Source of the DNA: a virus
Taxonomy: Duplodnaviria > Caudoviricetes
Length of the DNA: 59,894 bases
Virus record (IMG/VR): IMGVR_UViG_3300033388_003934
Location: 1 to 59,894 of that record
Direction: 5' to 3' (one strand)
In this document: positions 1 to 59,894 of the stretch, in pieces
Position numbering within the stretch: position 1 is the stretch's first letter
How the letters are laid out: each line of letters starts with the position of its first letter
Translations under genes and position numbers: made by a program
Notes under the pieces: model-generated
The model's input: only the letters and a program-made list of their open reading frames with translations
What the model was told of the DNA's origin: nothing
Database searches by the model: none

Positions 1-195
1 GAGAAGAAAGTTAAAGGAGCTGGTGGAATTAATCGTTCTATGATTATCAAGTATATTCCTGGAATGGTTGACCCATTTGATCAAGGTTCAATGAGAGCTG
101 CAAATTCAAGAGATTCCTTCACTTGCGAGATTCTATCAGAGTCTGGTATTGTTGTAAGAAATCCATTGTCTTGTGGACAACTTATTTTTGCTTAA
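1..195 (+). CDS. Major capsid protein, C-terminal fragment (Crassvirales type)
   Basis: Frame 1 is open from the window edge: ...YIPGMVDPFDQGSMRAANSRDSFTCEILSESGIVVRNPLSCGQLIFA*. The GIxVRNPxSCG ending and position before the ring-protein genes fit crAss-like MCPs. Confidence 0.75.
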   Translation, partial: EKKVKGAGGINRSMIIKYIPGMVDPFDQGSMRAANSRDSFTCEILSESGIVVRNPLSCGQLIFA

Positions 196-212
196 TTAAT
201 AATTGAAAGAAT

Positions 213-950
213 ATGGAAAAGGTAAAAGAAAAATCTGAAGTTTTAGAAATGCTTGATTTGTGTATTACAACGGGTAGTGCTGAAATAAGATTGAAAGATC
301 ATAAGAGAACAGGTTCAATAACTGTTAGAGATTATAATGACCCTGAAACTGGTGAATTGATGCAATTTGTTGATAAATTTGGTAATACTAAAGTGACTCG
401 TTTCACTAAAAATAGAACCTATGATTTAACAGATGAAAATCAAGCTTTAGAATATCATCATGTGAAAAATCATCCGATATATGCTAATGGACCAACACCA
501 ATTTTAGAGGCTGTTAATCTTGAAGAACAAGCACGAAATGATGTGTACTTAAAAGATTTAGAAGCTGAAGCTAATTATATAGTTCGAAAACTTTCTGGTG
601 AAAAACTACGAGATTTTGCTCGTGTTTTATTAGTAGGTAAAAGAATTAAAATTGGTGAAACTACTTCTGATGATGTAATCAAGCGTGAAATATATATGTT
701 AGCTGAAGAAACTGACCCAGCGGGTAAAAGTGGAGCTCAGAAAATTTTAGAAGCTTGGGAGAATCCTGATAGGAGTTTGAGAGAACTACTTGCAAAGGGT
801 GTTCACAACAAGACTTTTATAATTAAAGACGGTGTATATTTCTATGGTAAGATGAAAATGGGTACTACTATTGAGTATGCTATTGAATGGTTCAATGATA
901 ATAATGATATATTACCCCAAATAAGAAAAGAAGTTAACTCTAAGAAATGA
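213..950 (+). CDS. Conserved crAss-like virion-module protein following MCP
   Basis: 245-aa ORF in the syntenic slot directly after MCP; function not recognisable. Confidence 0.55.
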   Translation: MEKVKEKSEVLEMLDLCITTGSAEIRLKDHKRTGSITVRDYNDPETGELMQFVDKFGNTKVTRFTKNRTYDLTDENQALEYHHVKNHPIYANGPTPILEAVNLEEQARNDVYLKDLEAEANYIVRKLSGEKLRDFARVLLVGKRIKIGETTSDDVIKREIYMLAEETDPAGKSGAQKILEAWENPDRSLRELLAKGVHNKTFIIKDGVYFYGKMKMGTTIEYAIEWFNDNNDILPQIRKEVNSKK

Positions 951-1579
951 CAATAGCTGAAATGCATACTACGATTGATTTGCTTTTAGATAAAGCAGAT
1001 GCTCCATGGTTTAATCCAACTGAAAAAGATGATTATATCAATCTTGCTCAAATTGAATTTGTGGAAACAAGGTATGCACAATTTGAAGCTATTGAAAAAA
1101 GAAGGGAAGAACTTTTGCCTCTTGTTAGGAAAAATTCATATTCGGGAATTAATATTATTAATTTAACAGCTATAAGTGAATTTCTTTATGTTTTAAGCTT
1201 ACAAGCTTATGTTAATGATACTTGTGAACCTACGGGGGTAAGAATAGAACCTGTACATCCTATACAATTAGATGATTTTGCTGGTGCCGAAAGGGATCCG
1301 TTTAACAAAACAACTGATGATAATGTAGGATATACACAATATAATGATGGAGCTGGTGCAAACACTCTTGAAGTGCATAGTACAAATGTTCCAAATTCTA
1401 TTGATTTGTTTTATTTAAAAAGACCTGTAGATGTTAGTATTACTGTTCCAACAAATTGTGAATTACCTGTTAGTACACATGAAGAAATAGTAAACATTGC
1501 AGTTCGAAAGATGATGATGACTATTCAAGATCAAAATTATCAAGTACAAATGAATGAAATACAACAACAAGGACAATAA
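947..1579 (+). CDS. Tail ring / head-tail connector protein
   Basis: MTIAEMH...EKDDYINLAQ N-terminus and YLKRP...CELP..THEEIVNIAV C-terminus resemble crAss-like ring proteins; ATGA overlap with upstream gene. Confidence 0.7.
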   Translation: MTIAEMHTTIDLLLDKADAPWFNPTEKDDYINLAQIEFVETRYAQFEAIEKRREELLPLVRKNSYSGINIINLTAISEFLYVLSLQAYVNDTCEPTGVRIEPVHPIQLDDFAGAERDPFNKTTDDNVGYTQYNDGAGANTLEVHSTNVPNSIDLFYLKRPVDVSITVPTNCELPVSTHEEIVNIAVRKMMMTIQDQNYQVQMNEIQQQGQ

Positions 1580-1589
1580 ATTATAAGTT

Positions 1590-1910
1590 ATGGCACAAAA
1601 GAAATACAAAAGAGCTGATTTAAGCAAAATGAAAATGACCGAACTTTATGAAATTGCTAAACACTATAAGTTAAAGAATATTAAAAAAATCAAAAAGTTT
1701 GATTTAATTCAGCAACTTACTGGTGAATTAGTAATTGGTCAGGAAGAACCTAAAAAGAAAGTTAGTAAACCAAAAGCATCTAAACCAAAGGCAAGTAAGC
1801 CAAAAGCTTCTAAGCCAAAAGCAACAAAGCCGGTGGAGAAAAAAGATGAAAGCGGATTAGTTAAATTTCATAGAGGGCTTCCTAAAAGAAGTTCAATGAC
1901 TTGGAGATAA
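1590..1910 (+). CDS. Small basic protein: Rho-N/HeH-like helical domain plus KPKAS repeats
   Basis: LSKMKMTELYEIAKHYKL...KKFDLIQQL resembles Rho_N; followed by (KPKAS)3-KPKAT. Confidence 0.55.
   Translation: MAQKKYKRADLSKMKMTELYEIAKHYKLKNIKKIKKFDLIQQLTGELVIGQEEPKKKVSKPKASKPKASKPKASKPKATKPVEKKDESGLVKFHRGLPKRSSMTWR
1764..1832 (+). repeat. 15-nt coding tandem repeat (about 4 copies, KPKAS)
   Basis: aaaccaaaagcatct aaaccaaaggcaagt aagccaaaagcttct aagccaaaagcaaca. Confidence 0.9.
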
Positions 1911-1938
1911 ATTAAAAATTAAATAAAAACAAAATACC

Positions 1939-2643
1939 ATGGAAATAGGTAGATCTTACATAGCGTTTAACGCTGAAGCACATGTTCCGACTTTAACAGC
2001 GGGCATGATAGATATTACACCTTCTTTCGTAGTACCAACAAGTTCTTTATCAGGACAAGCACCTACAATGGCTGTTATTGCACAGGCTGCTGGAGTTCCT
2101 GCACAGAATGTTATTACATTCGCTGGAGCATTTGTTGCTGGAGATGATATTACTGTATCAATTACAAGTAGTGCAACATCTCGTCAACTATGGAGAAAGT
2201 CGTATTATTACACAGTACAACCTGGTGACGGATTAAATGATGTCGCTGAGGCAATTGGAAACCAAATATCAGCAGATGGTGAGCAATCAGAAACTCCATA
2301 TACTGGAGCTGTTGCTGCTCCTGTTGTAACAATAGCATTGAAAAGTGATGACACTGATTCATTGAATGTTACAGTTTGGACTAACTCTGCTGCTGGAACT
2401 TTAACTCCTGTAGCTACTGCAGCTACTATTTCAGAAGGGCAACCGTCTGATTTATTGGATAAAGGAATCCCAGCTGAAGATATTCTTTCTGCAAGTTATG
2501 ATACTTACAGATTTGAATACAGACCAACTGTTGCACAACCATTCATTGATATGGAAGGAAAGAAATCAATTGAGATTTATTTCTTTAGTGCTACTGGAAG
2601 TACTGGTGCTGCTACTTTAAAAGGTATTATAGACCTTTTATAA
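1939..2643 (+). CDS. Virion structural protein (auxiliary capsid/decoration-like)
   Basis: A/T/G/V-rich beta-type protein ending the capsid transcription unit, followed by a terminator. Confidence 0.5.
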   Translation: MEIGRSYIAFNAEAHVPTLTAGMIDITPSFVVPTSSLSGQAPTMAVIAQAAGVPAQNVITFAGAFVAGDDITVSITSSATSRQLWRKSYYYTVQPGDGLNDVAEAIGNQISADGEQSETPYTGAVAAPVVTIALKSDDTDSLNVTVWTNSAAGTLTPVATAATISEGQPSDLLDKGIPAEDILSASYDTYRFEYRPTVAQPFIDMEGKKSIEIYFFSATGSTGAATLKGIIDLL

Positions 2644-2667
2644 GAAGTAATAAAATCATAAATTATC

Positions 2668-2703
2668 AAGAGAGCTTGATGCTTTTATTAAGCTCTCTTT
2701 TTT
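2668..2703 (+). terminator. Intrinsic terminator
   Basis: aagagagcttgat-gctttt-attaagctctctt followed by a T run. Confidence 0.8.
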
Positions 2704-2714
2704 AAATAATTGGT

Positions 2715-3416
2715 ATGCCAACATTAAATGAATTTGCCTATAATATCCGTAATATCGGAAGAGCTGGAAATAGTGATGCTGATGATGAAAACATCAAAAT
2801 CAGTATGGTTAAGTTTTGGATTAATGGATATAGAGCTAAATTTATATTTGAATTTTCTAATGCTGGTAAATTAATCGATCCACAATTAGTACAAGACTTA
2901 GGTGTAGTTCCTTTAGAAGAAGTAGATAAAGCTGATTCTTCTTGTCCTGAATGTGTTAAATGGGGTTGCAATATATATAAAGTTGAAATTCCTAAATTAG
3001 TTGATTTACCTAATAATAGGGGATTAATGTTTGTAGGGTTAATAGACAAGCAAACTCCTATTATGTTAGATTATCCAGATACATCTATTTATAAAAGAGC
3101 TACCAGATTTGGAAAGAAATTTAATCGTTCTTATTTGATAGGAAATACATTATATGTGAGTACATCAAATGAAAATCTTGATTTAAAATATATTAACATT
3201 AGAGGAGTATTTGAAGACCCAAGAGAGGCCTACAATTATGTTGCTCCTGGTTGTGAACCTACTTGTTATAGTGATGATGATCCTTATCCGATACCAATGC
3301 GTATGTATGAGCCTATTACTAAAAGTATTTTAACAACTGAATTAAACATGGCAATTAACGCAGTCAATGACGAGTTAAACGATGGAAGACAAAACTATCA
3401 AGAGCAAGGACAATGA
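2715..3416 (+). CDS. Tail ring protein
   Basis: TLNEFAYNI...VKFWINGYRA...YINIRGVFEDP...DDDPYPI pattern resembles crAss-like ring proteins. Confidence 0.65.
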   Translation: MPTLNEFAYNIRNIGRAGNSDADDENIKISMVKFWINGYRAKFIFEFSNAGKLIDPQLVQDLGVVPLEEVDKADSSCPECVKWGCNIYKVEIPKLVDLPNNRGLMFVGLIDKQTPIMLDYPDTSIYKRATRFGKKFNRSYLIGNTLYVSTSNENLDLKYINIRGVFEDPREAYNYVAPGCEPTCYSDDDPYPIPMRMYEPITKSILTTELNMAINAVNDELNDGRQNYQEQGQ

Positions 3417-3918
3417 TGGTGCTTTGACATTGTATGGTATATATTTGAGGACTAAAGGAAATGTAAATAAAGATATACTCCAATTAAACAAAGGTCGCAC
3501 CAATGTTAAAAATATAGGTTATAGACTATATGGTGATATTATACGCTCATATTTTAGCATCGTTTTTCGTGAAATCATAAGAGGATATACCTATCCTTTA
3601 TTAAATAAATTTGGTTGGTTTAAAGTAGTAAAGACATTATGTACAAGATATAATCCAAGTACATATAGTTTTAAAAAGATTAATGGTAAAATCATTCGTG
3701 AAAAAATTGATTTAAATATCAATAAAACGGATGGTTTTTTTTATTTTGTATTCTGGGATTCTCCAAAGAAATATAGACATTATAGATTAAGGGTTTCACC
3801 CAAATGGAAAAGATTAATATTTAAAGGTGTTATAGAAGATGAAATGGATTATCCAGATTACAGTTTATTAAGTTATGGTCGTAGAGCAACAAATAGTTAC
3901 ATACAAAAAATAAAATAA
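3382..3918 (+). CDS. IHF/HU-like basic protein of the crAss-like tail module
   Basis: Basic; YGDIIRSYF..VFREII.G..Y.L..KFG.FKVVK...TDGFFYFVFW; lies before the tail tubular and stabilisation genes as in crAss-like phages. Confidence 0.55.
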   Translation: MEDKTIKSKDNDGALTLYGIYLRTKGNVNKDILQLNKGRTNVKNIGYRLYGDIIRSYFSIVFREIIRGYTYPLLNKFGWFKVVKTLCTRYNPSTYSFKKINGKIIREKIDLNINKTDGFFYFVFWDSPKKYRHYRLRVSPKWKRLIFKGVIEDEMDYPDYSLLSYGRRATNSYIQKIK

Positions 3919-3919
3919 A

Positions 3920-5107
3920 ATGAGTCAGACAAATAATAAAATATCAATACATACTATAATTGGTAATGTTTGTGGAAACTTAGGTATTCGAAACATAAAT
4001 AATGTAATTGAAGATTTTGCTCGTTGGGCTGTAGATGCTGAAATGAAAATTGGTAGTGAGGGTTCATATAGAAGATTTGAGTGTGAATTAGATATTAAAG
4101 AAAGAAGAGCATGTTTACCTGACAATTTTATTAATCTAATAGCAGTTAAAAAAGGTGATGAAATATTAGATATGTCTACACAAAGTTTTAAGCTTATGAA
4201 TAAAGGAGCTGAAACTGGTGTAGCAAATGCAAACAGCAATTTTGTAAGTGGTAATTATCAACCATTTGATCCAGGTGCGCCTAATGTATTGTCTGTTGAA
4301 TTTTTAGGAACATATATAGGTGGTGAAACAATTAATTTAACAGTAGCTACTAATAGAAATGGAACTATTACGGTAAACACATTTAGCTATATAGTAGTTG
4401 GTGGAGATACATTAAATGATATAGCTTTAGCTTTTGAAGCACAATTTATGGCTGTATCTAACTTAGGATATAGTGTAATAGCTTCAGGAGGTGTATTAAA
4501 TCTAACTGCAAATGATAATTTAACTACATTACAAATAACTCCATTTACAGATTCAGCTGCCGGAACTATTGAAGTTAAAGTTTTACAAAATAGAAGATTA
4601 CCTTCTGAATGTGATCCTAAGCAAACTCCAAATGGAAATATAAACTTTACCTCACCTAACTTAGCGGAGCTACAATTAAATGATTTAAATACAGGAAGTT
4701 CTGCACAAGGTAATAATGGATTATCTTATTGGGGAAGGCAAGGATGGGGATTTACTGCATTTGCAAGTAAATTCACTATGGAAAATGGATATTTATATTT
4801 TAATCAATTAGACAATACTAAAGTTGGCGTTGCATATTGGGGGGTTGATTTAGATGAAGAAGGGTGGCCGCTTATTAATCAATTACATGAAGATGCTGTT
4901 ACACATTACTTAATGTATATGTATAAAGCAAGAGATTATTATGCTGGTAGGTTACCTCAAAATGTATATAAAGAAATGCAAGCAAGATGGTTTTGGTTAT
5001 GTGGTGAAGCTCGTGGAGATGATGAAATGCCTTCAGAAACAGAATTAAGACAACTTTCAAATATGTGGGCTCAAATATTACCATTACGAAATAAAAACTT
5101 CTTTTAA
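3920..5107 (+). CDS. Tail tubular/ring protein with inserted beta domain
   Basis: WAVDAEMKIG...ACLPDNF and YWGVDLDEEGWPLI...AVTHYLMY...W..LC.EAR flank an insertion of about 100 aa. Confidence 0.7.
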   Translation: MSQTNNKISIHTIIGNVCGNLGIRNINNVIEDFARWAVDAEMKIGSEGSYRRFECELDIKERRACLPDNFINLIAVKKGDEILDMSTQSFKLMNKGAETGVANANSNFVSGNYQPFDPGAPNVLSVEFLGTYIGGETINLTVATNRNGTITVNTFSYIVVGGDTLNDIALAFEAQFMAVSNLGYSVIASGGVLNLTANDNLTTLQITPFTDSAAGTIEVKVLQNRRLPSECDPKQTPNGNINFTSPNLAELQLNDLNTGSSAQGNNGLSYWGRQGWGFTAFASKFTMENGYLYFNQLDNTKVGVAYWGVDLDEEGWPLINQLHEDAVTHYLMYMYKARDYYAGRLPQNVYKEMQARWFWLCGEARGDDEMPSETELRQLSNMWAQILPLRNKNFF

Positions 5108-8100
5108 TGGCTGAATCAGGCAAAAACAGAACGATGAATACCTTCCAAGAAGGTATGAGAATGGATATTGATAAATTAAATCAACCTAATTCTTCATTTA
5201 GATATGGATTAAATGGAAGGTTAATATTTAATAGAGATGGTACATATGCGTGGGAATCAGAAAGAGGGAATAAGCTAAGTATTAATATTGCTCCTGATTC
5301 TGGAAGTGGACTTGCTGGAACAAACTATAAGCCTATTGGATGGACAGGAAAAAGTAATTTAATAGTATTATTTTTAGTTGGAGATACTGGATATAGTGAA
5401 ATTGGATTGTTAATTATAGATGAAAATGGAACCTCATCATATAAAACAATGTTTAATGACTTCAATGACCCAAATGGAGAGTTATTAAATTTTAGGGTTT
5501 ATAACCAAATAGAAGCTCGTTTTATTTATGAAACAGATAGATTGCTTAGAGCTTATTGGGTAGATGGAGTTAATAATGATAGTAATCAGCCACGATCATT
5601 TACTTTTTCTTATGATAACTCATTACCTGAAAATGATTTAAATGCCTATATACCTTTATCTAATTCTACTCACGATATTAATTTGCAGAGTAGTTTTAAT
5701 ATGGGTTTAATCAAATACAATAGAACTATTTCTGGTGGTGGCAATAAATTATCAGGTTCTTATCAATATACTTATAGATTAGTTACAGATGTTGGTTATA
5801 GAACTCCTTGGAAGCCATTAACAAATCCAGTTATAGTATCTACTGATCAAGTAACAGCTACTAACCCTTGGGAGTATGAAATGGAAGGTAGTGGAATTGA
5901 TAGTGGTAAAGCTGTTGAAATAGAAATTAAAGGAATAGACCAAAGGTTTGATGAAATAGAAGTTTGTTTTGTTTATTTAGAATCTGATGCTATACCTACA
6001 GAAGCATCCATATTTGAAATAACTCCCATTAGTGGTGATACAATGACATTTGTGGATAGCACAATGGATGGTGAGCCTGTATTAATAGATGAATTACCAG
6101 TATTTTTTCAAGGAATTAGAGCTGCTAAAACATTAAATATAAAAGATGAAAGTCTATATATAGGAAATACTATTGAATCATCATTTGAATTAAATGATTT
6201 AGAGGCAATATTAGAAAATCTAACTATAACTCCTTATTTTAAAAACATTAGATCAGATGAATATTCTATAGGTTCTTTTGAAGATGGTCGAGATGTAATT
6301 GGTATAGGTTCTAAGCCACCTATACATAGACAAAGTGTGGTAGCAAATGGTACAGCTACAATGATGTTACATGACCAACCTGGAGGTACTGAAGATTATA
6401 CTGTTGTAGATGAATATTCTAATTACAAAGGAACTCAAGTATCACATTTAAATAAAGGTTATTTTAGGGGAGAAACATACCGTTATGGTATTGTATTTTT
6501 TGACTTATTAGGATTTCAAAGTTTTGTATATCATTTATGTGATTTAGAAACACCTCAACAATATGAAAACACTTATACCGCAACAAGATTAAAATCTGAT
6601 GGTACAACTGTAGCTATTCCAGTAGTTCCATTAGCTGAAAGAGCTTGGACTACTTGTAATTTTGGAGATTATTTTGATGATGATGCTATTAATGGTTTAA
6701 GTGGTAGTGATACAGCTGATTCCTATTTAAGAATAATGGGAATTAAAGTAGGTGGTATTGATATATCTACAGTTAAAAGTCAAATTAGTGGCTTTATGAT
6801 TGTAAGAGCAAGATGTGAGGCACAAATATTAATGCAAGGTTTAGCTATGCCTTGTGTAAAAGAAAATGATACTACAAGACCGGCTCCTTATGGTCATGAT
6901 AGATGGTATGATTTTACTAATGGTGCAAATCCTTCTACTGTAACAGATATCACTGATATGGAATTAGTTTCAGCAAAAAGTATAGTAACAGGTGATACAT
7001 ATAAATTAAGACCAAATACAACTGTATTTTATCCTACTGATTTAGATTTTGGATATGCACAATTACCAAATGTTCAAACAGCAGATAGAATTAAATTAGT
7101 AAGTACTTGTTATCAAGTAGGACATGAATGTGTTGGAGATGAAGATGATGGTTCTGGGTGTTGGGAATATGTTAATCAATATTTTACTTGGGAAGATGAT
7201 AGTGGTTGTTGTGCTGATAGAGGTAGAGAAGGTGTAAGAAAACTATATAGAACTAAAAATGATTCTCAAGGTTATATAGATTTACCAGCAACAATAAATG
7301 ACCCATATCCAGCTCATGGTGTTGAAGCTAATATAGAGTATTTGCTTAATATGGGATTAGGAGATACAATAGATAATTATGAACCAGGATTAGATTTAGA
7401 TAATACTACTGAATTTGATGATGGTTTTCATATGGGTTATGAAGTTAATAAACAACATAAAGCGTGGGGAAAAGGAAATTCAGTATTTCTAAAACATGGA
7501 GATTTTACACCATTTGATGGTAGTGGAGTTGCTAAACCATGGAATCCATTTTTTCAAACGCCAAGTTCAGAATTGGCAGACCCTACATATATGGGTAGTT
7601 GGATAATGAATTATTTAAGACCTAATAATAATCCATATGGTGGGGTAACAAGGTCTTCATTAGAACGAACTGTATTTTTTAGTGTAGGACATTTTCAGCC
7701 TGTTAATAATCCAACATTTGATGCTCAAGGAATGCCTGCGACAGATATATTTAATGGTATAGAAGTTTGGGGTGGTGATTGTATATTAGATTATATGGGA
7801 TTTGCAAGATTATATCCAAGAATGCGAGATCCTTTTAATTGGAATAATCAACCTTTTGAATATGGTATTGGAGAACTTTTCCCATTAGAAAGTAGAGTAC
7901 ATCATCCATTAAGAAATGCTCCTTCTCAACAAAACCCAATATTTAGTAATGTAGGTTTAAGACCACAAAAAGAATTACAAGTTGGTGGTACAGAATGGCC
8001 AGATGGACTTTATTATGCAGCTGATTCAGAGTTAAGAGAAGAGTTTGATATTAATTCAGTCTTGTTTTATGAAGAAACAGTAATGTTGTATGCTCCAAAA

Positions 8101-9510
8101 CCATTAAGATTTAATGCAGTAGATCATTTTCCTGTAAGATGGAGATATACACCAAGTAAATTTTATGGTGATGAAATAGATAGCTGGAGAATATTCCAAG
8201 TAAATGATTTTGATGATTTAAATGGAGAATATGGAGAAATAACAAGTAGTTTATTTTTATTTAATGCAATATATTCATTTCAAGAAAGTGCATTTGGTAG
8301 ATTAAGAGCTTCTGACAGAGCTTTAATAGAATCTGCTAACCAAGGTTCACTTACTACGGGAATTGGCGAGAAATTAGATGGTGTTGATTATATCAATACT
8401 GAATTTGGCAATCAACATCAATGGAGTTTATTTAGTTCTGGAAAAGCAGCATATTGGATTGAAGTAAATCAAAGAAAGATATGTAGGTTTGCACAAGATG
8501 GATTTTTATCGTTAAGTGATGTAAGAGGATTACATCAATGGTCGGAAAATGAATTAAGATATTTTGAAAATCATGATACGCCTGTTGCTGGATTAGGAAT
8601 TAGTGGAATATTTGACTATCAAAATAATGTAGCACTATGGTCATTTATTAGAGAAAGAAGTGTTTTAGGCGCAAGAGAAGTGTATATAGTTTCTACACAA
8701 ACAAGAGTAGATGCTAATATTTATGAAGTTATAAATGATTTAGACCTTGTTGAAATTACACCTGATAAAGATATTGATGTATATATACCTAAAAATACTT
8801 CAGATAGCGGAAATAATTATTTATTTGTATTCTATATTACCAATACTTCTGTTGGTTTTAATTTAACTACAATTCAAAAAGAAGGTAATATAGATCAATC
8901 AATGATAACAATACTTCCAGGTGAAACATATAAGTTTTTTAGAAATAATATAAATGATGATTGGTCATATGTTTTAGTAACAAAACCTGAAATTAGAAGA
9001 AAATATTATAATACATTATCATTTAATGAAATTACTAATGCATTCGTAGGGTTTCATTCATATAATTCTAATATTTTTATAAATGCTAAGAATTTTACTT
9101 TAGCATATACAGTTTCTAAACAAAATGATTTATGGACTTTAAATACTGGAAGAATAGCTGAATTTTATGATGAATCTATTTATTCTATATTACAACCAAT
9201 AGTTGCTGATATGGCTATGTATGCAAAAGTTTTTGATACATTTAAAGGAAATGCAAACTTTAATTTAATAGATACATTAGAAGAAATACATTTAATTACG
9301 GATTCAACATATAATTTATTAAATCTAACAACTGATACAAGAAAAGCGTATAAAGAAAATGTATTAAGAATGCCTTTAAGAACACAAACACAATTAGATA
9401 GAACAAGAGGTAAGCGTTTAGAAGAAATAATGATTATAGATAATACAGATTTTAAATTAACTCAAATATCAAGTATAACAACTGATTATAGAGTTTCTAA
9501 TAGAATATAA
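5107..9510 (+). CDS. Tail stabilisation / muzzle protein
   Basis: 1467 aa; NTFQEGMRMDID start, KGYFRGETYRYGIVF, WGGDC, DSWRIF...YGEIT, FGNQHQWS motifs; synteny. Confidence 0.8.
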   Translation: MAESGKNRTMNTFQEGMRMDIDKLNQPNSSFRYGLNGRLIFNRDGTYAWESERGNKLSINIAPDSGSGLAGTNYKPIGWTGKSNLIVLFLVGDTGYSEIGLLIIDENGTSSYKTMFNDFNDPNGELLNFRVYNQIEARFIYETDRLLRAYWVDGVNNDSNQPRSFTFSYDNSLPENDLNAYIPLSNSTHDINLQSSFNMGLIKYNRTISGGGNKLSGSYQYTYRLVTDVGYRTPWKPLTNPVIVSTDQVTATNPWEYEMEGSGIDSGKAVEIEIKGIDQRFDEIEVCFVYLESDAIPTEASIFEITPISGDTMTFVDSTMDGEPVLIDELPVFFQGIRAAKTLNIKDESLYIGNTIESSFELNDLEAILENLTITPYFKNIRSDEYSIGSFEDGRDVIGIGSKPPIHRQSVVANGTATMMLHDQPGGTEDYTVVDEYSNYKGTQVSHLNKGYFRGETYRYGIVFFDLLGFQSFVYHLCDLETPQQYENTYTATRLKSDGTTVAIPVVPLAERAWTTCNFGDYFDDDAINGLSGSDTADSYLRIMGIKVGGIDISTVKSQISGFMIVRARCEAQILMQGLAMPCVKENDTTRPAPYGHDRWYDFTNGANPSTVTDITDMELVSAKSIVTGDTYKLRPNTTVFYPTDLDFGYAQLPNVQTADRIKLVSTCYQVGHECVGDEDDGSGCWEYVNQYFTWEDDSGCCADRGREGVRKLYRTKNDSQGYIDLPATINDPYPAHGVEANIEYLLNMGLGDTIDNYEPGLDLDNTTEFDDGFHMGYEVNKQHKAWGKGNSVFLKHGDFTPFDGSGVAKPWNPFFQTPSSELADPTYMGSWIMNYLRPNNNPYGGVTRSSLERTVFFSVGHFQPVNNPTFDAQGMPATDIFNGIEVWGGDCILDYMGFARLYPRMRDPFNWNNQPFEYGIGELFPLESRVHHPLRNAPSQQNPIFSNVGLRPQKELQVGGTEWPDGLYYAADSELREEFDINSVLFYEETVMLYAPKPLRFNAVDHFPVRWRYTPSKFYGDEIDSWRIFQVNDFDDLNGEYGEITSSLFLFNAIYSFQESAFGRLRASDRALIESANQGSLTTGIGEKLDGVDYINTEFGNQHQWSLFSSGKAAYWIEVNQRKICRFAQDGFLSLSDVRGLHQWSENELRYFENHDTPVAGLGISGIFDYQNNVALWSFIRERSVLGAREVYIVSTQTRVDANIYEVINDLDLVEITPDKDIDVYIPKNTSDSGNNYLFVFYITNTSVGFNLTTIQKEGNIDQSMITILPGETYKFFRNNINDDWSYVLVTKPEIRRKYYNTLSFNEITNAFVGFHSYNSNIFINAKNFTLAYTVSKQNDLWTLNTGRIAEFYDESIYSILQPIVADMAMYAKVFDTFKGNANFNLIDTLEEIHLITDSTYNLLNLTTDTRKAYKENVLRMPLRTQTQLDRTRGKRLEEIMIIDNTDFKLTQISSITTDYRVSNRI

Positions 9511-9511
9511 T

Positions 9512-10753
9512 ATGGCACTATTTACAGATAAAAGAGAATTAGCAAGACAGCCAGAGTATGTACCAATGGAAACTGCAACTGGTTTAAGAAAAGTTGGATT
9601 AGGAATTTTAGGCTATAATCCTCAAGGTGGTTTAAATACATGGGGTAAAATTCAAGAATATAATCCTTCGCCAGTACATGGATTAAGGAATTTAGGTGCT
9701 CAAGCTCTTTCAGAAAAAAATAAAGATTATGGAAAAGTAATTAGAGAAGGTGCTGGTGATGCATGGACTCAAGATTTAAATTCATTAGATTTTGCGTGGC
9801 AAGCATTTAAAATTTATTTAACTATGGGTGGTTCTGTAGGAGGTGGTGGTGCTTCAGCAACTGGTGGTGCAACATCTACACCGGCTACAGGTGCTCCAGT
9901 TACAAGTGGTGCAAGTGCGGCTCCTGCTGGAGCTGGTGCTCCAGTTCAAGGAATAGATGCTTCAAGTAGTGCTTTTAGTGGAATGGGTGGTGGTACAGAA
10001 ATAGCTTCTGGTCTTGGTACTGATATGGCTTCTACATCAGCTTCAATGGCGGCTGGTGTTCCATCATATGATGTTGCTTCATGGACAACTGGAACGGCTA
10101 TGGATGCATCGGGAAATATAGTCGATAAAAATATATTAGATGAAATTAATCAAGGAACATTTGATGAAATTTATGATACAGATGAAACTAAATTAATGGA
10201 TAGGTTTTTAGAATATATGGGTGCAGAAGAAGATGGTAAAACTGAAGGTATTACTCCATCTGGAGAAGAATATGATATTATTTCTCCTGATGTAATGGGA
10301 AGAAAAGGAAGTGGAACTGGAGAAGGAACGGGTGTAGATATAGATCCTGAAAGGCGTGGAAGTACATTTTTGGATAAATTAGACCCAAATCAAAAGAAAA
10401 TGTTAAATGAAAATCTTAATCAAGGTAAAAAAGAATTGTCACAAAAAGACAAAAAAGGAGCAGAAAGAGATTATGCAAATTGGAAAGCGGCTGCAGAAGC
10501 AAAAGGATTAAGAGTAATAGGAACTGATGCTGTTGATAATATGGGTCAAGTTCAAGCTACATATGTTGCAGAAGATGATTCAGCAGAAAATAAAAAGCGT
10601 TCTGGAGATGCACTTAAAAGTATGTTAAGTGGTAATATAGTTTCGTCTGGTGCTGCTATGATTAATACAGCAACATCAAATATTAATGATGCTGAAGATA
10701 GAATAAGAAAGTATCAAAATCAAGGTTCAATGACAACAAGTTATTTATTATAG
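9512..10753 (+). CDS. Ejected cargo protein (Gly/Ala-rich, possible membrane-inserting segments)
   Basis: Follows the muzzle gene; G/A/S-rich hydrophobic stretch. Confidence 0.5.
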   Translation: MALFTDKRELARQPEYVPMETATGLRKVGLGILGYNPQGGLNTWGKIQEYNPSPVHGLRNLGAQALSEKNKDYGKVIREGAGDAWTQDLNSLDFAWQAFKIYLTMGGSVGGGGASATGGATSTPATGAPVTSGASAAPAGAGAPVQGIDASSSAFSGMGGGTEIASGLGTDMASTSASMAAGVPSYDVASWTTGTAMDASGNIVDKNILDEINQGTFDEIYDTDETKLMDRFLEYMGAEEDGKTEGITPSGEEYDIISPDVMGRKGSGTGEGTGVDIDPERRGSTFLDKLDPNQKKMLNENLNQGKKELSQKDKKGAERDYANWKAAAEAKGLRVIGTDAVDNMGQVQATYVAEDDSAENKKRSGDALKSMLSGNIVSSGAAMINTATSNINDAEDRIRKYQNQGSMTTSYLL

Positions 10754-10755
10754 TT

Positions 10756-13700
10756 ATGCCAAAAGAAAAAAGTAAATATGACGGTTTAAAAACTCAGTAT
10801 GGTTCTTATACTTCAGAAGCTGCTGCCGAATTAAATTATTTAGAAGGAGTTTATTATAGAACTCCGAGTCAAACTCGAAGAGCTGGTTATTTAAGAGGTT
10901 TAAAAGCTGATGCTGAAAAACAAGCTGCCGCTAATAAAGCTGCTGAAGAAGAAAAGCAAAATACTCAAAATGCTTTAAATACATATAAGTTTCGTCAAGA
11001 ATCTGAATTAGGAAGCTCTCAAAAAGAAAATCATTACGGGAAAAAACAAACTCCTGAAAAATTCTATGAAATATATTATCCAAAAGTTGCTAAAGCATTA
11101 GAAGGAACTAATGTATCTCCTGAATTAGCTATGGCACAATTAGCTATAGAAACTGGTTGGGGAAGAACTATTAATTCTGAAAATGGTTTTGCAGCAGTAT
11201 TTGGTAAAAAACATGGTTCAAAAGAAGATGGTAAATATGCTGAAATTCAAACAGTTGAAGATATATCTGAAGATAAAATACAAGAATATATAGATAAAAA
11301 TCGTGATAAACTTGTATTAACTGATACGCCAAATCAATATAATCAAAACTATAAAGTAGGAGATAAATATGTTGATTTAAATATGCACGAATATACTAAT
11401 AGACCAGGGGAACAATATAAAGAACCTAAACTAAGAGTTAAGATTCGAGATAATTTTAGTGCTTATGATTCATTTGAAGATGCTATAAAAGGATATGCAG
11501 AGCTTTTAACAACTAATGATAATTATAAAAATAATTTTTATGCTGCTGGAGATGGTTTAGATCCTATAGCACAAGCAAGAGGAATAGCTCCGAAATATGC
11601 AACAAGTGCTGGATATGCAGATGATTTAGTTTCAATAATAAATACAAGTAGAGAAAAAGGAAGATTAGCTGGTGGTAAAATGGCTGTTAGTGGTGCTAAA
11701 AATGAAGCTTTTATAGAAAGAAATCCTGATGGAACTGCTACATATTATACAAAGGCTGGTCCAGATGCATTGAAATTAAATGAAGATGGTGTATATGATT
11801 ATGGAAAATGGAATGACCCAAACAATAAATATTTTGGATATTATCAAGCTCCATTTACATTGCCAGATAACCATCAATTAATCAATGCAGGTGATTATCA
11901 ATATATTGTTTCGCCAGGAACTACAGATAATCCAAATGGTCAATTATTTAGAGTAGATGAAGCACAACAACAAGCAAAAAGTTGGAACTCATATAATACA
12001 AATTTTGATTTATCAAATAAAGTAGGTGTGTCTGATTTAACAAGTTGGGCATCTGGTTCAGATAAAGCAGGTTCTCCAGCGGCTGCATTATTAAGAGAAG
12101 CTAATGAATATGCTAATGAACATAATTTAGACAAAAAGGATGGTGATTGGTCACAAGAAGAATTTGACGGCATTAAAAAGTTTAGAAATCTTATGAATGT
12201 TTATAAATCAAATCCTCAATATAGAGATGATGATTTAGCTGAACAAGAATATGCATTTAATAAAAGGGTAATGGTTCCTTTTTATAAAAAACAATTAAAT
12301 GAAGTTGTTGATTGGTCACAACAAAGAGTAAATAATGTTGAAAATGAATTATTACAAGCTGTAGCAAATGATGCTCCAGATGATGTAATTGCAGAAATTA
12401 GAGGAAGAAGAGACCAAGTACAATATGATTATGAGCAAACAAAATTGGCTACTAATCAAATGATAAAAGGTATTGATGATGCTGTAGCACCTGAAAAAAG
12501 AACTCCAAGTAGTTATGGTGGCTTTGAAGAGATGGTAATGTCTTTTGAAAATTGGTTATCTCCTGGTGCTGTAGGAATACAATATAATGTTGATCAAGAA
12601 GGTAATAAATTAATAGGTACTTCTGATGAAGAAAAATCTGAATTTTTAGCAAATTTCGATGCAACATTAAAACCATTTTTTAATGCAGCTGTTGATAGAA
12701 ATAATGAAAGAATAGAAAATTGGAATGCTGCTCAAAATCAACCTCAAAACACAAGTGTAATAGACCCTAATAATCCATATCAAGGTCAAAATCCCAATAC
12801 AAATAATACTAATAGAACAAATACTGGAGTTAGTTATGGAACAAGTGGATATGGATATCAGCCAAAGATTAATGAAGCTAATTTTAATCCTAATATGGAT
12901 TATATTAATGATTTAGGTACAGTAGCAGAAGTAACTGATGATGGAGAAGTTGTAAGGAAAGAAAAAACACTTAAAGAGTTACAAAATGAAATGGCTGATG
13001 TTACAGCTTCATTAGAAACAGCAAGTACCCCTATTGAACAAGTGGGTGTTTATGCTCCTGATTTAGAATCTGATGATAATATTGGAGGATTTCTTGGAGA
13101 TGCTGGTAGAGCTTTAGTTGGTATTCGTGGTGCTACAGAGCAAGTTCCTGAATATCAAACTGGTAGTATGTATAATCTTGCTATGGATGAAATGACTGCT
13201 CGTAGAAATTTAGGTATGTCAGATGAGGAAATTGCTCAAATGAGAAATTTAGCTGAAAGAGGTTATGGATATGATGTTAAAAACATTAGAAGATTATCTG
13301 GTGGTAGTGCTGGTGTTGCATTAGGTAACTTAGGAAGAGCACAAAATCAATTATATGATCAATATACAAATATAGCTGCTGCAGACCAAAGAGTAAGACA
13401 AGCTAATAGAGCACAGTTTTATCAAGGTGCTATGACAGATGAAAATGTCAATAGACAAAAATTCCAAGATGAATTACAGCAAGTATTAATGAATAAACAA
13501 GCTGGTGCTGGTTTAGTTAATGATGCATTAAGTAATATAGATGATAGAATACAATTTAATAAATTCTATGGAAAAGGCTCACCATATTATGAAATGAAAA
13601 AATCTACATGGTTAAGTTCAGAACAAGAAAGAATCGATAAAGAAGAAGCATTAAAGAATAGTAGACAAAAACATATTGATGATTTAACAAAACAACAAAG

Positions 13701-15441
13701 AGATTTACAGGCTCAAATTGATGAAAAACAAACATATGATGTAAATACTCCTTTAACTCTTGCAAATCAAGATGATGATAAAACTACAGCGTCTGGAGAA
13801 GCTTTATTAAATTCTGTAACTAATAATATTCCATTTACTACACAAGAAGAAGGTGATGCATTTAGAACATATATGCAAAAAAATCATCCTGATTGGACAG
13901 CTGAAGATGGAGAAAAATTAGACCCAATAGGTGGTTATGACAATAAATGGATTAATCAAGCTAAACAAGAATTTGGAAAAGAATATGAAGGGTATCAAGA
14001 TGAAGTAGCTGCTCAAGCAGAAAAGACTCAAACAGGAGCTAATGAAGATGGATTCTTTAATGTAAGTAGTGAAGATGGTTTTCAGCCTAAAGGAGATCCT
14101 GCAGAAATAGAAATGTATAATAAGTTAGTTAATGAACAAGGAATGGAACCTATGAAAGCATTAACTGAAATTAGAAATCAAAGAAGAGGAGATGAAGTCG
14201 AAGAAGAAGTTACTACAGTAGAAGAAGAGCCTAAAACTGATTTTACTTTTGAAGAATGGAAAGCAAAATATCCAGATGGAACAAGAGAAGAATATGATAA
14301 TAGACCTCCTTCAAATTATAATGAAATTGTAGAAGAAACAAAACCAGCAGATTTAACTGGAAATGTATTTGATATGTCAGCTGCAGATGTTGGATATAGT
14401 CCTGAAGATTTTCCTGATGATCAAGATGAAAAATTCAATATATATGGTATTACTGAAAATACTTGGAATGGAATGGATGAAGATACTAAACAAACTATTA
14501 TAGAACAAGGTCCAGCAAAAAAAGAAGTAGCAGAACCAGGTACATCATTAGTTGAAAGTACAGAAGAAGGTGCTGCTGAAGCAGCTGATGCAATTGAAAA
14601 TGTATTAAAGCAAGGTGGTACTACCGAAGATGCAGAGGCTATAGCTGATGAATATGTTGCTACTGGAGAAACAACTGAACCAGTTTATAGTAATTCTGCA
14701 GTAAATGAAGGTGGTGAATTAGTATTTAATTTCAACGGTAAAGAAGTTAAAGAATCAGATTTTGCAGATCCTCCATTAGAAAATAAAAATGATGGTCAAG
14801 ATTATTTAAGAAATATTCATAATGAGGAAGCAGCATTTGGTAGCTTTAGTGGAACTGGAGTTGGCAATTATGGATATACTGGTACAGGAGCTAAAGGTAA
14901 AGCATTGTTGGGATATTTTAATCAAGCTGAAGGAGATAAAGCACAAAAAGCATTGACTACAACTAATAAATATATTATTGGAGAAGATGGTCAAGACAAA
15001 TTGAATGGTGGTAATACTACAATTCTACAAGATTTAAAAATGTCAAGAAAAGATTTTGATTTATTACCTGATGATGTTAAATCAGAATTAGTTAATTGGA
15101 AATTAAATACAGGTAGAGGAACTACTGATTTAGTTATGATAGCTGGTGGTGGAGATTGGGATGGGAAAAGAGCATTTAATGACCCATCTCCAACTGCTGA
15201 TAAAATCAAAAATATTGATTTATCTAAATTAACTAAAGAAGATTTAAAAGCAGCAAGACAAGAATTGTATAAAGGCAGAATTGATGGTTTAGAGGCAATT
15301 TGGGATGGATATTCTGAAAGATTAGATAATGATGATTATGGAGATGAAGGATTACATGCTTTATTAGCAAAATATGAAAAAGCATTGGCAAACTGGGAAG
15401 AAGCTCACAAGGGATATGAAAATTCACAAAAATACAGATAA
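10756..15441 (+). CDS. Large ejected cargo protein with GH73/FlgJ-like glucosaminidase domain
   Basis: AMAQLAIETGWG ... FSAYDSFEDAIKGYAELL ... KYATSAGYADDL at about 11050-11660. Confidence 0.7.
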   Translation: MPKEKSKYDGLKTQYGSYTSEAAAELNYLEGVYYRTPSQTRRAGYLRGLKADAEKQAAANKAAEEEKQNTQNALNTYKFRQESELGSSQKENHYGKKQTPEKFYEIYYPKVAKALEGTNVSPELAMAQLAIETGWGRTINSENGFAAVFGKKHGSKEDGKYAEIQTVEDISEDKIQEYIDKNRDKLVLTDTPNQYNQNYKVGDKYVDLNMHEYTNRPGEQYKEPKLRVKIRDNFSAYDSFEDAIKGYAELLTTNDNYKNNFYAAGDGLDPIAQARGIAPKYATSAGYADDLVSIINTSREKGRLAGGKMAVSGAKNEAFIERNPDGTATYYTKAGPDALKLNEDGVYDYGKWNDPNNKYFGYYQAPFTLPDNHQLINAGDYQYIVSPGTTDNPNGQLFRVDEAQQQAKSWNSYNTNFDLSNKVGVSDLTSWASGSDKAGSPAAALLREANEYANEHNLDKKDGDWSQEEFDGIKKFRNLMNVYKSNPQYRDDDLAEQEYAFNKRVMVPFYKKQLNEVVDWSQQRVNNVENELLQAVANDAPDDVIAEIRGRRDQVQYDYEQTKLATNQMIKGIDDAVAPEKRTPSSYGGFEEMVMSFENWLSPGAVGIQYNVDQEGNKLIGTSDEEKSEFLANFDATLKPFFNAAVDRNNERIENWNAAQNQPQNTSVIDPNNPYQGQNPNTNNTNRTNTGVSYGTSGYGYQPKINEANFNPNMDYINDLGTVAEVTDDGEVVRKEKTLKELQNEMADVTASLETASTPIEQVGVYAPDLESDDNIGGFLGDAGRALVGIRGATEQVPEYQTGSMYNLAMDEMTARRNLGMSDEEIAQMRNLAERGYGYDVKNIRRLSGGSAGVALGNLGRAQNQLYDQYTNIAAADQRVRQANRAQFYQGAMTDENVNRQKFQDELQQVLMNKQAGAGLVNDALSNIDDRIQFNKFYGKGSPYYEMKKSTWLSSEQERIDKEEALKNSRQKHIDDLTKQQRDLQAQIDEKQTYDVNTPLTLANQDDDKTTASGEALLNSVTNNIPFTTQEEGDAFRTYMQKNHPDWTAEDGEKLDPIGGYDNKWINQAKQEFGKEYEGYQDEVAAQAEKTQTGANEDGFFNVSSEDGFQPKGDPAEIEMYNKLVNEQGMEPMKALTEIRNQRRGDEVEEEVTTVEEEPKTDFTFEEWKAKYPDGTREEYDNRPPSNYNEIVEETKPADLTGNVFDMSAADVGYSPEDFPDDQDEKFNIYGITENTWNGMDEDTKQTIIEQGPAKKEVAEPGTSLVESTEEGAAEAADAIENVLKQGGTTEDAEAIADEYVATGETTEPVYSNSAVNEGGELVFNFNGKEVKESDFADPPLENKNDGQDYLRNIHNEEAAFGSFSGTGVGNYGYTGTGAKGKALLGYFNQAEGDKAQKALTTTNKYIIGEDGQDKLNGGNTTILQDLKMSRKDFDLLPDDVKSELVNWKLNTGRGTTDLVMIAGGGDWDGKRAFNDPSPTADKIKNIDLSKLTKEDLKAARQELYKGRIDGLEAIWDGYSERLDNDDYGDEGLHALLAKYEKALANWEEAHKGYENSQKYR

Positions 15442-15469
15442 TAATAAAATAATACTTTAAATTTACATT

Positions 15470-17143
15470 ATGGCAGATTGGGGTTTATATTCAGCATTAA
15501 GAGGAAAGAACAATTGGCAACAAAAAAGAGCAGATGCCATGATGGATTTCCAAATGACTGAAGCTCTTAGAGCTAAAAGAGAAAGGGAAAACCAACAACG
15601 AATGCAAATGGAATCCAAATTTTTGGAATACCAAAATGCAGTTCAAAATTTAGATGTTTTAAAAGAAGATCAAGAAAGAATTAGAGGAGTAGAAAAACAA
15701 GCTCGACAAGATGTTGTTGCTGGTATTGCTAAATATGATGGTGATATTAAAAGATTTATGAGCAGTGGTGGTTTACAAACAATGAATGCATATCAACAAA
15801 AAGTAATGCAATCTGATGAATTAGCAAATGCTATTCGAAATAAACAGAACATGGCTCAATGGTTAGCTGATAGAGCTAAAGGTGATAGATTTATTAAAGG
15901 TGTTAAGGTAGAAAAAGAATTTACAGACCCAAAAACAGGTGAAAAAACAAAAAGAAATGTACAAACAACAATGGATGAACAAATGGCATTGTTTAAAGAA
16001 GGTAAATTAAATAACTTTCAGTATAATGGTTCTGAAAAGAAAGTTCAAATTAATCCAGCTTTATTTAAAAAATCTGTTAAAGATGCTACTAACCCATATA
16101 GTAAAGATAATTATGTTACTCAATCAAATGTATTTGATGCTGCATTAATGCAAGGTGCAAGTAATGAACAAGCTATGCAATTAGCACAAGATTATGGAAG
16201 AGCAGTTGAATCATCTGGAAGTCCTGAAAATGCATGGAGATGGGGAGCTGGTAATCCACTTGATGTTGAAAAATTAAAAATGCAAGCAAGTCAATTTGAT
16301 GAACAAATGGATTATAGATGGGCTTCATTAGAAAATCAAAAACAATGGCAAGCATATAAAGCTAAAGTAGGAGCTCAACAAGATAATAGAATAGGTTCGT
16401 TTGCTGAAACTACATATAGGAAATTATTACAAGGTGGAGATGGTGCAGTAAGTACAGACCAAATTGTTGCTAATGAAATTCCTAAAATAATGACTAATAA
16501 ATTTAAAGCATTTCCTTCAGGAAAGGATAATGTTTATAATGCACAATATATGTATAACGGTCCAATATTTACTGCTGATTCTAAAACGGTTGATGGAAGA
16601 ACAACAACTTCGATTGCTGGAAGTCAAATAGATGCTCAAGGATTGCCTATAACTATAGGTGACCCAAATAGTTATACATCTTTTGTAAATGTAACAGATG
16701 CAAATGGACAAGCTCAATTAATGATGCCTGTATTTGCTGCTGGTTCTCCTGATAATCCAGCATTTGCTCAAGCACAAGCAAACGGAAGTGTAGGAAATTG
16801 GAAAGTAAATGAAGATTATGTAGACCAAGTAACTCAAACTGCTGGAAGTTCATTTGTTGGTTTAATTCCTGTAACAGATATATTGGCTAATAGGTCAAAT
16901 ACTTTAGCAATAGATAAGTCTATAGGTATAGCTCCAGGTAAAATGGAATATGGTGGAGCTGCTGGAACAGCAAGTTATGAAGATGTAATGCAACAAAATC
17001 TTAATATGTTTGGTGGTGATATAAATGCTTATCAACAAATGGTAACTCAAAATTTAGGAACATATTATGGACCATCATCGCCTGGTGGTGCTACACAAAT
17101 GGGAATGGATCAATATTATCAATCAATGAATAGACAGCCTTAA
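15470..17143 (+). CDS. Ejected cargo protein (Gln-rich coiled coil)
   Basis: 557-aa ORF between giant virion proteins. Confidence 0.5.
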   Translation: MADWGLYSALRGKNNWQQKRADAMMDFQMTEALRAKRERENQQRMQMESKFLEYQNAVQNLDVLKEDQERIRGVEKQARQDVVAGIAKYDGDIKRFMSSGGLQTMNAYQQKVMQSDELANAIRNKQNMAQWLADRAKGDRFIKGVKVEKEFTDPKTGEKTKRNVQTTMDEQMALFKEGKLNNFQYNGSEKKVQINPALFKKSVKDATNPYSKDNYVTQSNVFDAALMQGASNEQAMQLAQDYGRAVESSGSPENAWRWGAGNPLDVEKLKMQASQFDEQMDYRWASLENQKQWQAYKAKVGAQQDNRIGSFAETTYRKLLQGGDGAVSTDQIVANEIPKIMTNKFKAFPSGKDNVYNAQYMYNGPIFTADSKTVDGRTTTSIAGSQIDAQGLPITIGDPNSYTSFVNVTDANGQAQLMMPVFAAGSPDNPAFAQAQANGSVGNWKVNEDYVDQVTQTAGSSFVGLIPVTDILANRSNTLAIDKSIGIAPGKMEYGGAAGTASYEDVMQQNLNMFGGDINAYQQMVTQNLGTYYGPSSPGGATQMGMDQYYQSMNRQP

Positions 17144-17145
17144 TA

Positions 17146-20100
17146 ATGGGAGATTATGTAAAAAATAAAATGCAAGCATCTGGTGGGAATCCAGGTGGTA
17201 GAAGATATACTGATGATTTTCGTGATAGAACTCCACATCTTGTAGATGTAGAAGGAAATATCAATCTTGATAGAGAATTTTTAGAAGGTAGGTCTGATAT
17301 GGAACAACAAATGACTTCTATGGGGTTTGATGTTGGAAGATTAGATTTAGCTGAGGCTGACTATGCAGATATGTATAGAGATTGGAATAAGTTAGACGCT
17401 ATGGAAGTGCCTGATTTTTATGACCCTTTTGAAGCAGAATCATATGAATTTGAAAGATGGGCTATCACAGATTTAGCAGCTGGACTATGGAATAGAGGTG
17501 TAGCTGGAATGGTTAGTGGTGTTGCACAAGCTCCAGCATTACTTGGTGCTGCAATAACTGGTTCAGAAGAAGGAGATTTTTGGGACACTTGGATTGATGG
17601 TGTTAATGAAATGGAAGAGGGAATGTCTATTCAGGCAAGTGATAAAGCTTTAAAACCTATGACTGATGGTTTTAATGCTAATAACTTTGCATATGCGTTT
17701 GGTGATGGTTTAGGATTTATGGCTGATATATTTTTAGGTAGCAAAGGTGCTGGTGCATTATTAAAAGCCGGTTCAGCTGCGTCTAAAATACAAAGAACTC
17801 AAAGATTAGGTACTTTCATAACAGGTACTATGCAAATGCAAAAAGACCTTTATAAAGAAGGAATTGCTGCGGGATTGTCGCCAGGTAATGCTGCCAGAGT
17901 AGCAATACCTACTGCAATGGTAGTTTCTGCATCAGAAGGTGCTGCATTAGAAATGTTAGGAATGACAATAAGTGGACAAATGTTAAGAGGTGCATCAAGG
18001 TCTGCTTTAAGAGCTGAATTAAAAGCTTTAGGTAAAGCTGGGGGAGAATTAAATTTAGCAAACTTTAAAAAATTAGTTCCAAGTACTGCAAGAAGTGTTG
18101 GACAAAAAATGAAAGATTTTGGAACAGGTTTTGTAAAAGGTTATCCTGTAGAAGCAACACAAGAATTTGTACAAACATATATAGAAGATTTAGGAAAACA
18201 TGCATATGATACATGGTTTGCTGGAAAAGATGCAGTAAAAGGAGCAGGGAAATTTGGTGTAGATTGGAAAGAAACATTTGAAAAAGCTGTTGTTAGTGGT
18301 ATAGTTGGTGGAATGGTTGGTGGAACTATTGGTGGTGGAGGATCAGCTATAAGAGGAATAGAAGGAAATACTACATTTACTTATGTTAAAGATGCTATAG
18401 ATAATAATAAACCTGGTAAAGTAAAAAGGCTTATTAATAAAGTTAATAGAATGGGTTCTACGGGAGCGATAAAAAATGCTCCAGAAGTAATTCAAGCTAT
18501 TAAAGACATGACAAGATATTCACAATCTATTAAAGGTCTTAATATAGATTCAAGTACAGCGAATTTTCAATTATTCCAATTGAATCAAATACAAGATGAA
18601 TTTCAAACAAAATTTGGAAAAGAATTTAAAACAGATGCTAAAACAAATTATTTAATAGCTAATGCTTATAGGATTAATGAGGAAAAAGCTACTATGCTTA
18701 CTCAAGCTATGAATAATGAAATGCAAGTTCTTATTCAAGACAAAAAGCCATTAACTAAAGATTTAAATAAGTTTGAAAGAAAACTATCTAATTATCAAAA
18801 CTTATTTCATAAAATACAAAAAGGTAAAATTAATAAAGAAGAATTAGTTAGTGAGATTAGAAAAAATGAATCACCTGTAGTTACTAAATGGAGACAGCAG
18901 ATAGAAGCTGAAATGGAAGCTATTAAGCAATCACAATTAGATAATGATGGGGTTTCTATTAATCAAGAATTAGATAATTTAGATGATGCAAAGGCAGCTA
19001 AAAAAGCAGAAGGGAAACAATTTGCATATACAGAACTTCCAGGAAATAAAAAAGCATCTAAAGAAGCTATAAATGATTTTGAAAAATTAGTTGCTGAAAA
19101 GGAAAAAGTAAATCAATTAGCTGATACAGATGTTAATGCTGTTGAAAAATTTGCTACAAAATTAGAGCAACAATATGGAATGTCTATACAAGATTTAACT
19201 GCTCTTGAAGAAAATTGGTCTATTGGAGAAGAAATTGGTAAGAAATCTAAAGAAGGTAAATTAAAATATAAAGAACCAACAAAAACCAAAGCAAAGCAAG
19301 AAACTACTGATAAGCCTTTAACTGAAGATGAAAAAAGGATAGAAGCATTTGCTCAAAATTTTGCAGAATCAACAACTGATGAAAACAATAGAAGGTTTGC
19401 TAAAGATGCTAAAGAAGATGAAGCTTTTTATGAAGCTAATAAAGAAGCTATTGAAAAAAGGACATCTGAAATTAAGGCAGAAAAAATGGCTGATGATATG
19501 CTTGTTATGGGTGACGAATTTAAAGCATGGAAGCCAGGTACTAAAGAAGAAAAATTTTATAATGAAAATAAAGAGCTTGTAGATAAAAAATTAGAAGAAT
19601 TAAAAGCTGAAAAAAAGAAGCCTGAAACTAAGGAAAAAGAAACTAAGAAGAAAGAAGTTAAAGAAGAAGCTCCTAAAAATAAATTACAAGAATTATCAGA
19701 TTCAATTGATAATAATAAAAATTTAAATGAAAGAGATTTAAATGCATATCAAGATGAATTACAAAAATTAGCAGATGAAGGTGTTGGCACTGTAGAAGAA
19801 AGGGCAGAATTAAATGATAAAATAGCTAAAAATAGAGAGCAACTTAAATCATTAACAGAAGAACAAATTATAGAAGAAGCACCTACAGAAGCTAAAAAAG
19901 AAGAGTCTAAAGAAGAAGTTAAAGAAGATTTAACTGAAGAAATGGTTCCTGAAGGAGTTGATGAAGAAACTCTTTTAGAAGAAAGAGAAAAAGCTAAAAA
20001 AGATGTAGAATATAGTAAACTTTTAAATGAAGAAAATACTATAACAAATAAATTAAAAAAGGTAGGATTAACGGGTAAAGAAAGAGATGGATTGCGTAAA

Positions 20101-23100
20101 AGATTAAAAGAAATTCAAAAAGAAAAAAAAGAAATTGAAGATACTGATAAAGGGCAAGAACAAGAATATGTTGCACCAAGTAAAGAAGAAGAAAAAAATT
20201 CTCAAGATGCATTTGAAAAAAGAAGGCAAAGAAGAAATAGAATTAAAAAGGATCAAAGAAAAAATATAGAAAAAGATAATTTAGAAAGAAATTTAATTCA
20301 AAATAATCCTCAATTATTTAATAAAATATTAAATCATTTCAAAAAATTATTTCCTAATGTGCCTGTAGTAGATATTAATGTTGATACAGCATTTCAAAAT
20401 ACATTATTACATGAAGGTGCTCATATTATCAAAGATATTTTAGGAGATAATCATCCATTAATAAAAGCTGGTATGCAATTTATTAAGGGAACTCAATATT
20501 TTAAAAATGCTCAAATATTATATCCAGAATTAACTGTTGAAGAACAAGCTGAGGAAGCTTTAATGGAAGCTATTGCTGACAATTCTTTAGAAAAATTAAA
20601 AACTAAGTTAGAAGGTACTAATCTACAAAAGTTTGTTGCGTGGTTAAAAAGGTTTTGGAATGCTGCTAAAAAGGCTATAGGACTTAAAAAAGGAAAGCAA
20701 TCAGTTGATATGTTGGCAGATATGTTAGCTTATTCAAAAACTCCTTACAATGCAAATCTTGGTTTATTGCCGAGCTTTAAACAACAAAGATCTATACAAC
20801 ATTTAAAAACGATAAATGAAGTTCAAGTAACTGCTGCATTATCACGAATGGATTACATGCTTGGTGAAAGTAAATTCAATCCAAATGAAGGATTTAATTT
20901 GCAGACTATGGTATATGAAGATTTAGCTGATTTATTGGTGCTTGAACAAGAAATACCAGAATCTAATTCTATTTTTGATGGTTTATCATCTGAATCTGTT
21001 AAAAGTATTTTAGAAGCTAAAACACAAGCTAAAAAAGCACAAAAATTAATGTGGGCTCTTAAAACAGAGTCTAAGGAATTGTGGAATATAATAGAAACTT
21101 CTACAAGGCAATTATCTAAAAAAACATTACCAGTATTAGATGATGTAGAAAATTTAATAAAAGTTTCTTTAAAAAGAGATGATAATGTTTCTAATTCAGT
21201 AAGGTCTATAGTAACTGCATTAGTAGATAATAATGGTTTCTTATATGACTCTAATTTAGTTTATCAACAAATTGCTAAAATTGCTGATGTTTCTGTAGAC
21301 ATTAATTCTTTTGAAAAAACATTAAAAGATTTAGCTGATAACGGAAATGATATAGCTCATAAATTAAATCTAATATTAGATAGTTTTGAAGATAGCACTA
21401 AAAGAGGAATATTATCAGAATTAGCTTCATTAACAACAATAGAATATAGGTCATTAATTAAAAACACTACTGTTCAAGACGGAAAGAAAAAAGTTTCTGT
21501 TCTTTGGAAAAGAGTTAACAAAGATAGAACTGTTGAAGATCAAATAAATGAAATGAGTAATCATTGGAAAAATGCTGATTTACAACAAATAAAAAGTCTT
21601 TTAAATGAAACTATAAATCAAGAAAAAATTGGTCAATTAAAATATTGGAAAGCTGGTTTAAAAAATAATTGGTTTAGATATTCAAAAAATATATTTGAAC
21701 AATTATTTGGAATAAAATTATCAGAAAAAGAATATTTAGATTTCTTAAATAATTATGTAAAATCTGCTGTTGCAACAAAAGACTTATCAAAACAACAAGT
21801 AGAAAGAAGAAGGTTAAAAGGATTAATAGGGTTTAGAGCAAAAGGAAAATCATACGGTAGATTAACTGAAGCTTTTGATCAAATTGAAAGAGAAGGTAAA
21901 TTAGATAAAAAACAAATTTCTGGTGTATTAAGACAGCTTGCGTTAGCTAAACAAGGTGATGCTCTTGCTACTAATTTTGTAAATCAGGCTGGAAATAATG
22001 TTACTGCAACAAGATTAGGATATTGGGTAAATCAATTTAATAAATTATTTACTTATGATAAAGGTTTTAGAGGTGATATAAATAAATCAAATTTATATAA
22101 AGATAATCCTATAATTAATTATTGGAATAAATCTAAAGATAAGCCAGAATGGTTTATACATGATGCGTTTGAAAATGTTGGTTATAGTGGAGCTATTGAA
22201 CATTCATATGCTGAAGTAAATGATATTATACTCAATAACTTCTTTTATTTTTCTCAAAATAAAGGGATTAAAGATGCTTATTTTCAATCAATAGGTGTTA
22301 CTGGTGATAGAGGTCATTTAACTTATTTTAAAGTACCTAAATTTAAAGGAGATAGGCTTAAACAAGAATATAAGAAAAGAGCATTATTAGATGAACAGTT
22401 AATTAACAATAGAGTAAAAAATACTGGTAAGTCTTTAAATGAGGTTGTTATTCAATTTAATAAAACTTCTTTAAATGAAGCAGTTATTGAAAATGGAAAG
22501 GTTGTTGTTAAAACTCCATATGAAGGAAATAAATTTAGTAAGAAAATAAACCAAGAAGTAGATAAAATATATGGTTTATTAGAAAAAACTGATACAATAG
22601 AATCTGTACAATCAGCTAATCCTGATGTTGATGTTAAAAGTATAATTGGAGAATATATATACAATGAAAGCTTAAATCGTTCATATTTAACTGATATATA
22701 TGCCGGGCCTGCTATTTATAAAAAATCTGTTGCTGATGTAATGAAGCGTATGGCTGGATTAAATTCAGGAGGTAAATTAATAAACATAGATAAGCCTGTT
22801 CATGTATTTGTTATAGACACTAAAAAAATGTCTGATTCTTTTTCTTTTAATGGTTCTCATTTTGCGAAAAGGTTAACAGATATGAGTGGAGATACAGATG
22901 TTGTGGGTGTGAATGTAAAAGATATGTTATATGAAATCGGTCCAGAAGGAGATTTAGATTTTTATAAAATGTCTACATTAAATGTTACTGGAGATGTAGA
23001 TGCTAATTCATTAACAGAATTTGCTGATCAAAATGATTTAGCTAATCCTACTGGATATAATGCAATAGGAAATGCAATATTAGAAATTGAAAAAGCTTTA

Positions 23101-26100
23101 GGTGGAGATGCATATGTAAAAGTTATTGATAAAGATGTTGTTAAAGGTGATTTATCTCAATATGAATATGTTGATGTTGATACTGGTAAAGTAAGACAAG
23201 CAATACCAATAGAACAATTTGTAGAAAATCCTACAAAATTTGCATCAAAAGAACAAAGAGCATATAAACTCAAAAACTTTAAAAATTATCGTGTAGCATT
23301 TAATCTTAATAAAGATTTAACTAAAGTTCCATTATCAAAACAAAACCATGTACTTTCTACACAATTAGCTAAAATTCTATTAAATTATGATGTAAGTCAA
23401 AATGAAATTCAAAAATTTGAAGATTCATTAGTAAATGTATTAAGAGATTCATTAGAAATAAAGGGAGATGATTATTATAAATCAGCAGTTGTTAATAGAT
23501 TAAAATATGTAAATTCTTTATTAGAAAATTTAACAGCAAATTCAGAAGAAAATACTAAATCTGAAATCATTGAGATATTAACAGAAATGCAAAAAATCAA
23601 TGATAAACAAAGATTAACTACATATAAAATTGGTCCTTATGTTTACAATAAACAACAAATTTCAAATTTAGGAGCACTATCTGATTTATATGAAAATGTA
23701 TATATAAAACAAACACAAACTGAAGATGTTTGGGAAGAAAGGTTAAAACAAAATGAATTAACACTTGCTCAGTTTGATAATTTAATGGCAAATGATATAA
23801 TCACTAAATCAGAAAACGATCAATTATCAGAATATGAACAAGAAACTGTTTTATCTAAAAAAGCAAAAGAACCATTAGAATCTTTTGATCATCCTAATTT
23901 AAAACCAATGGTTGAACAATTTATTGCAAGTCGTTTAACTAAAACTGGTGTTAGAACTGAAATAGCTGGTATGTATGCTCATATGATGCCTGATATGTCT
24001 AATAAACTTAAAGGGTATAAAGAAAATGGATTAGAGCCTATGGAAGTAGCTGTTCCATGGTCTATGTTTGTTGAAAAGAAAGAAGGTGAAGAAGATGCAG
24101 AAGCTAAAGCGAGAGCTGAACAAATGTTAAAAGATAGTCCTGAGAAGTTTAAAACTGTTGTTGTTCGTGTTCCAGCTTCTGGTGCGGTATCTCAATTTGT
24201 TGGGCAAGTTAAATATTTTATAGACGGTCATTCAAATACTTCTATTGTTCCTAAAGAATTTGTTGATGCTTCAGATGCTGATCACGATGGAGATAAAGTA
24301 TTTGTTTATAAAGCTGAAATAAATACTAATGGAGATATTGTAGAAGGAAGTAAAACAGATGCTTTTAATCAAATCTATGAAAGGGCTAATAGTAAAGCTA
24401 CTAAAGAAGCAGCAACTAAAGGAAGTTTAAGTTTAGATTTAATTAAAGATATGTTAGTTAAATTAGATTTATACAATGAAGATGTATTTAAGCTTAATAA
24501 CTATGAGGATTTTGCTAAGTTAGCAAACAATATGTCTTTTGGTCAAGACGCTATTGGTATATGGGCGATTGCTTCAAAAATGTTATCTGTTTTATCTCAA
24601 TCAGAAGAACAATTAAAAACACCAATTTCTTTTGGATTTAAAAATGGTAAATTAATTGAAGAGAAAAGACAAAAATTCACTAACAATGCTTTAGATGATG
24701 TTGCAAGATTTTTACAAGCAGCACTTGATATGGGTAATGATCCTATACATATTTCAACTGGTATTAATGAAAATACTATTGGAGTAGCTACTGCTTTATC
24801 TTTAATGGATGTTAAGTTTGAAGAAATAATTGAATTTTTAAATAGTCCAACGATAGTTAAATTAAATGAAGATATATCATCTGCAAAAACTAATTATATT
24901 GATAAAGGTACATTTAGTGTTAATAGATATTTAAAAGAGAAAAAAGGAGAATTAGGAGCTAAGAAAGGGGATTTAACTAAAAATGCATTAAATGAAATTA
25001 TAGAAAGAGGTGGTAAAAAGAAATTAGCTAAAGATGTTCAGCCAGGTATTTATAGTACTAAAGATGGTAAATCTTATTATAAAGTAGAAGATTTAGGAAA
25101 TAGAACAGCTGGATATTCATTTGCATCAGAAAATGATTTAGCAAATAAAGATGAATTAGCAATAATTAAAAAGTTTGCTGAATTACAAGAAATAGCTACT
25201 GATTTACAAAGATTGATACCTGTATTACAATTAGATAATAAATTACCTAATAATGGTTTTGATGTAAGAAAAACATTAGAAATATTAGAAGATATGGTAG
25301 CTGGAGATTTTAAATTTACTACTGATAGAATATCTCAAAGACCATTAATAAAACATTATAGAAATCTATTAAAACAACAACAAAGAGTTTATAATTCTAA
25401 ATTTTATATTAATGATAGTCAATTTTATGATGAAGCTTTAACAATGGCTTCTAATATTTGGGGTACAGATAATGGCATCTATAAACATAAAAATGTTTAT
25501 AAAGCAATGGAAGAGTCTATGTATTTATATAGAGCTCAAAAAGAGTTTAATAATAAAATAGATGTATCAGCTAAATTTATTGATGATACAGTTAATAAAT
25601 ACGAAACTATTATAGGTGCTATTAATAATCCTAACAATAATAATTTATTTGTATCAAAGCCATTTGGAATAAGTGAAGATGCTTTTAATCAGGTAATTAC
25701 TGAATTACAAAGTGCTAAGTCAATGGGTGAACAAGTATTTCAAAGAGAATTACAAAGATTATTAGAATCACAAAATGCTATTGAAAGAGTTATTGGAGAA
25801 AGAGTTGAAGCTGACGAAGAAAATAAAGCAATTGCTTTTGGTTTAAGAAACAATGCATTTATTAAACATTTAACGATAAGAGAAAATAAAGATGGCACAA
25901 AACATATTGTACCTGTAAGTTCTCTTAATGATATGACAACTTCAGGATTGAAAATAATTCAAGATTCATATAATCAATTACCAGAAAATATACAAAATGA
26001 AATTAGAGCATATGCAATGTTGAGGTTTGGTATTGCGTCTAAATTAGGTAGCATATCTAAAATGTTCCCTACTGGAATGTCTATTGCTGTTCTTAAAAAT

Positions 26101-26517
26101 TCTAATGAATTATTAAAGTATGGTATTGGAGTAGAAAGTGAAACTAATTTCTTTGCAAATAAAGAAAATGTAGATCTTTTAAAAGCAAATACAGCTATAA
26201 TGATGAAAGAAACATTACCTCTTGTTACTCCAGCTGAAGATATTCAAAGTGAAAAAGATGTAGCTTATAATGAATATTATTTTTCTGGTGATAAAGCTTA
26301 TGTTAATACTAATTCAGAGTTTGTTAGAATAGGAGAAGATGTTTATCGTAGAGTAGGTGATTCAGATAGTCGTATATTTGAAAACTTAAGAGATTTTGGT
26401 GGCGTTAAATCAAAAGGATATAATATCTTAATAAGAAATAAAAACTTGTTGGCTAAAACCTCAGAAAATTTCAATAAAGAAAAAGAAGAAGTAAGAAAAT
26501 GTTTTATCGGTTTATAA
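17146..26517 (+). CDS. Virion-packaged RNA polymerase (double-psi beta-barrel type) with zincin-like domain
   Basis: 3123 aa; VVRVPASG (RVP at 24166-24174) followed by DADHDGDK (DHDGD at 24280-24294); HEGAH at 20410-20424; Gly/Ala-rich N-terminal region; Crassvirales synteny. Confidence 0.85.
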   Translation: MGDYVKNKMQASGGNPGGRRYTDDFRDRTPHLVDVEGNINLDREFLEGRSDMEQQMTSMGFDVGRLDLAEADYADMYRDWNKLDAMEVPDFYDPFEAESYEFERWAITDLAAGLWNRGVAGMVSGVAQAPALLGAAITGSEEGDFWDTWIDGVNEMEEGMSIQASDKALKPMTDGFNANNFAYAFGDGLGFMADIFLGSKGAGALLKAGSAASKIQRTQRLGTFITGTMQMQKDLYKEGIAAGLSPGNAARVAIPTAMVVSASEGAALEMLGMTISGQMLRGASRSALRAELKALGKAGGELNLANFKKLVPSTARSVGQKMKDFGTGFVKGYPVEATQEFVQTYIEDLGKHAYDTWFAGKDAVKGAGKFGVDWKETFEKAVVSGIVGGMVGGTIGGGGSAIRGIEGNTTFTYVKDAIDNNKPGKVKRLINKVNRMGSTGAIKNAPEVIQAIKDMTRYSQSIKGLNIDSSTANFQLFQLNQIQDEFQTKFGKEFKTDAKTNYLIANAYRINEEKATMLTQAMNNEMQVLIQDKKPLTKDLNKFERKLSNYQNLFHKIQKGKINKEELVSEIRKNESPVVTKWRQQIEAEMEAIKQSQLDNDGVSINQELDNLDDAKAAKKAEGKQFAYTELPGNKKASKEAINDFEKLVAEKEKVNQLADTDVNAVEKFATKLEQQYGMSIQDLTALEENWSIGEEIGKKSKEGKLKYKEPTKTKAKQETTDKPLTEDEKRIEAFAQNFAESTTDENNRRFAKDAKEDEAFYEANKEAIEKRTSEIKAEKMADDMLVMGDEFKAWKPGTKEEKFYNENKELVDKKLEELKAEKKKPETKEKETKKKEVKEEAPKNKLQELSDSIDNNKNLNERDLNAYQDELQKLADEGVGTVEERAELNDKIAKNREQLKSLTEEQIIEEAPTEAKKEESKEEVKEDLTEEMVPEGVDEETLLEEREKAKKDVEYSKLLNEENTITNKLKKVGLTGKERDGLRKRLKEIQKEKKEIEDTDKGQEQEYVAPSKEEEKNSQDAFEKRRQRRNRIKKDQRKNIEKDNLERNLIQNNPQLFNKILNHFKKLFPNVPVVDINVDTAFQNTLLHEGAHIIKDILGDNHPLIKAGMQFIKGTQYFKNAQILYPELTVEEQAEEALMEAIADNSLEKLKTKLEGTNLQKFVAWLKRFWNAAKKAIGLKKGKQSVDMLADMLAYSKTPYNANLGLLPSFKQQRSIQHLKTINEVQVTAALSRMDYMLGESKFNPNEGFNLQTMVYEDLADLLVLEQEIPESNSIFDGLSSESVKSILEAKTQAKKAQKLMWALKTESKELWNIIETSTRQLSKKTLPVLDDVENLIKVSLKRDDNVSNSVRSIVTALVDNNGFLYDSNLVYQQIAKIADVSVDINSFEKTLKDLADNGNDIAHKLNLILDSFEDSTKRGILSELASLTTIEYRSLIKNTTVQDGKKKVSVLWKRVNKDRTVEDQINEMSNHWKNADLQQIKSLLNETINQEKIGQLKYWKAGLKNNWFRYSKNIFEQLFGIKLSEKEYLDFLNNYVKSAVATKDLSKQQVERRRLKGLIGFRAKGKSYGRLTEAFDQIEREGKLDKKQISGVLRQLALAKQGDALATNFVNQAGNNVTATRLGYWVNQFNKLFTYDKGFRGDINKSNLYKDNPIINYWNKSKDKPEWFIHDAFENVGYSGAIEHSYAEVNDIILNNFFYFSQNKGIKDAYFQSIGVTGDRGHLTYFKVPKFKGDRLKQEYKKRALLDEQLINNRVKNTGKSLNEVVIQFNKTSLNEAVIENGKVVVKTPYEGNKFSKKINQEVDKIYGLLEKTDTIESVQSANPDVDVKSIIGEYIYNESLNRSYLTDIYAGPAIYKKSVADVMKRMAGLNSGGKLINIDKPVHVFVIDTKKMSDSFSFNGSHFAKRLTDMSGDTDVVGVNVKDMLYEIGPEGDLDFYKMSTLNVTGDVDANSLTEFADQNDLANPTGYNAIGNAILEIEKALGGDAYVKVIDKDVVKGDLSQYEYVDVDTGKVRQAIPIEQFVENPTKFASKEQRAYKLKNFKNYRVAFNLNKDLTKVPLSKQNHVLSTQLAKILLNYDVSQNEIQKFEDSLVNVLRDSLEIKGDDYYKSAVVNRLKYVNSLLENLTANSEENTKSEIIEILTEMQKINDKQRLTTYKIGPYVYNKQQISNLGALSDLYENVYIKQTQTEDVWEERLKQNELTLAQFDNLMANDIITKSENDQLSEYEQETVLSKKAKEPLESFDHPNLKPMVEQFIASRLTKTGVRTEIAGMYAHMMPDMSNKLKGYKENGLEPMEVAVPWSMFVEKKEGEEDAEAKARAEQMLKDSPEKFKTVVVRVPASGAVSQFVGQVKYFIDGHSNTSIVPKEFVDASDADHDGDKVFVYKAEINTNGDIVEGSKTDAFNQIYERANSKATKEAATKGSLSLDLIKDMLVKLDLYNEDVFKLNNYEDFAKLANNMSFGQDAIGIWAIASKMLSVLSQSEEQLKTPISFGFKNGKLIEEKRQKFTNNALDDVARFLQAALDMGNDPIHISTGINENTIGVATALSLMDVKFEEIIEFLNSPTIVKLNEDISSAKTNYIDKGTFSVNRYLKEKKGELGAKKGDLTKNALNEIIERGGKKKLAKDVQPGIYSTKDGKSYYKVEDLGNRTAGYSFASENDLANKDELAIIKKFAELQEIATDLQRLIPVLQLDNKLPNNGFDVRKTLEILEDMVAGDFKFTTDRISQRPLIKHYRNLLKQQQRVYNSKFYINDSQFYDEALTMASNIWGTDNGIYKHKNVYKAMEESMYLYRAQKEFNNKIDVSAKFIDDTVNKYETIIGAINNPNNNNLFVSKPFGISEDAFNQVITELQSAKSMGEQVFQRELQRLLESQNAIERVIGERVEADEENKAIAFGLRNNAFIKHLTIRENKDGTKHIVPVSSLNDMTTSGLKIIQDSYNQLPENIQNEIRAYAMLRFGIASKLGSISKMFPTGMSIAVLKNSNELLKYGIGVESETNFFANKENVDLLKANTAIMMKETLPLVTPAEDIQSEKDVAYNEYYFSGDKAYVNTNSEFVRIGEDVYRRVGDSDSRIFENLRDFGGVKSKGYNILIRNKNLLAKTSENFNKEKEEVRKCFIGL

Positions 26518-26526
26518 ATTTAATAT

Positions 26527-29500
26527 ATGGCAACCTGTCCAAATAAATCTAATCCAGAGTGGAGATACTTAGAAGAGTCTGTTGGTAGAGAACAAGCTAT
26601 TGATAGATATGTTAAAAATGGAAATAAAATACCTAAAATAAATGGGTATGTAAATCCATATACACAAGGATTGAGTGATTTAAAATTTAATCAAATAACT
26701 ACTGCTACTAAATTAAATGAAGCACCTGAAGTAGCTAATGAGATTATTAATAAATTAAATGAGCAATATCCTAATGTACAAGTATCTAAAGATGGTTTAA
26801 TAAAAGATGGTAAGTGGGTTAAAATAGCTCCTGGTACACAAGGAATGCACAATAGGGCAGCGTTTGTTGGAGCTGTTGCTTGGGCTAATGATTCATATTT
26901 GGAAACACCTCCACATGAGTATGCTCACGATTATATAGAAATGTTTCAAAATCATCCATTAATGCGTAAAGCAATATTAGCTTATGGTTCAGAAAAGTTA
27001 GCTGATAAAATGGGTAAAGATTATGTGAATAATGTTTTAAACAGAAATGAAAAAAATCTTATTCAAAGGATATGGGATATGATTAGAAACTTTTTTGGTT
27101 CTCAAGATATAGGAGATTTGATTTCAGATAATTTTTACAAAGGTGTAAATATGTCTGAACATATTCATGAAGGAAATAATATTATGAATTATCAAACTAA
27201 AAGAGAGCCTTTAAAGAGAGTACAAGGTGCGTTTGATAGTAAAGGAAGATATGATCAAAATTCTATTGAATTAACAACAATAGATACTGATAGAGCTGTA
27301 GATTATATTATGCATACTATGGCTGGATATAATGTATTTGGCTCTATGAAAACTGAATTTGATGTTGATGAAGAAATATTTGTTGATAAAGTAGAGGGTG
27401 GAATAAATAATGATAGAGCTGCATTAATATTTAATTTTTTAATGGAGCAGATAATGGCTTCAGACACTGATAGTAATGGTAAATATGTGAATAGGTCTGG
27501 ATTATCAAGACATCAGATTAGAGAGTTCAAAAAAAGAATGAGGGGTGTTAATAACACTGAACATGTACAAGAGCTTTTAGATATACTACAAGGCAACAAA
27601 GAAAAGCCTTCAATGAATAATATGTCAAATATCTCTAAAGATTTTTGGCTATTAGTAAGAGCAATGCAAAAACTTAATTATTTAGCTAAAGAAAAGCAAT
27701 CTATAATAGCTGATGATAATAAGATGATTAGCAAAAATACTATTAGAGATGAAATTCTTAATGAGATAAATACTATTAATGCTAAAAGAGAAGCAACATT
27801 AGAAAAGAAATTTAAAAATCCATTAATTAAGAAATTTGTTAAATGGTCAAATAAACAAATAACAGATTTTTTTATTACACCATATTTAACTGCTAAATAT
27901 TTAGCTGGAGAAAATTCAGTATTTATGGATTTATTTTATCGTGCATTAGATAATGCTGATACTAATAAACTAAAAATACTTCAACAGTTTGATAAAGATT
28001 TAGCTTTGTCGGAAGAAGATAAAAGAATGTTAGGAAGATTTTCTTCTTTTTCAGATCCTAAAGGAACAATTGATTCTTATAAAGGTGCAACTATAGATAT
28101 AAAAATTGGTGAAGATTCTAAACAAAAGATTAAATTAACTGATGGAGAATTACTTTCTCTTTATATGACATTAAAACAAACAGGTGATCAATCTATATTT
28201 CCTGATTCTGATAGTCCAGCTGTTACATTAATTAAACAAGGTTTTCATTTAGATAAAATTGAAGGTAGACCTGGTATGGCTAAAACAAAATACAATTTTA
28301 CTGTAGGTACACAAGAACAGATTATAAATCATATAGAGTCTAATCCTTCATTAATGAAAGTTGTTAAAAATGTAAATCAATCTCTTGATAATTTATATAT
28401 ACCATTAAATAAAACATTTAAACAACAAAATGGTTTTGCTTTACCTAAGTATGAAAATTATTTTCCAGTAACTACTTTTTTTGGTGCTTATGATATGAAA
28501 ACTCAAAAGAAAAATATTGAGAATTTTAAATCAATAAGAGATAGAGTAGGTTCTGGACAGCCATTAATTATTTCAGATGTTAATAAAGTATTAGCATATC
28601 ATTCACAAAATGCTGCTTCATATTCAGCTTACGCTATACCAATAGAAAATAATAGAAAAATTCTTAGAGATTTAAAAAATGAATTTGCTGGTGGTGGAAA
28701 AGAATATGCTACTATCAATAGATTAATAGACCAAGCAGAAGGTAAATTAGTTCAATTAAATGATCCTACATTCCTTTCAACTTCTGAAGGAGAAAAAGAT
28801 TTTTCTAATTTACTAAATAAAGGTATGAGTAATTTTGCTGTTGCTGTATTGTCATGGAATATACCTGTAATGATGAAACAGCCTATTTCATATATGGCTG
28901 CAAGAGAAATGATAAATGCTAAATATTTAGCTAAAGCTGGATGGGGTGCGGGAGGTATTGCCGGTATTACTCCTGGTCAAATATTTAAAGCAATAAAATA
29001 TACAGGAGTTAAAGAAGGTAAAACAGTATTACCTTTTGAGTGGCAAATGGATGAAAAGAATCCTACTTATCAAGATATTATAAAATGGTCTCCAAAATTA
29101 ACTGCAAGATTTGATGGTGCTGTTTCTAAAGAAATGGGTGAAGCTATGTTTGAAAAAACATTTGGAAAAGATGAAATAACAATACCAGGTCTTAAAAATA
29201 AAGATGGTAATAACTATAAAGTATCTCGTGCAAGATTAATGGAAGGTATTAAGATATTTGATGCTGCTACTGTAATGTCTATATGGAAAGCTGTTAAAGC
29301 AGAAACAGCAGAAATGCATCCAGAATTAAAAGAAGGTAGTGATGAATATATGGAGCATGTAGCTCAAAGAACTGAAAATATAGTTAATGCTACACAACCT
29401 ACATTTGATTTAATGAATAGAACAAATTTAAGTTCTATGAAAAATCCTTTTGCAAGAACATTTTCTATGTTTGGTTCTGCAAGAAGTAAATTAGGTGCAT

Positions 29501-30018
29501 TAATGATAGATGGTTTTTATGATATGATTACAAACCCTACTAAAGAAAACAAAAGGAAATTTAGAAAAAGAATGTTCAATTTAGCTGTATTAAATGGTTT
29601 AGCTATTTCTATGGCTAATGCATTAGCAATGGGTTTTGATTGGGAAGATGAAGATAAAGATGGTGAATTAGTAGATGATATTGGAAATTGGACAACTTAT
29701 CAAATGATTAATGCGTCATTTGGTAACTTATATTTTGCTGGTGAAATATCAAGGTTTGTAACATCAAGAATTGATGATGCTCCTTGGCGAAGTGAAATAG
29801 AAAATCCATTAGAAGTTGTTTTAAATGATGGATTAGAGGCGGCTGTTAAGATAGTTCGAGTTGGAAAAACAGATAAAAGAACTGGTGAATGGAACTATAC
29901 AATAGATGATGGTATGCTTGAAATGCTTGATGTAACAACCAAGATGATAGGAGTGCCAAATAAATTAATAAAAACTCCACAAAATTCTTATGAGTATTTT
30001 TTTGGAGAAGATGAATAA
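26527..30018 (+). CDS. Large virion cargo protein with zincin-like HExxH domain
   Basis: MATCPNKSNPEWRYL start; PPHEYAHDY with HEYAH at 26914-26928; helical C-terminal region. Confidence 0.65.
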   Translation: MATCPNKSNPEWRYLEESVGREQAIDRYVKNGNKIPKINGYVNPYTQGLSDLKFNQITTATKLNEAPEVANEIINKLNEQYPNVQVSKDGLIKDGKWVKIAPGTQGMHNRAAFVGAVAWANDSYLETPPHEYAHDYIEMFQNHPLMRKAILAYGSEKLADKMGKDYVNNVLNRNEKNLIQRIWDMIRNFFGSQDIGDLISDNFYKGVNMSEHIHEGNNIMNYQTKREPLKRVQGAFDSKGRYDQNSIELTTIDTDRAVDYIMHTMAGYNVFGSMKTEFDVDEEIFVDKVEGGINNDRAALIFNFLMEQIMASDTDSNGKYVNRSGLSRHQIREFKKRMRGVNNTEHVQELLDILQGNKEKPSMNNMSNISKDFWLLVRAMQKLNYLAKEKQSIIADDNKMISKNTIRDEILNEINTINAKREATLEKKFKNPLIKKFVKWSNKQITDFFITPYLTAKYLAGENSVFMDLFYRALDNADTNKLKILQQFDKDLALSEEDKRMLGRFSSFSDPKGTIDSYKGATIDIKIGEDSKQKIKLTDGELLSLYMTLKQTGDQSIFPDSDSPAVTLIKQGFHLDKIEGRPGMAKTKYNFTVGTQEQIINHIESNPSLMKVVKNVNQSLDNLYIPLNKTFKQQNGFALPKYENYFPVTTFFGAYDMKTQKKNIENFKSIRDRVGSGQPLIISDVNKVLAYHSQNAASYSAYAIPIENNRKILRDLKNEFAGGGKEYATINRLIDQAEGKLVQLNDPTFLSTSEGEKDFSNLLNKGMSNFAVAVLSWNIPVMMKQPISYMAAREMINAKYLAKAGWGAGGIAGITPGQIFKAIKYTGVKEGKTVLPFEWQMDEKNPTYQDIIKWSPKLTARFDGAVSKEMGEAMFEKTFGKDEITIPGLKNKDGNNYKVSRARLMEGIKIFDAATVMSIWKAVKAETAEMHPELKEGSDEYMEHVAQRTENIVNATQPTFDLMNRTNLSSMKNPFARTFSMFGSARSKLGALMIDGFYDMITNPTKENKRKFRKRMFNLAVLNGLAISMANALAMGFDWEDEDKDGELVDDIGNWTTYQMINASFGNLYFAGEISRFVTSRIDDAPWRSEIENPLEVVLNDGLEAAVKIVRVGKTDKRTGEWNYTIDDGMLEMLDVTTKMIGVPNKLIKTPQNSYEYFFGEDE

Positions 30019-30032
30019 TAAAATTAAATTTG
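30001..30032 (+). promoter_or_regulatory. Bacteroidota housekeeping-sigma-type promoter (-33 TTTG / -7 TAnnTTTG)
   Basis: TTTG(30001-30004)-N20-TAAATTTG(30025-30032), 7 nt before the ATG at 30040. Confidence 0.5.
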
Positions 30033-30039
30033 TTAAGTC

Positions 30040-30960
30040 ATGGCTTTAGAACTGGATTTTGAATTAAGTATTACGGACTGTTGTGATGAATTACAGTTCT
30101 GTGATACAACCTGTAAATTTGATCCAAATAAACCAGCGTTATGTTGCGATGGATATGGCGCTTTAGGAAATCCTAATATTCAAGATATATATTCCACATC
30201 ATTTAATTGGATTTTACCTGATGGTTCTCATTATAATAATGTTAATCCTTTATTTGTACAAGGGCTTCCAGCCACTTATACTTTTCAAATAACTGGTGGA
30301 ACTGTTGGAAATGTAGGGGTTGCTATAAATAGCACATATATTGGAACAACATTTTTTCAAACAGATTTAGAGACAACAACTACAGTTTTAGTTAATAGTA
30401 TAAATTCATTAACTGCTGGTACAGGTTGGTATGCATATAAAGATACAAATGATACTACAGGAACGACTGTAATTATTTCAAATGTAAATAATGGTATAGC
30501 ATATAATTCAATGACTGTGCTTGTTGATGCTGATGGAGATATGACAACATCTTGGCTTCTTGGCGATGTTACTGCCGGAGCTCGTAATGGAGGTGCTTGT
30601 TATACTGTAAACTTAGATGATGTTGTAACTGAGCCATGTTCAGTAGATTCTTTTCCAAATTGGTTAGATGGAGTATATTGTTTAACATATATTGTATATG
30701 ACCAGAATGGAGTAGAAATAGCAAGAAAAACCAAAAAATTCTTTATAGACTGTAATGCTAAAAATTGTTTAAAGACTCTGATTAAGACTTTGTTAGATGA
30801 TTGTAAAGATTGTGACGAAGCTGATCCGAGAATAGTTATGTTAAGGTCAAAGTTAGATGCAGCCAGAAATCAATTTGATGAATGTTTATATGATTGCGCT
30901 CAAGAAACAATTGAGTCAGTTAGTAAACAATGTAGAAACTTTTGCCTTGATTGTGACTAA
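30040..30960 (+). CDS. Cys-rich tail hub/fibre-attachment protein
   Basis: CC and CxxC motifs at both ends (TDCCDELQFCDTTCK; DDCKDCDE; CRNFCLDCD); WLDGVYCLTY. Confidence 0.5.
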   Translation: MALELDFELSITDCCDELQFCDTTCKFDPNKPALCCDGYGALGNPNIQDIYSTSFNWILPDGSHYNNVNPLFVQGLPATYTFQITGGTVGNVGVAINSTYIGTTFFQTDLETTTTVLVNSINSLTAGTGWYAYKDTNDTTGTTVIISNVNNGIAYNSMTVLVDADGDMTTSWLLGDVTAGARNGGACYTVNLDDVVTEPCSVDSFPNWLDGVYCLTYIVYDQNGVEIARKTKKFFIDCNAKNCLKTLIKTLLDDCKDCDEADPRIVMLRSKLDAARNQFDECLYDCAQETIESVSKQCRNFCLDCD

Positions 30961-31724
30961 TGAGTTTTGTAGACGATATAGTAGCTAATACAGCATTTGT
31001 TAACTCTTTTAAAGGGAGTATGCCTGTCATACCAACAGTTGATTGGATATGGTGTGATAATGCTACGAAAATATCTATATTTCCTGAATCTCGTTCTGGA
31101 TTTTATTGTTCACCATGTTTTTTATTAAAAAAATCAGATAGTTGTGATACATTTTATTTATTAGATAGTTCAAATTATTGTGGTAGTGAATTACCTACAT
31201 GTCCATATACGGTTTTAACGGTTGGAGCACAAGAGTTTTGGTTATTACCAGCTACAGTTAATCAATATAGTGTAGATTTTAAAGGTTGTTGTGATACAGA
31301 ATGGGAGAATATATTAGGTATAAATACTTTTTCACAAGGAGCTAAAACAGCAATAACTGCTTCAAGGGGTGATGGTTGTTATAGAGTAAATATAACAATA
31401 AGTGTAGATGTTTATGAGAATGTTGATATTGGTAGAGTTCCAGATTTAGAATTTAGAGAAACTATTACTAAAACATATTCGTATGAAATTACAATAGATT
31501 GTTGTAAAGTGTTGAAAAAGAACTTAATAGAAAAAGTAAAATGTAAATTAGGTTTAATATCTTGTAAGATTAATACTAATGAAACAATAGGTAAAAAAAC
31601 AAGTCATTTATATAATGACATGTATAGATTGTTAAATATATTATGGGTTTTAGAGAATTTTCCTTTGGATTGTAAATGTATTCAATCTTTAAAGTGTGGA
31701 TTTGATAAAATAAAAAATTGTTAA
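30960..31724 (+). CDS. Cys-rich tail hub protein
   Basis: TAATG coupling to upstream gene; many Cys; DGCYRVNI resembles DGVYCLTY of the upstream gene. Confidence 0.5.
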   Translation: MSFVDDIVANTAFVNSFKGSMPVIPTVDWIWCDNATKISIFPESRSGFYCSPCFLLKKSDSCDTFYLLDSSNYCGSELPTCPYTVLTVGAQEFWLLPATVNQYSVDFKGCCDTEWENILGINTFSQGAKTAITASRGDGCYRVNITISVDVYENVDIGRVPDLEFRETITKTYSYEITIDCCKVLKKNLIEKVKCKLGLISCKINTNETIGKKTSHLYNDMYRLLNILWVLENFPLDCKCIQSLKCGFDKIKNC

Positions 31725-31726
31725 TT

Positions 31727-32761
31727 ATGGGCGGTAATTGTTGCGATAATAAAGAAAGTATTTACCTCAGTGATATTATTTATGACTGTGAAGAATTTCA
31801 GTGTCCTGGATTTCCAGAATTATCTTTAACGCATTGTAAAGATATGTGTTATGTCATTGATGTTATAATGACTGCAATATGTGATTTAAAAGGCGCTGTT
31901 GGTTTTACTAATGTAAATGTTGGTGGTGGAGAACAAGTATTTAGAGATTCTATAGGAATAAATGAAAACTTTAGAACATTAGTAGCTGGACCTTCAGGAG
32001 ATGTTAGTGTAGCTACTGTTGGAGATACTATAGAAATTGATTTTATAGGTGCTGATTTAAATACAACATATGATCTTACATCGGTTCAAAATGGAAGTGA
32101 TAGCGATATAACTTTAACTGGTTCTGATGCTACTACAGATATAGTAAAACTTGTAGCTGGAACAAATATTACAATAACAGATACAGGTTCTAATATTACA
32201 ATAGATGCTGCTGGTGGTGGAGAAGTTAATACTGCTTCAAATGTTGGCACAGGAAATGGACAAGTATTTAAACAAAAGACTGGTGTTGATTTAGAATTAA
32301 GAACACTTAGAGAAGGTTATGGTATTGATATTTCTACAGGTACAGATGAAGTTACTACTGGTGTAGATTTAACAAATTTTTCTATAGAATTTGGAACTTT
32401 AGGTATTGTAATTCCAGCTTTTACATCGCCTCCTACTGTAGCTAATCAACATGCTCCAGCGCAATATACAATTCCTGCAGATGCTAATTATCATATTAAT
32501 ATAACAGGTAATTGTACATTAAATAATGGAGATGAAGCTGCATTTTATATTATTCAAGAATTAGGAGGAGTTTGGAGTGTGATAGGTCAAAAATATCCAC
32601 ATACTTTTGGTGCTGGTGATGGTTCTATTATAACTTGGAATTTTAGTTTGTCCAATACAGTATTCTTAAATTTTGGAGCAATTATAAATTTAGGATTTGA
32701 AAAGACAGCTGGTGCTCCAACATTAAATAACATTTGTTTAAATGTAACAAGAATTGATTAA
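31727..32761 (+). CDS. Tail fibre protein with Cys-rich N-terminus
   Basis: ATG start MGGNCC; two copies of NVGxGxxVF...FRTL fibre repeat; LVAGTNITIT repeats. Confidence 0.65.
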   Translation: MGGNCCDNKESIYLSDIIYDCEEFQCPGFPELSLTHCKDMCYVIDVIMTAICDLKGAVGFTNVNVGGGEQVFRDSIGINENFRTLVAGPSGDVSVATVGDTIEIDFIGADLNTTYDLTSVQNGSDSDITLTGSDATTDIVKLVAGTNITITDTGSNITIDAAGGGEVNTASNVGTGNGQVFKQKTGVDLELRTLREGYGIDISTGTDEVTTGVDLTNFSIEFGTLGIVIPAFTSPPTVANQHAPAQYTIPADANYHINITGNCTLNNGDEAAFYIIQELGGVWSVIGQKYPHTFGAGDGSIITWNFSLSNTVFLNFGAIINLGFEKTAGAPTLNNICLNVTRID

Positions 32762-32772
32762 AAAATTATACT

Positions 32773-33213
32773 ATGGGTTGTTGTTCTAATAAAAAAAGTA
32801 AAGTACAGAGTTGTGGTTGCAAACCTTCTGAAGAAGGAACATTTAATATAGTAGCTCCAAGTAAAGATTTTGATCCACGAGAGTTTGATATAAATATGTC
32901 GGCTACTTTAGATGCAGAAGTTTTTTTAGAAGCTGATTTTGTAATTTGGTATGATAGAATTAGTTGTGAAGGAGATATTACAGTTTCATTTTCTACAAAT
33001 GATGTTACTGTTGAAAAAATATTTGTTGGCTTTCCTGGTATTAATGAATTTACATCAAGAGTAATACCTTCTTATCAAAGTACTGCTGTAGTTGGAGATT
33101 TATATATTAGATTTGTAGGTGTACCAGCTCCTGGAACAGTAGTAACATTTTTTGTAACCCATGAAGGTTGTGGAACTAAAAAAGTACAAACAGGTACAGC
33201 TTTAATACCTTAA
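32773..33213 (+). CDS. Cys-rich structural protein
   Basis: MGCCSNKKSKVQSCGCK start. Confidence 0.45.
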   Translation: MGCCSNKKSKVQSCGCKPSEEGTFNIVAPSKDFDPREFDINMSATLDAEVFLEADFVIWYDRISCEGDITVSFSTNDVTVEKIFVGFPGINEFTSRVIPSYQSTAVVGDLYIRFVGVPAPGTVVTFFVTHEGCGTKKVQTGTALIP

Positions 33214-33216
33214 ATT

Positions 33217-34239
33217 ATGAATAATACATTAAATAACAATCCTAATAATTTTAATAGCTGGCAAGAAGCTGTTAAGAATATTTATGGTGTACTACATAAT
33301 TTAGGTGGTTCTTCTACATTAGAAGTTAATGATAACTTAGTATTAGAAGGAACTACAAATGCATCTACATCACAAGCTATATATGGAGTTAATGTTATAA
33401 CAACTTCTACAACTTCTGATTTAGCTACAAGATTACCTGATGCTAAAACTGGAAGGCAAGTAGTATTTATAAATAATTCTTCAATGTCTATATTAGTTTT
33501 TCCATCAGTTGTAGGAGGAAAAATAAATGGTGTTGTAGATGGTCAAGCTTCTATTCCTAATGATGGTAGAGCTTATGTTTTTTATTGTACAGATAATCCA
33601 CTTCCAGGTGCGTGGTCGTGGAATCCACCAGCTGTAGGACAAATACAACTTCCAAGAATTAGTGTTTCTCACACTAATGGAGTAGGTACTGTTGCGTATG
33701 GAGTAGGTGTTTCTGGAGCTCAATTAATTAACCCTCCAGGACCATATTGGTATGATGATATAAATATAACTGGATTTCCTATTGCAAGCGGAGGAATGCA
33801 GTTAACTTTTGTTCCTGGTCAAGATTATTGGGCTACAGCTAATTTTAATCCTGTCAGAACACTTATAACAACAAAAGTATATTCAAATTTTCTTCCATCA
33901 GATGCTGTTGTTCCGAGTCAAGTTCCGACTATTGGTAGATATGTGTCTTATAGTAATGGTAGTGGATTTAATAATTATACTGCTTCTTCACTTGGTTTAA
34001 GTACTTTATTTGGAGGACAAACTGTTCCAACCGGTCCTACTAATGTTCCAGCTCAAATAGGTGATGTTGATACTCTTTATTGTATTCAACCAGAAAATTT
34101 AGTACAAATACCTCCAGCTGAAACAAGCGCTATAGGAATTGGTCCTAATGGTAATCATTATTATACTTTTAGAATAAACATTCCATCTACAGCTGTAACC
34201 AAAGTATATGAATTTGATATATTTTTAGAACATGATTAA
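33217..34239 (+). CDS. Fibre/decoration protein with shared N-terminal motif
   Basis: NNNPNNFNSWQEAVKNIYGVL start; beta-rich body. Confidence 0.5.
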   Translation: MNNTLNNNPNNFNSWQEAVKNIYGVLHNLGGSSTLEVNDNLVLEGTTNASTSQAIYGVNVITTSTTSDLATRLPDAKTGRQVVFINNSSMSILVFPSVVGGKINGVVDGQASIPNDGRAYVFYCTDNPLPGAWSWNPPAVGQIQLPRISVSHTNGVGTVAYGVGVSGAQLINPPGPYWYDDINITGFPIASGGMQLTFVPGQDYWATANFNPVRTLITTKVYSNFLPSDAVVPSQVPTIGRYVSYSNGSGFNNYTASSLGLSTLFGGQTVPTGPTNVPAQIGDVDTLYCIQPENLVQIPPAETSAIGIGPNGNHYYTFRINIPSTAVTKVYEFDIFLEHD

Positions 34240-34257
34240 AATTAAAAATAAATAAAA

Positions 34258-34713
34258 ATGGAAAAAAAAAAAAAAAAAGAAAATGGAGTTGCTATAAGTA
34301 ATATTTATAGCAATAAAGATTTAATTGAGCTTAATATTGCATTTACTCAAATATTAGATAATTGTACTAATATGAATGGTAAATTTATTTATGCTATGCA
34401 TAAAAATATTAAAACTATTAAACCGTATTTAGATACTTTAAATGTTACAAGAAATGAAATAATTGAAACATTAGTAGAAAAAGATAAAGATGGTAAACCA
34501 ATTCTTACAGAAGATGAAGAAGGAAAGCCAAAATTGTCATATAAAGGAAAAAATGAAGAAAAAGCTAAGTCAAAATTTAATGAAGTTTTAAAAACAGAAA
34601 ATGAAATTCATTTTCACTTAATAAATTTAAAAGATTGGGAAAGTGTTAATGGATTAAATTTGAATAAAATTACGGGATTGGCTTTATTCATGGATAGAAT
34701 GTTAACAGAATGA
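34258..34713 (+). CDS. Hypothetical protein (fibre-associated, helical)
   Basis: 151 aa; ATGA-coupled to the endolysin; A17 tract after the start codon. Confidence 0.55.
   Translation: MEKKKKKENGVAISNIYSNKDLIELNIAFTQILDNCTNMNGKFIYAMHKNIKTIKPYLDTLNVTRNEIIETLVEKDKDGKPILTEDEEGKPKLSYKGKNEEKAKSKFNEVLKTENEIHFHLINLKDWESVNGLNLNKITGLALFMDRMLTE
34262..34278 (+). repeat. A17 homopolymer
   Basis: atgg(a)17gaaaat. Confidence 0.9.
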
Positions 34714-35315
34714 GAAAGGATATAACAGTACCATTATTAATAAAAGCGATGAATAAGCTTGGACATACTGTGTTTGAGCATGATTTAAGCCCTTACAATT
34801 TAAATATTGTAGGTATAAGAGCTGCTAATCCTAAAGTAAATGACTTTAATGGGTTAATGACTGTTTTTTGGAAATATGAAGGTAATTGGAATTTGATAAT
34901 GATGCAGTGTACTACATTACCTGGATTATATTGGCTTGTCAATCCTTCCAATCCATTAGGCTGTGCTATTTTAAAAGAAGGTCAATATCGTTCAACATAT
35001 TCTGTAGACAAACATTCTGGCAAGTACGATGCTTTGTGCCAGAGGTTGGCTCCCGTCACTGTTTACAGAGATAATGATCGTGATAGAGAATATGATACAA
35101 TACAAGGAACTGAAAATACAGGTATGTTTGGTATTAATATTCATAGAGCACATCAAGATTATGAATTAGAAACTGTAGATAAATATTCAGCTGGTTGTCA
35201 AGTTATACAAGACCCTGATGAATTTGCAGTGTTTATGGCTGTTGTAAAACAAGCTAAAGAAGTATGGGGTAATAAATTTACCTATACATTAATAAATGAA
35301 AACGATTTAAATTAG
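34710..35315 (+). CDS. Putative endolysin (L,D-transpeptidase/YkuD-like H...SxGC motif)
   Basis: NLNIVGIR, TTLPG, VYRDNDRD, FGINIHRA...YSAGCQV. Confidence 0.65.
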   Translation: MRKDITVPLLIKAMNKLGHTVFEHDLSPYNLNIVGIRAANPKVNDFNGLMTVFWKYEGNWNLIMMQCTTLPGLYWLVNPSNPLGCAILKEGQYRSTYSVDKHSGKYDALCQRLAPVTVYRDNDRDREYDTIQGTENTGMFGINIHRAHQDYELETVDKYSAGCQVIQDPDEFAVFMAVVKQAKEVWGNKFTYTLINENDLN

Positions 35316-35320
35316 AAATT

Positions 35321-35593
35321 ATGGCAAGTAGTTCAGATATATCATTAGACTTAATACAAAAAGGTGTTACAAGAACTCCACAATTTACAAGAGCTGCTGG
35401 TGCAGGTACTGTAGAAAAAGGAGCTCGTTCAGTTACTTTTTATAATGCTGGAGCTGTAAATGCAACTGTATTAGGAACAAATTTATTACCACAAGAAAAA
35501 GTAACTATTGATGGTGGTGGTCAATCAGACCATTTAAATGAAATAGCTTATGATGGTACAGGAACTGATTTAGTAATCGTAACAATTATATAA
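35321..35593 (+). CDS. Small beta-rich structural protein
   Basis: 90-aa ORF tightly packed in the fibre region. Confidence 0.5.
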   Translation: MASSSDISLDLIQKGVTRTPQFTRAAGAGTVEKGARSVTFYNAGAVNATVLGTNLLPQEKVTIDGGGQSDHLNEIAYDGTGTDLVIVTII

Positions 35594-35595
35594 TT

Positions 35596-36462
35596 ATGGC
35601 AATTACAGATTTTGATAAAATATCAACAGGAGGTGGTGGTGGAGGCGTTACTGGTGTAACGGCAACAGCTCCTATTACATCAACAGGTGGTGCTACTCCA
35701 GATATTGGAATTACATCTGCAACTCCACTTACAGATGGTTCTATGAGTGCATCTGATAAAAATAAATTAAATGGTATAGCTCCTGGAGCTCAACCAGGTA
35801 CAGTAACAAGTGTTGTTGGTACTGCTCCTATTTCAGTTGTTGCTTCACCTACAGCTCCATCTGTGGGAATTACTCAGTCTGGTGTAGGTACTGATGGATA
35901 TTTAAGTTCAGTAGATTGGAATACTTTTAATAATAAAGGAGATGGTGTTGTAACAACACTAACAACTATTGGTTCGGGTGCTGCAACTTTAGTAGGTGAT
36001 ACTTTAAATATACCAACTCCAACAGGAACTGGAGATATGTTAGCAGCTACTTATGACCCCACAGGTGTTGCTGCTGATGTTTATGATTATGCTAATGCTT
36101 TAGGTATTACACAAATAACAGACGATATAATTACAGCTCCTACATTAACTGGAAATGTAGATAATTGGAATCCAACAGGTTTTGCAGATGCCAATATGAT
36201 TAGAGTAGATGTAGATGCAAATAATAGAGAAATAACTGGTATGATTGCTCCATCAGCTGGAGTTAATAGAATTGTTAGAATTAATAATCTAAATTCAGGG
36301 AGTTTTGATCTTAAGTTTAAAGAAAATGATGCAAGCTCTGATGCTGCAAACAGATTTTTACTTAGAGATAATGGTGATAAAGCAATTAAACCAAATGAAA
36401 CAGCTGCTTTTTGGTATGACCATACATCTTTAAGATGGAGACCTTTAAATAGAATAGGATAA
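35596..36462 (+). CDS. Tail fibre protein
   Basis: Gly hinge and two VTxVxxTAPI...DGx(M/L)SxxD repeats typical of fibre shafts. Confidence 0.7.
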   Translation: MAITDFDKISTGGGGGGVTGVTATAPITSTGGATPDIGITSATPLTDGSMSASDKNKLNGIAPGAQPGTVTSVVGTAPISVVASPTAPSVGITQSGVGTDGYLSSVDWNTFNNKGDGVVTTLTTIGSGAATLVGDTLNIPTPTGTGDMLAATYDPTGVAADVYDYANALGITQITDDIITAPTLTGNVDNWNPTGFADANMIRVDVDANNREITGMIAPSAGVNRIVRINNLNSGSFDLKFKENDASSDAANRFLLRDNGDKAIKPNETAAFWYDHTSLRWRPLNRIG

Positions 36463-36472
36463 AATTAATATA

Positions 36473-36865
36473 ATGGCAAGAAAATTTTATAAAGAAAATA
36501 ACGAAGCTATTCCAGCTATTAAGTTTGAAAATAGTTTACCTACTGGTTTTACTGAAATTACAGATGAAACTGAAATTAAAAGATTGTATAAAATTCAATA
36601 TGGATATAGAATTTCTGATGGTAAAAATTTTGTATTAGATTTTACTACTGAAAAATATGTTGATGTATTAAATGGTACTTATACAGAAGCAGAAGTATTT
36701 GCTTTAGAAAATCATATTAAAGATTTATATGACCAATTAAATAATGGTTGGTGGTTGACTGCTCAAAATACAAATTCTGTATTAATTTTGGATGGTATTT
36801 ATAATCAAGCAATGAAAGATAGCATTCAAGCTATTATAGATGAATATGTAACGAATAATTATTAA
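36473..36865 (+). CDS. Putative tail fibre assembly/chaperone protein
   Basis: Small acidic protein directly after the fibre gene. Confidence 0.4.
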   Translation: MARKFYKENNEAIPAIKFENSLPTGFTEITDETEIKRLYKIQYGYRISDGKNFVLDFTTEKYVDVLNGTYTEAEVFALENHIKDLYDQLNNGWWLTAQNTNSVLILDGIYNQAMKDSIQAIIDEYVTNNY

Positions 36866-36885
36866 CAACACAAAAAAGAAAAAAA

Positions 36886-37485
36886 ATGAGAATTAATGAA
36901 GATCCCAGACAATTTAACAATTGGATTGAAGCAATTGTAAGAGTTTTTAGATATTTAAATAGTGCTTTTACAAATTTAGATTTATTGTCAGACAAAATTT
37001 CAACTGAAAGTGAATCTTCTACTATCCCGGCACCTTTTTTACAAAAAACAGCTACTCAAATTACTTATGATGATGGTACAATATTACAAGGTTGGAAGTT
37101 AACTGGTGGTATGCTTTTAACTGGTGCTAATATGTATGCAGAAGCACAAGGTACTTTAACAATACCAGCAGTTCCTGAATTTGAAGGAAGTGAAGGTTTT
37201 TACATTGCATATGATACAAGAGGTTCAGTAAAGTGTATTAATGAAATAGATGAAAATCAAATTGATATTGTAAATGCATTTGCATCAGGTGCTGATATGA
37301 CTGATATGACAACACAAGTTGCTAATAAATCAGATTACATGGGATTATCATTAGATGATGATGATAATGGAATATATGTAATAATGTTAAATGCTGCTGC
37401 TGGTAATGCTAATCCAGCTGAAGCTGAAGTATTTTATCAATTTGAATTTTTATGTTACTCAGAAGTAACTCCAACATTAAGTTAA
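36886..37485 (+). CDS. Fibre/decoration protein with shared N-terminal motif
   Basis: INEDPRQFNNWIEAIVRVFRYL start. Confidence 0.5.
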   Translation: MRINEDPRQFNNWIEAIVRVFRYLNSAFTNLDLLSDKISTESESSTIPAPFLQKTATQITYDDGTILQGWKLTGGMLLTGANMYAEAQGTLTIPAVPEFEGSEGFYIAYDTRGSVKCINEIDENQIDIVNAFASGADMTDMTTQVANKSDYMGLSLDDDDNGIYVIMLNAAAGNANPAEAEVFYQFEFLCYSEVTPTLS

Positions 37486-37504
37486 TCATTAAAATTATAA
37501 TATC

Positions 37505-38092
37505 ATGGAAGAAAAATTTGCACCCGAATTAACAACTAAAGATAAAAGAGTCCAAGAAATGGCATTTTCTGATGTAAGATTATCAGAAAAAGCAATTACT
37601 GAAACAGTAGCAATTCAACCAAGAATTGCAGTAAAAAATGCTGATGAAGAAATTCCTGTTCCAGAAGATAGTAGATTTGAAGAATTTACTGAAGATGAAT
37701 TAGCCACTATGAAAGAAGAAGTGGTTGAGATTAAAGAAGATCCTGGTTCAACTGCTGATGAAAAAGCAGCTGCTGACATTTTAGAAGAGGTTGTTATAAG
37801 AGAAAAACAAGTTAAAGAAAGAGAAAGAACTAAAGTAAAAGTAAGATATGGAGATTCAAGAAATATGTTTAGTTCTATTAAACTATACAAAGCTCCAGAA
37901 GTTGGAAGTGATTCATATTTGAAAATCTTAAAATATTCTCAATTAAGAGAATTAGGTATTGTATGGTTAGAGGGAAGAGGTTTTTCTGGTGGTTCTTTAG
38001 TATTATCAGATAATATTAAAAGAAGAGTTGCTGGTTCACCGCTTGCTTTATCAGGTGCAGCTCAACCAGAAGTTAAATATTCTGATTTATGA
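37505..38092 (+). CDS. Hypothetical acidic protein
   Basis: 195-aa ORF; ATGA-coupled to the next gene. Confidence 0.55.
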   Translation: MEEKFAPELTTKDKRVQEMAFSDVRLSEKAITETVAIQPRIAVKNADEEIPVPEDSRFEEFTEDELATMKEEVVEIKEDPGSTADEKAAADILEEVVIREKQVKERERTKVKVRYGDSRNMFSSIKLYKAPEVGSDSYLKILKYSQLRELGIVWLEGRGFSGGSLVLSDNIKRRVAGSPLALSGAAQPEVKYSDL

Positions 38093-39672
38093 TAACGATA
38101 AACGAAAATCCGAAAGCATTTAGGAATTGGGATTCTGCTGTTATTAGAATTTATGAAATTTTAAGAGCATTAAATGCCGGAGGTGGCGGTGGTGGACTTT
38201 TTGGTTCTACATATTTTGTAGCTCCAGAAGGTGAAGATGATACTGCGGCTGTTGGTAGTTTATCTAATCCTTGGAAAACAATAAGTGCTGCAAGGGATCA
38301 AGCTGTAGTTGATGGTCTTGCTACAAGTTTAATATATGTATTTCCTGGTGTTTATGATGAAACTGAATTACAGTATGATGGTGGAAATATTTATTTAGAG
38401 GCAGGAGTATTAATTCAGCCAAGAGCTCGAATAAATGGAGTTGGTGCTTCAATGGTAGCAGTTAATGTAGGAGAAAAGAAATTTACTTTTGCGGGAAATT
38501 GGGCTGTTTATTTACTACCTGGAGAACAATTTCAAGTTATAGGTGGGGCAAATGCTGGAAAATATACTATAGCTTCAGCAATAGATAATGGTCCAAATGT
38601 AGATGTTTTTGTTGCTGAAGTAGTTCCTTCAGCTTCTGTTGCTGGTTATTTACGAAATACAAGAGCAGTATTTGTTGTAGGGTATGACCCTATATATGCT
38701 CCAATTACATCTCAAGCTGATAGTTTTAAAGTATTTGGTGAAGGAAGTATTAATATTGTTGAAACATTAGACAATGATTGGTCTGGTGGAGTTATAAATG
38801 TTGGTTTTGATGGAGATGCTTACTTAGAAGGAGTTGATTATAGACAGCAACAAGGGGTAATGATTTATGTTGAAGATGAAGGAAAATTAACTGTAAATGT
38901 AAGTACATTAGAAGTATATGGAACTGGTGGTTATTGTATTACAGCAAGAGATAAATCAGATACAGCTATCAATGCTGATAGATTAATAAGTAATGGTTCA
39001 TGGGCTTTTTATATTAGACAAGGTGTTGACCCTACATTTACAGGACAATGTGTTATAACAGCTAATAGAATAACACAAACTACTAATTTTCAACCTCTTG
39101 CAGTTCAAAATATGTCTGCGGGTAGGGTATTAATAAATTGTCCTATTGTTGAATCTGAAAATTATTCTTTAAATTTTAATGTAATTAGTGGTGGTTCTAT
39201 TACTTTCAATGGAAATATAATAGCTACAACTGGAACTGGTAATGGATTAATTGGACAAAATATGTCTGGTGGAGAAATCATTGTGAATGGTAATATTGAA
39301 GTAGAAGATGGTAGAACATTACAGGTATTAGGTGGAATGACTGGTGGAGAAATTTACATTAATGGTGATCAAAAAGTTGTTAATGGAAATGATGTAGAAG
39401 CAATTGTTATTACAGGAACAAGTTGTGCATATAGATTTAATGGTAGAATTACTAATACTAATGGTGGTGCATTATGTACTGGAATATTAAAAAATGGTGG
39501 AGATTGTGTTATTGATACTGTTACGATTATTTCAGATACTGATAGTATTGATGCTTCTACCGCACAAAATATAATTGTTAATCATAGTCTTGCAGCAAAT
39601 CAAGCTCTTGATGCCAATATTACTAATATTGTTACAGGAAGTTTGGTTACTATAGACGCAAATGTTAAATAA
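38089..39672 (+). CDS. Tailspike-like beta-helix protein (pectin-lyase-like) with shared N-terminal motif
   Basis: YFVAPEG.D...GSLSNPWKTISAA...IYVFPGVY followed by GGxIxxNG repeats. Confidence 0.65.
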   Translation: MITINENPKAFRNWDSAVIRIYEILRALNAGGGGGGLFGSTYFVAPEGEDDTAAVGSLSNPWKTISAARDQAVVDGLATSLIYVFPGVYDETELQYDGGNIYLEAGVLIQPRARINGVGASMVAVNVGEKKFTFAGNWAVYLLPGEQFQVIGGANAGKYTIASAIDNGPNVDVFVAEVVPSASVAGYLRNTRAVFVVGYDPIYAPITSQADSFKVFGEGSINIVETLDNDWSGGVINVGFDGDAYLEGVDYRQQQGVMIYVEDEGKLTVNVSTLEVYGTGGYCITARDKSDTAINADRLISNGSWAFYIRQGVDPTFTGQCVITANRITQTTNFQPLAVQNMSAGRVLINCPIVESENYSLNFNVISGGSITFNGNIIATTGTGNGLIGQNMSGGEIIVNGNIEVEDGRTLQVLGGMTGGEIYINGDQKVVNGNDVEAIVITGTSCAYRFNGRITNTNGGALCTGILKNGGDCVIDTVTIISDTDSIDASTAQNIIVNHSLAANQALDANITNIVTGSLVTIDANVK

Positions 39673-39788
39673 TGGCTCACGAAAGTAATAATTCAGATGC
39701 GGATCAAATTTATTTTGAAATGTTTGGTTACTATCCTTGGGAAGTACCACAAAATCCAATTGAACCTCATCCTCCCGAAAATGAATAG
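39672..39788 (+). CDS. Small 38-aa protein (not in ORF track)
   Basis: TAATG-coupled; MAHESNNSDADQIYFEMFGYYPWEVPQNPIEPHPPENE*; fills the gap to 39791. Confidence 0.6.
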   Translation: MAHESNNSDADQIYFEMFGYYPWEVPQNPIEPHPPENE

Positions 39789-39790
39789 CG

Positions 39791-40186
39791 ATGCAAGAAA
39801 TGTTTTTAAATGTGACTACTCCAGATGACCTACATGTAAATGTAAAAGATGTTGTATATATTGTAGGAATTTTAGTAACTTTATTAACAGCGTGGTTTAA
39901 ATTAAAGCACGATAACGATAGGCAAACTGAAAAAATTAAAGAATTAAGTATCAGAGCTGATCGTTATTATAACGAATGTAAAGAAGAATTTATGAATGCT
40001 AAAAATGGCCGAGTTTCTATTCGTAGAGATGTTGATGATAAGGTTAAAGCTGTTCAAAATGAAGTTACTAAGAATAGAGAAACATTTAGTACAGAAATTA
40101 CTAATATCAATAATAGCTTAACAGCTGTTAAAACAGATACTGCGGAAATTAAAGGTATGATTTCTACGCTTTTAAACAAAAAATAA
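39791..40186 (+). CDS. Single-TM coiled-coil protein (holin/antiholin-like)
   Basis: VVYIVGILVTLLTAWF TM then coiled coil; lies near the lysis genes. Confidence 0.45.
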   Translation: MQEMFLNVTTPDDLHVNVKDVVYIVGILVTLLTAWFKLKHDNDRQTEKIKELSIRADRYYNECKEEFMNAKNGRVSIRRDVDDKVKAVQNEVTKNRETFSTEITNINNSLTAVKTDTAEIKGMISTLLNKK

Positions 40187-40211
40187 CTAACTTTAATTAA
40201 AATTTTCAATT

Positions 40212-40346
40212 ATGAAAGGTAAATCACATGATGGATGGAGTGGATTAAGAAAAGGTAAAGCTAAAGATATGGCTAAACCAGCTCCACAAGCTAAAACTTA
40301 CGGTGGTCTTAAAAATTCTACAGACATTAGGCCTCAGTCTAAGTAA
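40212..40346 (+). CDS. 44-aa basic peptide (not in ORF track)
   Basis: MKGKSHDGWSGLRKGKAKDMAKPAPQAKTYGGLKNSTDIRPQSK*. Confidence 0.6.
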   Translation: MKGKSHDGWSGLRKGKAKDMAKPAPQAKTYGGLKNSTDIRPQSK

Positions 40347-40462
40347 TGCCATTTACAAAAATTACTAAGGGTAAAAACAAAGGCAAGTATAGATCTCCTT
40401 CTGGAAAGGTATGGAGCTCTAAACAAATGCGTGCATACTATGCTAAAAAGAAAAAGAAATGA
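40346..40462 (+). CDS. 38-aa basic peptide (not in ORF track)
   Basis: TAATG-coupled; MPFTKITKGKNKGKYRSPSGKVWSSKQMRAYYAKKKKK*. Confidence 0.65.
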   Translation: MPFTKITKGKNKGKYRSPSGKVWSSKQMRAYYAKKKKK

Positions 40463-40548
40463 GATATACTTATTCAAAACCTAAAGTAAAAAAGAAAAAG
40501 ACTTCTAATAAAAGTAAAAAGTCAAAAACTAAATCTAAGAAAAAATGA
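40459..40548 (+). CDS. 29-aa Lys-rich peptide (not in ORF track)
   Basis: ATGA-coupled at both ends; MRYTYSKPKVKKKKTSNKSKKSKTKSKKK*. Confidence 0.6.
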   Translation: MRYTYSKPKVKKKKTSNKSKKSKTKSKKK

Positions 40549-40730
40549 AAAATCGTTTATTTTCTAATTATGTTACAACAATCCTGGGATTGTTAATCAT
40601 TGTTTTTTGTGGAGTAATGGTCTTTTTGGAGAAATCATCAGTTCAAGATATGGCTGGATGGTTTGCTACTGGATTATTATTCTTAAGATCTAAAGACTCT
40701 CTAATTGCGCTTCCTAAAGAGGATAAATAG
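40545..40730 (+). CDS. Putative holin (2 TM)
   Basis: NYVTTILGLLIIV...ATGLLFLRSKD; 61 aa; directly before the spanin. Confidence 0.65.
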   Translation: MKNRLFSNYVTTILGLLIIVFCGVMVFLEKSSVQDMAGWFATGLLFLRSKDSLIALPKEDK

Positions 40731-41154
40731 CATCCTCTTAATTCTGTTGTTAATAGCCTGTTCGCCACAAAAGAGGTTGAACAGGTTAATTGACAAGCAT
40801 CCAGAATTATTACAACAAGATACTTTAAATTTAGTAATACATGATACTGTAGTAATAGAATCAGTTTCACACGATACTACTACACAGTTAATTTATCATG
40901 ACTCTACTATTATAGTTAATAATGAAAAGGTATTTGCTAAATATTACTATGACACTATAACAAGGGAATTTCATCATTATGTTGAGTGTAAAGGAGATAC
41001 TGTAACTGTTATTAAAGAGATAGCAGTTCCGTTTGAAAAAGTTGTTGTTGTAGAATTGACTTGGTGGGAAAAATGGCGTGATACCATAATAATTGTCGGA
41101 ATAATTATATTATTGTTAATACTTTTTAAGAAGTTTGGTAAAGTATTACTTTAA
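40705..41154 (+). CDS. Putative unimolecular spanin
   Basis: N-terminal lipoprotein signal (LLILLLIA-C), HDT-repeat periplasmic region and C-terminal TM (TIIIVGIIILLLILF). Confidence 0.7.
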   Translation: MRFLKRINSILLILLLIACSPQKRLNRLIDKHPELLQQDTLNLVIHDTVVIESVSHDTTTQLIYHDSTIIVNNEKVFAKYYYDTITREFHHYVECKGDTVTVIKEIAVPFEKVVVVELTWWEKWRDTIIIVGIIILLLILFKKFGKVLL

Positions 41155-41168
41155 AATAATTATATTTG
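41134..41168 (+). promoter_or_regulatory. Possible Bacteroidota housekeeping-sigma promoter
   Basis: TTTG(41134-41137)-N23-TATATTTG(41161-41168), 3 nt before the ATG at 41172. Confidence 0.35.
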
Positions 41169-41171
41169 AGA

Positions 41172-41462
41172 ATGAGTTATAGAGAAGTAGAAGTAGATGT
41201 TATAGTAGGAGATAAAAAAATACCTTATACATTTAATGTAGATGCTATTAATTATTATCGTACTTTTTCGGATAACTCAGGAACATTAAAGACTATGATA
41301 TATTTAAAAGGTTCTTTAAAAGGAGTTATTTTAAATATTGGATATGAGACTTTAAAAAGCCAACTACAACAAAGTAATGAAGTGTATAATTATATACTTT
41401 CATTAAGCCCAGAAGAATTTAAGCATATTAAATCATTAATGGGTAGTATAGAATACAAATAA
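41172..41462 (+). CDS. Hypothetical protein
   Basis: Last + strand ORF; ATG at 41172 preferred over TTG at 41166. Confidence 0.55.
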   Translation: MSYREVEVDVIVGDKKIPYTFNVDAINYYRTFSDNSGTLKTMIYLKGSLKGVILNIGYETLKSQLQQSNEVYNYILSLSPEEFKHIKSLMGSIEYK

Positions 41463-41500
41463 TCGCGTTTCTTCATATATCCATAGTAACCTGGATAAGT

Positions 41501-41540
41501 AAAAAAGAAAAGGAGCTCTCAAAGGCTCCTTTTTCTTTCT
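41501..41540. terminator. Bidirectional intrinsic terminator at the strand switch
   Basis: A-rich run, aaaaggagc-loop-gctcctttt, T-rich run, between convergent gene blocks. Confidence 0.7.
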
Positions 41541-41926
41541 TGAATGAATCTTTTTCTAACCATTCGTACATCTTCAGTTAATCTTGTAATTTTTTTATAC
41601 AAGTGTTTATCTGAAAATAAATAATTTTCAATAGATGTTTTAGCGTGTAATACTGTTGCGTGGTCATAACCACCATAAGCATCGCCAATTTTCTTAAGTG
41701 TTTGGCTACTCATACTATTGTATGCTAAATACATCATTAATTGTCTTGCAAATACATATTTGCGTTTTCTTGATCTTTCGAAAACTTTATCTTTATCAAT
41801 ATCAAATTCTGAACATACCAGTTCTTTAATGAATTTATATCCATCAAGATTCATTCCTGGTATTGCCATGTATGATATTTTTATTACAGTTTCCGTTTCA
41901 CATATTTCTTCATTAGTAACTGACAT
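41519..41926 (-). CDS. DnaA C-terminal (domain IV) DNA-binding domain protein
   Basis: SRKRKYVFARQLMMYL...LKKIGDAYGGYDHATVLHA matches the DnaA domain IV signature; no AAA+ domain. Confidence 0.85.
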   Translation of the reverse strand: MSVTNEEICETETVIKISYMAIPGMNLDGYKFIKELVCSEFDIDKDKVFERSRKRKYVFARQLMMYLAYNSMSSQTLKKIGDAYGGYDHATVLHAKTSIENYLFSDKHLYKKITRLTEDVRMVRKRFIQERKRSL

Positions 41927-42105
41927 AATTCTTCAGGTTTTATTTCCATATATTGAGCTATATTGATTATATAAGAAAAAGGTATATCTCCTTTGTTAAA
42001 ATGATGTTGTAACAATTGAGGAGATACACCAATAGTACGAGCTAAATCGCTCTTATTGATTTTACATTTTTTGCAAAACTTATGTAAATCAAAAATTATA
42101 ATCAT
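41884..42105 (-). CDS. Cro/XRE-like HTH protein
   Basis: INKSDLARTIGVSPQLL. Confidence 0.7.
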   Translation of the reverse strand: MIIIFDLHKFCKKCKINKSDLARTIGVSPQLLQHHFNKGDIPFSYIINIAQYMEIKPEELCQLLMKKYVKRKL

Positions 42106-42956
42106 ATGCTTCCAAAATAACAGAAATTATTTACATATTCTTTATCGTAATTCTTTAAATTATTTCTATGAACATTTAAAAGGTGTCGGTATTTTTCTCT
42201 TCCAGCATCTAATGTATCTCCAGAAACTTCATATATACCTACAGTATATGGAAATGTCTTTTCTACATTAATAAACCAAAATTGATTTACACCTACTATA
42301 TCACAATAAAAAGCAGCTTGTCTATCTAAATGATATTTATTTACTTCTCTTTTAAAATTATATGGATTAGGAACATCTTTAAAGCCTTTTAAATCAACTA
42401 TATAGTTTCCTACATTAATTGCATCTACTTTGCATTTACAATTAAATCCTTCTAACTTTTTCCAATAAGCAATTTCTTTTTTAGTGTTTTCTAATAATTG
42501 TACAGCTTGAGGTATTTTATCTAATTTCTCTGCAATACATTTAATATCACAATACCAATCAAAAGATATTTCATCTTTATCTTGATTTTCCACTATAAGC
42601 TGTACTTTCCATTCTTTATAAGCTTTTGTAGCTCTGGGCTTTGCGCCACCTATTTCATCACATTTAGCTTGATCGTCTATATACCAAAATCTTTTATCAA
42701 ATTCTTCAAATTCTAATATATAGCAATGTAAAGCTCTACCGTCTATGTACGCTTGTTTTTGTTGTCTCCAGGCTGGATATTTTATATAAGCATCAAAATG
42801 TTCAGGAGAATCATTAATGTATTTTAACATTGAATTTGAAATGTACTTAATATCATTATAATATTTAGCATCATTCCATTCCAAAACATTGTTTGGCTCA
42901 TATTTCTTAATTTCATTCATGAAATCTTTGGCTTGACTACTTGGTATTAATCCCAT
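42102..42956 (-). CDS. RecE/ExoVIII-like PD-(D/E)XK exonuclease (DUF3799-like)
   Basis: ISNSML, GRALHCYILE, CKCKVD...IVDLK, YHLDRQAAFY, NVEKTFPY. Confidence 0.8.
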   Translation of the reverse strand: MGLIPSSQAKDFMNEIKKYEPNNVLEWNDAKYYNDIKYISNSMLKYINDSPEHFDAYIKYPAWRQQKQAYIDGRALHCYILEFEEFDKRFWYIDDQAKCDEIGGAKPRATKAYKEWKVQLIVENQDKDEISFDWYCDIKCIAEKLDKIPQAVQLLENTKKEIAYWKKLEGFNCKCKVDAINVGNYIVDLKGFKDVPNPYNFKREVNKYHLDRQAAFYCDIVGVNQFWFINVEKTFPYTVGIYEVSGDTLDAGREKYRHLLNVHRNNLKNYDKEYVNNFCYFGSI

Positions 42957-43393
42957 TTTCTTTTTTTCTTTGCTTTAAAAGGTTTTTCTCTAACAGGAGG
43001 TAGTTCTTGTTCATATTCATCTCTTGTTAAGAAGAAAAAGTCTTTTTTTCTTTTGTTTAAGTATTTGACAAATAAAGTCAAATCAAATTTCTTTTCTTGA
43101 CGCACTATAACATATTCAGGAAAATAAGTTAATTTTTTTTTATCTTCTTCTGAAATGTCTACATCTTTTAAAAGATTCTTAACTGCAACATCTTTCCCTT
43201 TATAATCAATTAAGACTTTTTTAGGGGGATCATAAGTTATTGTACAATATTTAGAAGTCCTAAATAAAGCTAACCATTTTTTGACTACAGATACTTTGTA
43301 ATTTGTCCAAATTACTCCTTCTCTATCATAATCATCTAATAGAAATACTTGATTAAGATACTTCGTATTTAAATTGTTTAATAGTTTTGACAT
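42947..43393 (-). CDS. Hypothetical protein
   Basis: 148-aa ORF overlapping its neighbours in the operon. Confidence 0.55.
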   Translation of the reverse strand: MSKLLNNLNTKYLNQVFLLDDYDREGVIWTNYKVSVVKKWLALFRTSKYCTITYDPPKKVLIDYKGKDVAVKNLLKDVDISEEDKKKLTYFPEYVIVRQEKKFDLTLFVKYLNKRKKDFFFLTRDEYEQELPPVREKPFKAKKKRKWD

Positions 43394-43904
43394 TTTTATA
43401 CTTCAATTTTCTTGGTTTGAAAGATTTGTCTGTTAACAAATATCTTTCTGGTGTAAAAGTTTTATTAAATATTTTATCTGGTGTAACTATTTGTATGTAT
43501 TTACCGTATTTATCCATTACCCACTTAATATTAAGTGTTGCTAATCTTGTCATGTTCTGAAAATCAAAACTCCCTTTTATTTCCCAAATTGATTCATTTC
43601 TTTGAGCAACAAAGGGAGCTGTAATCTTTTCATTATCTTCTAAATTTTGATAAAATAAACCTTTAGCAGAGTAATCCCATTTAACTACAACATCGGGAGT
43701 ATATGAATGAGGTTGTAAAATAGTAGTTTCCATTTCTTTATCATCAACTCTTTTCATTGGTTTTATCCAATTATGAGTTATTTTTTTAGATAATGGAAAT
43801 GAATAATCTTCAAAATTATAACTATCTACATACCCATGATTTAACAAGGTTTGTAAATACCAATCTATATACTTTTCTTCATTGCTATCAAATGATCTTC
43901 TCAT
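43353..43904 (-). CDS. PD-(D/E)XK endonuclease (possible resolvase)
   Basis: FDSNEE...HSYTPD...WEIKG. Confidence 0.65.
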   Translation of the reverse strand: MRRSFDSNEEKYIDWYLQTLLNHGYVDSYNFEDYSFPLSKKITHNWIKPMKRVDDKEMETTILQPHSYTPDVVVKWDYSAKGLFYQNLEDNEKITAPFVAQRNESIWEIKGSFDFQNMTRLATLNIKWVMDKYGKYIQIVTPDKIFNKTFTPERYLLTDKSFKPRKLKYKNVKTIKQFKYEVS

Positions 43905-43979
43905 AAAGCTTCCTTATTTTATCTTCATATTCAATAAATAACCAATCGATTTTTATTTCAAATTCCATAAATAATAGTT

Positions 43980-44240
43980 CTAACTTTTCTTCCATTTCAG
44001 TATTTCTAAATGTTTAGCTTTAACTTTTTTATTAAATTCTGGTTTTTTTTCTGCTTCATTATGACAATTTCTACATAAACCAGCTAAGTTTTCAATAAAA
44101 TCTTTTGTTTTACTACCACCCATTCCACGAGCTTCAATATGATGTACATCTACAGCTCTGGAAGAACACATTTCACAAGGTATAAAATCTTGTTCTCCAT
44201 ACCCAAAATGCTTAAGGTATATCCTGGTGTGTTTCCTCAT
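43980..44240 (-). CDS. HNH endonuclease
   Basis: CEMC...DVHHI..RGMGG...NLAGLCRNCH; ATG at 44240. Confidence 0.85.
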   Translation of the reverse strand: MRKHTRIYLKHFGYGEQDFIPCEMCSSRAVDVHHIEARGMGGSKTKDFIENLAGLCRNCHNEAEKKPEFNKKVKAKHLEILKWKKS

Positions 44241-44364
44241 TGGTAGAAAATATATTTTCACAAGTTATTTTAATAAATAACCATAAAAGTCTTAATCCCC
44301 ATCCTATAACTAAATAGATAGAGATAAATAATGCTGTTATAAATCCTAAAAATCTATATATCAT
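44212..44364 (-). CDS. Small membrane protein (50 aa, not in ORF track)
   Basis: MIYRFLGFITALFISIYLVIGWGLRLLWLFIK... Confidence 0.45.
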   Translation of the reverse strand: MIYRFLGFITALFISIYLVIGWGLRLLWLFIKITCENIFSTNEETHQDIP

Positions 44365-44565
44365 GATTAATTGCTAAATATTTTAAAACCATTTTATCAG
44401 TTACCTGAGCCGGTTTAATATTATAAAATCTTGATGTTTCAAAATACCATCTGTTTAATTTCTCTTGTAATTTTACAATTTTACTTGCCATCTTCTTTTG
44501 GTTTTAAAGATTTTGCTTTTCTTATCGCTTCTGAGGATTCAAAATCCAATTGCATTATTCTGTAT

Positions 44566-44778
44566 CTATCGCTCATCTTCTTTTGGTTTTAAATCTTCTT
44601 CTGTTATACCATTTATAGCATAACTTACTTCATTTAAATTTTGTTGTAAAAAAGTTCTTTGACAATTTTCACTATTATTGCCATTAATTGGCATAGTCTG
44701 AATATGTTCTTCTAATTTGTCTAAAAGATTTTCAGCTTTATTTTTAAATTTTTCTAATTTATTCATTTTAAAGTCCAA
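44566..44778 (-). CDS. Hypothetical coiled-coil protein
   Basis: Short ORF in operon; true start may be the internal MNKLEK. Confidence 0.5.
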   Translation of the reverse strand: MDFKMNKLEKFKNKAENLLDKLEEHIQTMPINGNNSENCQRTFLQQNLNEVSYAINGITEEDLKPKEDER

Positions 44779-45211
44779 TTTGATTCATAAAGTTTTCTTC
44801 ATTAGGATCTGGAATATCAATTCCTTTAGAAGCCCAATGAGCTTGTATAGACTGCTTAAAGTCATTAAACTGTATAGTATTCATACTTTTAGTAGAAATA
44901 TCGTTAAAAACCATTATTTCAGTTCCTAATACATTTAAAGTACTAAACTTAGAAGATGATATAATAGCTTTATGATAAGCGTGTATTTCTTCTTTAGTAA
45001 ATAATTCGCCTTGTATATTGTATAAATCTTGTGTAATTTTCTTTAAAGCAACGCCCCAATACCATCTATTTTGAGCATCAGAACGATTTTTCTTATGTTT
45101 CTTAATATTTATTACAATATTCTTACCTTCCATTGATGATATAAAAGATTTTACCTTTTCTTCTTCAAGAAAGATTAATTTACCGTTTTCTATTTTAGTT
45201 AAAAATTCCAT
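44768..45211 (-). CDS. NinB/Orf-like recombination accessory protein
   Basis: KNRSDAQNRWYWGV...STKSMNTIQF...GIDIPDP. Confidence 0.65.
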   Translation of the reverse strand: MEFLTKIENGKLIFLEEEKVKSFISSMEGKNIVINIKKHKKNRSDAQNRWYWGVALKKITQDLYNIQGELFTKEEIHAYHKAIISSSKFSTLNVLGTEIMVFNDISTKSMNTIQFNDFKQSIQAHWASKGIDIPDPNEENFMNQIGL

Positions 45212-45224
45212 AGTATTTAATTAA

Positions 45225-45248
45225 CAAGGCGCACCAAAGTACGCCTTG
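45225..45248 (-). promoter_or_regulatory. Conserved intergenic stem-loop, copy 1
   Basis: CAAGGCGUAC-UUUG-GUGCGCCUUG, 13 nt before ATG 45211. Confidence 0.8.
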
Positions 45249-45253
45249 CAATC

Positions 45254-45895
45254 TTAGAATGGTAAATCATCTCCTTCAGTATCTCCAATAGAGTTATCAT
45301 CATCAAAACCTTTGTCACTTGCTGGCTTGCCTTGTTTGGCAGCAGCTTGTGACGGCTTGTGTTCTGATTCCCAATCAGCTAATCTTTCTTTAAATTGTTC
45401 CATCTTAGCCGGTTTTAAAGGAGTAAAGAAATAAGATTGATTACCTTTAATGGTATCGTGTTCAGCAGCACAAAAACTATATTCAATAGCAGTTTTAATT
45501 ACTGGCTTATTGTAATTGTCTTTGTCTTTACCAACATATTCAATTTTCTTAAATAACGCTTTAACTCTGTTACCTATAACAGATTTAATAGCATCTTCAC
45601 CATCTAAAGTATCATTATAACTTGCATTTGCTAAAAATTCTTTAAGTCTTTTTAACTTAAATTCTCTTGCAGTATCAGATTCTTTACCAGTAATTCTATA
45701 AAATGTAATGGTATTTTCTTTCTCAGATTCTACATCTTGTACTGTAAATTCTATAAAAGGATTTCCTTTGTAGTCTTTTTTACTTTCAGATGTTTGATAT
45801 CCTGTTATCTTAACAATAAAAACACCAGGCTCGTTTATATACTTGCCTGAGTTTTTAAAGTCTTTTACTAAGTTTAATTCATCATTTAGATTCAT
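45254..45895 (-). CDS. ssDNA-binding protein (DUF669/gp2.5-like)
   Basis: PGVFIVKI start, acidic tail ending DDLPF; follows the Sak4-like ATPase. Confidence 0.65.
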   Translation of the reverse strand: MNLNDELNLVKDFKNSGKYINEPGVFIVKITGYQTSESKKDYKGNPFIEFTVQDVESEKENTITFYRITGKESDTAREFKLKRLKEFLANASYNDTLDGEDAIKSVIGNRVKALFKKIEYVGKDKDNYNKPVIKTAIEYSFCAAEHDTIKGNQSYFFTPLKPAKMEQFKERLADWESEHKPSQAAAKQGKPASDKGFDDDNSIGDTEGDDLPF

Positions 45896-46574
45896 CTACT
45901 TTTTCTTTTTTTGGTTTAACTTTCTTTTTATCCCATCCATAATATTTATCAACTTCATTTAATATAGAATTAATATCATTCTCCATTATTGGAGGTAACA
46001 TTTCCATTGGTGATTTAGCTGATATTCTATTATATCCAGGTTGTTTATTTGTAATAAATCGATATTCTTGCTTATCATTAATTTCTTTAGCTTCAGAATA
46101 AACTACTATTACAAATTCTTTTTCTACTTTTTTCTTCCAACTACCATCTACAGCTATAAATCTTTCTTCAACTCCAGAATCTCCTTCAACGAATTGATCT
46201 ATACCTATAAAAATTATGTATTTATCTGTATTCTTAGACATTTCCATAATTTTCTTGATTTCATTCTTATAATAATCCCATACATCAAAACCATCATATA
46301 ATGATTTAGCTTTCATGTAAATAAGCTCTATTAAAGAAGTAAAGCTTTCAATTACTATAATATCAATCTCAGGATTTTCAATTGCTTTAGTTAAAGCAGT
46401 TTTAAATAATTGTAGAGAATTAATTGGTACATTAAGTTTAAATTCAATTCCTTTTCTAAAAGGAAGTGCTTTTTGTTCAGTATTTAGTATTACTGTTCTT
46501 TCAGGTGGTAAATTACGCATAGAGGTACTTTTACCAGTCCCTGATGGGCCGCAAATAAAAATATTCGGTTTCAT
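45882..46574 (-). CDS. Sak4-like AAA_24 ATPase (ssDNA annealing)
   Basis: GPSGTGKSTS Walker A; IIVIES; SAKSPM. Confidence 0.8.
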   Translation of the reverse strand: MKPNIFICGPSGTGKSTSMRNLPPERTVILNTEQKALPFRKGIEFKLNVPINSLQLFKTALTKAIENPEIDIIVIESFTSLIELIYMKAKSLYDGFDVWDYYKNEIKKIMEMSKNTDKYIIFIGIDQFVEGDSGVEERFIAVDGSWKKKVEKEFVIVVYSEAKEINDKQEYRFITNKQPGYNRISAKSPMEMLPPIMENDINSILNEVDKYYGWDKKKVKPKKEKVDESK

Positions 46575-46840
46575 TAATTTTTGTAAATAAGAATTACTAA
46601 TTCATTTTCTATTACTTCTTCGTATTCTTTCTCTTCTTTAGGTACACTTTGAATTTGTTTTGTACCCATGTTAATCATTTCGCAAAATTTGGTTTTACAT
46701 CTATGCATTGTAGTTATTTCTACTAATCTTTGCAATAATGCAAAATCTTTCATAGTTGTATTTTCTTTTAAGCGAATATTAACTTCTTTCAAGTAATTAT
46801 CTTGACGGTATTTGTATTTTGATACTTTTTTAAAGTACAT
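46574..46840 (-). CDS. Hypothetical protein
   Basis: ATG at 46840 (MYFKK) preferred over TTG at 46882. Confidence 0.45.
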   Translation of the reverse strand: MYFKKVSKYKYRQDNYLKEVNIRLKENTTMKDFALLQRLVEITTMHRCKTKFCEMINMGTKQIQSVPKEEKEYEEVIENELVILIYKN

Positions 46841-46883
46841 AGTTTTCAGATTAAATTTAAAAATATACTTTAATCTTTGCAAA

Positions 46884-47132
46884 TTATTTATACTTTTTTT
46901 GGTGTTTTCTTTTTCTTAAATTTATATTCTTGCCCTCTTTGAGCATTTTATTCTTATACCTTTTTAATAGTTTTATTTTGAAATACCCTTTAAGGTTTAT
47001 TTCTTCATTGTTCTGTAAGGCATTACGAAATCCATCAAAGAAATGGAAAACCACAATGTGAACAACAGCTTTATCAATTCCTAATTTCTTAGAAATCTCT
47101 GTTATAATTTTCGAATGCTTGTAATTTTTCAT
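46884..47132 (-). CDS. HU/IHF-like DNA-binding protein
   Basis: IITEISKKLGIDKAVVHIVV..FFD.FRNALQNNEEINLKGYFKI. Confidence 0.7.
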   Translation of the reverse strand: MKNYKHSKIITEISKKLGIDKAVVHIVVFHFFDGFRNALQNNEEINLKGYFKIKLLKRYKNKMLKEGKNINLRKRKHQKKYK

Positions 47133-48486
47133 TTTCTAAAAATTCAATTTCGGATGCAAACTTTGCAAATTGACTTATATACTTAAGGTTTTCATTTCCA
47201 ATACCGGTTGATCTTCCTTTAGCAATAATTATTTCAACATTTTCTATTTCAGGTATTCTTTCTTCAATTTCATAATAAGCTGCTCTATAAACAAACATTA
47301 CCATATCAGCATCTTGCTCAATGGCTCCTGATTCTCTTAAATCAGATAATATTGGTCTTTTGTTAGCTCTTTGTGTTACAGCTCTTGAGATTTGAGATAT
47401 AGCTATAATAACAATTTTTAATTCTCTGCATAACTGCTTGAATGTTCTTGATATTTTTGCTATTTCTTGCTCTCTTGTTCCGTTTCGTTTTGTGTTTGGA
47501 ATAGTAACTAATTGAAGATAATCTACTATAAAAAATTTACAGTTGTTTTTGATATTTAATTTTCTGATTTTATTACATATATGATTTAAATCTCCAGATT
47601 TATCATCAATAAAATAATTTTCATTTTCAAAATATTTAGCAGAATCATAAAAATCATTCCAATCTTTTTCTTTTAATTGCTTTTTTCTGATTTTACCTAA
47701 ATGTATGCATCCATAAGATGCTATCATTCTTGTAAGTAATTGCTCTTTAGACATTTCTAAAGAAAAAATAGCTACAGGTAAGTTTCTAATAATATGATTT
47801 TTAGCAATTTCTAATGCAAATGCAGTTTTACCCATTGATGGAGCTCCAGCAACTATTATTAAGTCTGAAAGTTCCCAACCATATATAAAATTATCTATTT
47901 CCTGAATAAATGTTTTAATATAATTCTTACCATCTTTATCAGACATATTATCTATTACGCCTTGTAAAGTTTTAATAGGGTTATATTCTTCAACATCTGC
48001 ATATTCTTGTAATTCAACAATTTTATCGGTTATTTTAGAGATAATTTCATCTGGATTAACCATATCATTTGAATCTTCGTTAATCTGATTTGCAAGATTT
48101 AGCAATTCTCTTCTTTGAGAATATGCCATTAATAATTTAATATGTGTTTTAATATGTGCATCAGTTGATACTCTGTCTGCAATTTCATTAATATAATCAA
48201 TTAATGTAGCTCCTGTTTTTTCTATAATTCTTGTATTATAACCTTTTGTATTTACTCTATCAGTAACAGTTATAATATCAATTTTTGAATCTTCTGCACA
48301 TTCTTGAATTGCTGTAAAAACATATCTTGAAGCTTCTGTAGAAAATCCTTTTATATTTACCTGGTCTGCAAATTCATAATATCTGTCAGGGTAATTAATA
48401 AAAGTACCTAATACAATTTCTTCTAAATCGTGGTTACTTTGTCCAAAAAATGTACCTTCTTGTAAAAATGTTAATTGGTCGTTCAT
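47089..48486 (-). CDS. dnaB: Replicative DNA helicase
   Basis: AGAPSMGKT, FSLEMS, IVDYLQL, LSDLRESGAIEQDAD. Confidence 0.95.
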   Translation of the reverse strand: MNDQLTFLQEGTFFGQSNHDLEEIVLGTFINYPDRYYEFADQVNIKGFSTEASRYVFTAIQECAEDSKIDIITVTDRVNTKGYNTRIIEKTGATLIDYINEIADRVSTDAHIKTHIKLLMAYSQRRELLNLANQINEDSNDMVNPDEIISKITDKIVELQEYADVEEYNPIKTLQGVIDNMSDKDGKNYIKTFIQEIDNFIYGWELSDLIIVAGAPSMGKTAFALEIAKNHIIRNLPVAIFSLEMSKEQLLTRMIASYGCIHLGKIRKKQLKEKDWNDFYDSAKYFENENYFIDDKSGDLNHICNKIRKLNIKNNCKFFIVDYLQLVTIPNTKRNGTREQEIAKISRTFKQLCRELKIVIIAISQISRAVTQRANKRPILSDLRESGAIEQDADMVMFVYRAAYYEIEERIPEIENVEIIIAKGRSTGIGNENLKYISQFAKFASEIEFLENEKLQAFENYNRDF

Positions 48487-48498
48487 ATTATTTTAATT

Positions 48499-48528
48499 TC
48501 AAGGCACACCAAAGATGGCGTGCCCTGA
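48499..48528 (-). promoter_or_regulatory. Conserved intergenic stem-loop, copy 2 (before dnaB)
   Basis: UCAGGGCACGCCA-UCUU-UGGUGUGCCUUGA, 12 nt before ATG 48486. Confidence 0.8.
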
Positions 48529-48532
48529 TTAA

Positions 48533-48964
48533 TTAGAAATTTTTAAAGATTTTTTCCATTATATTATCTGTAAAAAATCCTTGATCTTCTGCATCTTCTG
48601 AAGTTGGCAACATATTATACAGTTCTTTAACTTCAATATACTTATCTTTTAATATAGCTTCATAACAAGATAAGTGCAATGCTTTAATAGGAAATTTATT
48701 GTCAAAATATTCAGTTATTGCTTGACTTCTTTCAATATCTATATTTTTAGGAGAATCTTTATATATTTCATTTATAATATCAGTATCTCCATTATATTTT
48801 GCTAAAATATAAATATCTTTCCCATTTATCTCTCCATACCCATTATATGATTTGTCTATAAATACATTGTTAGGTGTAACTAAGACTATTCCATCATTAT
48901 ATTGAGTATGAGCATTTTTGATACTCTCTTTACAATGAGAGCAATTCCAGCTAAAAAATCCCAT
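48533..48964 (-). CDS. Hypothetical phage protein (CxxC...HxxC, possible Zn binding)
   Basis: MGFFSWNCSHC...YNGYG...HLSC...DQGFF. Confidence 0.6.
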   Translation of the reverse strand: MGFFSWNCSHCKESIKNAHTQYNDGIVLVTPNNVFIDKSYNGYGEINGKDIYILAKYNGDTDIINEIYKDSPKNIDIERSQAITEYFDNKFPIKALHLSCYEAILKDKYIEVKELYNMLPTSEDAEDQGFFTDNIMEKIFKNF

Positions 48965-50070
48965 TATATTGTAACTAATAGTTTACCTGCGATATCTTCA
49001 ATATCTCTTTTTCTTCTTGTATTACCTGATTGAACACCTACTTGAGTCATTGCTTGAGTTAGTTTCCAAATAGTATTTCTACCTTGAACACCATGTTCTG
49101 GGTTGTTATCAGAAAGTATATCAGTTAAAGATTTAACTTCATCTTTTCTCATACCCATTTTAGGAAGTTTTTTGATTTCAGTATCAATATTTACTAATCT
49201 GGATCCTGCTCTTTCAATATTTGAAACTTCGTGTAATAGAAATTCAGTATCAAAAGCACTATTAACAATATCTCTTACTAAAGAAGCTTGTGTTTCAGTA
49301 TCTAATTTATAAGTTTCATTACTTAAAATTAAATTATCAGGTAATTTTTTACCTAAATGAACTTGTCTAATAAGATTATCTCTTGTCATTCCATTTAAAC
49401 AAACTACTTGCATAGAATATGATTGTACTCTTAAAGCTCCATCTCCATAATCAGAGTTAGAAATTCTAAGTCCAAATACCATATATGTTACACCATTATA
49501 CTGTGTGTGTACAGGTACAACTTCTGGTAAAATAAATTCTATGTAAGTTCTTGTTTCATCATAACAGCAATCCATTAATTGTGCACCTTGATTCACACAA
49601 GCATTAAAAAATTCAGCATATATTTCAGCTGTATTTAATCTTCTATACTTGTCTGATAATACACCTTTAACTTGATTATCAAGAGTTCTTATAAGAAATC
49701 TTTTAGGTTCATGATTAATGGTATGTTCATTTAACATTTGAGTAGCTAAATCTCTTTCCCATTGATTTGTACCAGTAGCTAAAGATTTTAGATAGGTTGT
49801 TGGTATTCCTAATTTATCTCCTAATTGACCTACAGCATGTCTATGAATTTTTTGATAGTTTCCATCAATATTCATTTGCACAGATCCATTAGCGTAAAAT
49901 AAATTATAGTTTGTCATACCACCAATTGGCATAATCAAATCTTCAATACCGTTACTTTCTTCTTGAATTTTTCTAATAGTTGGCATTTTATCAGATGCAT
50001 CACTTAATACTCTGGTAATTTTTTCTTGCAGAATACTCTGCTCAGTTGGATTAATTGTTTGTATTTCCAT
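48964..50070 (-). CDS. DUF932-like protein
   Basis: LSDKYRRLN, ISNSDYGDGAL, VVCLNGM. Confidence 0.7.
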   Translation of the reverse strand: MEIQTINPTEQSILQEKITRVLSDASDKMPTIRKIQEESNGIEDLIMPIGGMTNYNLFYANGSVQMNIDGNYQKIHRHAVGQLGDKLGIPTTYLKSLATGTNQWERDLATQMLNEHTINHEPKRFLIRTLDNQVKGVLSDKYRRLNTAEIYAEFFNACVNQGAQLMDCCYDETRTYIEFILPEVVPVHTQYNGVTYMVFGLRISNSDYGDGALRVQSYSMQVVCLNGMTRDNLIRQVHLGKKLPDNLILSNETYKLDTETQASLVRDIVNSAFDTEFLLHEVSNIERAGSRLVNIDTEIKKLPKMGMRKDEVKSLTDILSDNNPEHGVQGRNTIWKLTQAMTQVGVQSGNTRRKRDIEDIAGKLLVTI

Positions 50071-50084
50071 AATATATTATTAAA

Positions 50085-50112
50085 ACAAAGAGCACCAAAG
50101 AGGTGCCCTTGC
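50085..50112 (-). promoter_or_regulatory. Conserved intergenic stem-loop, copy 3
   Basis: GCAAGGGCACC-UCUUU-GGUGCUCUUUGU before ATG 50070. Confidence 0.8.
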
Positions 50113-50113
50113 T

Positions 50114-50878
50114 TTAAAGTTTGATAGGATTTACAGCCATTGTATCTAAATTCATAAAAACACCATGTTGAGCGGTTCTATAATTTCTAAATAACTTCCA
50201 TAATAAATTCATACCAAATTCTGCTAATGTTGAATTAACTAATAAATCTTGTTTATTTAAAGCTTCTAAAGTACTACAGCTTGGAGTATCTTCATTTTCT
50301 TTTAATTTACCAATAGTTTTTTCCATTTCTATTATAGTAGGCATTGTAGGGTTATTAGCACCTTCAGGTTGGTTTATATGACCCATAGTTCCTAAAATTG
50401 CTTGTCCAAAATTATCTCCATTTCCAAAATCTAACCAATAATGGCAAGTATTATATGGACTTCTTGTTCTCAAATAGCATTTAGCTTTTTGAATGTCTTT
50501 TCTAATTTGAACATTATCTACACATGTTATTATAATATTAAATGGTATGCTTGGGTTATCAAAATCAATTTCAAACTTTCCTGGAATACTATCCCAATTA
50601 GTACTATAAAATCTGTTAATTCTTTCTATTGTTACATCTGCTTTAAATCTGTCTAAATCTGTTTCAGAGAATAATTGTCTACCAATATTTGCTCTTGAAA
50701 CTTTATCAGGATCATAGCATCTAACAAAAAATCCTGGGTGACCTAAGCCAATTAATCCAGCATTCATTCTTCCTAAAATAGCTAACACTGAACTACCAGT
50801 ACCTCCAGCTCCTATAACTGCTATAGTTACTTTATGTACTGGTGCTATCAATGTTTGCTCCATATAATGATATTTCAT
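50114..50878 (-). CDS. PRTRC system ThiF-family (E1-like) activating enzyme
   Basis: VIGAGGTGS, DPDKVSRANIGRQ, IITCVDN, YWLDFGN, PSCSTLEALNKQDLLVN. Confidence 0.9.
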   Translation of the reverse strand: MKYHYMEQTLIAPVHKVTIAVIGAGGTGSSVLAILGRMNAGLIGLGHPGFFVRCYDPDKVSRANIGRQLFSETDLDRFKADVTIERINRFYSTNWDSIPGKFEIDFDNPSIPFNIIITCVDNVQIRKDIQKAKCYLRTRSPYNTCHYWLDFGNGDNFGQAILGTMGHINQPEGANNPTMPTIIEMEKTIGKLKENEDTPSCSTLEALNKQDLLVNSTLAEFGMNLLWKLFRNYRTAQHGVFMNLDTMAVNPIKL

Positions 50879-51555
50879 ATTATATCTTTTAGCTTTTTTT
50901 TACGATAATTTGTTAAGTTTTTAGAATCTCCAAAACCATTTTTATCCCAAATAACATTAATATTGTTTTTGAAATTCTGATGGTTTAAATGTGTAAATTT
51001 TGATCTAAAAAATAGTTGTTCTATATGTTGTATCAATTTTTCTAAATTGCATATATTCCAATCTATACTTGCATTTCCCATACATACTTTACCATCATTA
51101 TATATATTATGAAATGGTGCATAAAAAAGATTAGTTTCTAATCCTTTAAAACATTTATAGGCATATACAGATAGCTTAGTATCTTTTATTTTAAATATTA
51201 AATTAGGTACACATTTAAATTCCTTAGAAATATTATGTTTTTCATCAAAATTCAAATTAATATGACTCTTTTTAAAAGTCCATATTAAATTTAATTCTTG
51301 ATTATTTGTATTAAAATAAATAACATTCTTAGGTATTAATCCTTTAAATTCATATTTACTTTTATCTAAACCTTCTATTTCTTTTAACAGTTTTCCTAAA
51401 ATTTTGATTCGTGCTGGTTTACCAGGTCCAAATGTAAATTTGTTTTCTTGTAATTCTCTAATTGCGTGTTCTTCTATATAAGTGTTAACTGTTTTTTCAG
51501 TTTTATACACAACTAAACTCATTACGGGTTTCATATACTCGGGAATTTCATTCAT
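50875..51555 (-). CDS. PRTRC system protein B (prokaryotic E2 family D)
   Basis: LFYAPFHNIYNDGKVCMGN...FFRSKFTH, with the putative catalytic Cys. Confidence 0.85.
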   Translation of the reverse strand: MNEIPEYMKPVMSLVVYKTEKTVNTYIEEHAIRELQENKFTFGPGKPARIKILGKLLKEIEGLDKSKYEFKGLIPKNVIYFNTNNQELNLIWTFKKSHINLNFDEKHNISKEFKCVPNLIFKIKDTKLSVYAYKCFKGLETNLFYAPFHNIYNDGKVCMGNASIDWNICNLEKLIQHIEQLFFRSKFTHLNHQNFKNNINVIWDKNGFGDSKNLTNYRKKKLKDII

Positions 51556-52573
51556 ATATTAAATACATACTTGCTAACCAATTTCTATAATTTTCAGGAA
51601 ATTCATCCTTTTTGTTTTTATTAAAAGGATTTTTAGCTGTTATTTGACATTCTTTATAAAATGGTAATATATCATAGTTTTGATAGTAATGATTTGCTTG
51701 TTCTTCATATCTATTAAAGACAACATCAGCTTCATCTACATTCCATAATAAATTAGCATAATATTCTGGTCCAAACCAAAAATCATCATCTTCATTAACG
51801 ATAGTTTTATAAGGTATATAATTATTAAAATCTTCTGTAATAATTTCAAACCCTTCTTCTATCCAAGCTAATATTTTCTGATCTTTATAGTTGTTAATTT
51901 TTATTTTACTGAGCATTTCTCTTAAAGATTTCTCAGTATGATTAGATTTTTGAAAATTAATTTTTTGCTCTAAAGGCATTACGGTTTTTTTATAAAATTT
52001 AATCGTTTCAAAAGCTTTTTTAATTTCATCTTTATCTAAATCTTCTACCCAGTCATTAATATAATCTTCACATATATCTACAATATAATCCATACCATGT
52101 AGAAAAGGAATATGAAAATGTTGTACTAAATAGGAGAAATACTCCCAAATGAAATTTTGCCAATCTTTTTTAAGACCCATAATCCAATATAATTCACTAC
52201 AAAATCCATTGTAATTTGTAGTGTTATCTTCAGCTGTCCATAATTCATAATCTCCATCATCATTTTTAGAAATTTTCCAGATATCTAAATCTTTTGTTAT
52301 TTCTTTTAATAGATAATGATTGAAATCATATATATTCATATTAGGCACATCATCTTTGATATAGTGTTTACCTATAGGATATAAAAAATTAAGTAACTTA
52401 GTAGGTTCCTCTTTAAAGATTAATTCAGATTTAGCTTTTAATATAGGGGTTTTAAGAGTGAAGAAGGAGTTTTCATTCTTTCTTCCATAATGACATTTAC
52501 TTTGTCTTTTTCTTCTTGCAAAATAATTATTGCGATACTGTGCCTCTGTTGAGGATAACATTTCTTTTTGCAT
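51548..52573 (-). CDS. PRTRC system protein F-like
   Basis: Position between protein C and protein B; acidic/aromatic helical protein. Confidence 0.55.
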   Translation of the reverse strand: MQKEMLSSTEAQYRNNYFARRKRQSKCHYGRKNENSFFTLKTPILKAKSELIFKEEPTKLLNFLYPIGKHYIKDDVPNMNIYDFNHYLLKEITKDLDIWKISKNDDGDYELWTAEDNTTNYNGFCSELYWIMGLKKDWQNFIWEYFSYLVQHFHIPFLHGMDYIVDICEDYINDWVEDLDKDEIKKAFETIKFYKKTVMPLEQKINFQKSNHTEKSLREMLSKIKINNYKDQKILAWIEEGFEIITEDFNNYIPYKTIVNEDDDFWFGPEYYANLLWNVDEADVVFNRYEEQANHYYQNYDILPFYKECQITAKNPFNKNKKDEFPENYRNWLASMYLIYE

Positions 52574-52608
52574 TTAGTCAGTTTTTTAAATAAATCTGTA
52601 TGTTTCAT

Positions 52609-52641
52609 AATCAGGGAACAACAAAGCGTTGCTCCCTAATT
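52609..52641 (-). promoter_or_regulatory. Conserved intergenic stem-loop, copy 4 (inside the PRTRC cluster)
   Basis: AAUUAGGGAGCAAC-GCUUU-GUUGUUCCCUGAUU. Confidence 0.8.
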
Positions 52642-52642
52642 A

Positions 52643-52870
52643 TTACTTCTTTGCAAAAAGATATTTCTTTAAATTTATGTCTTTACACATAGTAGTTTTA
52701 GTTGATAATTTTACTTTTTCACAACATAAATAACTTGTGTTCTTTCCGTAATTATCTGATACATAAGTGTCAAAATCGAATCTTGCAAATTCTGCATATC
52801 TTGCAAATTCTATAGATTCTATAACAACACTTGCAGTAGCATATTCAAATATGATAATGTATTGTATCAT
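52643..52870 (-). CDS. Hypothetical protein inserted in the PRTRC cluster
   Basis: 75 aa; ATGA-coupled; internal EFAR duplication. Confidence 0.5.
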   Translation of the reverse strand: MIQYIIIFEYATASVVIESIEFARYAEFARFDFDTYVSDNYGKNTSYLCCEKVKLSTKTTMCKDINLKKYLFAKK

Positions 52871-53037
52871 TTTTTCTTATTTAGATATTTTTTGAAATAT
52901 TCAAGATTAAAATTTGCACAAGTTTTTTTCAAGTGCATACAAATAGTATGAGATACATCTGCAAATGTTTCTGGAGATGTATGTTTCTTGACCTCTAATA
53001 GAGAGTCTGCTACGATAATGAAATCTTTTCTTGTCAT
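52867..53037 (-). CDS. 56-aa protein (not in ORF track)
   Basis: TAATG-coupled to protein C; MTRKDFIIVADSLLEVKK...ANFNLEYFKKYLNKKK*. Confidence 0.65.
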   Translation of the reverse strand: MTRKDFIIVADSLLEVKKHTSPETFADVSHTICMHLKKTCANFNLEYFKKYLNKKK

Positions 53038-53240
53038 TAGCCTTTTGTTCCTACATTATTTTTAAAAGTATAAACACATTTTTCATTTTCAATTTTTGGA
53101 CCTTCTACAGTAGCTGTAGTTAATTCCGGAAATTGACCTGAATAAAAATCTAAAACTTCATTGACAGTCATATCTTGCGAAGGATCTGCCAGTTCAGTTT
53201 TATTGAGTAAAAAGATTCTTTCAATTTTAGTTGCTTTCAT
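53037..53240 (-). CDS. PRTRC system protein C (prokaryotic ubiquitin-like)
   Basis: LADPSQDMTVNEVLDFYSGQFPELTTATVEGP...YTFKNNVGTKG; free C-terminal Gly. Confidence 0.9.
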   Translation of the reverse strand: MKATKIERIFLLNKTELADPSQDMTVNEVLDFYSGQFPELTTATVEGPKIENEKCVYTFKNNVGTKG

Positions 53241-54073
53241 TAGTATGTAAATGTTGATTGTGAACTATTAAATCTATTATCTCTTTCTTGTCTTATCATT
53301 TCTTCTTGTTCATCAGAAATTGGTTGAATATCATTGCCTACAGAATTATTTTCTTGAATAGGTGGAGTTTTATATTCTTCAATATTAGCTTCATCTACTC
53401 TTGCTTCAAATTCTTTATCTTGCCTATGCATTTCTTCATCTACATTTTCCATTTCTTTTTGAAACTTTGGTGTTCCATCAGGATAAGTAGATTGAACTGG
53501 TTCAGCTTTTGGTACATTAGGTAATGGTTGTATTTCTTCAACAACAGGTTCTTTAGGTGCTTCAACTTGACTAAACATATCTGGTTGAGAGTTATTTGCA
53601 TCACATTCTTTAACAAGTTGTGTAGCTTTACTAAACTTAGGATCATCTTTAAGAATTTGATTACAGATAAATTTACATTTATCATATTCTTTTTCATCCC
53701 AATATTTTTGAGCTTTCTCAAGTTGTTTAATTGAATGTTCTCTAACTTTCTTTTGCTTATCTTTTTCTGCTTTAGCAATTTCAGATTCTTCTTTAGCTTT
53801 TTCAACAGCTTTTTCGTGCTCATGCATATTTCTTAATAATCCACTTGATTTTTCTAAAGGAGTTTTTAGAAGCTGAAAAAATTGAGCATCAAATTCATCT
53901 ACAGTTCCAGTAAATAATATTGGTTGTAAATAATCTTTTGCATTGTCTTTGACTTTCTTTAATGGATTAACAGATACACATAATTCAGTTTCATTATTCT
54001 TTCGAATAGTAACATTAAGTGTTTCTGATACCAATAATAAGTCATTAATTTGTTTAAAAAAGGTTGTATTCAT
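53240..54073 (-). CDS. PRTRC system protein E
   Basis: FFKQI...LCVSV...LQPILFTGTVDEFDAQFF...P; coiled coil, TPR-like helices, QPDMF, acidic tail. Confidence 0.85.
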   Translation of the reverse strand: MNTTFFKQINDLLLVSETLNVTIRKNNETELCVSVNPLKKVKDNAKDYLQPILFTGTVDEFDAQFFQLLKTPLEKSSGLLRNMHEHEKAVEKAKEESEIAKAEKDKQKKVREHSIKQLEKAQKYWDEKEYDKCKFICNQILKDDPKFSKATQLVKECDANNSQPDMFSQVEAPKEPVVEEIQPLPNVPKAEPVQSTYPDGTPKFQKEMENVDEEMHRQDKEFEARVDEANIEEYKTPPIQENNSVGNDIQPISDEQEEMIRQERDNRFNSSQSTFTY

Positions 54074-54089
54074 ATATATATATTTTTAA

Positions 54090-54121
54090 AACTTAACCCA
54101 CAACAAAGTGTGAGTTAAGTT
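54090..54121 (-). promoter_or_regulatory. Conserved intergenic stem-loop, copy 5 (before PRTRC E)
   Basis: AACUUAACUCACA-CUUUGU-UGUGGGUUAAGUU. Confidence 0.8.
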
Positions 54122-54137
54122 GTATGCGTGCATACTT

Positions 54138-54515
54138 TTAATCAAATAGATTTCTATTCAAATTATTTCTTTGTTTAGTTAAAGCAGATGCTACAGAAAA
54201 TATAGCTTTTGCTCTTTTTTCTAAAGACTCTATGTACCTGTTAATATCTTCGACATTATTAGTTACATAATATCCTTTAGAACTACTTACTAAACAACTA
54301 ACTTTATCATATAATCTAATATGATTTATAATCTTCCTTATACGAGCTCCATTAACATCTTTATAATTAGATTTTAATTTTCTACACATTTCAGCATTGG
54401 TAATAGCATTACTTTTACCTATTCTTCTTTGTAGTCCTCTAATCATTGCAGGCATTAATATATTTTTCTCATAATCATTTAAGGGTGCTGTATGATCTTC
54501 AAATCCTGGTATCAT
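54138..54515 (-). CDS. Winged-HTH DNA-binding protein
   Basis: NAITNAEM...ARIRKIINHIR...LVSSSKGYY; likely ATG at 54515. Confidence 0.65.
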   Translation of the reverse strand: MIPGFEDHTAPLNDYEKNILMPAMIRGLQRRIGKSNAITNAEMCRKLKSNYKDVNGARIRKIINHIRLYDKVSCLVSSSKGYYVTNNVEDINRYIESLEKRAKAIFSVASALTKQRNNLNRNLFD

Positions 54516-54711
54516 TTCTTCTCCATTTTTCAATATCATCAACATTATCTCCTAATATCTCTTTACTTGCTCCCCATTGTTCCCAAGATTCATAGCATTT
54601 GCATCCATAAATAGTATGGATTTTATTGCTTTCATCTTTGCGAATAAACACTATTTCAGCGTGTTTTTCTTTTTTTGTGGGTTTTCTAATTTCAATAAGC
54701 TTTGTTGCCAT
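54499..54711 (-). CDS. Hypothetical protein
   Basis: 70-aa ORF (SWEQWGA). Confidence 0.55.
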   Translation of the reverse strand: MATKLIEIRKPTKKEKHAEIVFIRKDESNKIHTIYGCKCYESWEQWGASKEILGDNVDDIEKWRRNDTRI

Positions 54712-54713
54712 AA

Positions 54714-55001
54714 TTATGATATTTTAGGAAATGTTAAAGATTTATTATCACGAGATTGACCAAACAATGCTCCAGCATCATTACCTTCATCATCACTTGA
54801 TGGAAATAATAATGAACCATCACTTAATTCTAATACAATAGATTTATTGTGCCAGCCCATACCTTTCATTTCTTGATCAGTTAAATATCTTACATCTACA
54901 ATAGTTCTTCCTTCCAGATGTTTTCTTGCGTAATTTTCCCAATAATTATTATTTTCCATCTTTCTTTTTTTTCTGCTTTCCAAAATCTCTTCGGTCAACA
55001 A
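54714..55001 (-). CDS. Hypothetical phage protein
   Basis: LEGRTIVDVRYL...PSSDDEGNDAGAL; true start may be the internal MENNN. Confidence 0.6.
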   Translation of the reverse strand: MLTEEILESRKKRKMENNNYWENYARKHLEGRTIVDVRYLTDQEMKGMGWHNKSIVLELSDGSLLFPSSDDEGNDAGALFGQSRDNKSLTFPKIS

Positions 55002-55073
55002 ATTCTTGTTCTTTCTTAGTCATACTTGTGTATGTACCAGTTTTCTCGTAAAAGTCGCTTAAACGACCTGTAT

Positions 55074-55313
55074 TCATTTTTCTTGCCATTTTGCTTTTTC
55101 TTTTTTAGCTATTTCGAAGATATCATCTTCTGTATCTTCAATATTATTAACTCTTTTTTTAATATCTTCTTTAACTCTATATCTTCTTTCTTCTTCTGCA
55201 CAAGCTTGACAAGATAAATATGCTTCATAATCGCTTCCTACATATAGATCGCAAGTATGTCCTGTTCCACCTGTTGCAGCTAATAAAAATGTATCTTCTT
55301 CAAATTGACCCAT
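55074..55313 (-). CDS. Hypothetical protein (HxC...CxxC)
   Basis: 79-aa ORF. Confidence 0.5.
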   Translation of the reverse strand: MGQFEEDTFLLAATGGTGHTCDLYVGSDYEAYLSCQACAEEERRYRVKEDIKKRVNNIEDTEDDIFEIAKKEKAKWQEK

Positions 55314-55413
55314 TATTAAAACTTTAGAATAATTAGTATAAAAAGTAAAAGAATAAGCAAAGTGTTAACAATGCTTATTCTTAATGCTTTTCTTGCTGTA
55401 TAGCTACCTCTTC

Positions 55414-55614
55414 TCATGGTTGAACATTTGATGAGGTTTGTAATTTAATTTCTTTTTTATCGTAGTTATTAACTAAAGGTGCTACTTTATGTCCAATTCC
55501 ACTATTATATTTAGTAGAACAGCTTGTAGTAGCCATAATTGATAAAATAATTCCTGCTATCCATAGTACTGATACTATTCCAGCAAATACTGATTGTAAT
55601 GATAAGTTTTTCAT
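55414..55614 (-). CDS. Small membrane protein / lipoprotein
   Basis: Hydrophobic N-terminus ending TTSC. Confidence 0.5.
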   Translation of the reverse strand: MKNLSLQSVFAGIVSVLWIAGIILSIMATTSCSTKYNSGIGHKVAPLVNNYDKKEIKLQTSSNVQP

Positions 55615-55631
55615 TTGTTATAGTTTTTAAA

Positions 55632-55651
55632 ATTCAAACCACAACAAAGAA
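55632..55651 (-). promoter_or_regulatory. Half copy of the stem-loop element (3' arm only)
   Basis: UUCUUUGUUGUGGUUUGAAU with no complementary 5' arm. Confidence 0.55.
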
Positions 55652-55954
55652 TTATCTGCTTTTTAAATCTGGAGGAAAATAGTTATCAGGATCAATAATA
55701 TTAATTTGTCCTAATCTATACATTTTGCCTACTACTAAACTATCAGTAGTTATTATAATTTCAGCTTTTTTAGTTTTTGGATTATGTAAATGATACATAT
55801 TTACACGCACTTCTTGTACGACCTGGTATTTAGAACAACCTATAAATAGAAATATTAATAATATTGTAAACAGCTTATTTTCCATATATTTTCTTAAAAA
55901 GAATAACAAAACTAAGAGAGTAACCCATATTAGTATTGTTATAAAAGTAGTCAT
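55652..55954 (-). CDS. Putative lipoprotein
   Basis: N-terminal TM, then internal MENKLFTILLIFLFIG-C lipobox. Confidence 0.5.
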   Translation of the reverse strand: MTTFITILIWVTLLVLLFFLRKYMENKLFTILLIFLFIGCSKYQVVQEVRVNMYHLHNPKTKKAEIIITTDSLVVGKMYRLGQINIIDPDNYFPPDLKSR

Positions 55955-55968
55955 AATTTATGATACGG

Positions 55969-55998
55969 AAAAAAAAGGGAGCTGTTACACTCCCTTTT
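55969..55998 (-). terminator. Intrinsic terminator
   Basis: Minus strand GGGAG-UGUAACAG-CUCCC followed by U8. Confidence 0.8.
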
Positions 55999-56266
55999 AT
56001 GTTGAACAAATCAACGCACAAATTAGGCTGAATAGTTGGTAGTTATCACTTTTACTATTCATTACAGGTGTTATAAACCACTCGACCTACCTAAATTAAT
56101 ATGTAATAGAGTTATTCGGGTACTATCTTTCAAGCTACACTATATTCACCTCCATCCCCCATGAAGTTATCGTAGTTGGATTATTACATTTTTAGTTTTA
56201 AGAGCTATTCTTTTAGAATGTAACATAAACACCCCTGTCCATCTAACAAACTATAGGAAATAGCTC

Positions 56267-56581
56267 TTAATCTTTTGGTTTAATATCAAGATCATCTAAT
56301 GTTTTAACATCAAATCCAAGCATATTAGTTAAAGTACTATCAAATTTATCTTTCCACTTTTTATCATCTCTATCTTCTGAATTATCTTCTTCTAATAAAG
56401 CTTCTAAAGTTCTAAATTTTTTAATAATTTCTTCTAATATAACTGTTAGAGAAGAAGCTCTCTTGACATAATAATATTTATCTGACCCATCATTTGGTTT
56501 TGCGTCTAATTCTTTTAATCTTGTTTCAGCATGGTCTATACACCATCCTAAATTGTCTTGTAAATTTTCTTTTGTTATCAT
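56267..56581 (-). CDS. Hypothetical protein
   Basis: 104 aa; preceded by a stem-loop element. Confidence 0.6.
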   Translation of the reverse strand: MITKENLQDNLGWCIDHAETRLKELDAKPNDGSDKYYYVKRASSLTVILEEIIKKFRTLEALLEEDNSEDRDDKKWKDKFDSTLTNMLGFDVKTLDDLDIKPKD

Positions 56582-56606
56582 ATATTTAAAATTATATTGT
56601 AAAACT

Positions 56607-56645
56607 AAAGGACAACAACGGAATTTTTTTACGCTGTTGTCCTTT
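56607..56645 (-). promoter_or_regulatory. Conserved intergenic stem-loop, variant copy
   Basis: AAAGGACAACAGCG-11 nt loop-CGUUGUUGUCCUUU. Confidence 0.7.
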
Positions 56646-56727
56646 TTATCCTATAATGCTCTAATTGGATTATAGTTTTTGCAAATTTGTGCTTAAGATT
56701 GGTTCTTTAGAAATAGAACTATGTATG

Positions 56728-57048
56728 TTATTTTATTTCACAAGTGTATTCGATTTTTAAGTTAATACTATCTAATGAGCTGTAATAATTCTTCTTATAA
56801 AAGAATAATAGCTTATTATTTACAATAATAGGTTTAGCTAATACTTTCTCTCCATTAAGATTGATCATTGCTTTTTTTATTCTCCCTTTATTATCCAGTT
56901 TCATCTGGATAGAGTTTAAAACACAATGTCTTTTCAATAGTGAATATAGCTTTCCGGCTATCTTATAGTCGTTTTTTTTAAGCTTAAGTGAAATAGTTTC
57001 CAGGCTTTTTAATTGGTTTTCCATCAATAAGTGCGCTAATTTTGCCAT
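56728..57048 (-). CDS. Hypothetical basic protein
   Basis: 106-aa ORF. Confidence 0.5.
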   Translation of the reverse strand: MAKLAHLLMENQLKSLETISLKLKKNDYKIAGKLYSLLKRHCVLNSIQMKLDNKGRIKKAMINLNGEKVLAKPIIVNNKLLFFYKKNYYSSLDSINLKIEYTCEIK

Positions 57049-57111
57049 AATTTAATAATTTATAGGTTTAAAATATAATTGTAAAAAATGCAGATTATTA
57101 TATAAATAAAA

Positions 57112-57142
57112 AGCAAGACACAACAAAGTGTTGCGACTTGCT
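57112..57142 (-). promoter_or_regulatory. Conserved intergenic stem-loop (terminator-like copy)
   Basis: AGCAAGUCGCAACA-CUU-UGUUGUGUCUUGCU followed by UUUUAUUU. Confidence 0.75.
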
Positions 57143-57164
57143 CTAAAACGCACATTATGTTTTA

Positions 57165-57476
57165 TCATTCTATCTTACCTTTTTTAATAAATTTCTGCAC
57201 TTCAAATAGTAGTATTTTATCGTTTACTATTTGTTTTAATCTCCATTTTCTAAAATCGATAAATAGCAAAAATGTTAGCTTGATTACACTGTTATCAAAA
57301 TAATGCTCCATTTTAATATCTAATTTCTTTAATTTCATTAACTCAAGTTTTAAATGATACAAGAACATATTATACTCTTCTATAATATTTAGCATGTAGT
57401 AAAAACGAAATAATAAAAGTAGAAATATCGGTATAAATGAAATAAGTAATATTCCTGGGATCTCAATTGTTTCCAT
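57165..57476 (-). CDS. Hypothetical membrane protein
   Basis: N-terminal TM. Confidence 0.5.
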   Translation of the reverse strand: METIEIPGILLISFIPIFLLLLFRFYYMLNIIEEYNMFLYHLKLELMKLKKLDIKMEHYFDNSVIKLTFLLFIDFRKWRLKQIVNDKILLFEVQKFIKKGKIE

Positions 57477-57640
57477 ATTAGATTTTTAGGGGTTTATAAT
57501 AATTTGATTTTCTATTTACAATTTACAAAAAATATATCCTCGATCAGCCCGCCTGTAACATAAGAGGTTTATTCACGAGCCTATTGGCCTGCGAATGAAA
57601 GCGTGTGATGGAAGTCCATTTTAAAATCATAAAAAAATAA

Positions 57641-57656
57641 TCATAACAAAGTATGA
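57641..57656 (-). promoter_or_regulatory. Minimal copy of the stem-loop element
   Basis: UCAUA-CUUUGU-UAUGA, 10 nt before an ATG at 57630. Confidence 0.45.
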
Positions 57657-57661
57657 CGCAT

Positions 57662-57695
57662 AAAAAAGGGTACACATTTAGTAATGCATACCCTT
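57662..57695 (-). terminator. Intrinsic terminator
   Basis: Minus strand AAGGGUAUGCAUU-ACUA-AAUGUGUACCCUU-UUUU after ORF 57717-58526. Confidence 0.75.
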
Positions 57696-57716
57696 ATTAT
57701 TGAATTTAAAATTAAC

Positions 57717-58526
57717 CTATGATAGATTATCTTTTTTATAGGATTTAATTTTCTGACCTTTGTAGTTACTATTTTCGTCAACACCTACTTCAAGTATTAC
57801 AAACTTATTTACATAAGGTTGCATTAACTCTACAATAGCATTTACGAATGAAGGAACTTTATCAGAATTAATTCCCATAGCGATGTAATATTCTTTAGAA
57901 ATTACCTCTTTTTCTACACCATTTTCATCTTGTACTTTGTGAAACACATCTTTAGATGGATTCTTTATTAAGTCGCAATCAGCGTCTAATGTAGAACGAA
58001 TTTCTTGAAGTCTTAATGCTTTTAATTTAGCATATCTATCTCCAATACTTTTACCTTCAGGTATTTTTCCATTAGCAAAATCTTGTTCAGCTTGAGCATA
58101 TAATGCTTGACAATCCAATTCCCAATACTTTAATGTTTGTACTGTTTGTGGCTCTTCGCCTGGATTAGCAGTTTGCTGAACAGAAGTCATAATTGGATAA
58201 GTGATTTCAGGAATTTTACCTTCAGAAATTGCTTTAGAGAAAAACAATTCATCAGTTGCAATACTTCTCATAAGGTATCTCAACCTTTGAAAAGAATTTT
58301 GTAAATTTCTGTAATTTGAAGTTCTTAAATAATCATCAATACCCATTTCAGGATTTAGATTATTTACGAAATCAAATTTAACACTTAAACTCCCATTCTT
58401 CTTATTAGAATGGCTTTCAATTGACTTTAAAAAATGTTTACCATTTTTGGTTTCACGAATGTTCTTTAAATTTTCAGACATTCCGCCTAAAGTTAAATTG
58501 TTTAAGAAATCTTGTTCTGTATTCAT
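57717..58526 (-). CDS. Hypothetical protein
   Basis: 269 aa; stem-loop upstream, terminator downstream. Confidence 0.7.
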   Translation of the reverse strand: MNTEQDFLNNLTLGGMSENLKNIRETKNGKHFLKSIESHSNKKNGSLSVKFDFVNNLNPEMGIDDYLRTSNYRNLQNSFQRLRYLMRSIATDELFFSKAISEGKIPEITYPIMTSVQQTANPGEEPQTVQTLKYWELDCQALYAQAEQDFANGKIPEGKSIGDRYAKLKALRLQEIRSTLDADCDLIKNPSKDVFHKVQDENGVEKEVISKEYYIAMGINSDKVPSFVNAIVELMQPYVNKFVILEVGVDENSNYKGQKIKSYKKDNLS

Positions 58527-58548
58527 AATATATAATTTTATTGATTAA

Positions 58549-58584
58549 ACAAGGAACAACAAAGCAATGCTTGTTATCCCTTGT
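58549..58584 (-). promoter_or_regulatory. Conserved intergenic stem-loop
   Basis: ACAAGGGAUAACAAGC-AUU-GCUUUGUUGUUCCUUGU before ATG 58526. Confidence 0.8.
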
Positions 58585-58590
58585 GATTTC

Positions 58591-59001
58591 TTAAAAATAT
58601 GTTTCTTCTTCATAATCATAGTTAATGCATTTACATTTCAATTTTTGTGCTTTAACTTTACTATTATGTTCTTGTACCCATTTATCATATATAGCATACT
58701 TTCTATTAATATTTTTCAAAATATTATAATTGTTATAATATTTAGATTTTTTAATAAATATATTATCTCTTCTATGCTGATATATAGATTTCATTATTCT
58801 ATTAACAAACTTTTTATCTATAACTGCATAAAGAGCATATAATTTAAATACTTTATAATGTTTATTGGTTGATTTGACTTTCTTTACATATAAGTAACTC
58901 ATATCATAACCAAAACACCAATAAACATTATTATTTAAAAGATGCTCAACTTGAAAAGGTTCTTCAAGAACTCTAATTTTAGAAAATTTTATTTTTCTCA
59001 T
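58591..59001 (-). CDS. Hypothetical basic protein
   Basis: ATG at 59001 (MRKIKF); the track start at 59037 lies inside the stem-loop. Confidence 0.5.
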   Translation of the reverse strand: MRKIKFSKIRVLEEPFQVEHLLNNNVYWCFGYDMSYLYVKKVKSTNKHYKVFKLYALYAVIDKKFVNRIMKSIYQHRRDNIFIKKSKYYNNYNILKNINRKYAIYDKWVQEHNSKVKAQKLKCKCINYDYEEETYF

Positions 59002-59017
59002 AGCTAATAATTTAAAA

Positions 59018-59045
59018 TTCAACCAACACCGAAGCATTGGCTGAA
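59018..59045 (-). promoter_or_regulatory. Conserved intergenic stem-loop with cUUCGg tetraloop
   Basis: UUCAGCCAAUGC-UUCG-GUGUUGGUUGAA; three G-U pairs. Confidence 0.85.
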
Positions 59046-59049
59046 AACA

Positions 59050-59151
59050 TTATTGTGTTAAATATGCATATAACACAACAGAAATAACAGTTATAATGAA
59101 TATAACCATTGCCTCTGCACCTGCTGTTTCAACTGGAGTTTTCTTTTTCAT
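59050..59151 (-). CDS. 33-aa membrane peptide (not in ORF track)
   Basis: MKKKTPVETAGAEAMVIFIITVISVVLYAYLTQ*. Confidence 0.5.
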   Translation of the reverse strand: MKKKTPVETAGAEAMVIFIITVISVVLYAYLTQ

Positions 59152-59161
59152 AACATTAATT

Positions 59162-59434
59162 TTAAGAGATTAGATACCTTTGTCTTTTACTTACACAATC
59201 AAAAATGCATAATATCTTTTTGACAACAACTTTAGTCATAATATTATCAGGATTTTTGATAAGTAAAGTGCAATTATTATTACAGCTTTCATCTACATAT
59301 TTAATCTTATGTTTATCTAACATAATCTTAATAATATTGTAAACTTCTTCAGCATAATTTATTGCACAAAATTCATCTTCATTACCTCTTATCATTAACT
59401 TATGAGGGTAAATCTTTAAATCGAAAGTTTTCAT
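59162..59434 (-). CDS. Hypothetical protein
   Basis: ATG at 59434 (MKTFDL); the track start at 59455 lies inside the stem-loop. Confidence 0.55.
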   Translation of the reverse strand: MKTFDLKIYPHKLMIRGNEDEFCAINYAEEVYNIIKIMLDKHKIKYVDESCNNNCTLLIKNPDNIMTKVVVKKILCIFDCVSKRQRYLIS

Positions 59435-59449
59435 AATTATAATTTTTAA

Positions 59450-59480
59450 ATTCAAGGAACAGCGAAGCGATCCCTTGAAT
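59450..59480 (-). promoter_or_regulatory. Conserved intergenic stem-loop
   Basis: AUUCAAGGGAUCGC-UUC-GCUGUUCCUUGAAU before ATG 59434. Confidence 0.8.
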
Positions 59481-59485
59481 AAAAA

Positions 59486-59770
59486 TTAGTTTAGATTAAA
59501 TAACTCATTACCCATACAATCATATTGTTGTATTTTATAATGTAAATCATTATCATTCTTTAATGCATATTCTCTAATTAATTCCTTATTAGCATATGCA
59601 TTATGATACTTAAAGATTATTGCTGGGTCTATATCCTTTTGATACATAAAGTTTTTAATCTCTTTAAATGTCATAAATGGATTCATATCAGAATAATCTT
59701 TCCATAGCTCGTTTTCTATTTCATTAATAGTTTTACAAGCTGTCGTGTAGTAATCGAAATAATTTCTCAT
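59486..59770 (-). CDS. Hypothetical protein
   Basis: 94 aa; flanked by stem-loop elements. Confidence 0.6.
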   Translation of the reverse strand: MRNYFDYYTTACKTINEIENELWKDYSDMNPFMTFKEIKNFMYQKDIDPAIIFKYHNAYANKELIREYALKNDNDLHYKIQQYDCMGNELFNLN

Positions 59771-59786
59771 AATAGTATAATTTTAA

Positions 59787-59814
59787 ATTCAAGGCACAAT
59801 TAAGTGCCCTGAAT
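59787..59814 (-). promoter_or_regulatory. Conserved intergenic stem-loop
   Basis: AUUCAGGGCAC-UUAAUU-GUGCCUUGAAU before ATG 59770. Confidence 0.8.
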
Positions 59815-59894
59815 AAAAATGGTTTTCTCATTATATGCTTACCAATAGCATATAAGATATTATAACTTGATGTAGCTATAATTACAGACTTCTA

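Follow-up and report, generated by a model that had tools for sequence, protein, structure and literature searches.

In phage T7, a family of hairpins is found at nearly every early gene junction. These early RNase III sites act on the transcript, consist of longer irregular helices with an internal loop, and are cut by the host RNase III; the upstream message is left with a hairpin at its 3' end. The promoters of phage N4 have short, perfect stems with 3-nt loops. In Cluster K mycobacteriophages, the start-associated sequences comprise an asymmetric, conserved motif just 5' of the start codon in some of the genes, in certain cases next to an extended inverted repeat; to our knowledge, there is no covariation evidence for an RNA fold. 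The N4 virion RNA polymerase is described as a T7-like enzyme that uses three copies of its promoter as template-strand hairpins (PMC13434306). The T4-type PeSLs are reported to be conserved cassettes of a promoter and a stem-loop, often overlapping, and both activities were demonstrated (PMC2839356).

A preprint on the crAss-like phage phi14:2 describes the replication module as an early class that is transcribed by the virion polymerase, gp66, which prefers single-stranded DNA; single-stranded or denatured DNA was transcribed far better than duplex. The same preprint reports that no common motif was found upstream of the early transcripts. Here, we describe a family of hairpins that is a candidate punctuation mark for this class of genes. 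The DNA analysed (the window, 59,894 nt) comes from an uncultured marine crAss-like phage, and all supported hairpins are located in its minus-strand early/replication block (45.2–59.8 kb).

The context for calling these genes early is a 3123-aa ORF on the plus strand, which is probably a virion RNA polymerase of the gp66 type, judging from position and motif. It follows the muzzle and cargo genes and carries a DADHDGD motif at residue 2377. No sequence match was found in Pfam, PHROG or PDB. A BLASTP comparison with phi14:2 gp66 gave weak, collinear segments (E 0.7–1.8 each), which align DADHDGD with the catalytic DFDID of gp66.

Membership and fold of the hairpin family

The earlier note had listed 13 hairpins as one phage-wide family with a common 3' side. 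Eleven of these, including the 'half' site at 55632, were found to be solid members, 56607 is marginal, and 57641 is unsupported, with a 4-bp stem and no match to the second model described below; it lies directly behind a canonical U-tract terminator (Table 1). With 14 occurrences, the short pattern CTTYGNTGT exceeds the expectation of 2.97, and none of 100 shuffles reached 14. A covariance model (R1) was built from seven seeds, three of them copies from the window and four from relatives. It gave 35 matches at E ≤ 10 in the window; three seeds are among the ten best (E 6.3e-9 to 0.012), every one of which lies on the minus strand between 45210 and 59816. The next-ranked matches are at 8832 on the plus strand (E 0.13) and at the canonical terminator at 41494 on the minus strand (E 0.16). 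The second model (R2) recovered 50085, which was outside its training set, and gave 56607 an E value of 0.52; at E ≤ 5, it found neither 57641 nor 55349. A single family with a common 3' side is borne out. It was also right that the plus-strand late region has none, as scans with both models placed no family member there. 'Phage-wide' has to be withdrawn, as the family stays within about 15–17 kb, both in the window and in two relatives. The matches fall within the first 16.4 kb of 43 kb in the relative G001 and within the last 15 kb of 52 kb in G002, and the family occupies the same junctions in four related lineages. It was not found in 900 kb of other phages, in phi14:2 (R1) or in Rfam.

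Folding of the sense-strand RNA gave 11 intergenic hairpins on the minus strand, with energies between −14.1 and −24.0 kcal/mol; folded on the plus strand, five of these 11 places passed the −12 threshold (−13.1 to −16.2 kcal/mol). The proposed covariance check was carried out on 219 cells, of which 97.3% are paired, as compared with 40–46% in six slid controls. Compensatory changes on both sides were seen in eight of the ten stem pairs, and the covariation score was reached by none of 500 shuffles. On the sense strand, 37 cells (17%) are G-U or U-G and six are unpaired. The wobble pairs occur on the gene-sense strand only, which indicates that the fold is selected on the transcript, as the earlier note had proposed. 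Transitions are neutral in an A/C-rich arm and not neutral in a G/U-rich arm. With DNA parameters, the template-strand hairpin is the weaker one at nine of ten sites (−2.9 to −8.6 versus −5.5 to −11.9 kcal/mol). The loops range from the UUCG type, present at five distinct sites across lineages and in the cUUCGg form at 59018, up to 11 nt, and bulges are present. Individual junctions show the same pattern. The orthologue of the 45219..45253 hairpin in L004 has a G-C pair changed to A-T; the five orthologous sequences of the 48494..48535 hairpin, when aligned and folded independently (MAFFT/RNAalifold), have 12 predicted pairs with three changed on both sides; the L007 orthologue of 56607 (1232–1266) has a compensated stem with an identical 3' flank. 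Modelling of the fold and its covariation shows that an RNA hairpin should form on the transcript of the upstream gene.

Table 1. Family hairpins and context features in the window. Energies are in kcal/mol; E values refer to the models R1 and R2.
Feature	Position	Strand	Energy	Support
3123-aa ORF, probable virion RNA polymerase, crAss gp66 type	17146..26517	+		position, motif, weak BLASTP
Canonical two-way terminator at junction of minus-strand and plus-strand blocks	41501..41541	-		terminator scan, folding
Family hairpin, 10-bp stem, 4-nt loop	45219..45253	-	-18.8	R1 seed, E 6.3e-9
Family hairpin, 12-bp stem, before DnaB-like helicase gene	48494..48535	-	-24.0	R1 E 1.4e-4, non-seed
Family hairpin, one bulge, T-rich tail, before 368-aa ORF	50080..50117	-	-20.0	R1 E 0.56; R2 E 0.0011
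Family hairpin, 16-bp extended stem	52607..52643	-	-22.5	R1 E 0.0029
Family hairpin, 13-bp stem, 6-nt loop, before PRTRC_E-like gene	54090..54122	-		R1 seed, E 3.6e-8
'Half' site, core 55635-55649	55610..55651	-	-13.5	R1 E 0.0032
Canonical hairpin and U-tract terminator, not family	55973..55998	-		terminator scan, folding
Marginal member, 14-bp stem, 11-nt loop, 3' arm CGTTGTTGTCCTTT	56607..56645	-	-19.5	R2 E 0.52
Family hairpin, then T run; next ATG about 64 nt off	57110..57144	-	-18.4	R1 E 0.012; terminator-like
57641, degenerate core, 4-bp stem; unsupported as member	57623..57665	-	-3.8	R1 E 4.3; R2 absent
Canonical hairpin and U-tract terminator, not family	57660..57700	-	-16.6	terminator scan
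Family hairpin before 269-aa ORF	58549..58584	-	-18.3	R1 E 0.0026
Family hairpin, cUUCGg loop	59018..59045	-	-14.1	R1 seed, E 1.1e-8
Family hairpin	59445..59485	-	-14.8	R1 E 4.8e-5
Family hairpin, divergent loop TTAATT, first copy in window	59782..59819	-	-17.9	R1 E 0.0099

The conserved core, the leader and the gene junctions

The element is built around a 15-nt core, CTTYGKTGTNNYTTG, which is kept regardless of its place in the fold and usually makes up the loop and the 3' arm. Core positions −15, −14, −13, −11, −9, −8, −2 and −1 are kept in 19–21 of 21 sites, and at position −4, 12 sites have C and five have T. The unpaired positions C-15, T-14 and T-13 are kept in 20–21 sites, whereas other stem positions have wholly turned over; the positions of the 5' arm carry 0.15–1.07 bits across the 21 sites. 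The register of the stem relative to the core shifts by up to about 6 nt. In two copies, the core pairs downstream and not with an upstream arm. One is the G001 leader at about 115; the other is 55632, where the core abuts the upstream stop codon and its downstream partner contains the ATG at 55614. In L007, the orthologue of the latter (1993–2036) still folds with a downstream partner through altered pairs. Conservation of the core extends to the copy ahead of the block's first gene, a copy with a weak hairpin and no gene upstream of it. The core may therefore serve as a linear signal, for which the argument is one of conservation.

Behind the stem, the flank reads G A / W U U U, with mostly A or W at positions 0 and +1 and T at +2 in 16 of 21 sites. 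Late genes have an A/U-rich leader of the same kind without a hairpin, so the A/T-rich stretch behind the stem is no hallmark of the family, and the AAUUUAAAA tail that had been counted among its features is this generic leader. The stem ends 11–22 nt before the ATG at most sites (12 nt at 45219..45253, between a 213-aa ORF and a NinB-like gene), with an overall range of 2 to about 64 nt. The shortest distance is that of ATG 52608, which starts 2 nt past the core within the stem foot; the same spacing recurs in G001 and G003, that is, in three lineages, and in L007 one long ORF begins at the matching junction. Ribosomes could hardly use a start codon in the foot of such a stable stem if the message neither began nor was cut at this point. 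Sigma-70-like promoter sites numbered 119 against 132.6 expected in shuffles. The core matches no sigma-70 type promoter and, by eye, shows no match to the Bacteroidota −33/−7 consensus.

The terminator scan flagged three family sites (50085, 59018 and 57112), in line with the remark that most copies lack a U tract. Outside the family, there are four canonical U-tract terminators, all without the core; the one at 55973..55998 closes a gene-free stretch of about 300 nt. The suggestion that the hairpins mark cassette boundaries agrees with two differences in gene content between the window and G001, both bounded by family hairpins. The hairpin at 59018 lies between a 32-aa membrane-peptide ORF and, on its downstream side, a 136-aa ORF that is missing from G001, and at the 59445..59485 junction, G001 has a hairpin-gene-hairpin arrangement with an extra 152-aa ORF. 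The hairpin at 59782..59819 has an identical copy in G001 (784–825). Recombination at the family copies is evident from these comparisons. Another G001 copy (653–696) has TTTT behind it and then no gene for about 90 nt, as would be expected of a plain terminator.

Possible roles of the element

The reading that we tentatively favour, with a probability of about 0.4, is that the hairpin ends or attenuates the upstream message and overlaps a start signal for early genes, like the PeSL cassettes of T4. In a first layer, the hairpin on the transcript of the upstream gene would attenuate or end that message, or cap its 3' end. In a second layer, CTTYGKTGTNNYTTG would be read as a linear signal by an enzyme or factor that serves the early genes, with the injected virion RNA polymerase as the most plausible candidate. 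A new 5' end would arise right behind the stem and run into the short, generic A/U-rich leader in front of the next gene. That the element has promoter activity is something we purely infer. The upstream arm would be any sequence able to pair with the fixed core, hence its drift by transitions into G-U and the floating position of the loop. Since the copies are alike, they would also act as recombination points at which early gene cassettes are swapped between relatives. Given the preprint's account of phi14:2 and the lack of R1 matches in that phage, the polymerase signal, if real, would be specific to a clade. However, the conservation of the 3' arm could follow in part from RNA pairing rules alone, and a promoter for each gene, every 300–1500 bp, would be an extravagant provision for a polymerase of which few copies are delivered.

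A close rival, possible although on balance unlikely, is that the early genes are transcribed as one long polycistronic message, in which the hairpins serve as processing or stabilising sites. An endoribonuclease of the host or the phage would cut the A/U-rich single strand at the hairpin foot, which leaves the upstream message with a protective 3' hairpin and lets the downstream one begin at the leader, as at the T7 RNase III sites. The selection of the structure on the sense strand, the UUCG-type loops at distinct sites across lineages and the stem-abutting ATG 52608, which requires a new 5' end, speak for it. However, stems of 10–16 bp are short for bacterial RNase III, and the copies that pair downstream or have a weak hairpin are not the same substrate. 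RNase E is described as preferring single-stranded RNA with a uridine two nucleotides 3' of the cut (PMC5222698). The U at +2 matches this preference, but such an A/U context is a general feature of this phage, so that the fit is weak evidence for such cutting. Moreover, no RNase or RNA-binding domain was found among 31 minus-strand ORFs or in a PHROG scan of 30, and processing leaves the absence of the element from late messages unexplained.

The restriction of the element to the early class would suit an operator for a phage RNA-binding regulator, which would sit on the loop and 3' side just before the leader and shut off early translation as a class, or modify the polymerase, with effects comparable to those of T4 RegA or of lambda N with its nut sites. 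The conservation of one side of a covarying stem and its usual distance from the ATG agree with such an operator. We nevertheless consider it doubtful: the floating register and the loops, from rigid UUCG to 11 nt, are awkward for a single binding geometry, the distance to the ATG varies widely, and the ORF and PHROG scans yielded no candidate protein.

It is likewise improbable that the hairpins are plain attenuators or weak terminators that resemble each other through common descent and gene conversion, with no sequence-specific reader. The three terminator-like sites, the G001 copy with the TTTT tail and the recombination at copies are consistent with this, and the wobble rules would by themselves tend to conserve a G/U-rich arm. 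On the other hand, the A or W at 0 and +1 is the worst place for a break in a U tract, and the phage has canonical U-tract terminators elsewhere. Nor does termination account for the unpaired C-15, T-14 and T-13 or for a core that is retained where no upstream gene exists.

DNA hairpin promoters for the virion polymerase were also considered, either N4-like, as the earlier note had offered, with the hairpin on the template strand, or in a mirror version, in which folding of the sense strand would expose the template copy of the core as a single strand to a polymerase that requires single-stranded DNA. UUCG loops have extra stability in RNA and none in DNA, and the wobble pairs, bulges and long loops would make extrusion from duplex DNA costly. 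The wobbles and the folding energies favour the non-template strand, whereas N4 uses the template strand. The template preference that the preprint gives for gp66, and the position of conserved inverted repeats ahead of early genes, close to the end of the genome that is probably injected first, point the other way, and the mirror version would explain a core partner on either side; even so, we hold such promoters to be very unlikely.

Sites of the attC type are at least 57 nt long, with R and L boxes and extrahelical bases, whereas the present elements are 24–42 nt with one continuous stem. An attC cluster without an integrase, marking mobile cassettes, is hardly credible here despite the single orientation, the one site per gene junction with cassette differences there, and a stem foot (RYYYAAG...CTTRRRY) one base away from the attC boxes, with a full GTTRRRY match in two copies (59018 and G001 2079), for the G of G/TTRRRY is mostly C or T and no integrase is present among 59 ORFs scanned. 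Clusters of attC are reported from virulent marine phages, with recombination through the bottom strand (PMC9892861), whereas here the better-folding strand is the top (sense) one.

Comparison with known systems

The T7 sites share with the present family the occurrence of similar hairpins at early junctions, on the transcript, but the window has simple 10–16 bp stems with a fixed 15-nt core, and cleavage is putative. The start-associated sequences of Cluster K likewise place a conserved asymmetric motif, with or without an inverted repeat, just 5' of start codons; they differ in sequence, host group and the genes served. N4 offers conserved inverted repeats before early genes and an injected polymerase that is described as preferring single-stranded templates (PMC13434306). 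Here, there are at least 11 copies, their longer, imperfect stems fold better on the non-template strand, and the polymerase probably belongs to the two-barrel type.

The PeSLs are the nearest parallel to the reading favoured above. As described, they have a textbook sigma-70 promoter, a Shine-Dalgarno site and variable G/C stem runs, whereas the present family, of putative promoter and terminator activity and from a crAss-like phage with an injected polymerase, has its conserved part inside the stem and no recognisable host-type promoter. In the accounts of Arbiol et al. (2010, PMC2839356) and Comeau et al. (2014, PMC4122927), the PeSL is likewise a repeated composite element that fills the stop-to-start gap of small early genes, is oriented along transcription, has a stem-loop overlapping the start signal (as would be the case here) and bounds cassettes that differ between close relatives.

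The genome and its gene blocks

The window record is linear (59,894 bp), with an estimated completeness of 86%, and its Pfam matches to crassvirus muzzle protein and tail ring protein 1 class the phage as crAss-like. The structural genes occupy the plus strand from 1 to about 40.2 kb. In the minus-strand block at 41.5–59.8 kb are genes for replication and recombination, together with many small unmatched ORFs. The recombination genes have a small HNH endonuclease gene in their midst, and a prokaryotic ubiquitin-like set, an unusual cargo in a crAss-like phage, is complete within the block. A cultured close relative was sought by megablast of 45000–59894 against phage records, which gave no match; tblastn with the helicase returned only matches of less than 60% identity, in unrelated phages. 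The sole study found among sequencing runs near the window DNA carries the label hydrothermal vent metagenome, and the three RNA sequencing runs examined contained almost none of the window's sequence words.

A plus-strand ORF of 3123 aa probably encodes the virion RNA polymerase. Residue 2377 marks a DADHDGD motif, and BLASTP against gp66, the virion RNA polymerase of the studied crAss-like phage phi14:2, gave weak collinear segments, none significant alone, in which DADHDGD aligns with the catalytic DFDID. Pfam, PHROG and PDB gave no sequence match to this ORF. The fourth position of its motif is a glycine, as in cellular polymerases; according to the accessible portion of the phi14:2 preprint, I or V occupies that position in all crAss-like enzymes then known.

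Features of the window and their positions (the core is the 15-nt conserved sequence on the 3' side of the family hairpins)
Feature	Position	Strand	Remark
Canonical hairpin and U-tract terminator	2668–2699	+	without core
Tail ring protein 1	3920–5107		Pfam
Crassvirus muzzle protein	5107–9510		Pfam, E 3.6e-100
Probable virion RNA polymerase, 3123-aa ORF	17146–26517	+	motif and weak gp66 similarity
Canonical hairpin and U-tract terminator	41501–41541	-	without core
DnaB-like helicase, Sak4-like protein, NinB-like protein, PD-(D/E)XK exonuclease		-	minus-strand block
HU-like protein, DnaA C-terminal domain protein		-	minus-strand block
HNH endonuclease	43980–44261	-	minus-strand block
ThiF/E2/ubiquitin-like/PRTRC_E set	50114–54073	-	minus-strand block
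ThiF-type E1	50114–50878	-	ubiquitin-like set
E2 family D	50875–51555	-	ubiquitin-like set
Prok_Ub	53037–53240	-	ubiquitin-like set
PRTRC_E	53240–54073	-	ubiquitin-like set
Canonical hairpin and U-tract terminator	55973–55998	-	without core
Canonical hairpin and U-tract terminator	57660–57700	-	without core

Membership and distribution of the hairpin family

Folding confirms the intergenic minus-strand hairpins that an earlier note had described between 45225 and 59787, and the short pattern CTTYGNTGT is present 14 times where 2.97 occurrences would be expected. A covariance model (R1) was seeded with three window copies and four from relatives, of one geometry throughout, and run on the window with filters off. 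Its ten best matches (E 6.3e-9 to 0.012), seven of them non-seeds, all lie on the minus strand at 45210–59816, in agreement with the observation that the plus-strand late region has none. The next-best were at 8832 (plus strand, E 0.13) and at the canonical terminator at 41.5 kb (E 0.16). A second model (R2), built from 33 aligned matches, added site 50085 (E 0.0011) and left site 56607 marginal (E 0.52); because ten of the training sequences were window sites, only 50085 is new information. R2 gave no support to site 57641 or to a hairpin at 55349–55382 (minus strand). The latter is intergenic and stable (-13.8 kcal/mol), its 3' arm includes CTTTG, and two related viral contigs (L007 and L008) conserve it; neither model called it a family member. 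The 11 window copies are all intergenic and in sense orientation, that is, on the strand of the early genes, and the same layout is seen in relatives.

A helicase search returned eight viral contigs (75–88% identity) and a metagenome contig, which represent four lineages besides the window. The family is present in every one of them on the helicase-sense strand: the window and the viral contigs give 33 matches at E ≤ 0.05, and the metagenome contig (75% helicase identity), which comes from a 69.5-kb record and probably a complete genome, gives four sense matches. As a control, 71 other helicase-bearing phage loci (899,943 bases) gave no match at E ≤ 1. The first 50 kb of phi14:2 yielded no family member (best E 0.91), and the intergenic gaps of that phage contain a few hairpins, unrelated to the family. 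A degenerate 20-nt pattern picked out 15 stretches in viral contigs; ten loci were new and were scanned, one of them matched (E 0.089), and the pattern matches in these ten loci were judged to be chance. Whole-record scans of two relatives gave sense matches at 653–16382 of 43,071 bp (G001) and at 37142–51894 of 51,972 bp (G002), the antisense matches being only echoes of palindromic family sites. By these positions the family is confined to the early/replication block in three records, so that the "phage-wide" code of the earlier note narrows to one of the early block in the window, G001 and G002.

Rfam 15 gave a single match at E ≤ 1 window-wide (35768–35912, plus strand, E 0.78), unrelated to the hairpin sites. 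The family is absent from Rfam 15. Two gene-free, GC-richer stretches of the early block (55955–56266 and 57477–57660, both minus strand) also have no Rfam match, and a canonical terminator closes the former. Both are reminiscent of the early non-coding RNAs that are abundant in phi14:2, according to the accessible portion of its preprint.

Family copies flank cassettes that differ between the window and G001, in line with the gene-shuffling boundaries that the earlier note had listed as a possibility. Where the window has the single hairpin 59450, G001 has two hairpins that enclose a 152-aa ORF followed by about 100 nt of noncoding DNA. Hairpins 59018 and 58549 enclose a 136-aa ORF for which the 24.5 kb of G001 compared contains no counterpart; an unrelated 72-aa ORF adjoining hairpins takes its place there. 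A gene for a conserved 32-aa hydrophobic/membrane peptide (59050–59148, minus strand; 75% identical in G001) is followed by the hairpin in the window and preceded by it in G001. The hairpin copies have been sites of recombination. A GC-rich noncoding motif, GTTACAG ... GGCTGATCG, lies at about 57535–57560 (minus strand) in the window and recurs at about 1675–1725 of the G001 contig end (L096), inside the extra cassette.

Pairing, strand and linear core

The hairpin is a sense-strand, transcript-level fold. In an alignment of 22 distinct rows (A3), which leans toward the model used to fit it, 97.3% of 219 cells are paired, compared with 40–46% when the partners are slid. Changes are found on both sides in eight of its ten pairs, and none of 500 shuffles attains the observed score. 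An independent MAFFT/RNAalifold alignment of the helicase junction from five sequences gives 12 pairs, three of them compensated and none broken except by gaps. The covariation that had been claimed for the arms is seen in both alignments. Wobble pairs fill 37 of the 219 cells of A3 and six cells are unpaired; the wobble is readable only on the sense strand, as G-U and U-G there become C-A on the template strand. Folded as RNA, the sense strand reaches -14.1 to -24.0 kcal/mol, and the opposite strand reaches -12 at only five of 11 places. With DNA parameters, the values are -5.5 to -11.9 for the sense strand and -2.9 to -8.6 for the other, and the sense strand is better at nine of ten sites. 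Wobble and folding energies thus favour selection on the transcript strand, as the earlier note had suggested. The sites are single continuous stems, 24–42 nt overall, with wobble pairs, bulges, mismatches and loops of 3–11 nt; UUCG-type loops closed by C-G occur at five distinct sites. Such loops, together with the bulges and the loops of up to 11 nt, argue for a transcript fold and against a cruciform.

The core is a linear layer separate from the hairpin pairing. Across 21 sites aligned at the stem foot (11 from the window, 10 from G001) the consensus is C T T Y G K T G T N N Y T T G, so the shared 3' side is real: T-14 and G-8 are kept in all 21 sites, C-15, T-13, T-9 and T-2 in 20, and G-11 and G-1 in 19. 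The 5' arm carries little information. The core sequence stays constant while its place in the fold shifts, being either a 6-nt loop plus 3' arm or partly paired. At site 55632 the core has no upstream partner and pairs downstream, start codon included, and the orthologue in L007 keeps this downstream-partner hairpin with changed pairs. G001 reaches about 0.8 kb past the window end; in front of the first gene of its block lies a core copy whose hairpin is weak, at 7 bp, and its GC-richer leader of about 370 nt has a second core-like copy that pairs downstream (z -3.3). A conserved G/U-rich arm is expected from wobble rules alone, but the conserved unpaired positions and the armless copies remain outside that account. 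The leader (L096 1–370), which is gene-free and includes two stable hairpins as a pair, forms the outermost part of the early block; this may be the end of the genome that is first to enter the cell.

Late-gene leaders, which have no hairpins, look much like the A/T-rich run that follows the stem; this run is best read as a generic translation start region. The distance from stem foot to ATG is 11–22 nt at most sites, 2 nt at one and about 64 nt at another. The ATG at 52608 abuts a stem of -22.5 kcal/mol in three lineages, and the corresponding ATG in L007 starts a single long ORF. The window gene at 51548–52608 (minus strand) is split into a 56-aa ORF (52438–52608) and an overlapping 341-aa ORF in another frame, and its L007 counterpart is one ORF of about 350–360 aa. 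The split reflects a frameshift that is either genuine or introduced in assembly.

Possible functions and comparison with known systems

The reading we prefer, at a probability of roughly 0.4, is a composite element in which the hairpin, on the upstream transcript, would attenuate or end that message and the core would mark the start of the next message for the early-gene machinery. This reading would explain why the register floats and the 5' arm drifts, why some copies lack an upstream arm, and why an ATG lies at a stem foot. It also fits the literature: in phi14:2 the replication module belongs to the early class, and its transcription is the work of an injected polymerase preferring single-stranded DNA (phi14:2 preprint, accessible portion), and the promoter-early stem-loops (PeSLs) of T4-type phages are proven cassettes of promoter and stem-loop, the latter often overlapping the former (PMC2839356, accessible portion). 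Against the composite element, no host promoter is recognisable; sigma-70-like sites are unenriched (119 found, 132.6 expected), and a host-type promoter was rejected. A Bacteroidota-type promoter has TTTG at -33 and TAnnTTTG at -7, and by inspection this arrangement is absent from the aligned sites. The accessible portion of the phi14:2 preprint likewise reports that no early motif was found in that phage, and the G001 copy at 653 has the appearance of an ordinary terminator.

The nearest rival, a possible but doubtful explanation, is RNA processing at the stem foot, which would yield the same 5' ends with the upstream 3' end protected. The G A | W U U context at the stem foot fits the uridine rule of RNase E (PMC5222698, accessible portion), but an A/U context of this kind is generic in this phage. 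It is rather unlikely that the core is the early start signal of the two-barrel virion RNA polymerase, read on the template strand and kept single-stranded by a sense-strand or nascent-RNA hairpin. This assumes an enzyme unable to open duplex DNA and would be the mirror image of the N4 mechanism, in which the hairpin forms on the template strand; it would also explain why the core may pair on either its upstream or its downstream side. A hairpin that serves as the binding site for a putative regulator is improbable. A double-stranded operator for a dimeric protein was rejected, as the spacing between the outer half-sites is variable and wobble occurs among the pairs. Just as improbable are plain attenuators made alike by recombination. 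A terminator scan flagged three of 11 family sites as terminator-like; A or W predominates immediately after the stem, at positions 0 and +1, and intrinsic terminators were rejected as the class of the family.

Among known phages the crAss-like group is one of the most abundant, and to our knowledge all its members carry an injected RNA polymerase. The sole studied case, phi14:2, gave no recognisable early signal; in the present clade almost all early gene junctions have a compact covarying element of sharp consensus, and natural variants carry a strong hairpin, a weak hairpin or a downstream partner. Synthetic templates or reporters with the element could probe how early transcription starts, stops or is processed. 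The element also shows that early gene cassettes are exchanged in a PeSL-like manner beyond the T4 group. If it is only a processing or attenuator hairpin, it would still be a new crAss-like RNA family, of an ordinary kind.

The family resembles N4 promoters in context but differs in strand and geometry. N4 promoters have a short perfect stem of 5–7 bp and a 3-nt loop, smaller than the imperfect stems of 10–16 bp found here, and the strand asymmetry contradicts a template-strand hairpin; the N4-type hairpin promoter for the virion polymerase put forward in the earlier note is disfavoured, and putative DNA hairpin promoters in general are most unlikely. An attC-like site is scarcely credible. 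attC sites have bipartite R/L boxes and extrahelical bases, are 57 nt or more and act through the bottom strand, whereas the family differs in size and its sense (top) strand folds better. Box sequence differs too: the attC boxes are RYYYAAC (R'') and G|TTRRRY (R') (PMC9892861, accessible portion), and of the 21 sites 12 have C and five have T directly in front of TT, with a full match in two copies only. The double-stranded RNA of a T7-type RNase III site spans some two helical turns and frequently contains an internal loop; the family is alike in layout, and its stems, of 10–16 bp, reach 16 bp with A-U extensions. With PeSLs it shares the repeated stem-loop between early genes and the flanking of cassettes, but their defining host promoter (-35/-10) is not found. 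We file the family under a known kind, the repeated stem-loop cassettes with a regulatory role at junctions between early genes in lytic phages; the setting, a crAss-like clade, is new, and the element would work most like a PeSL.
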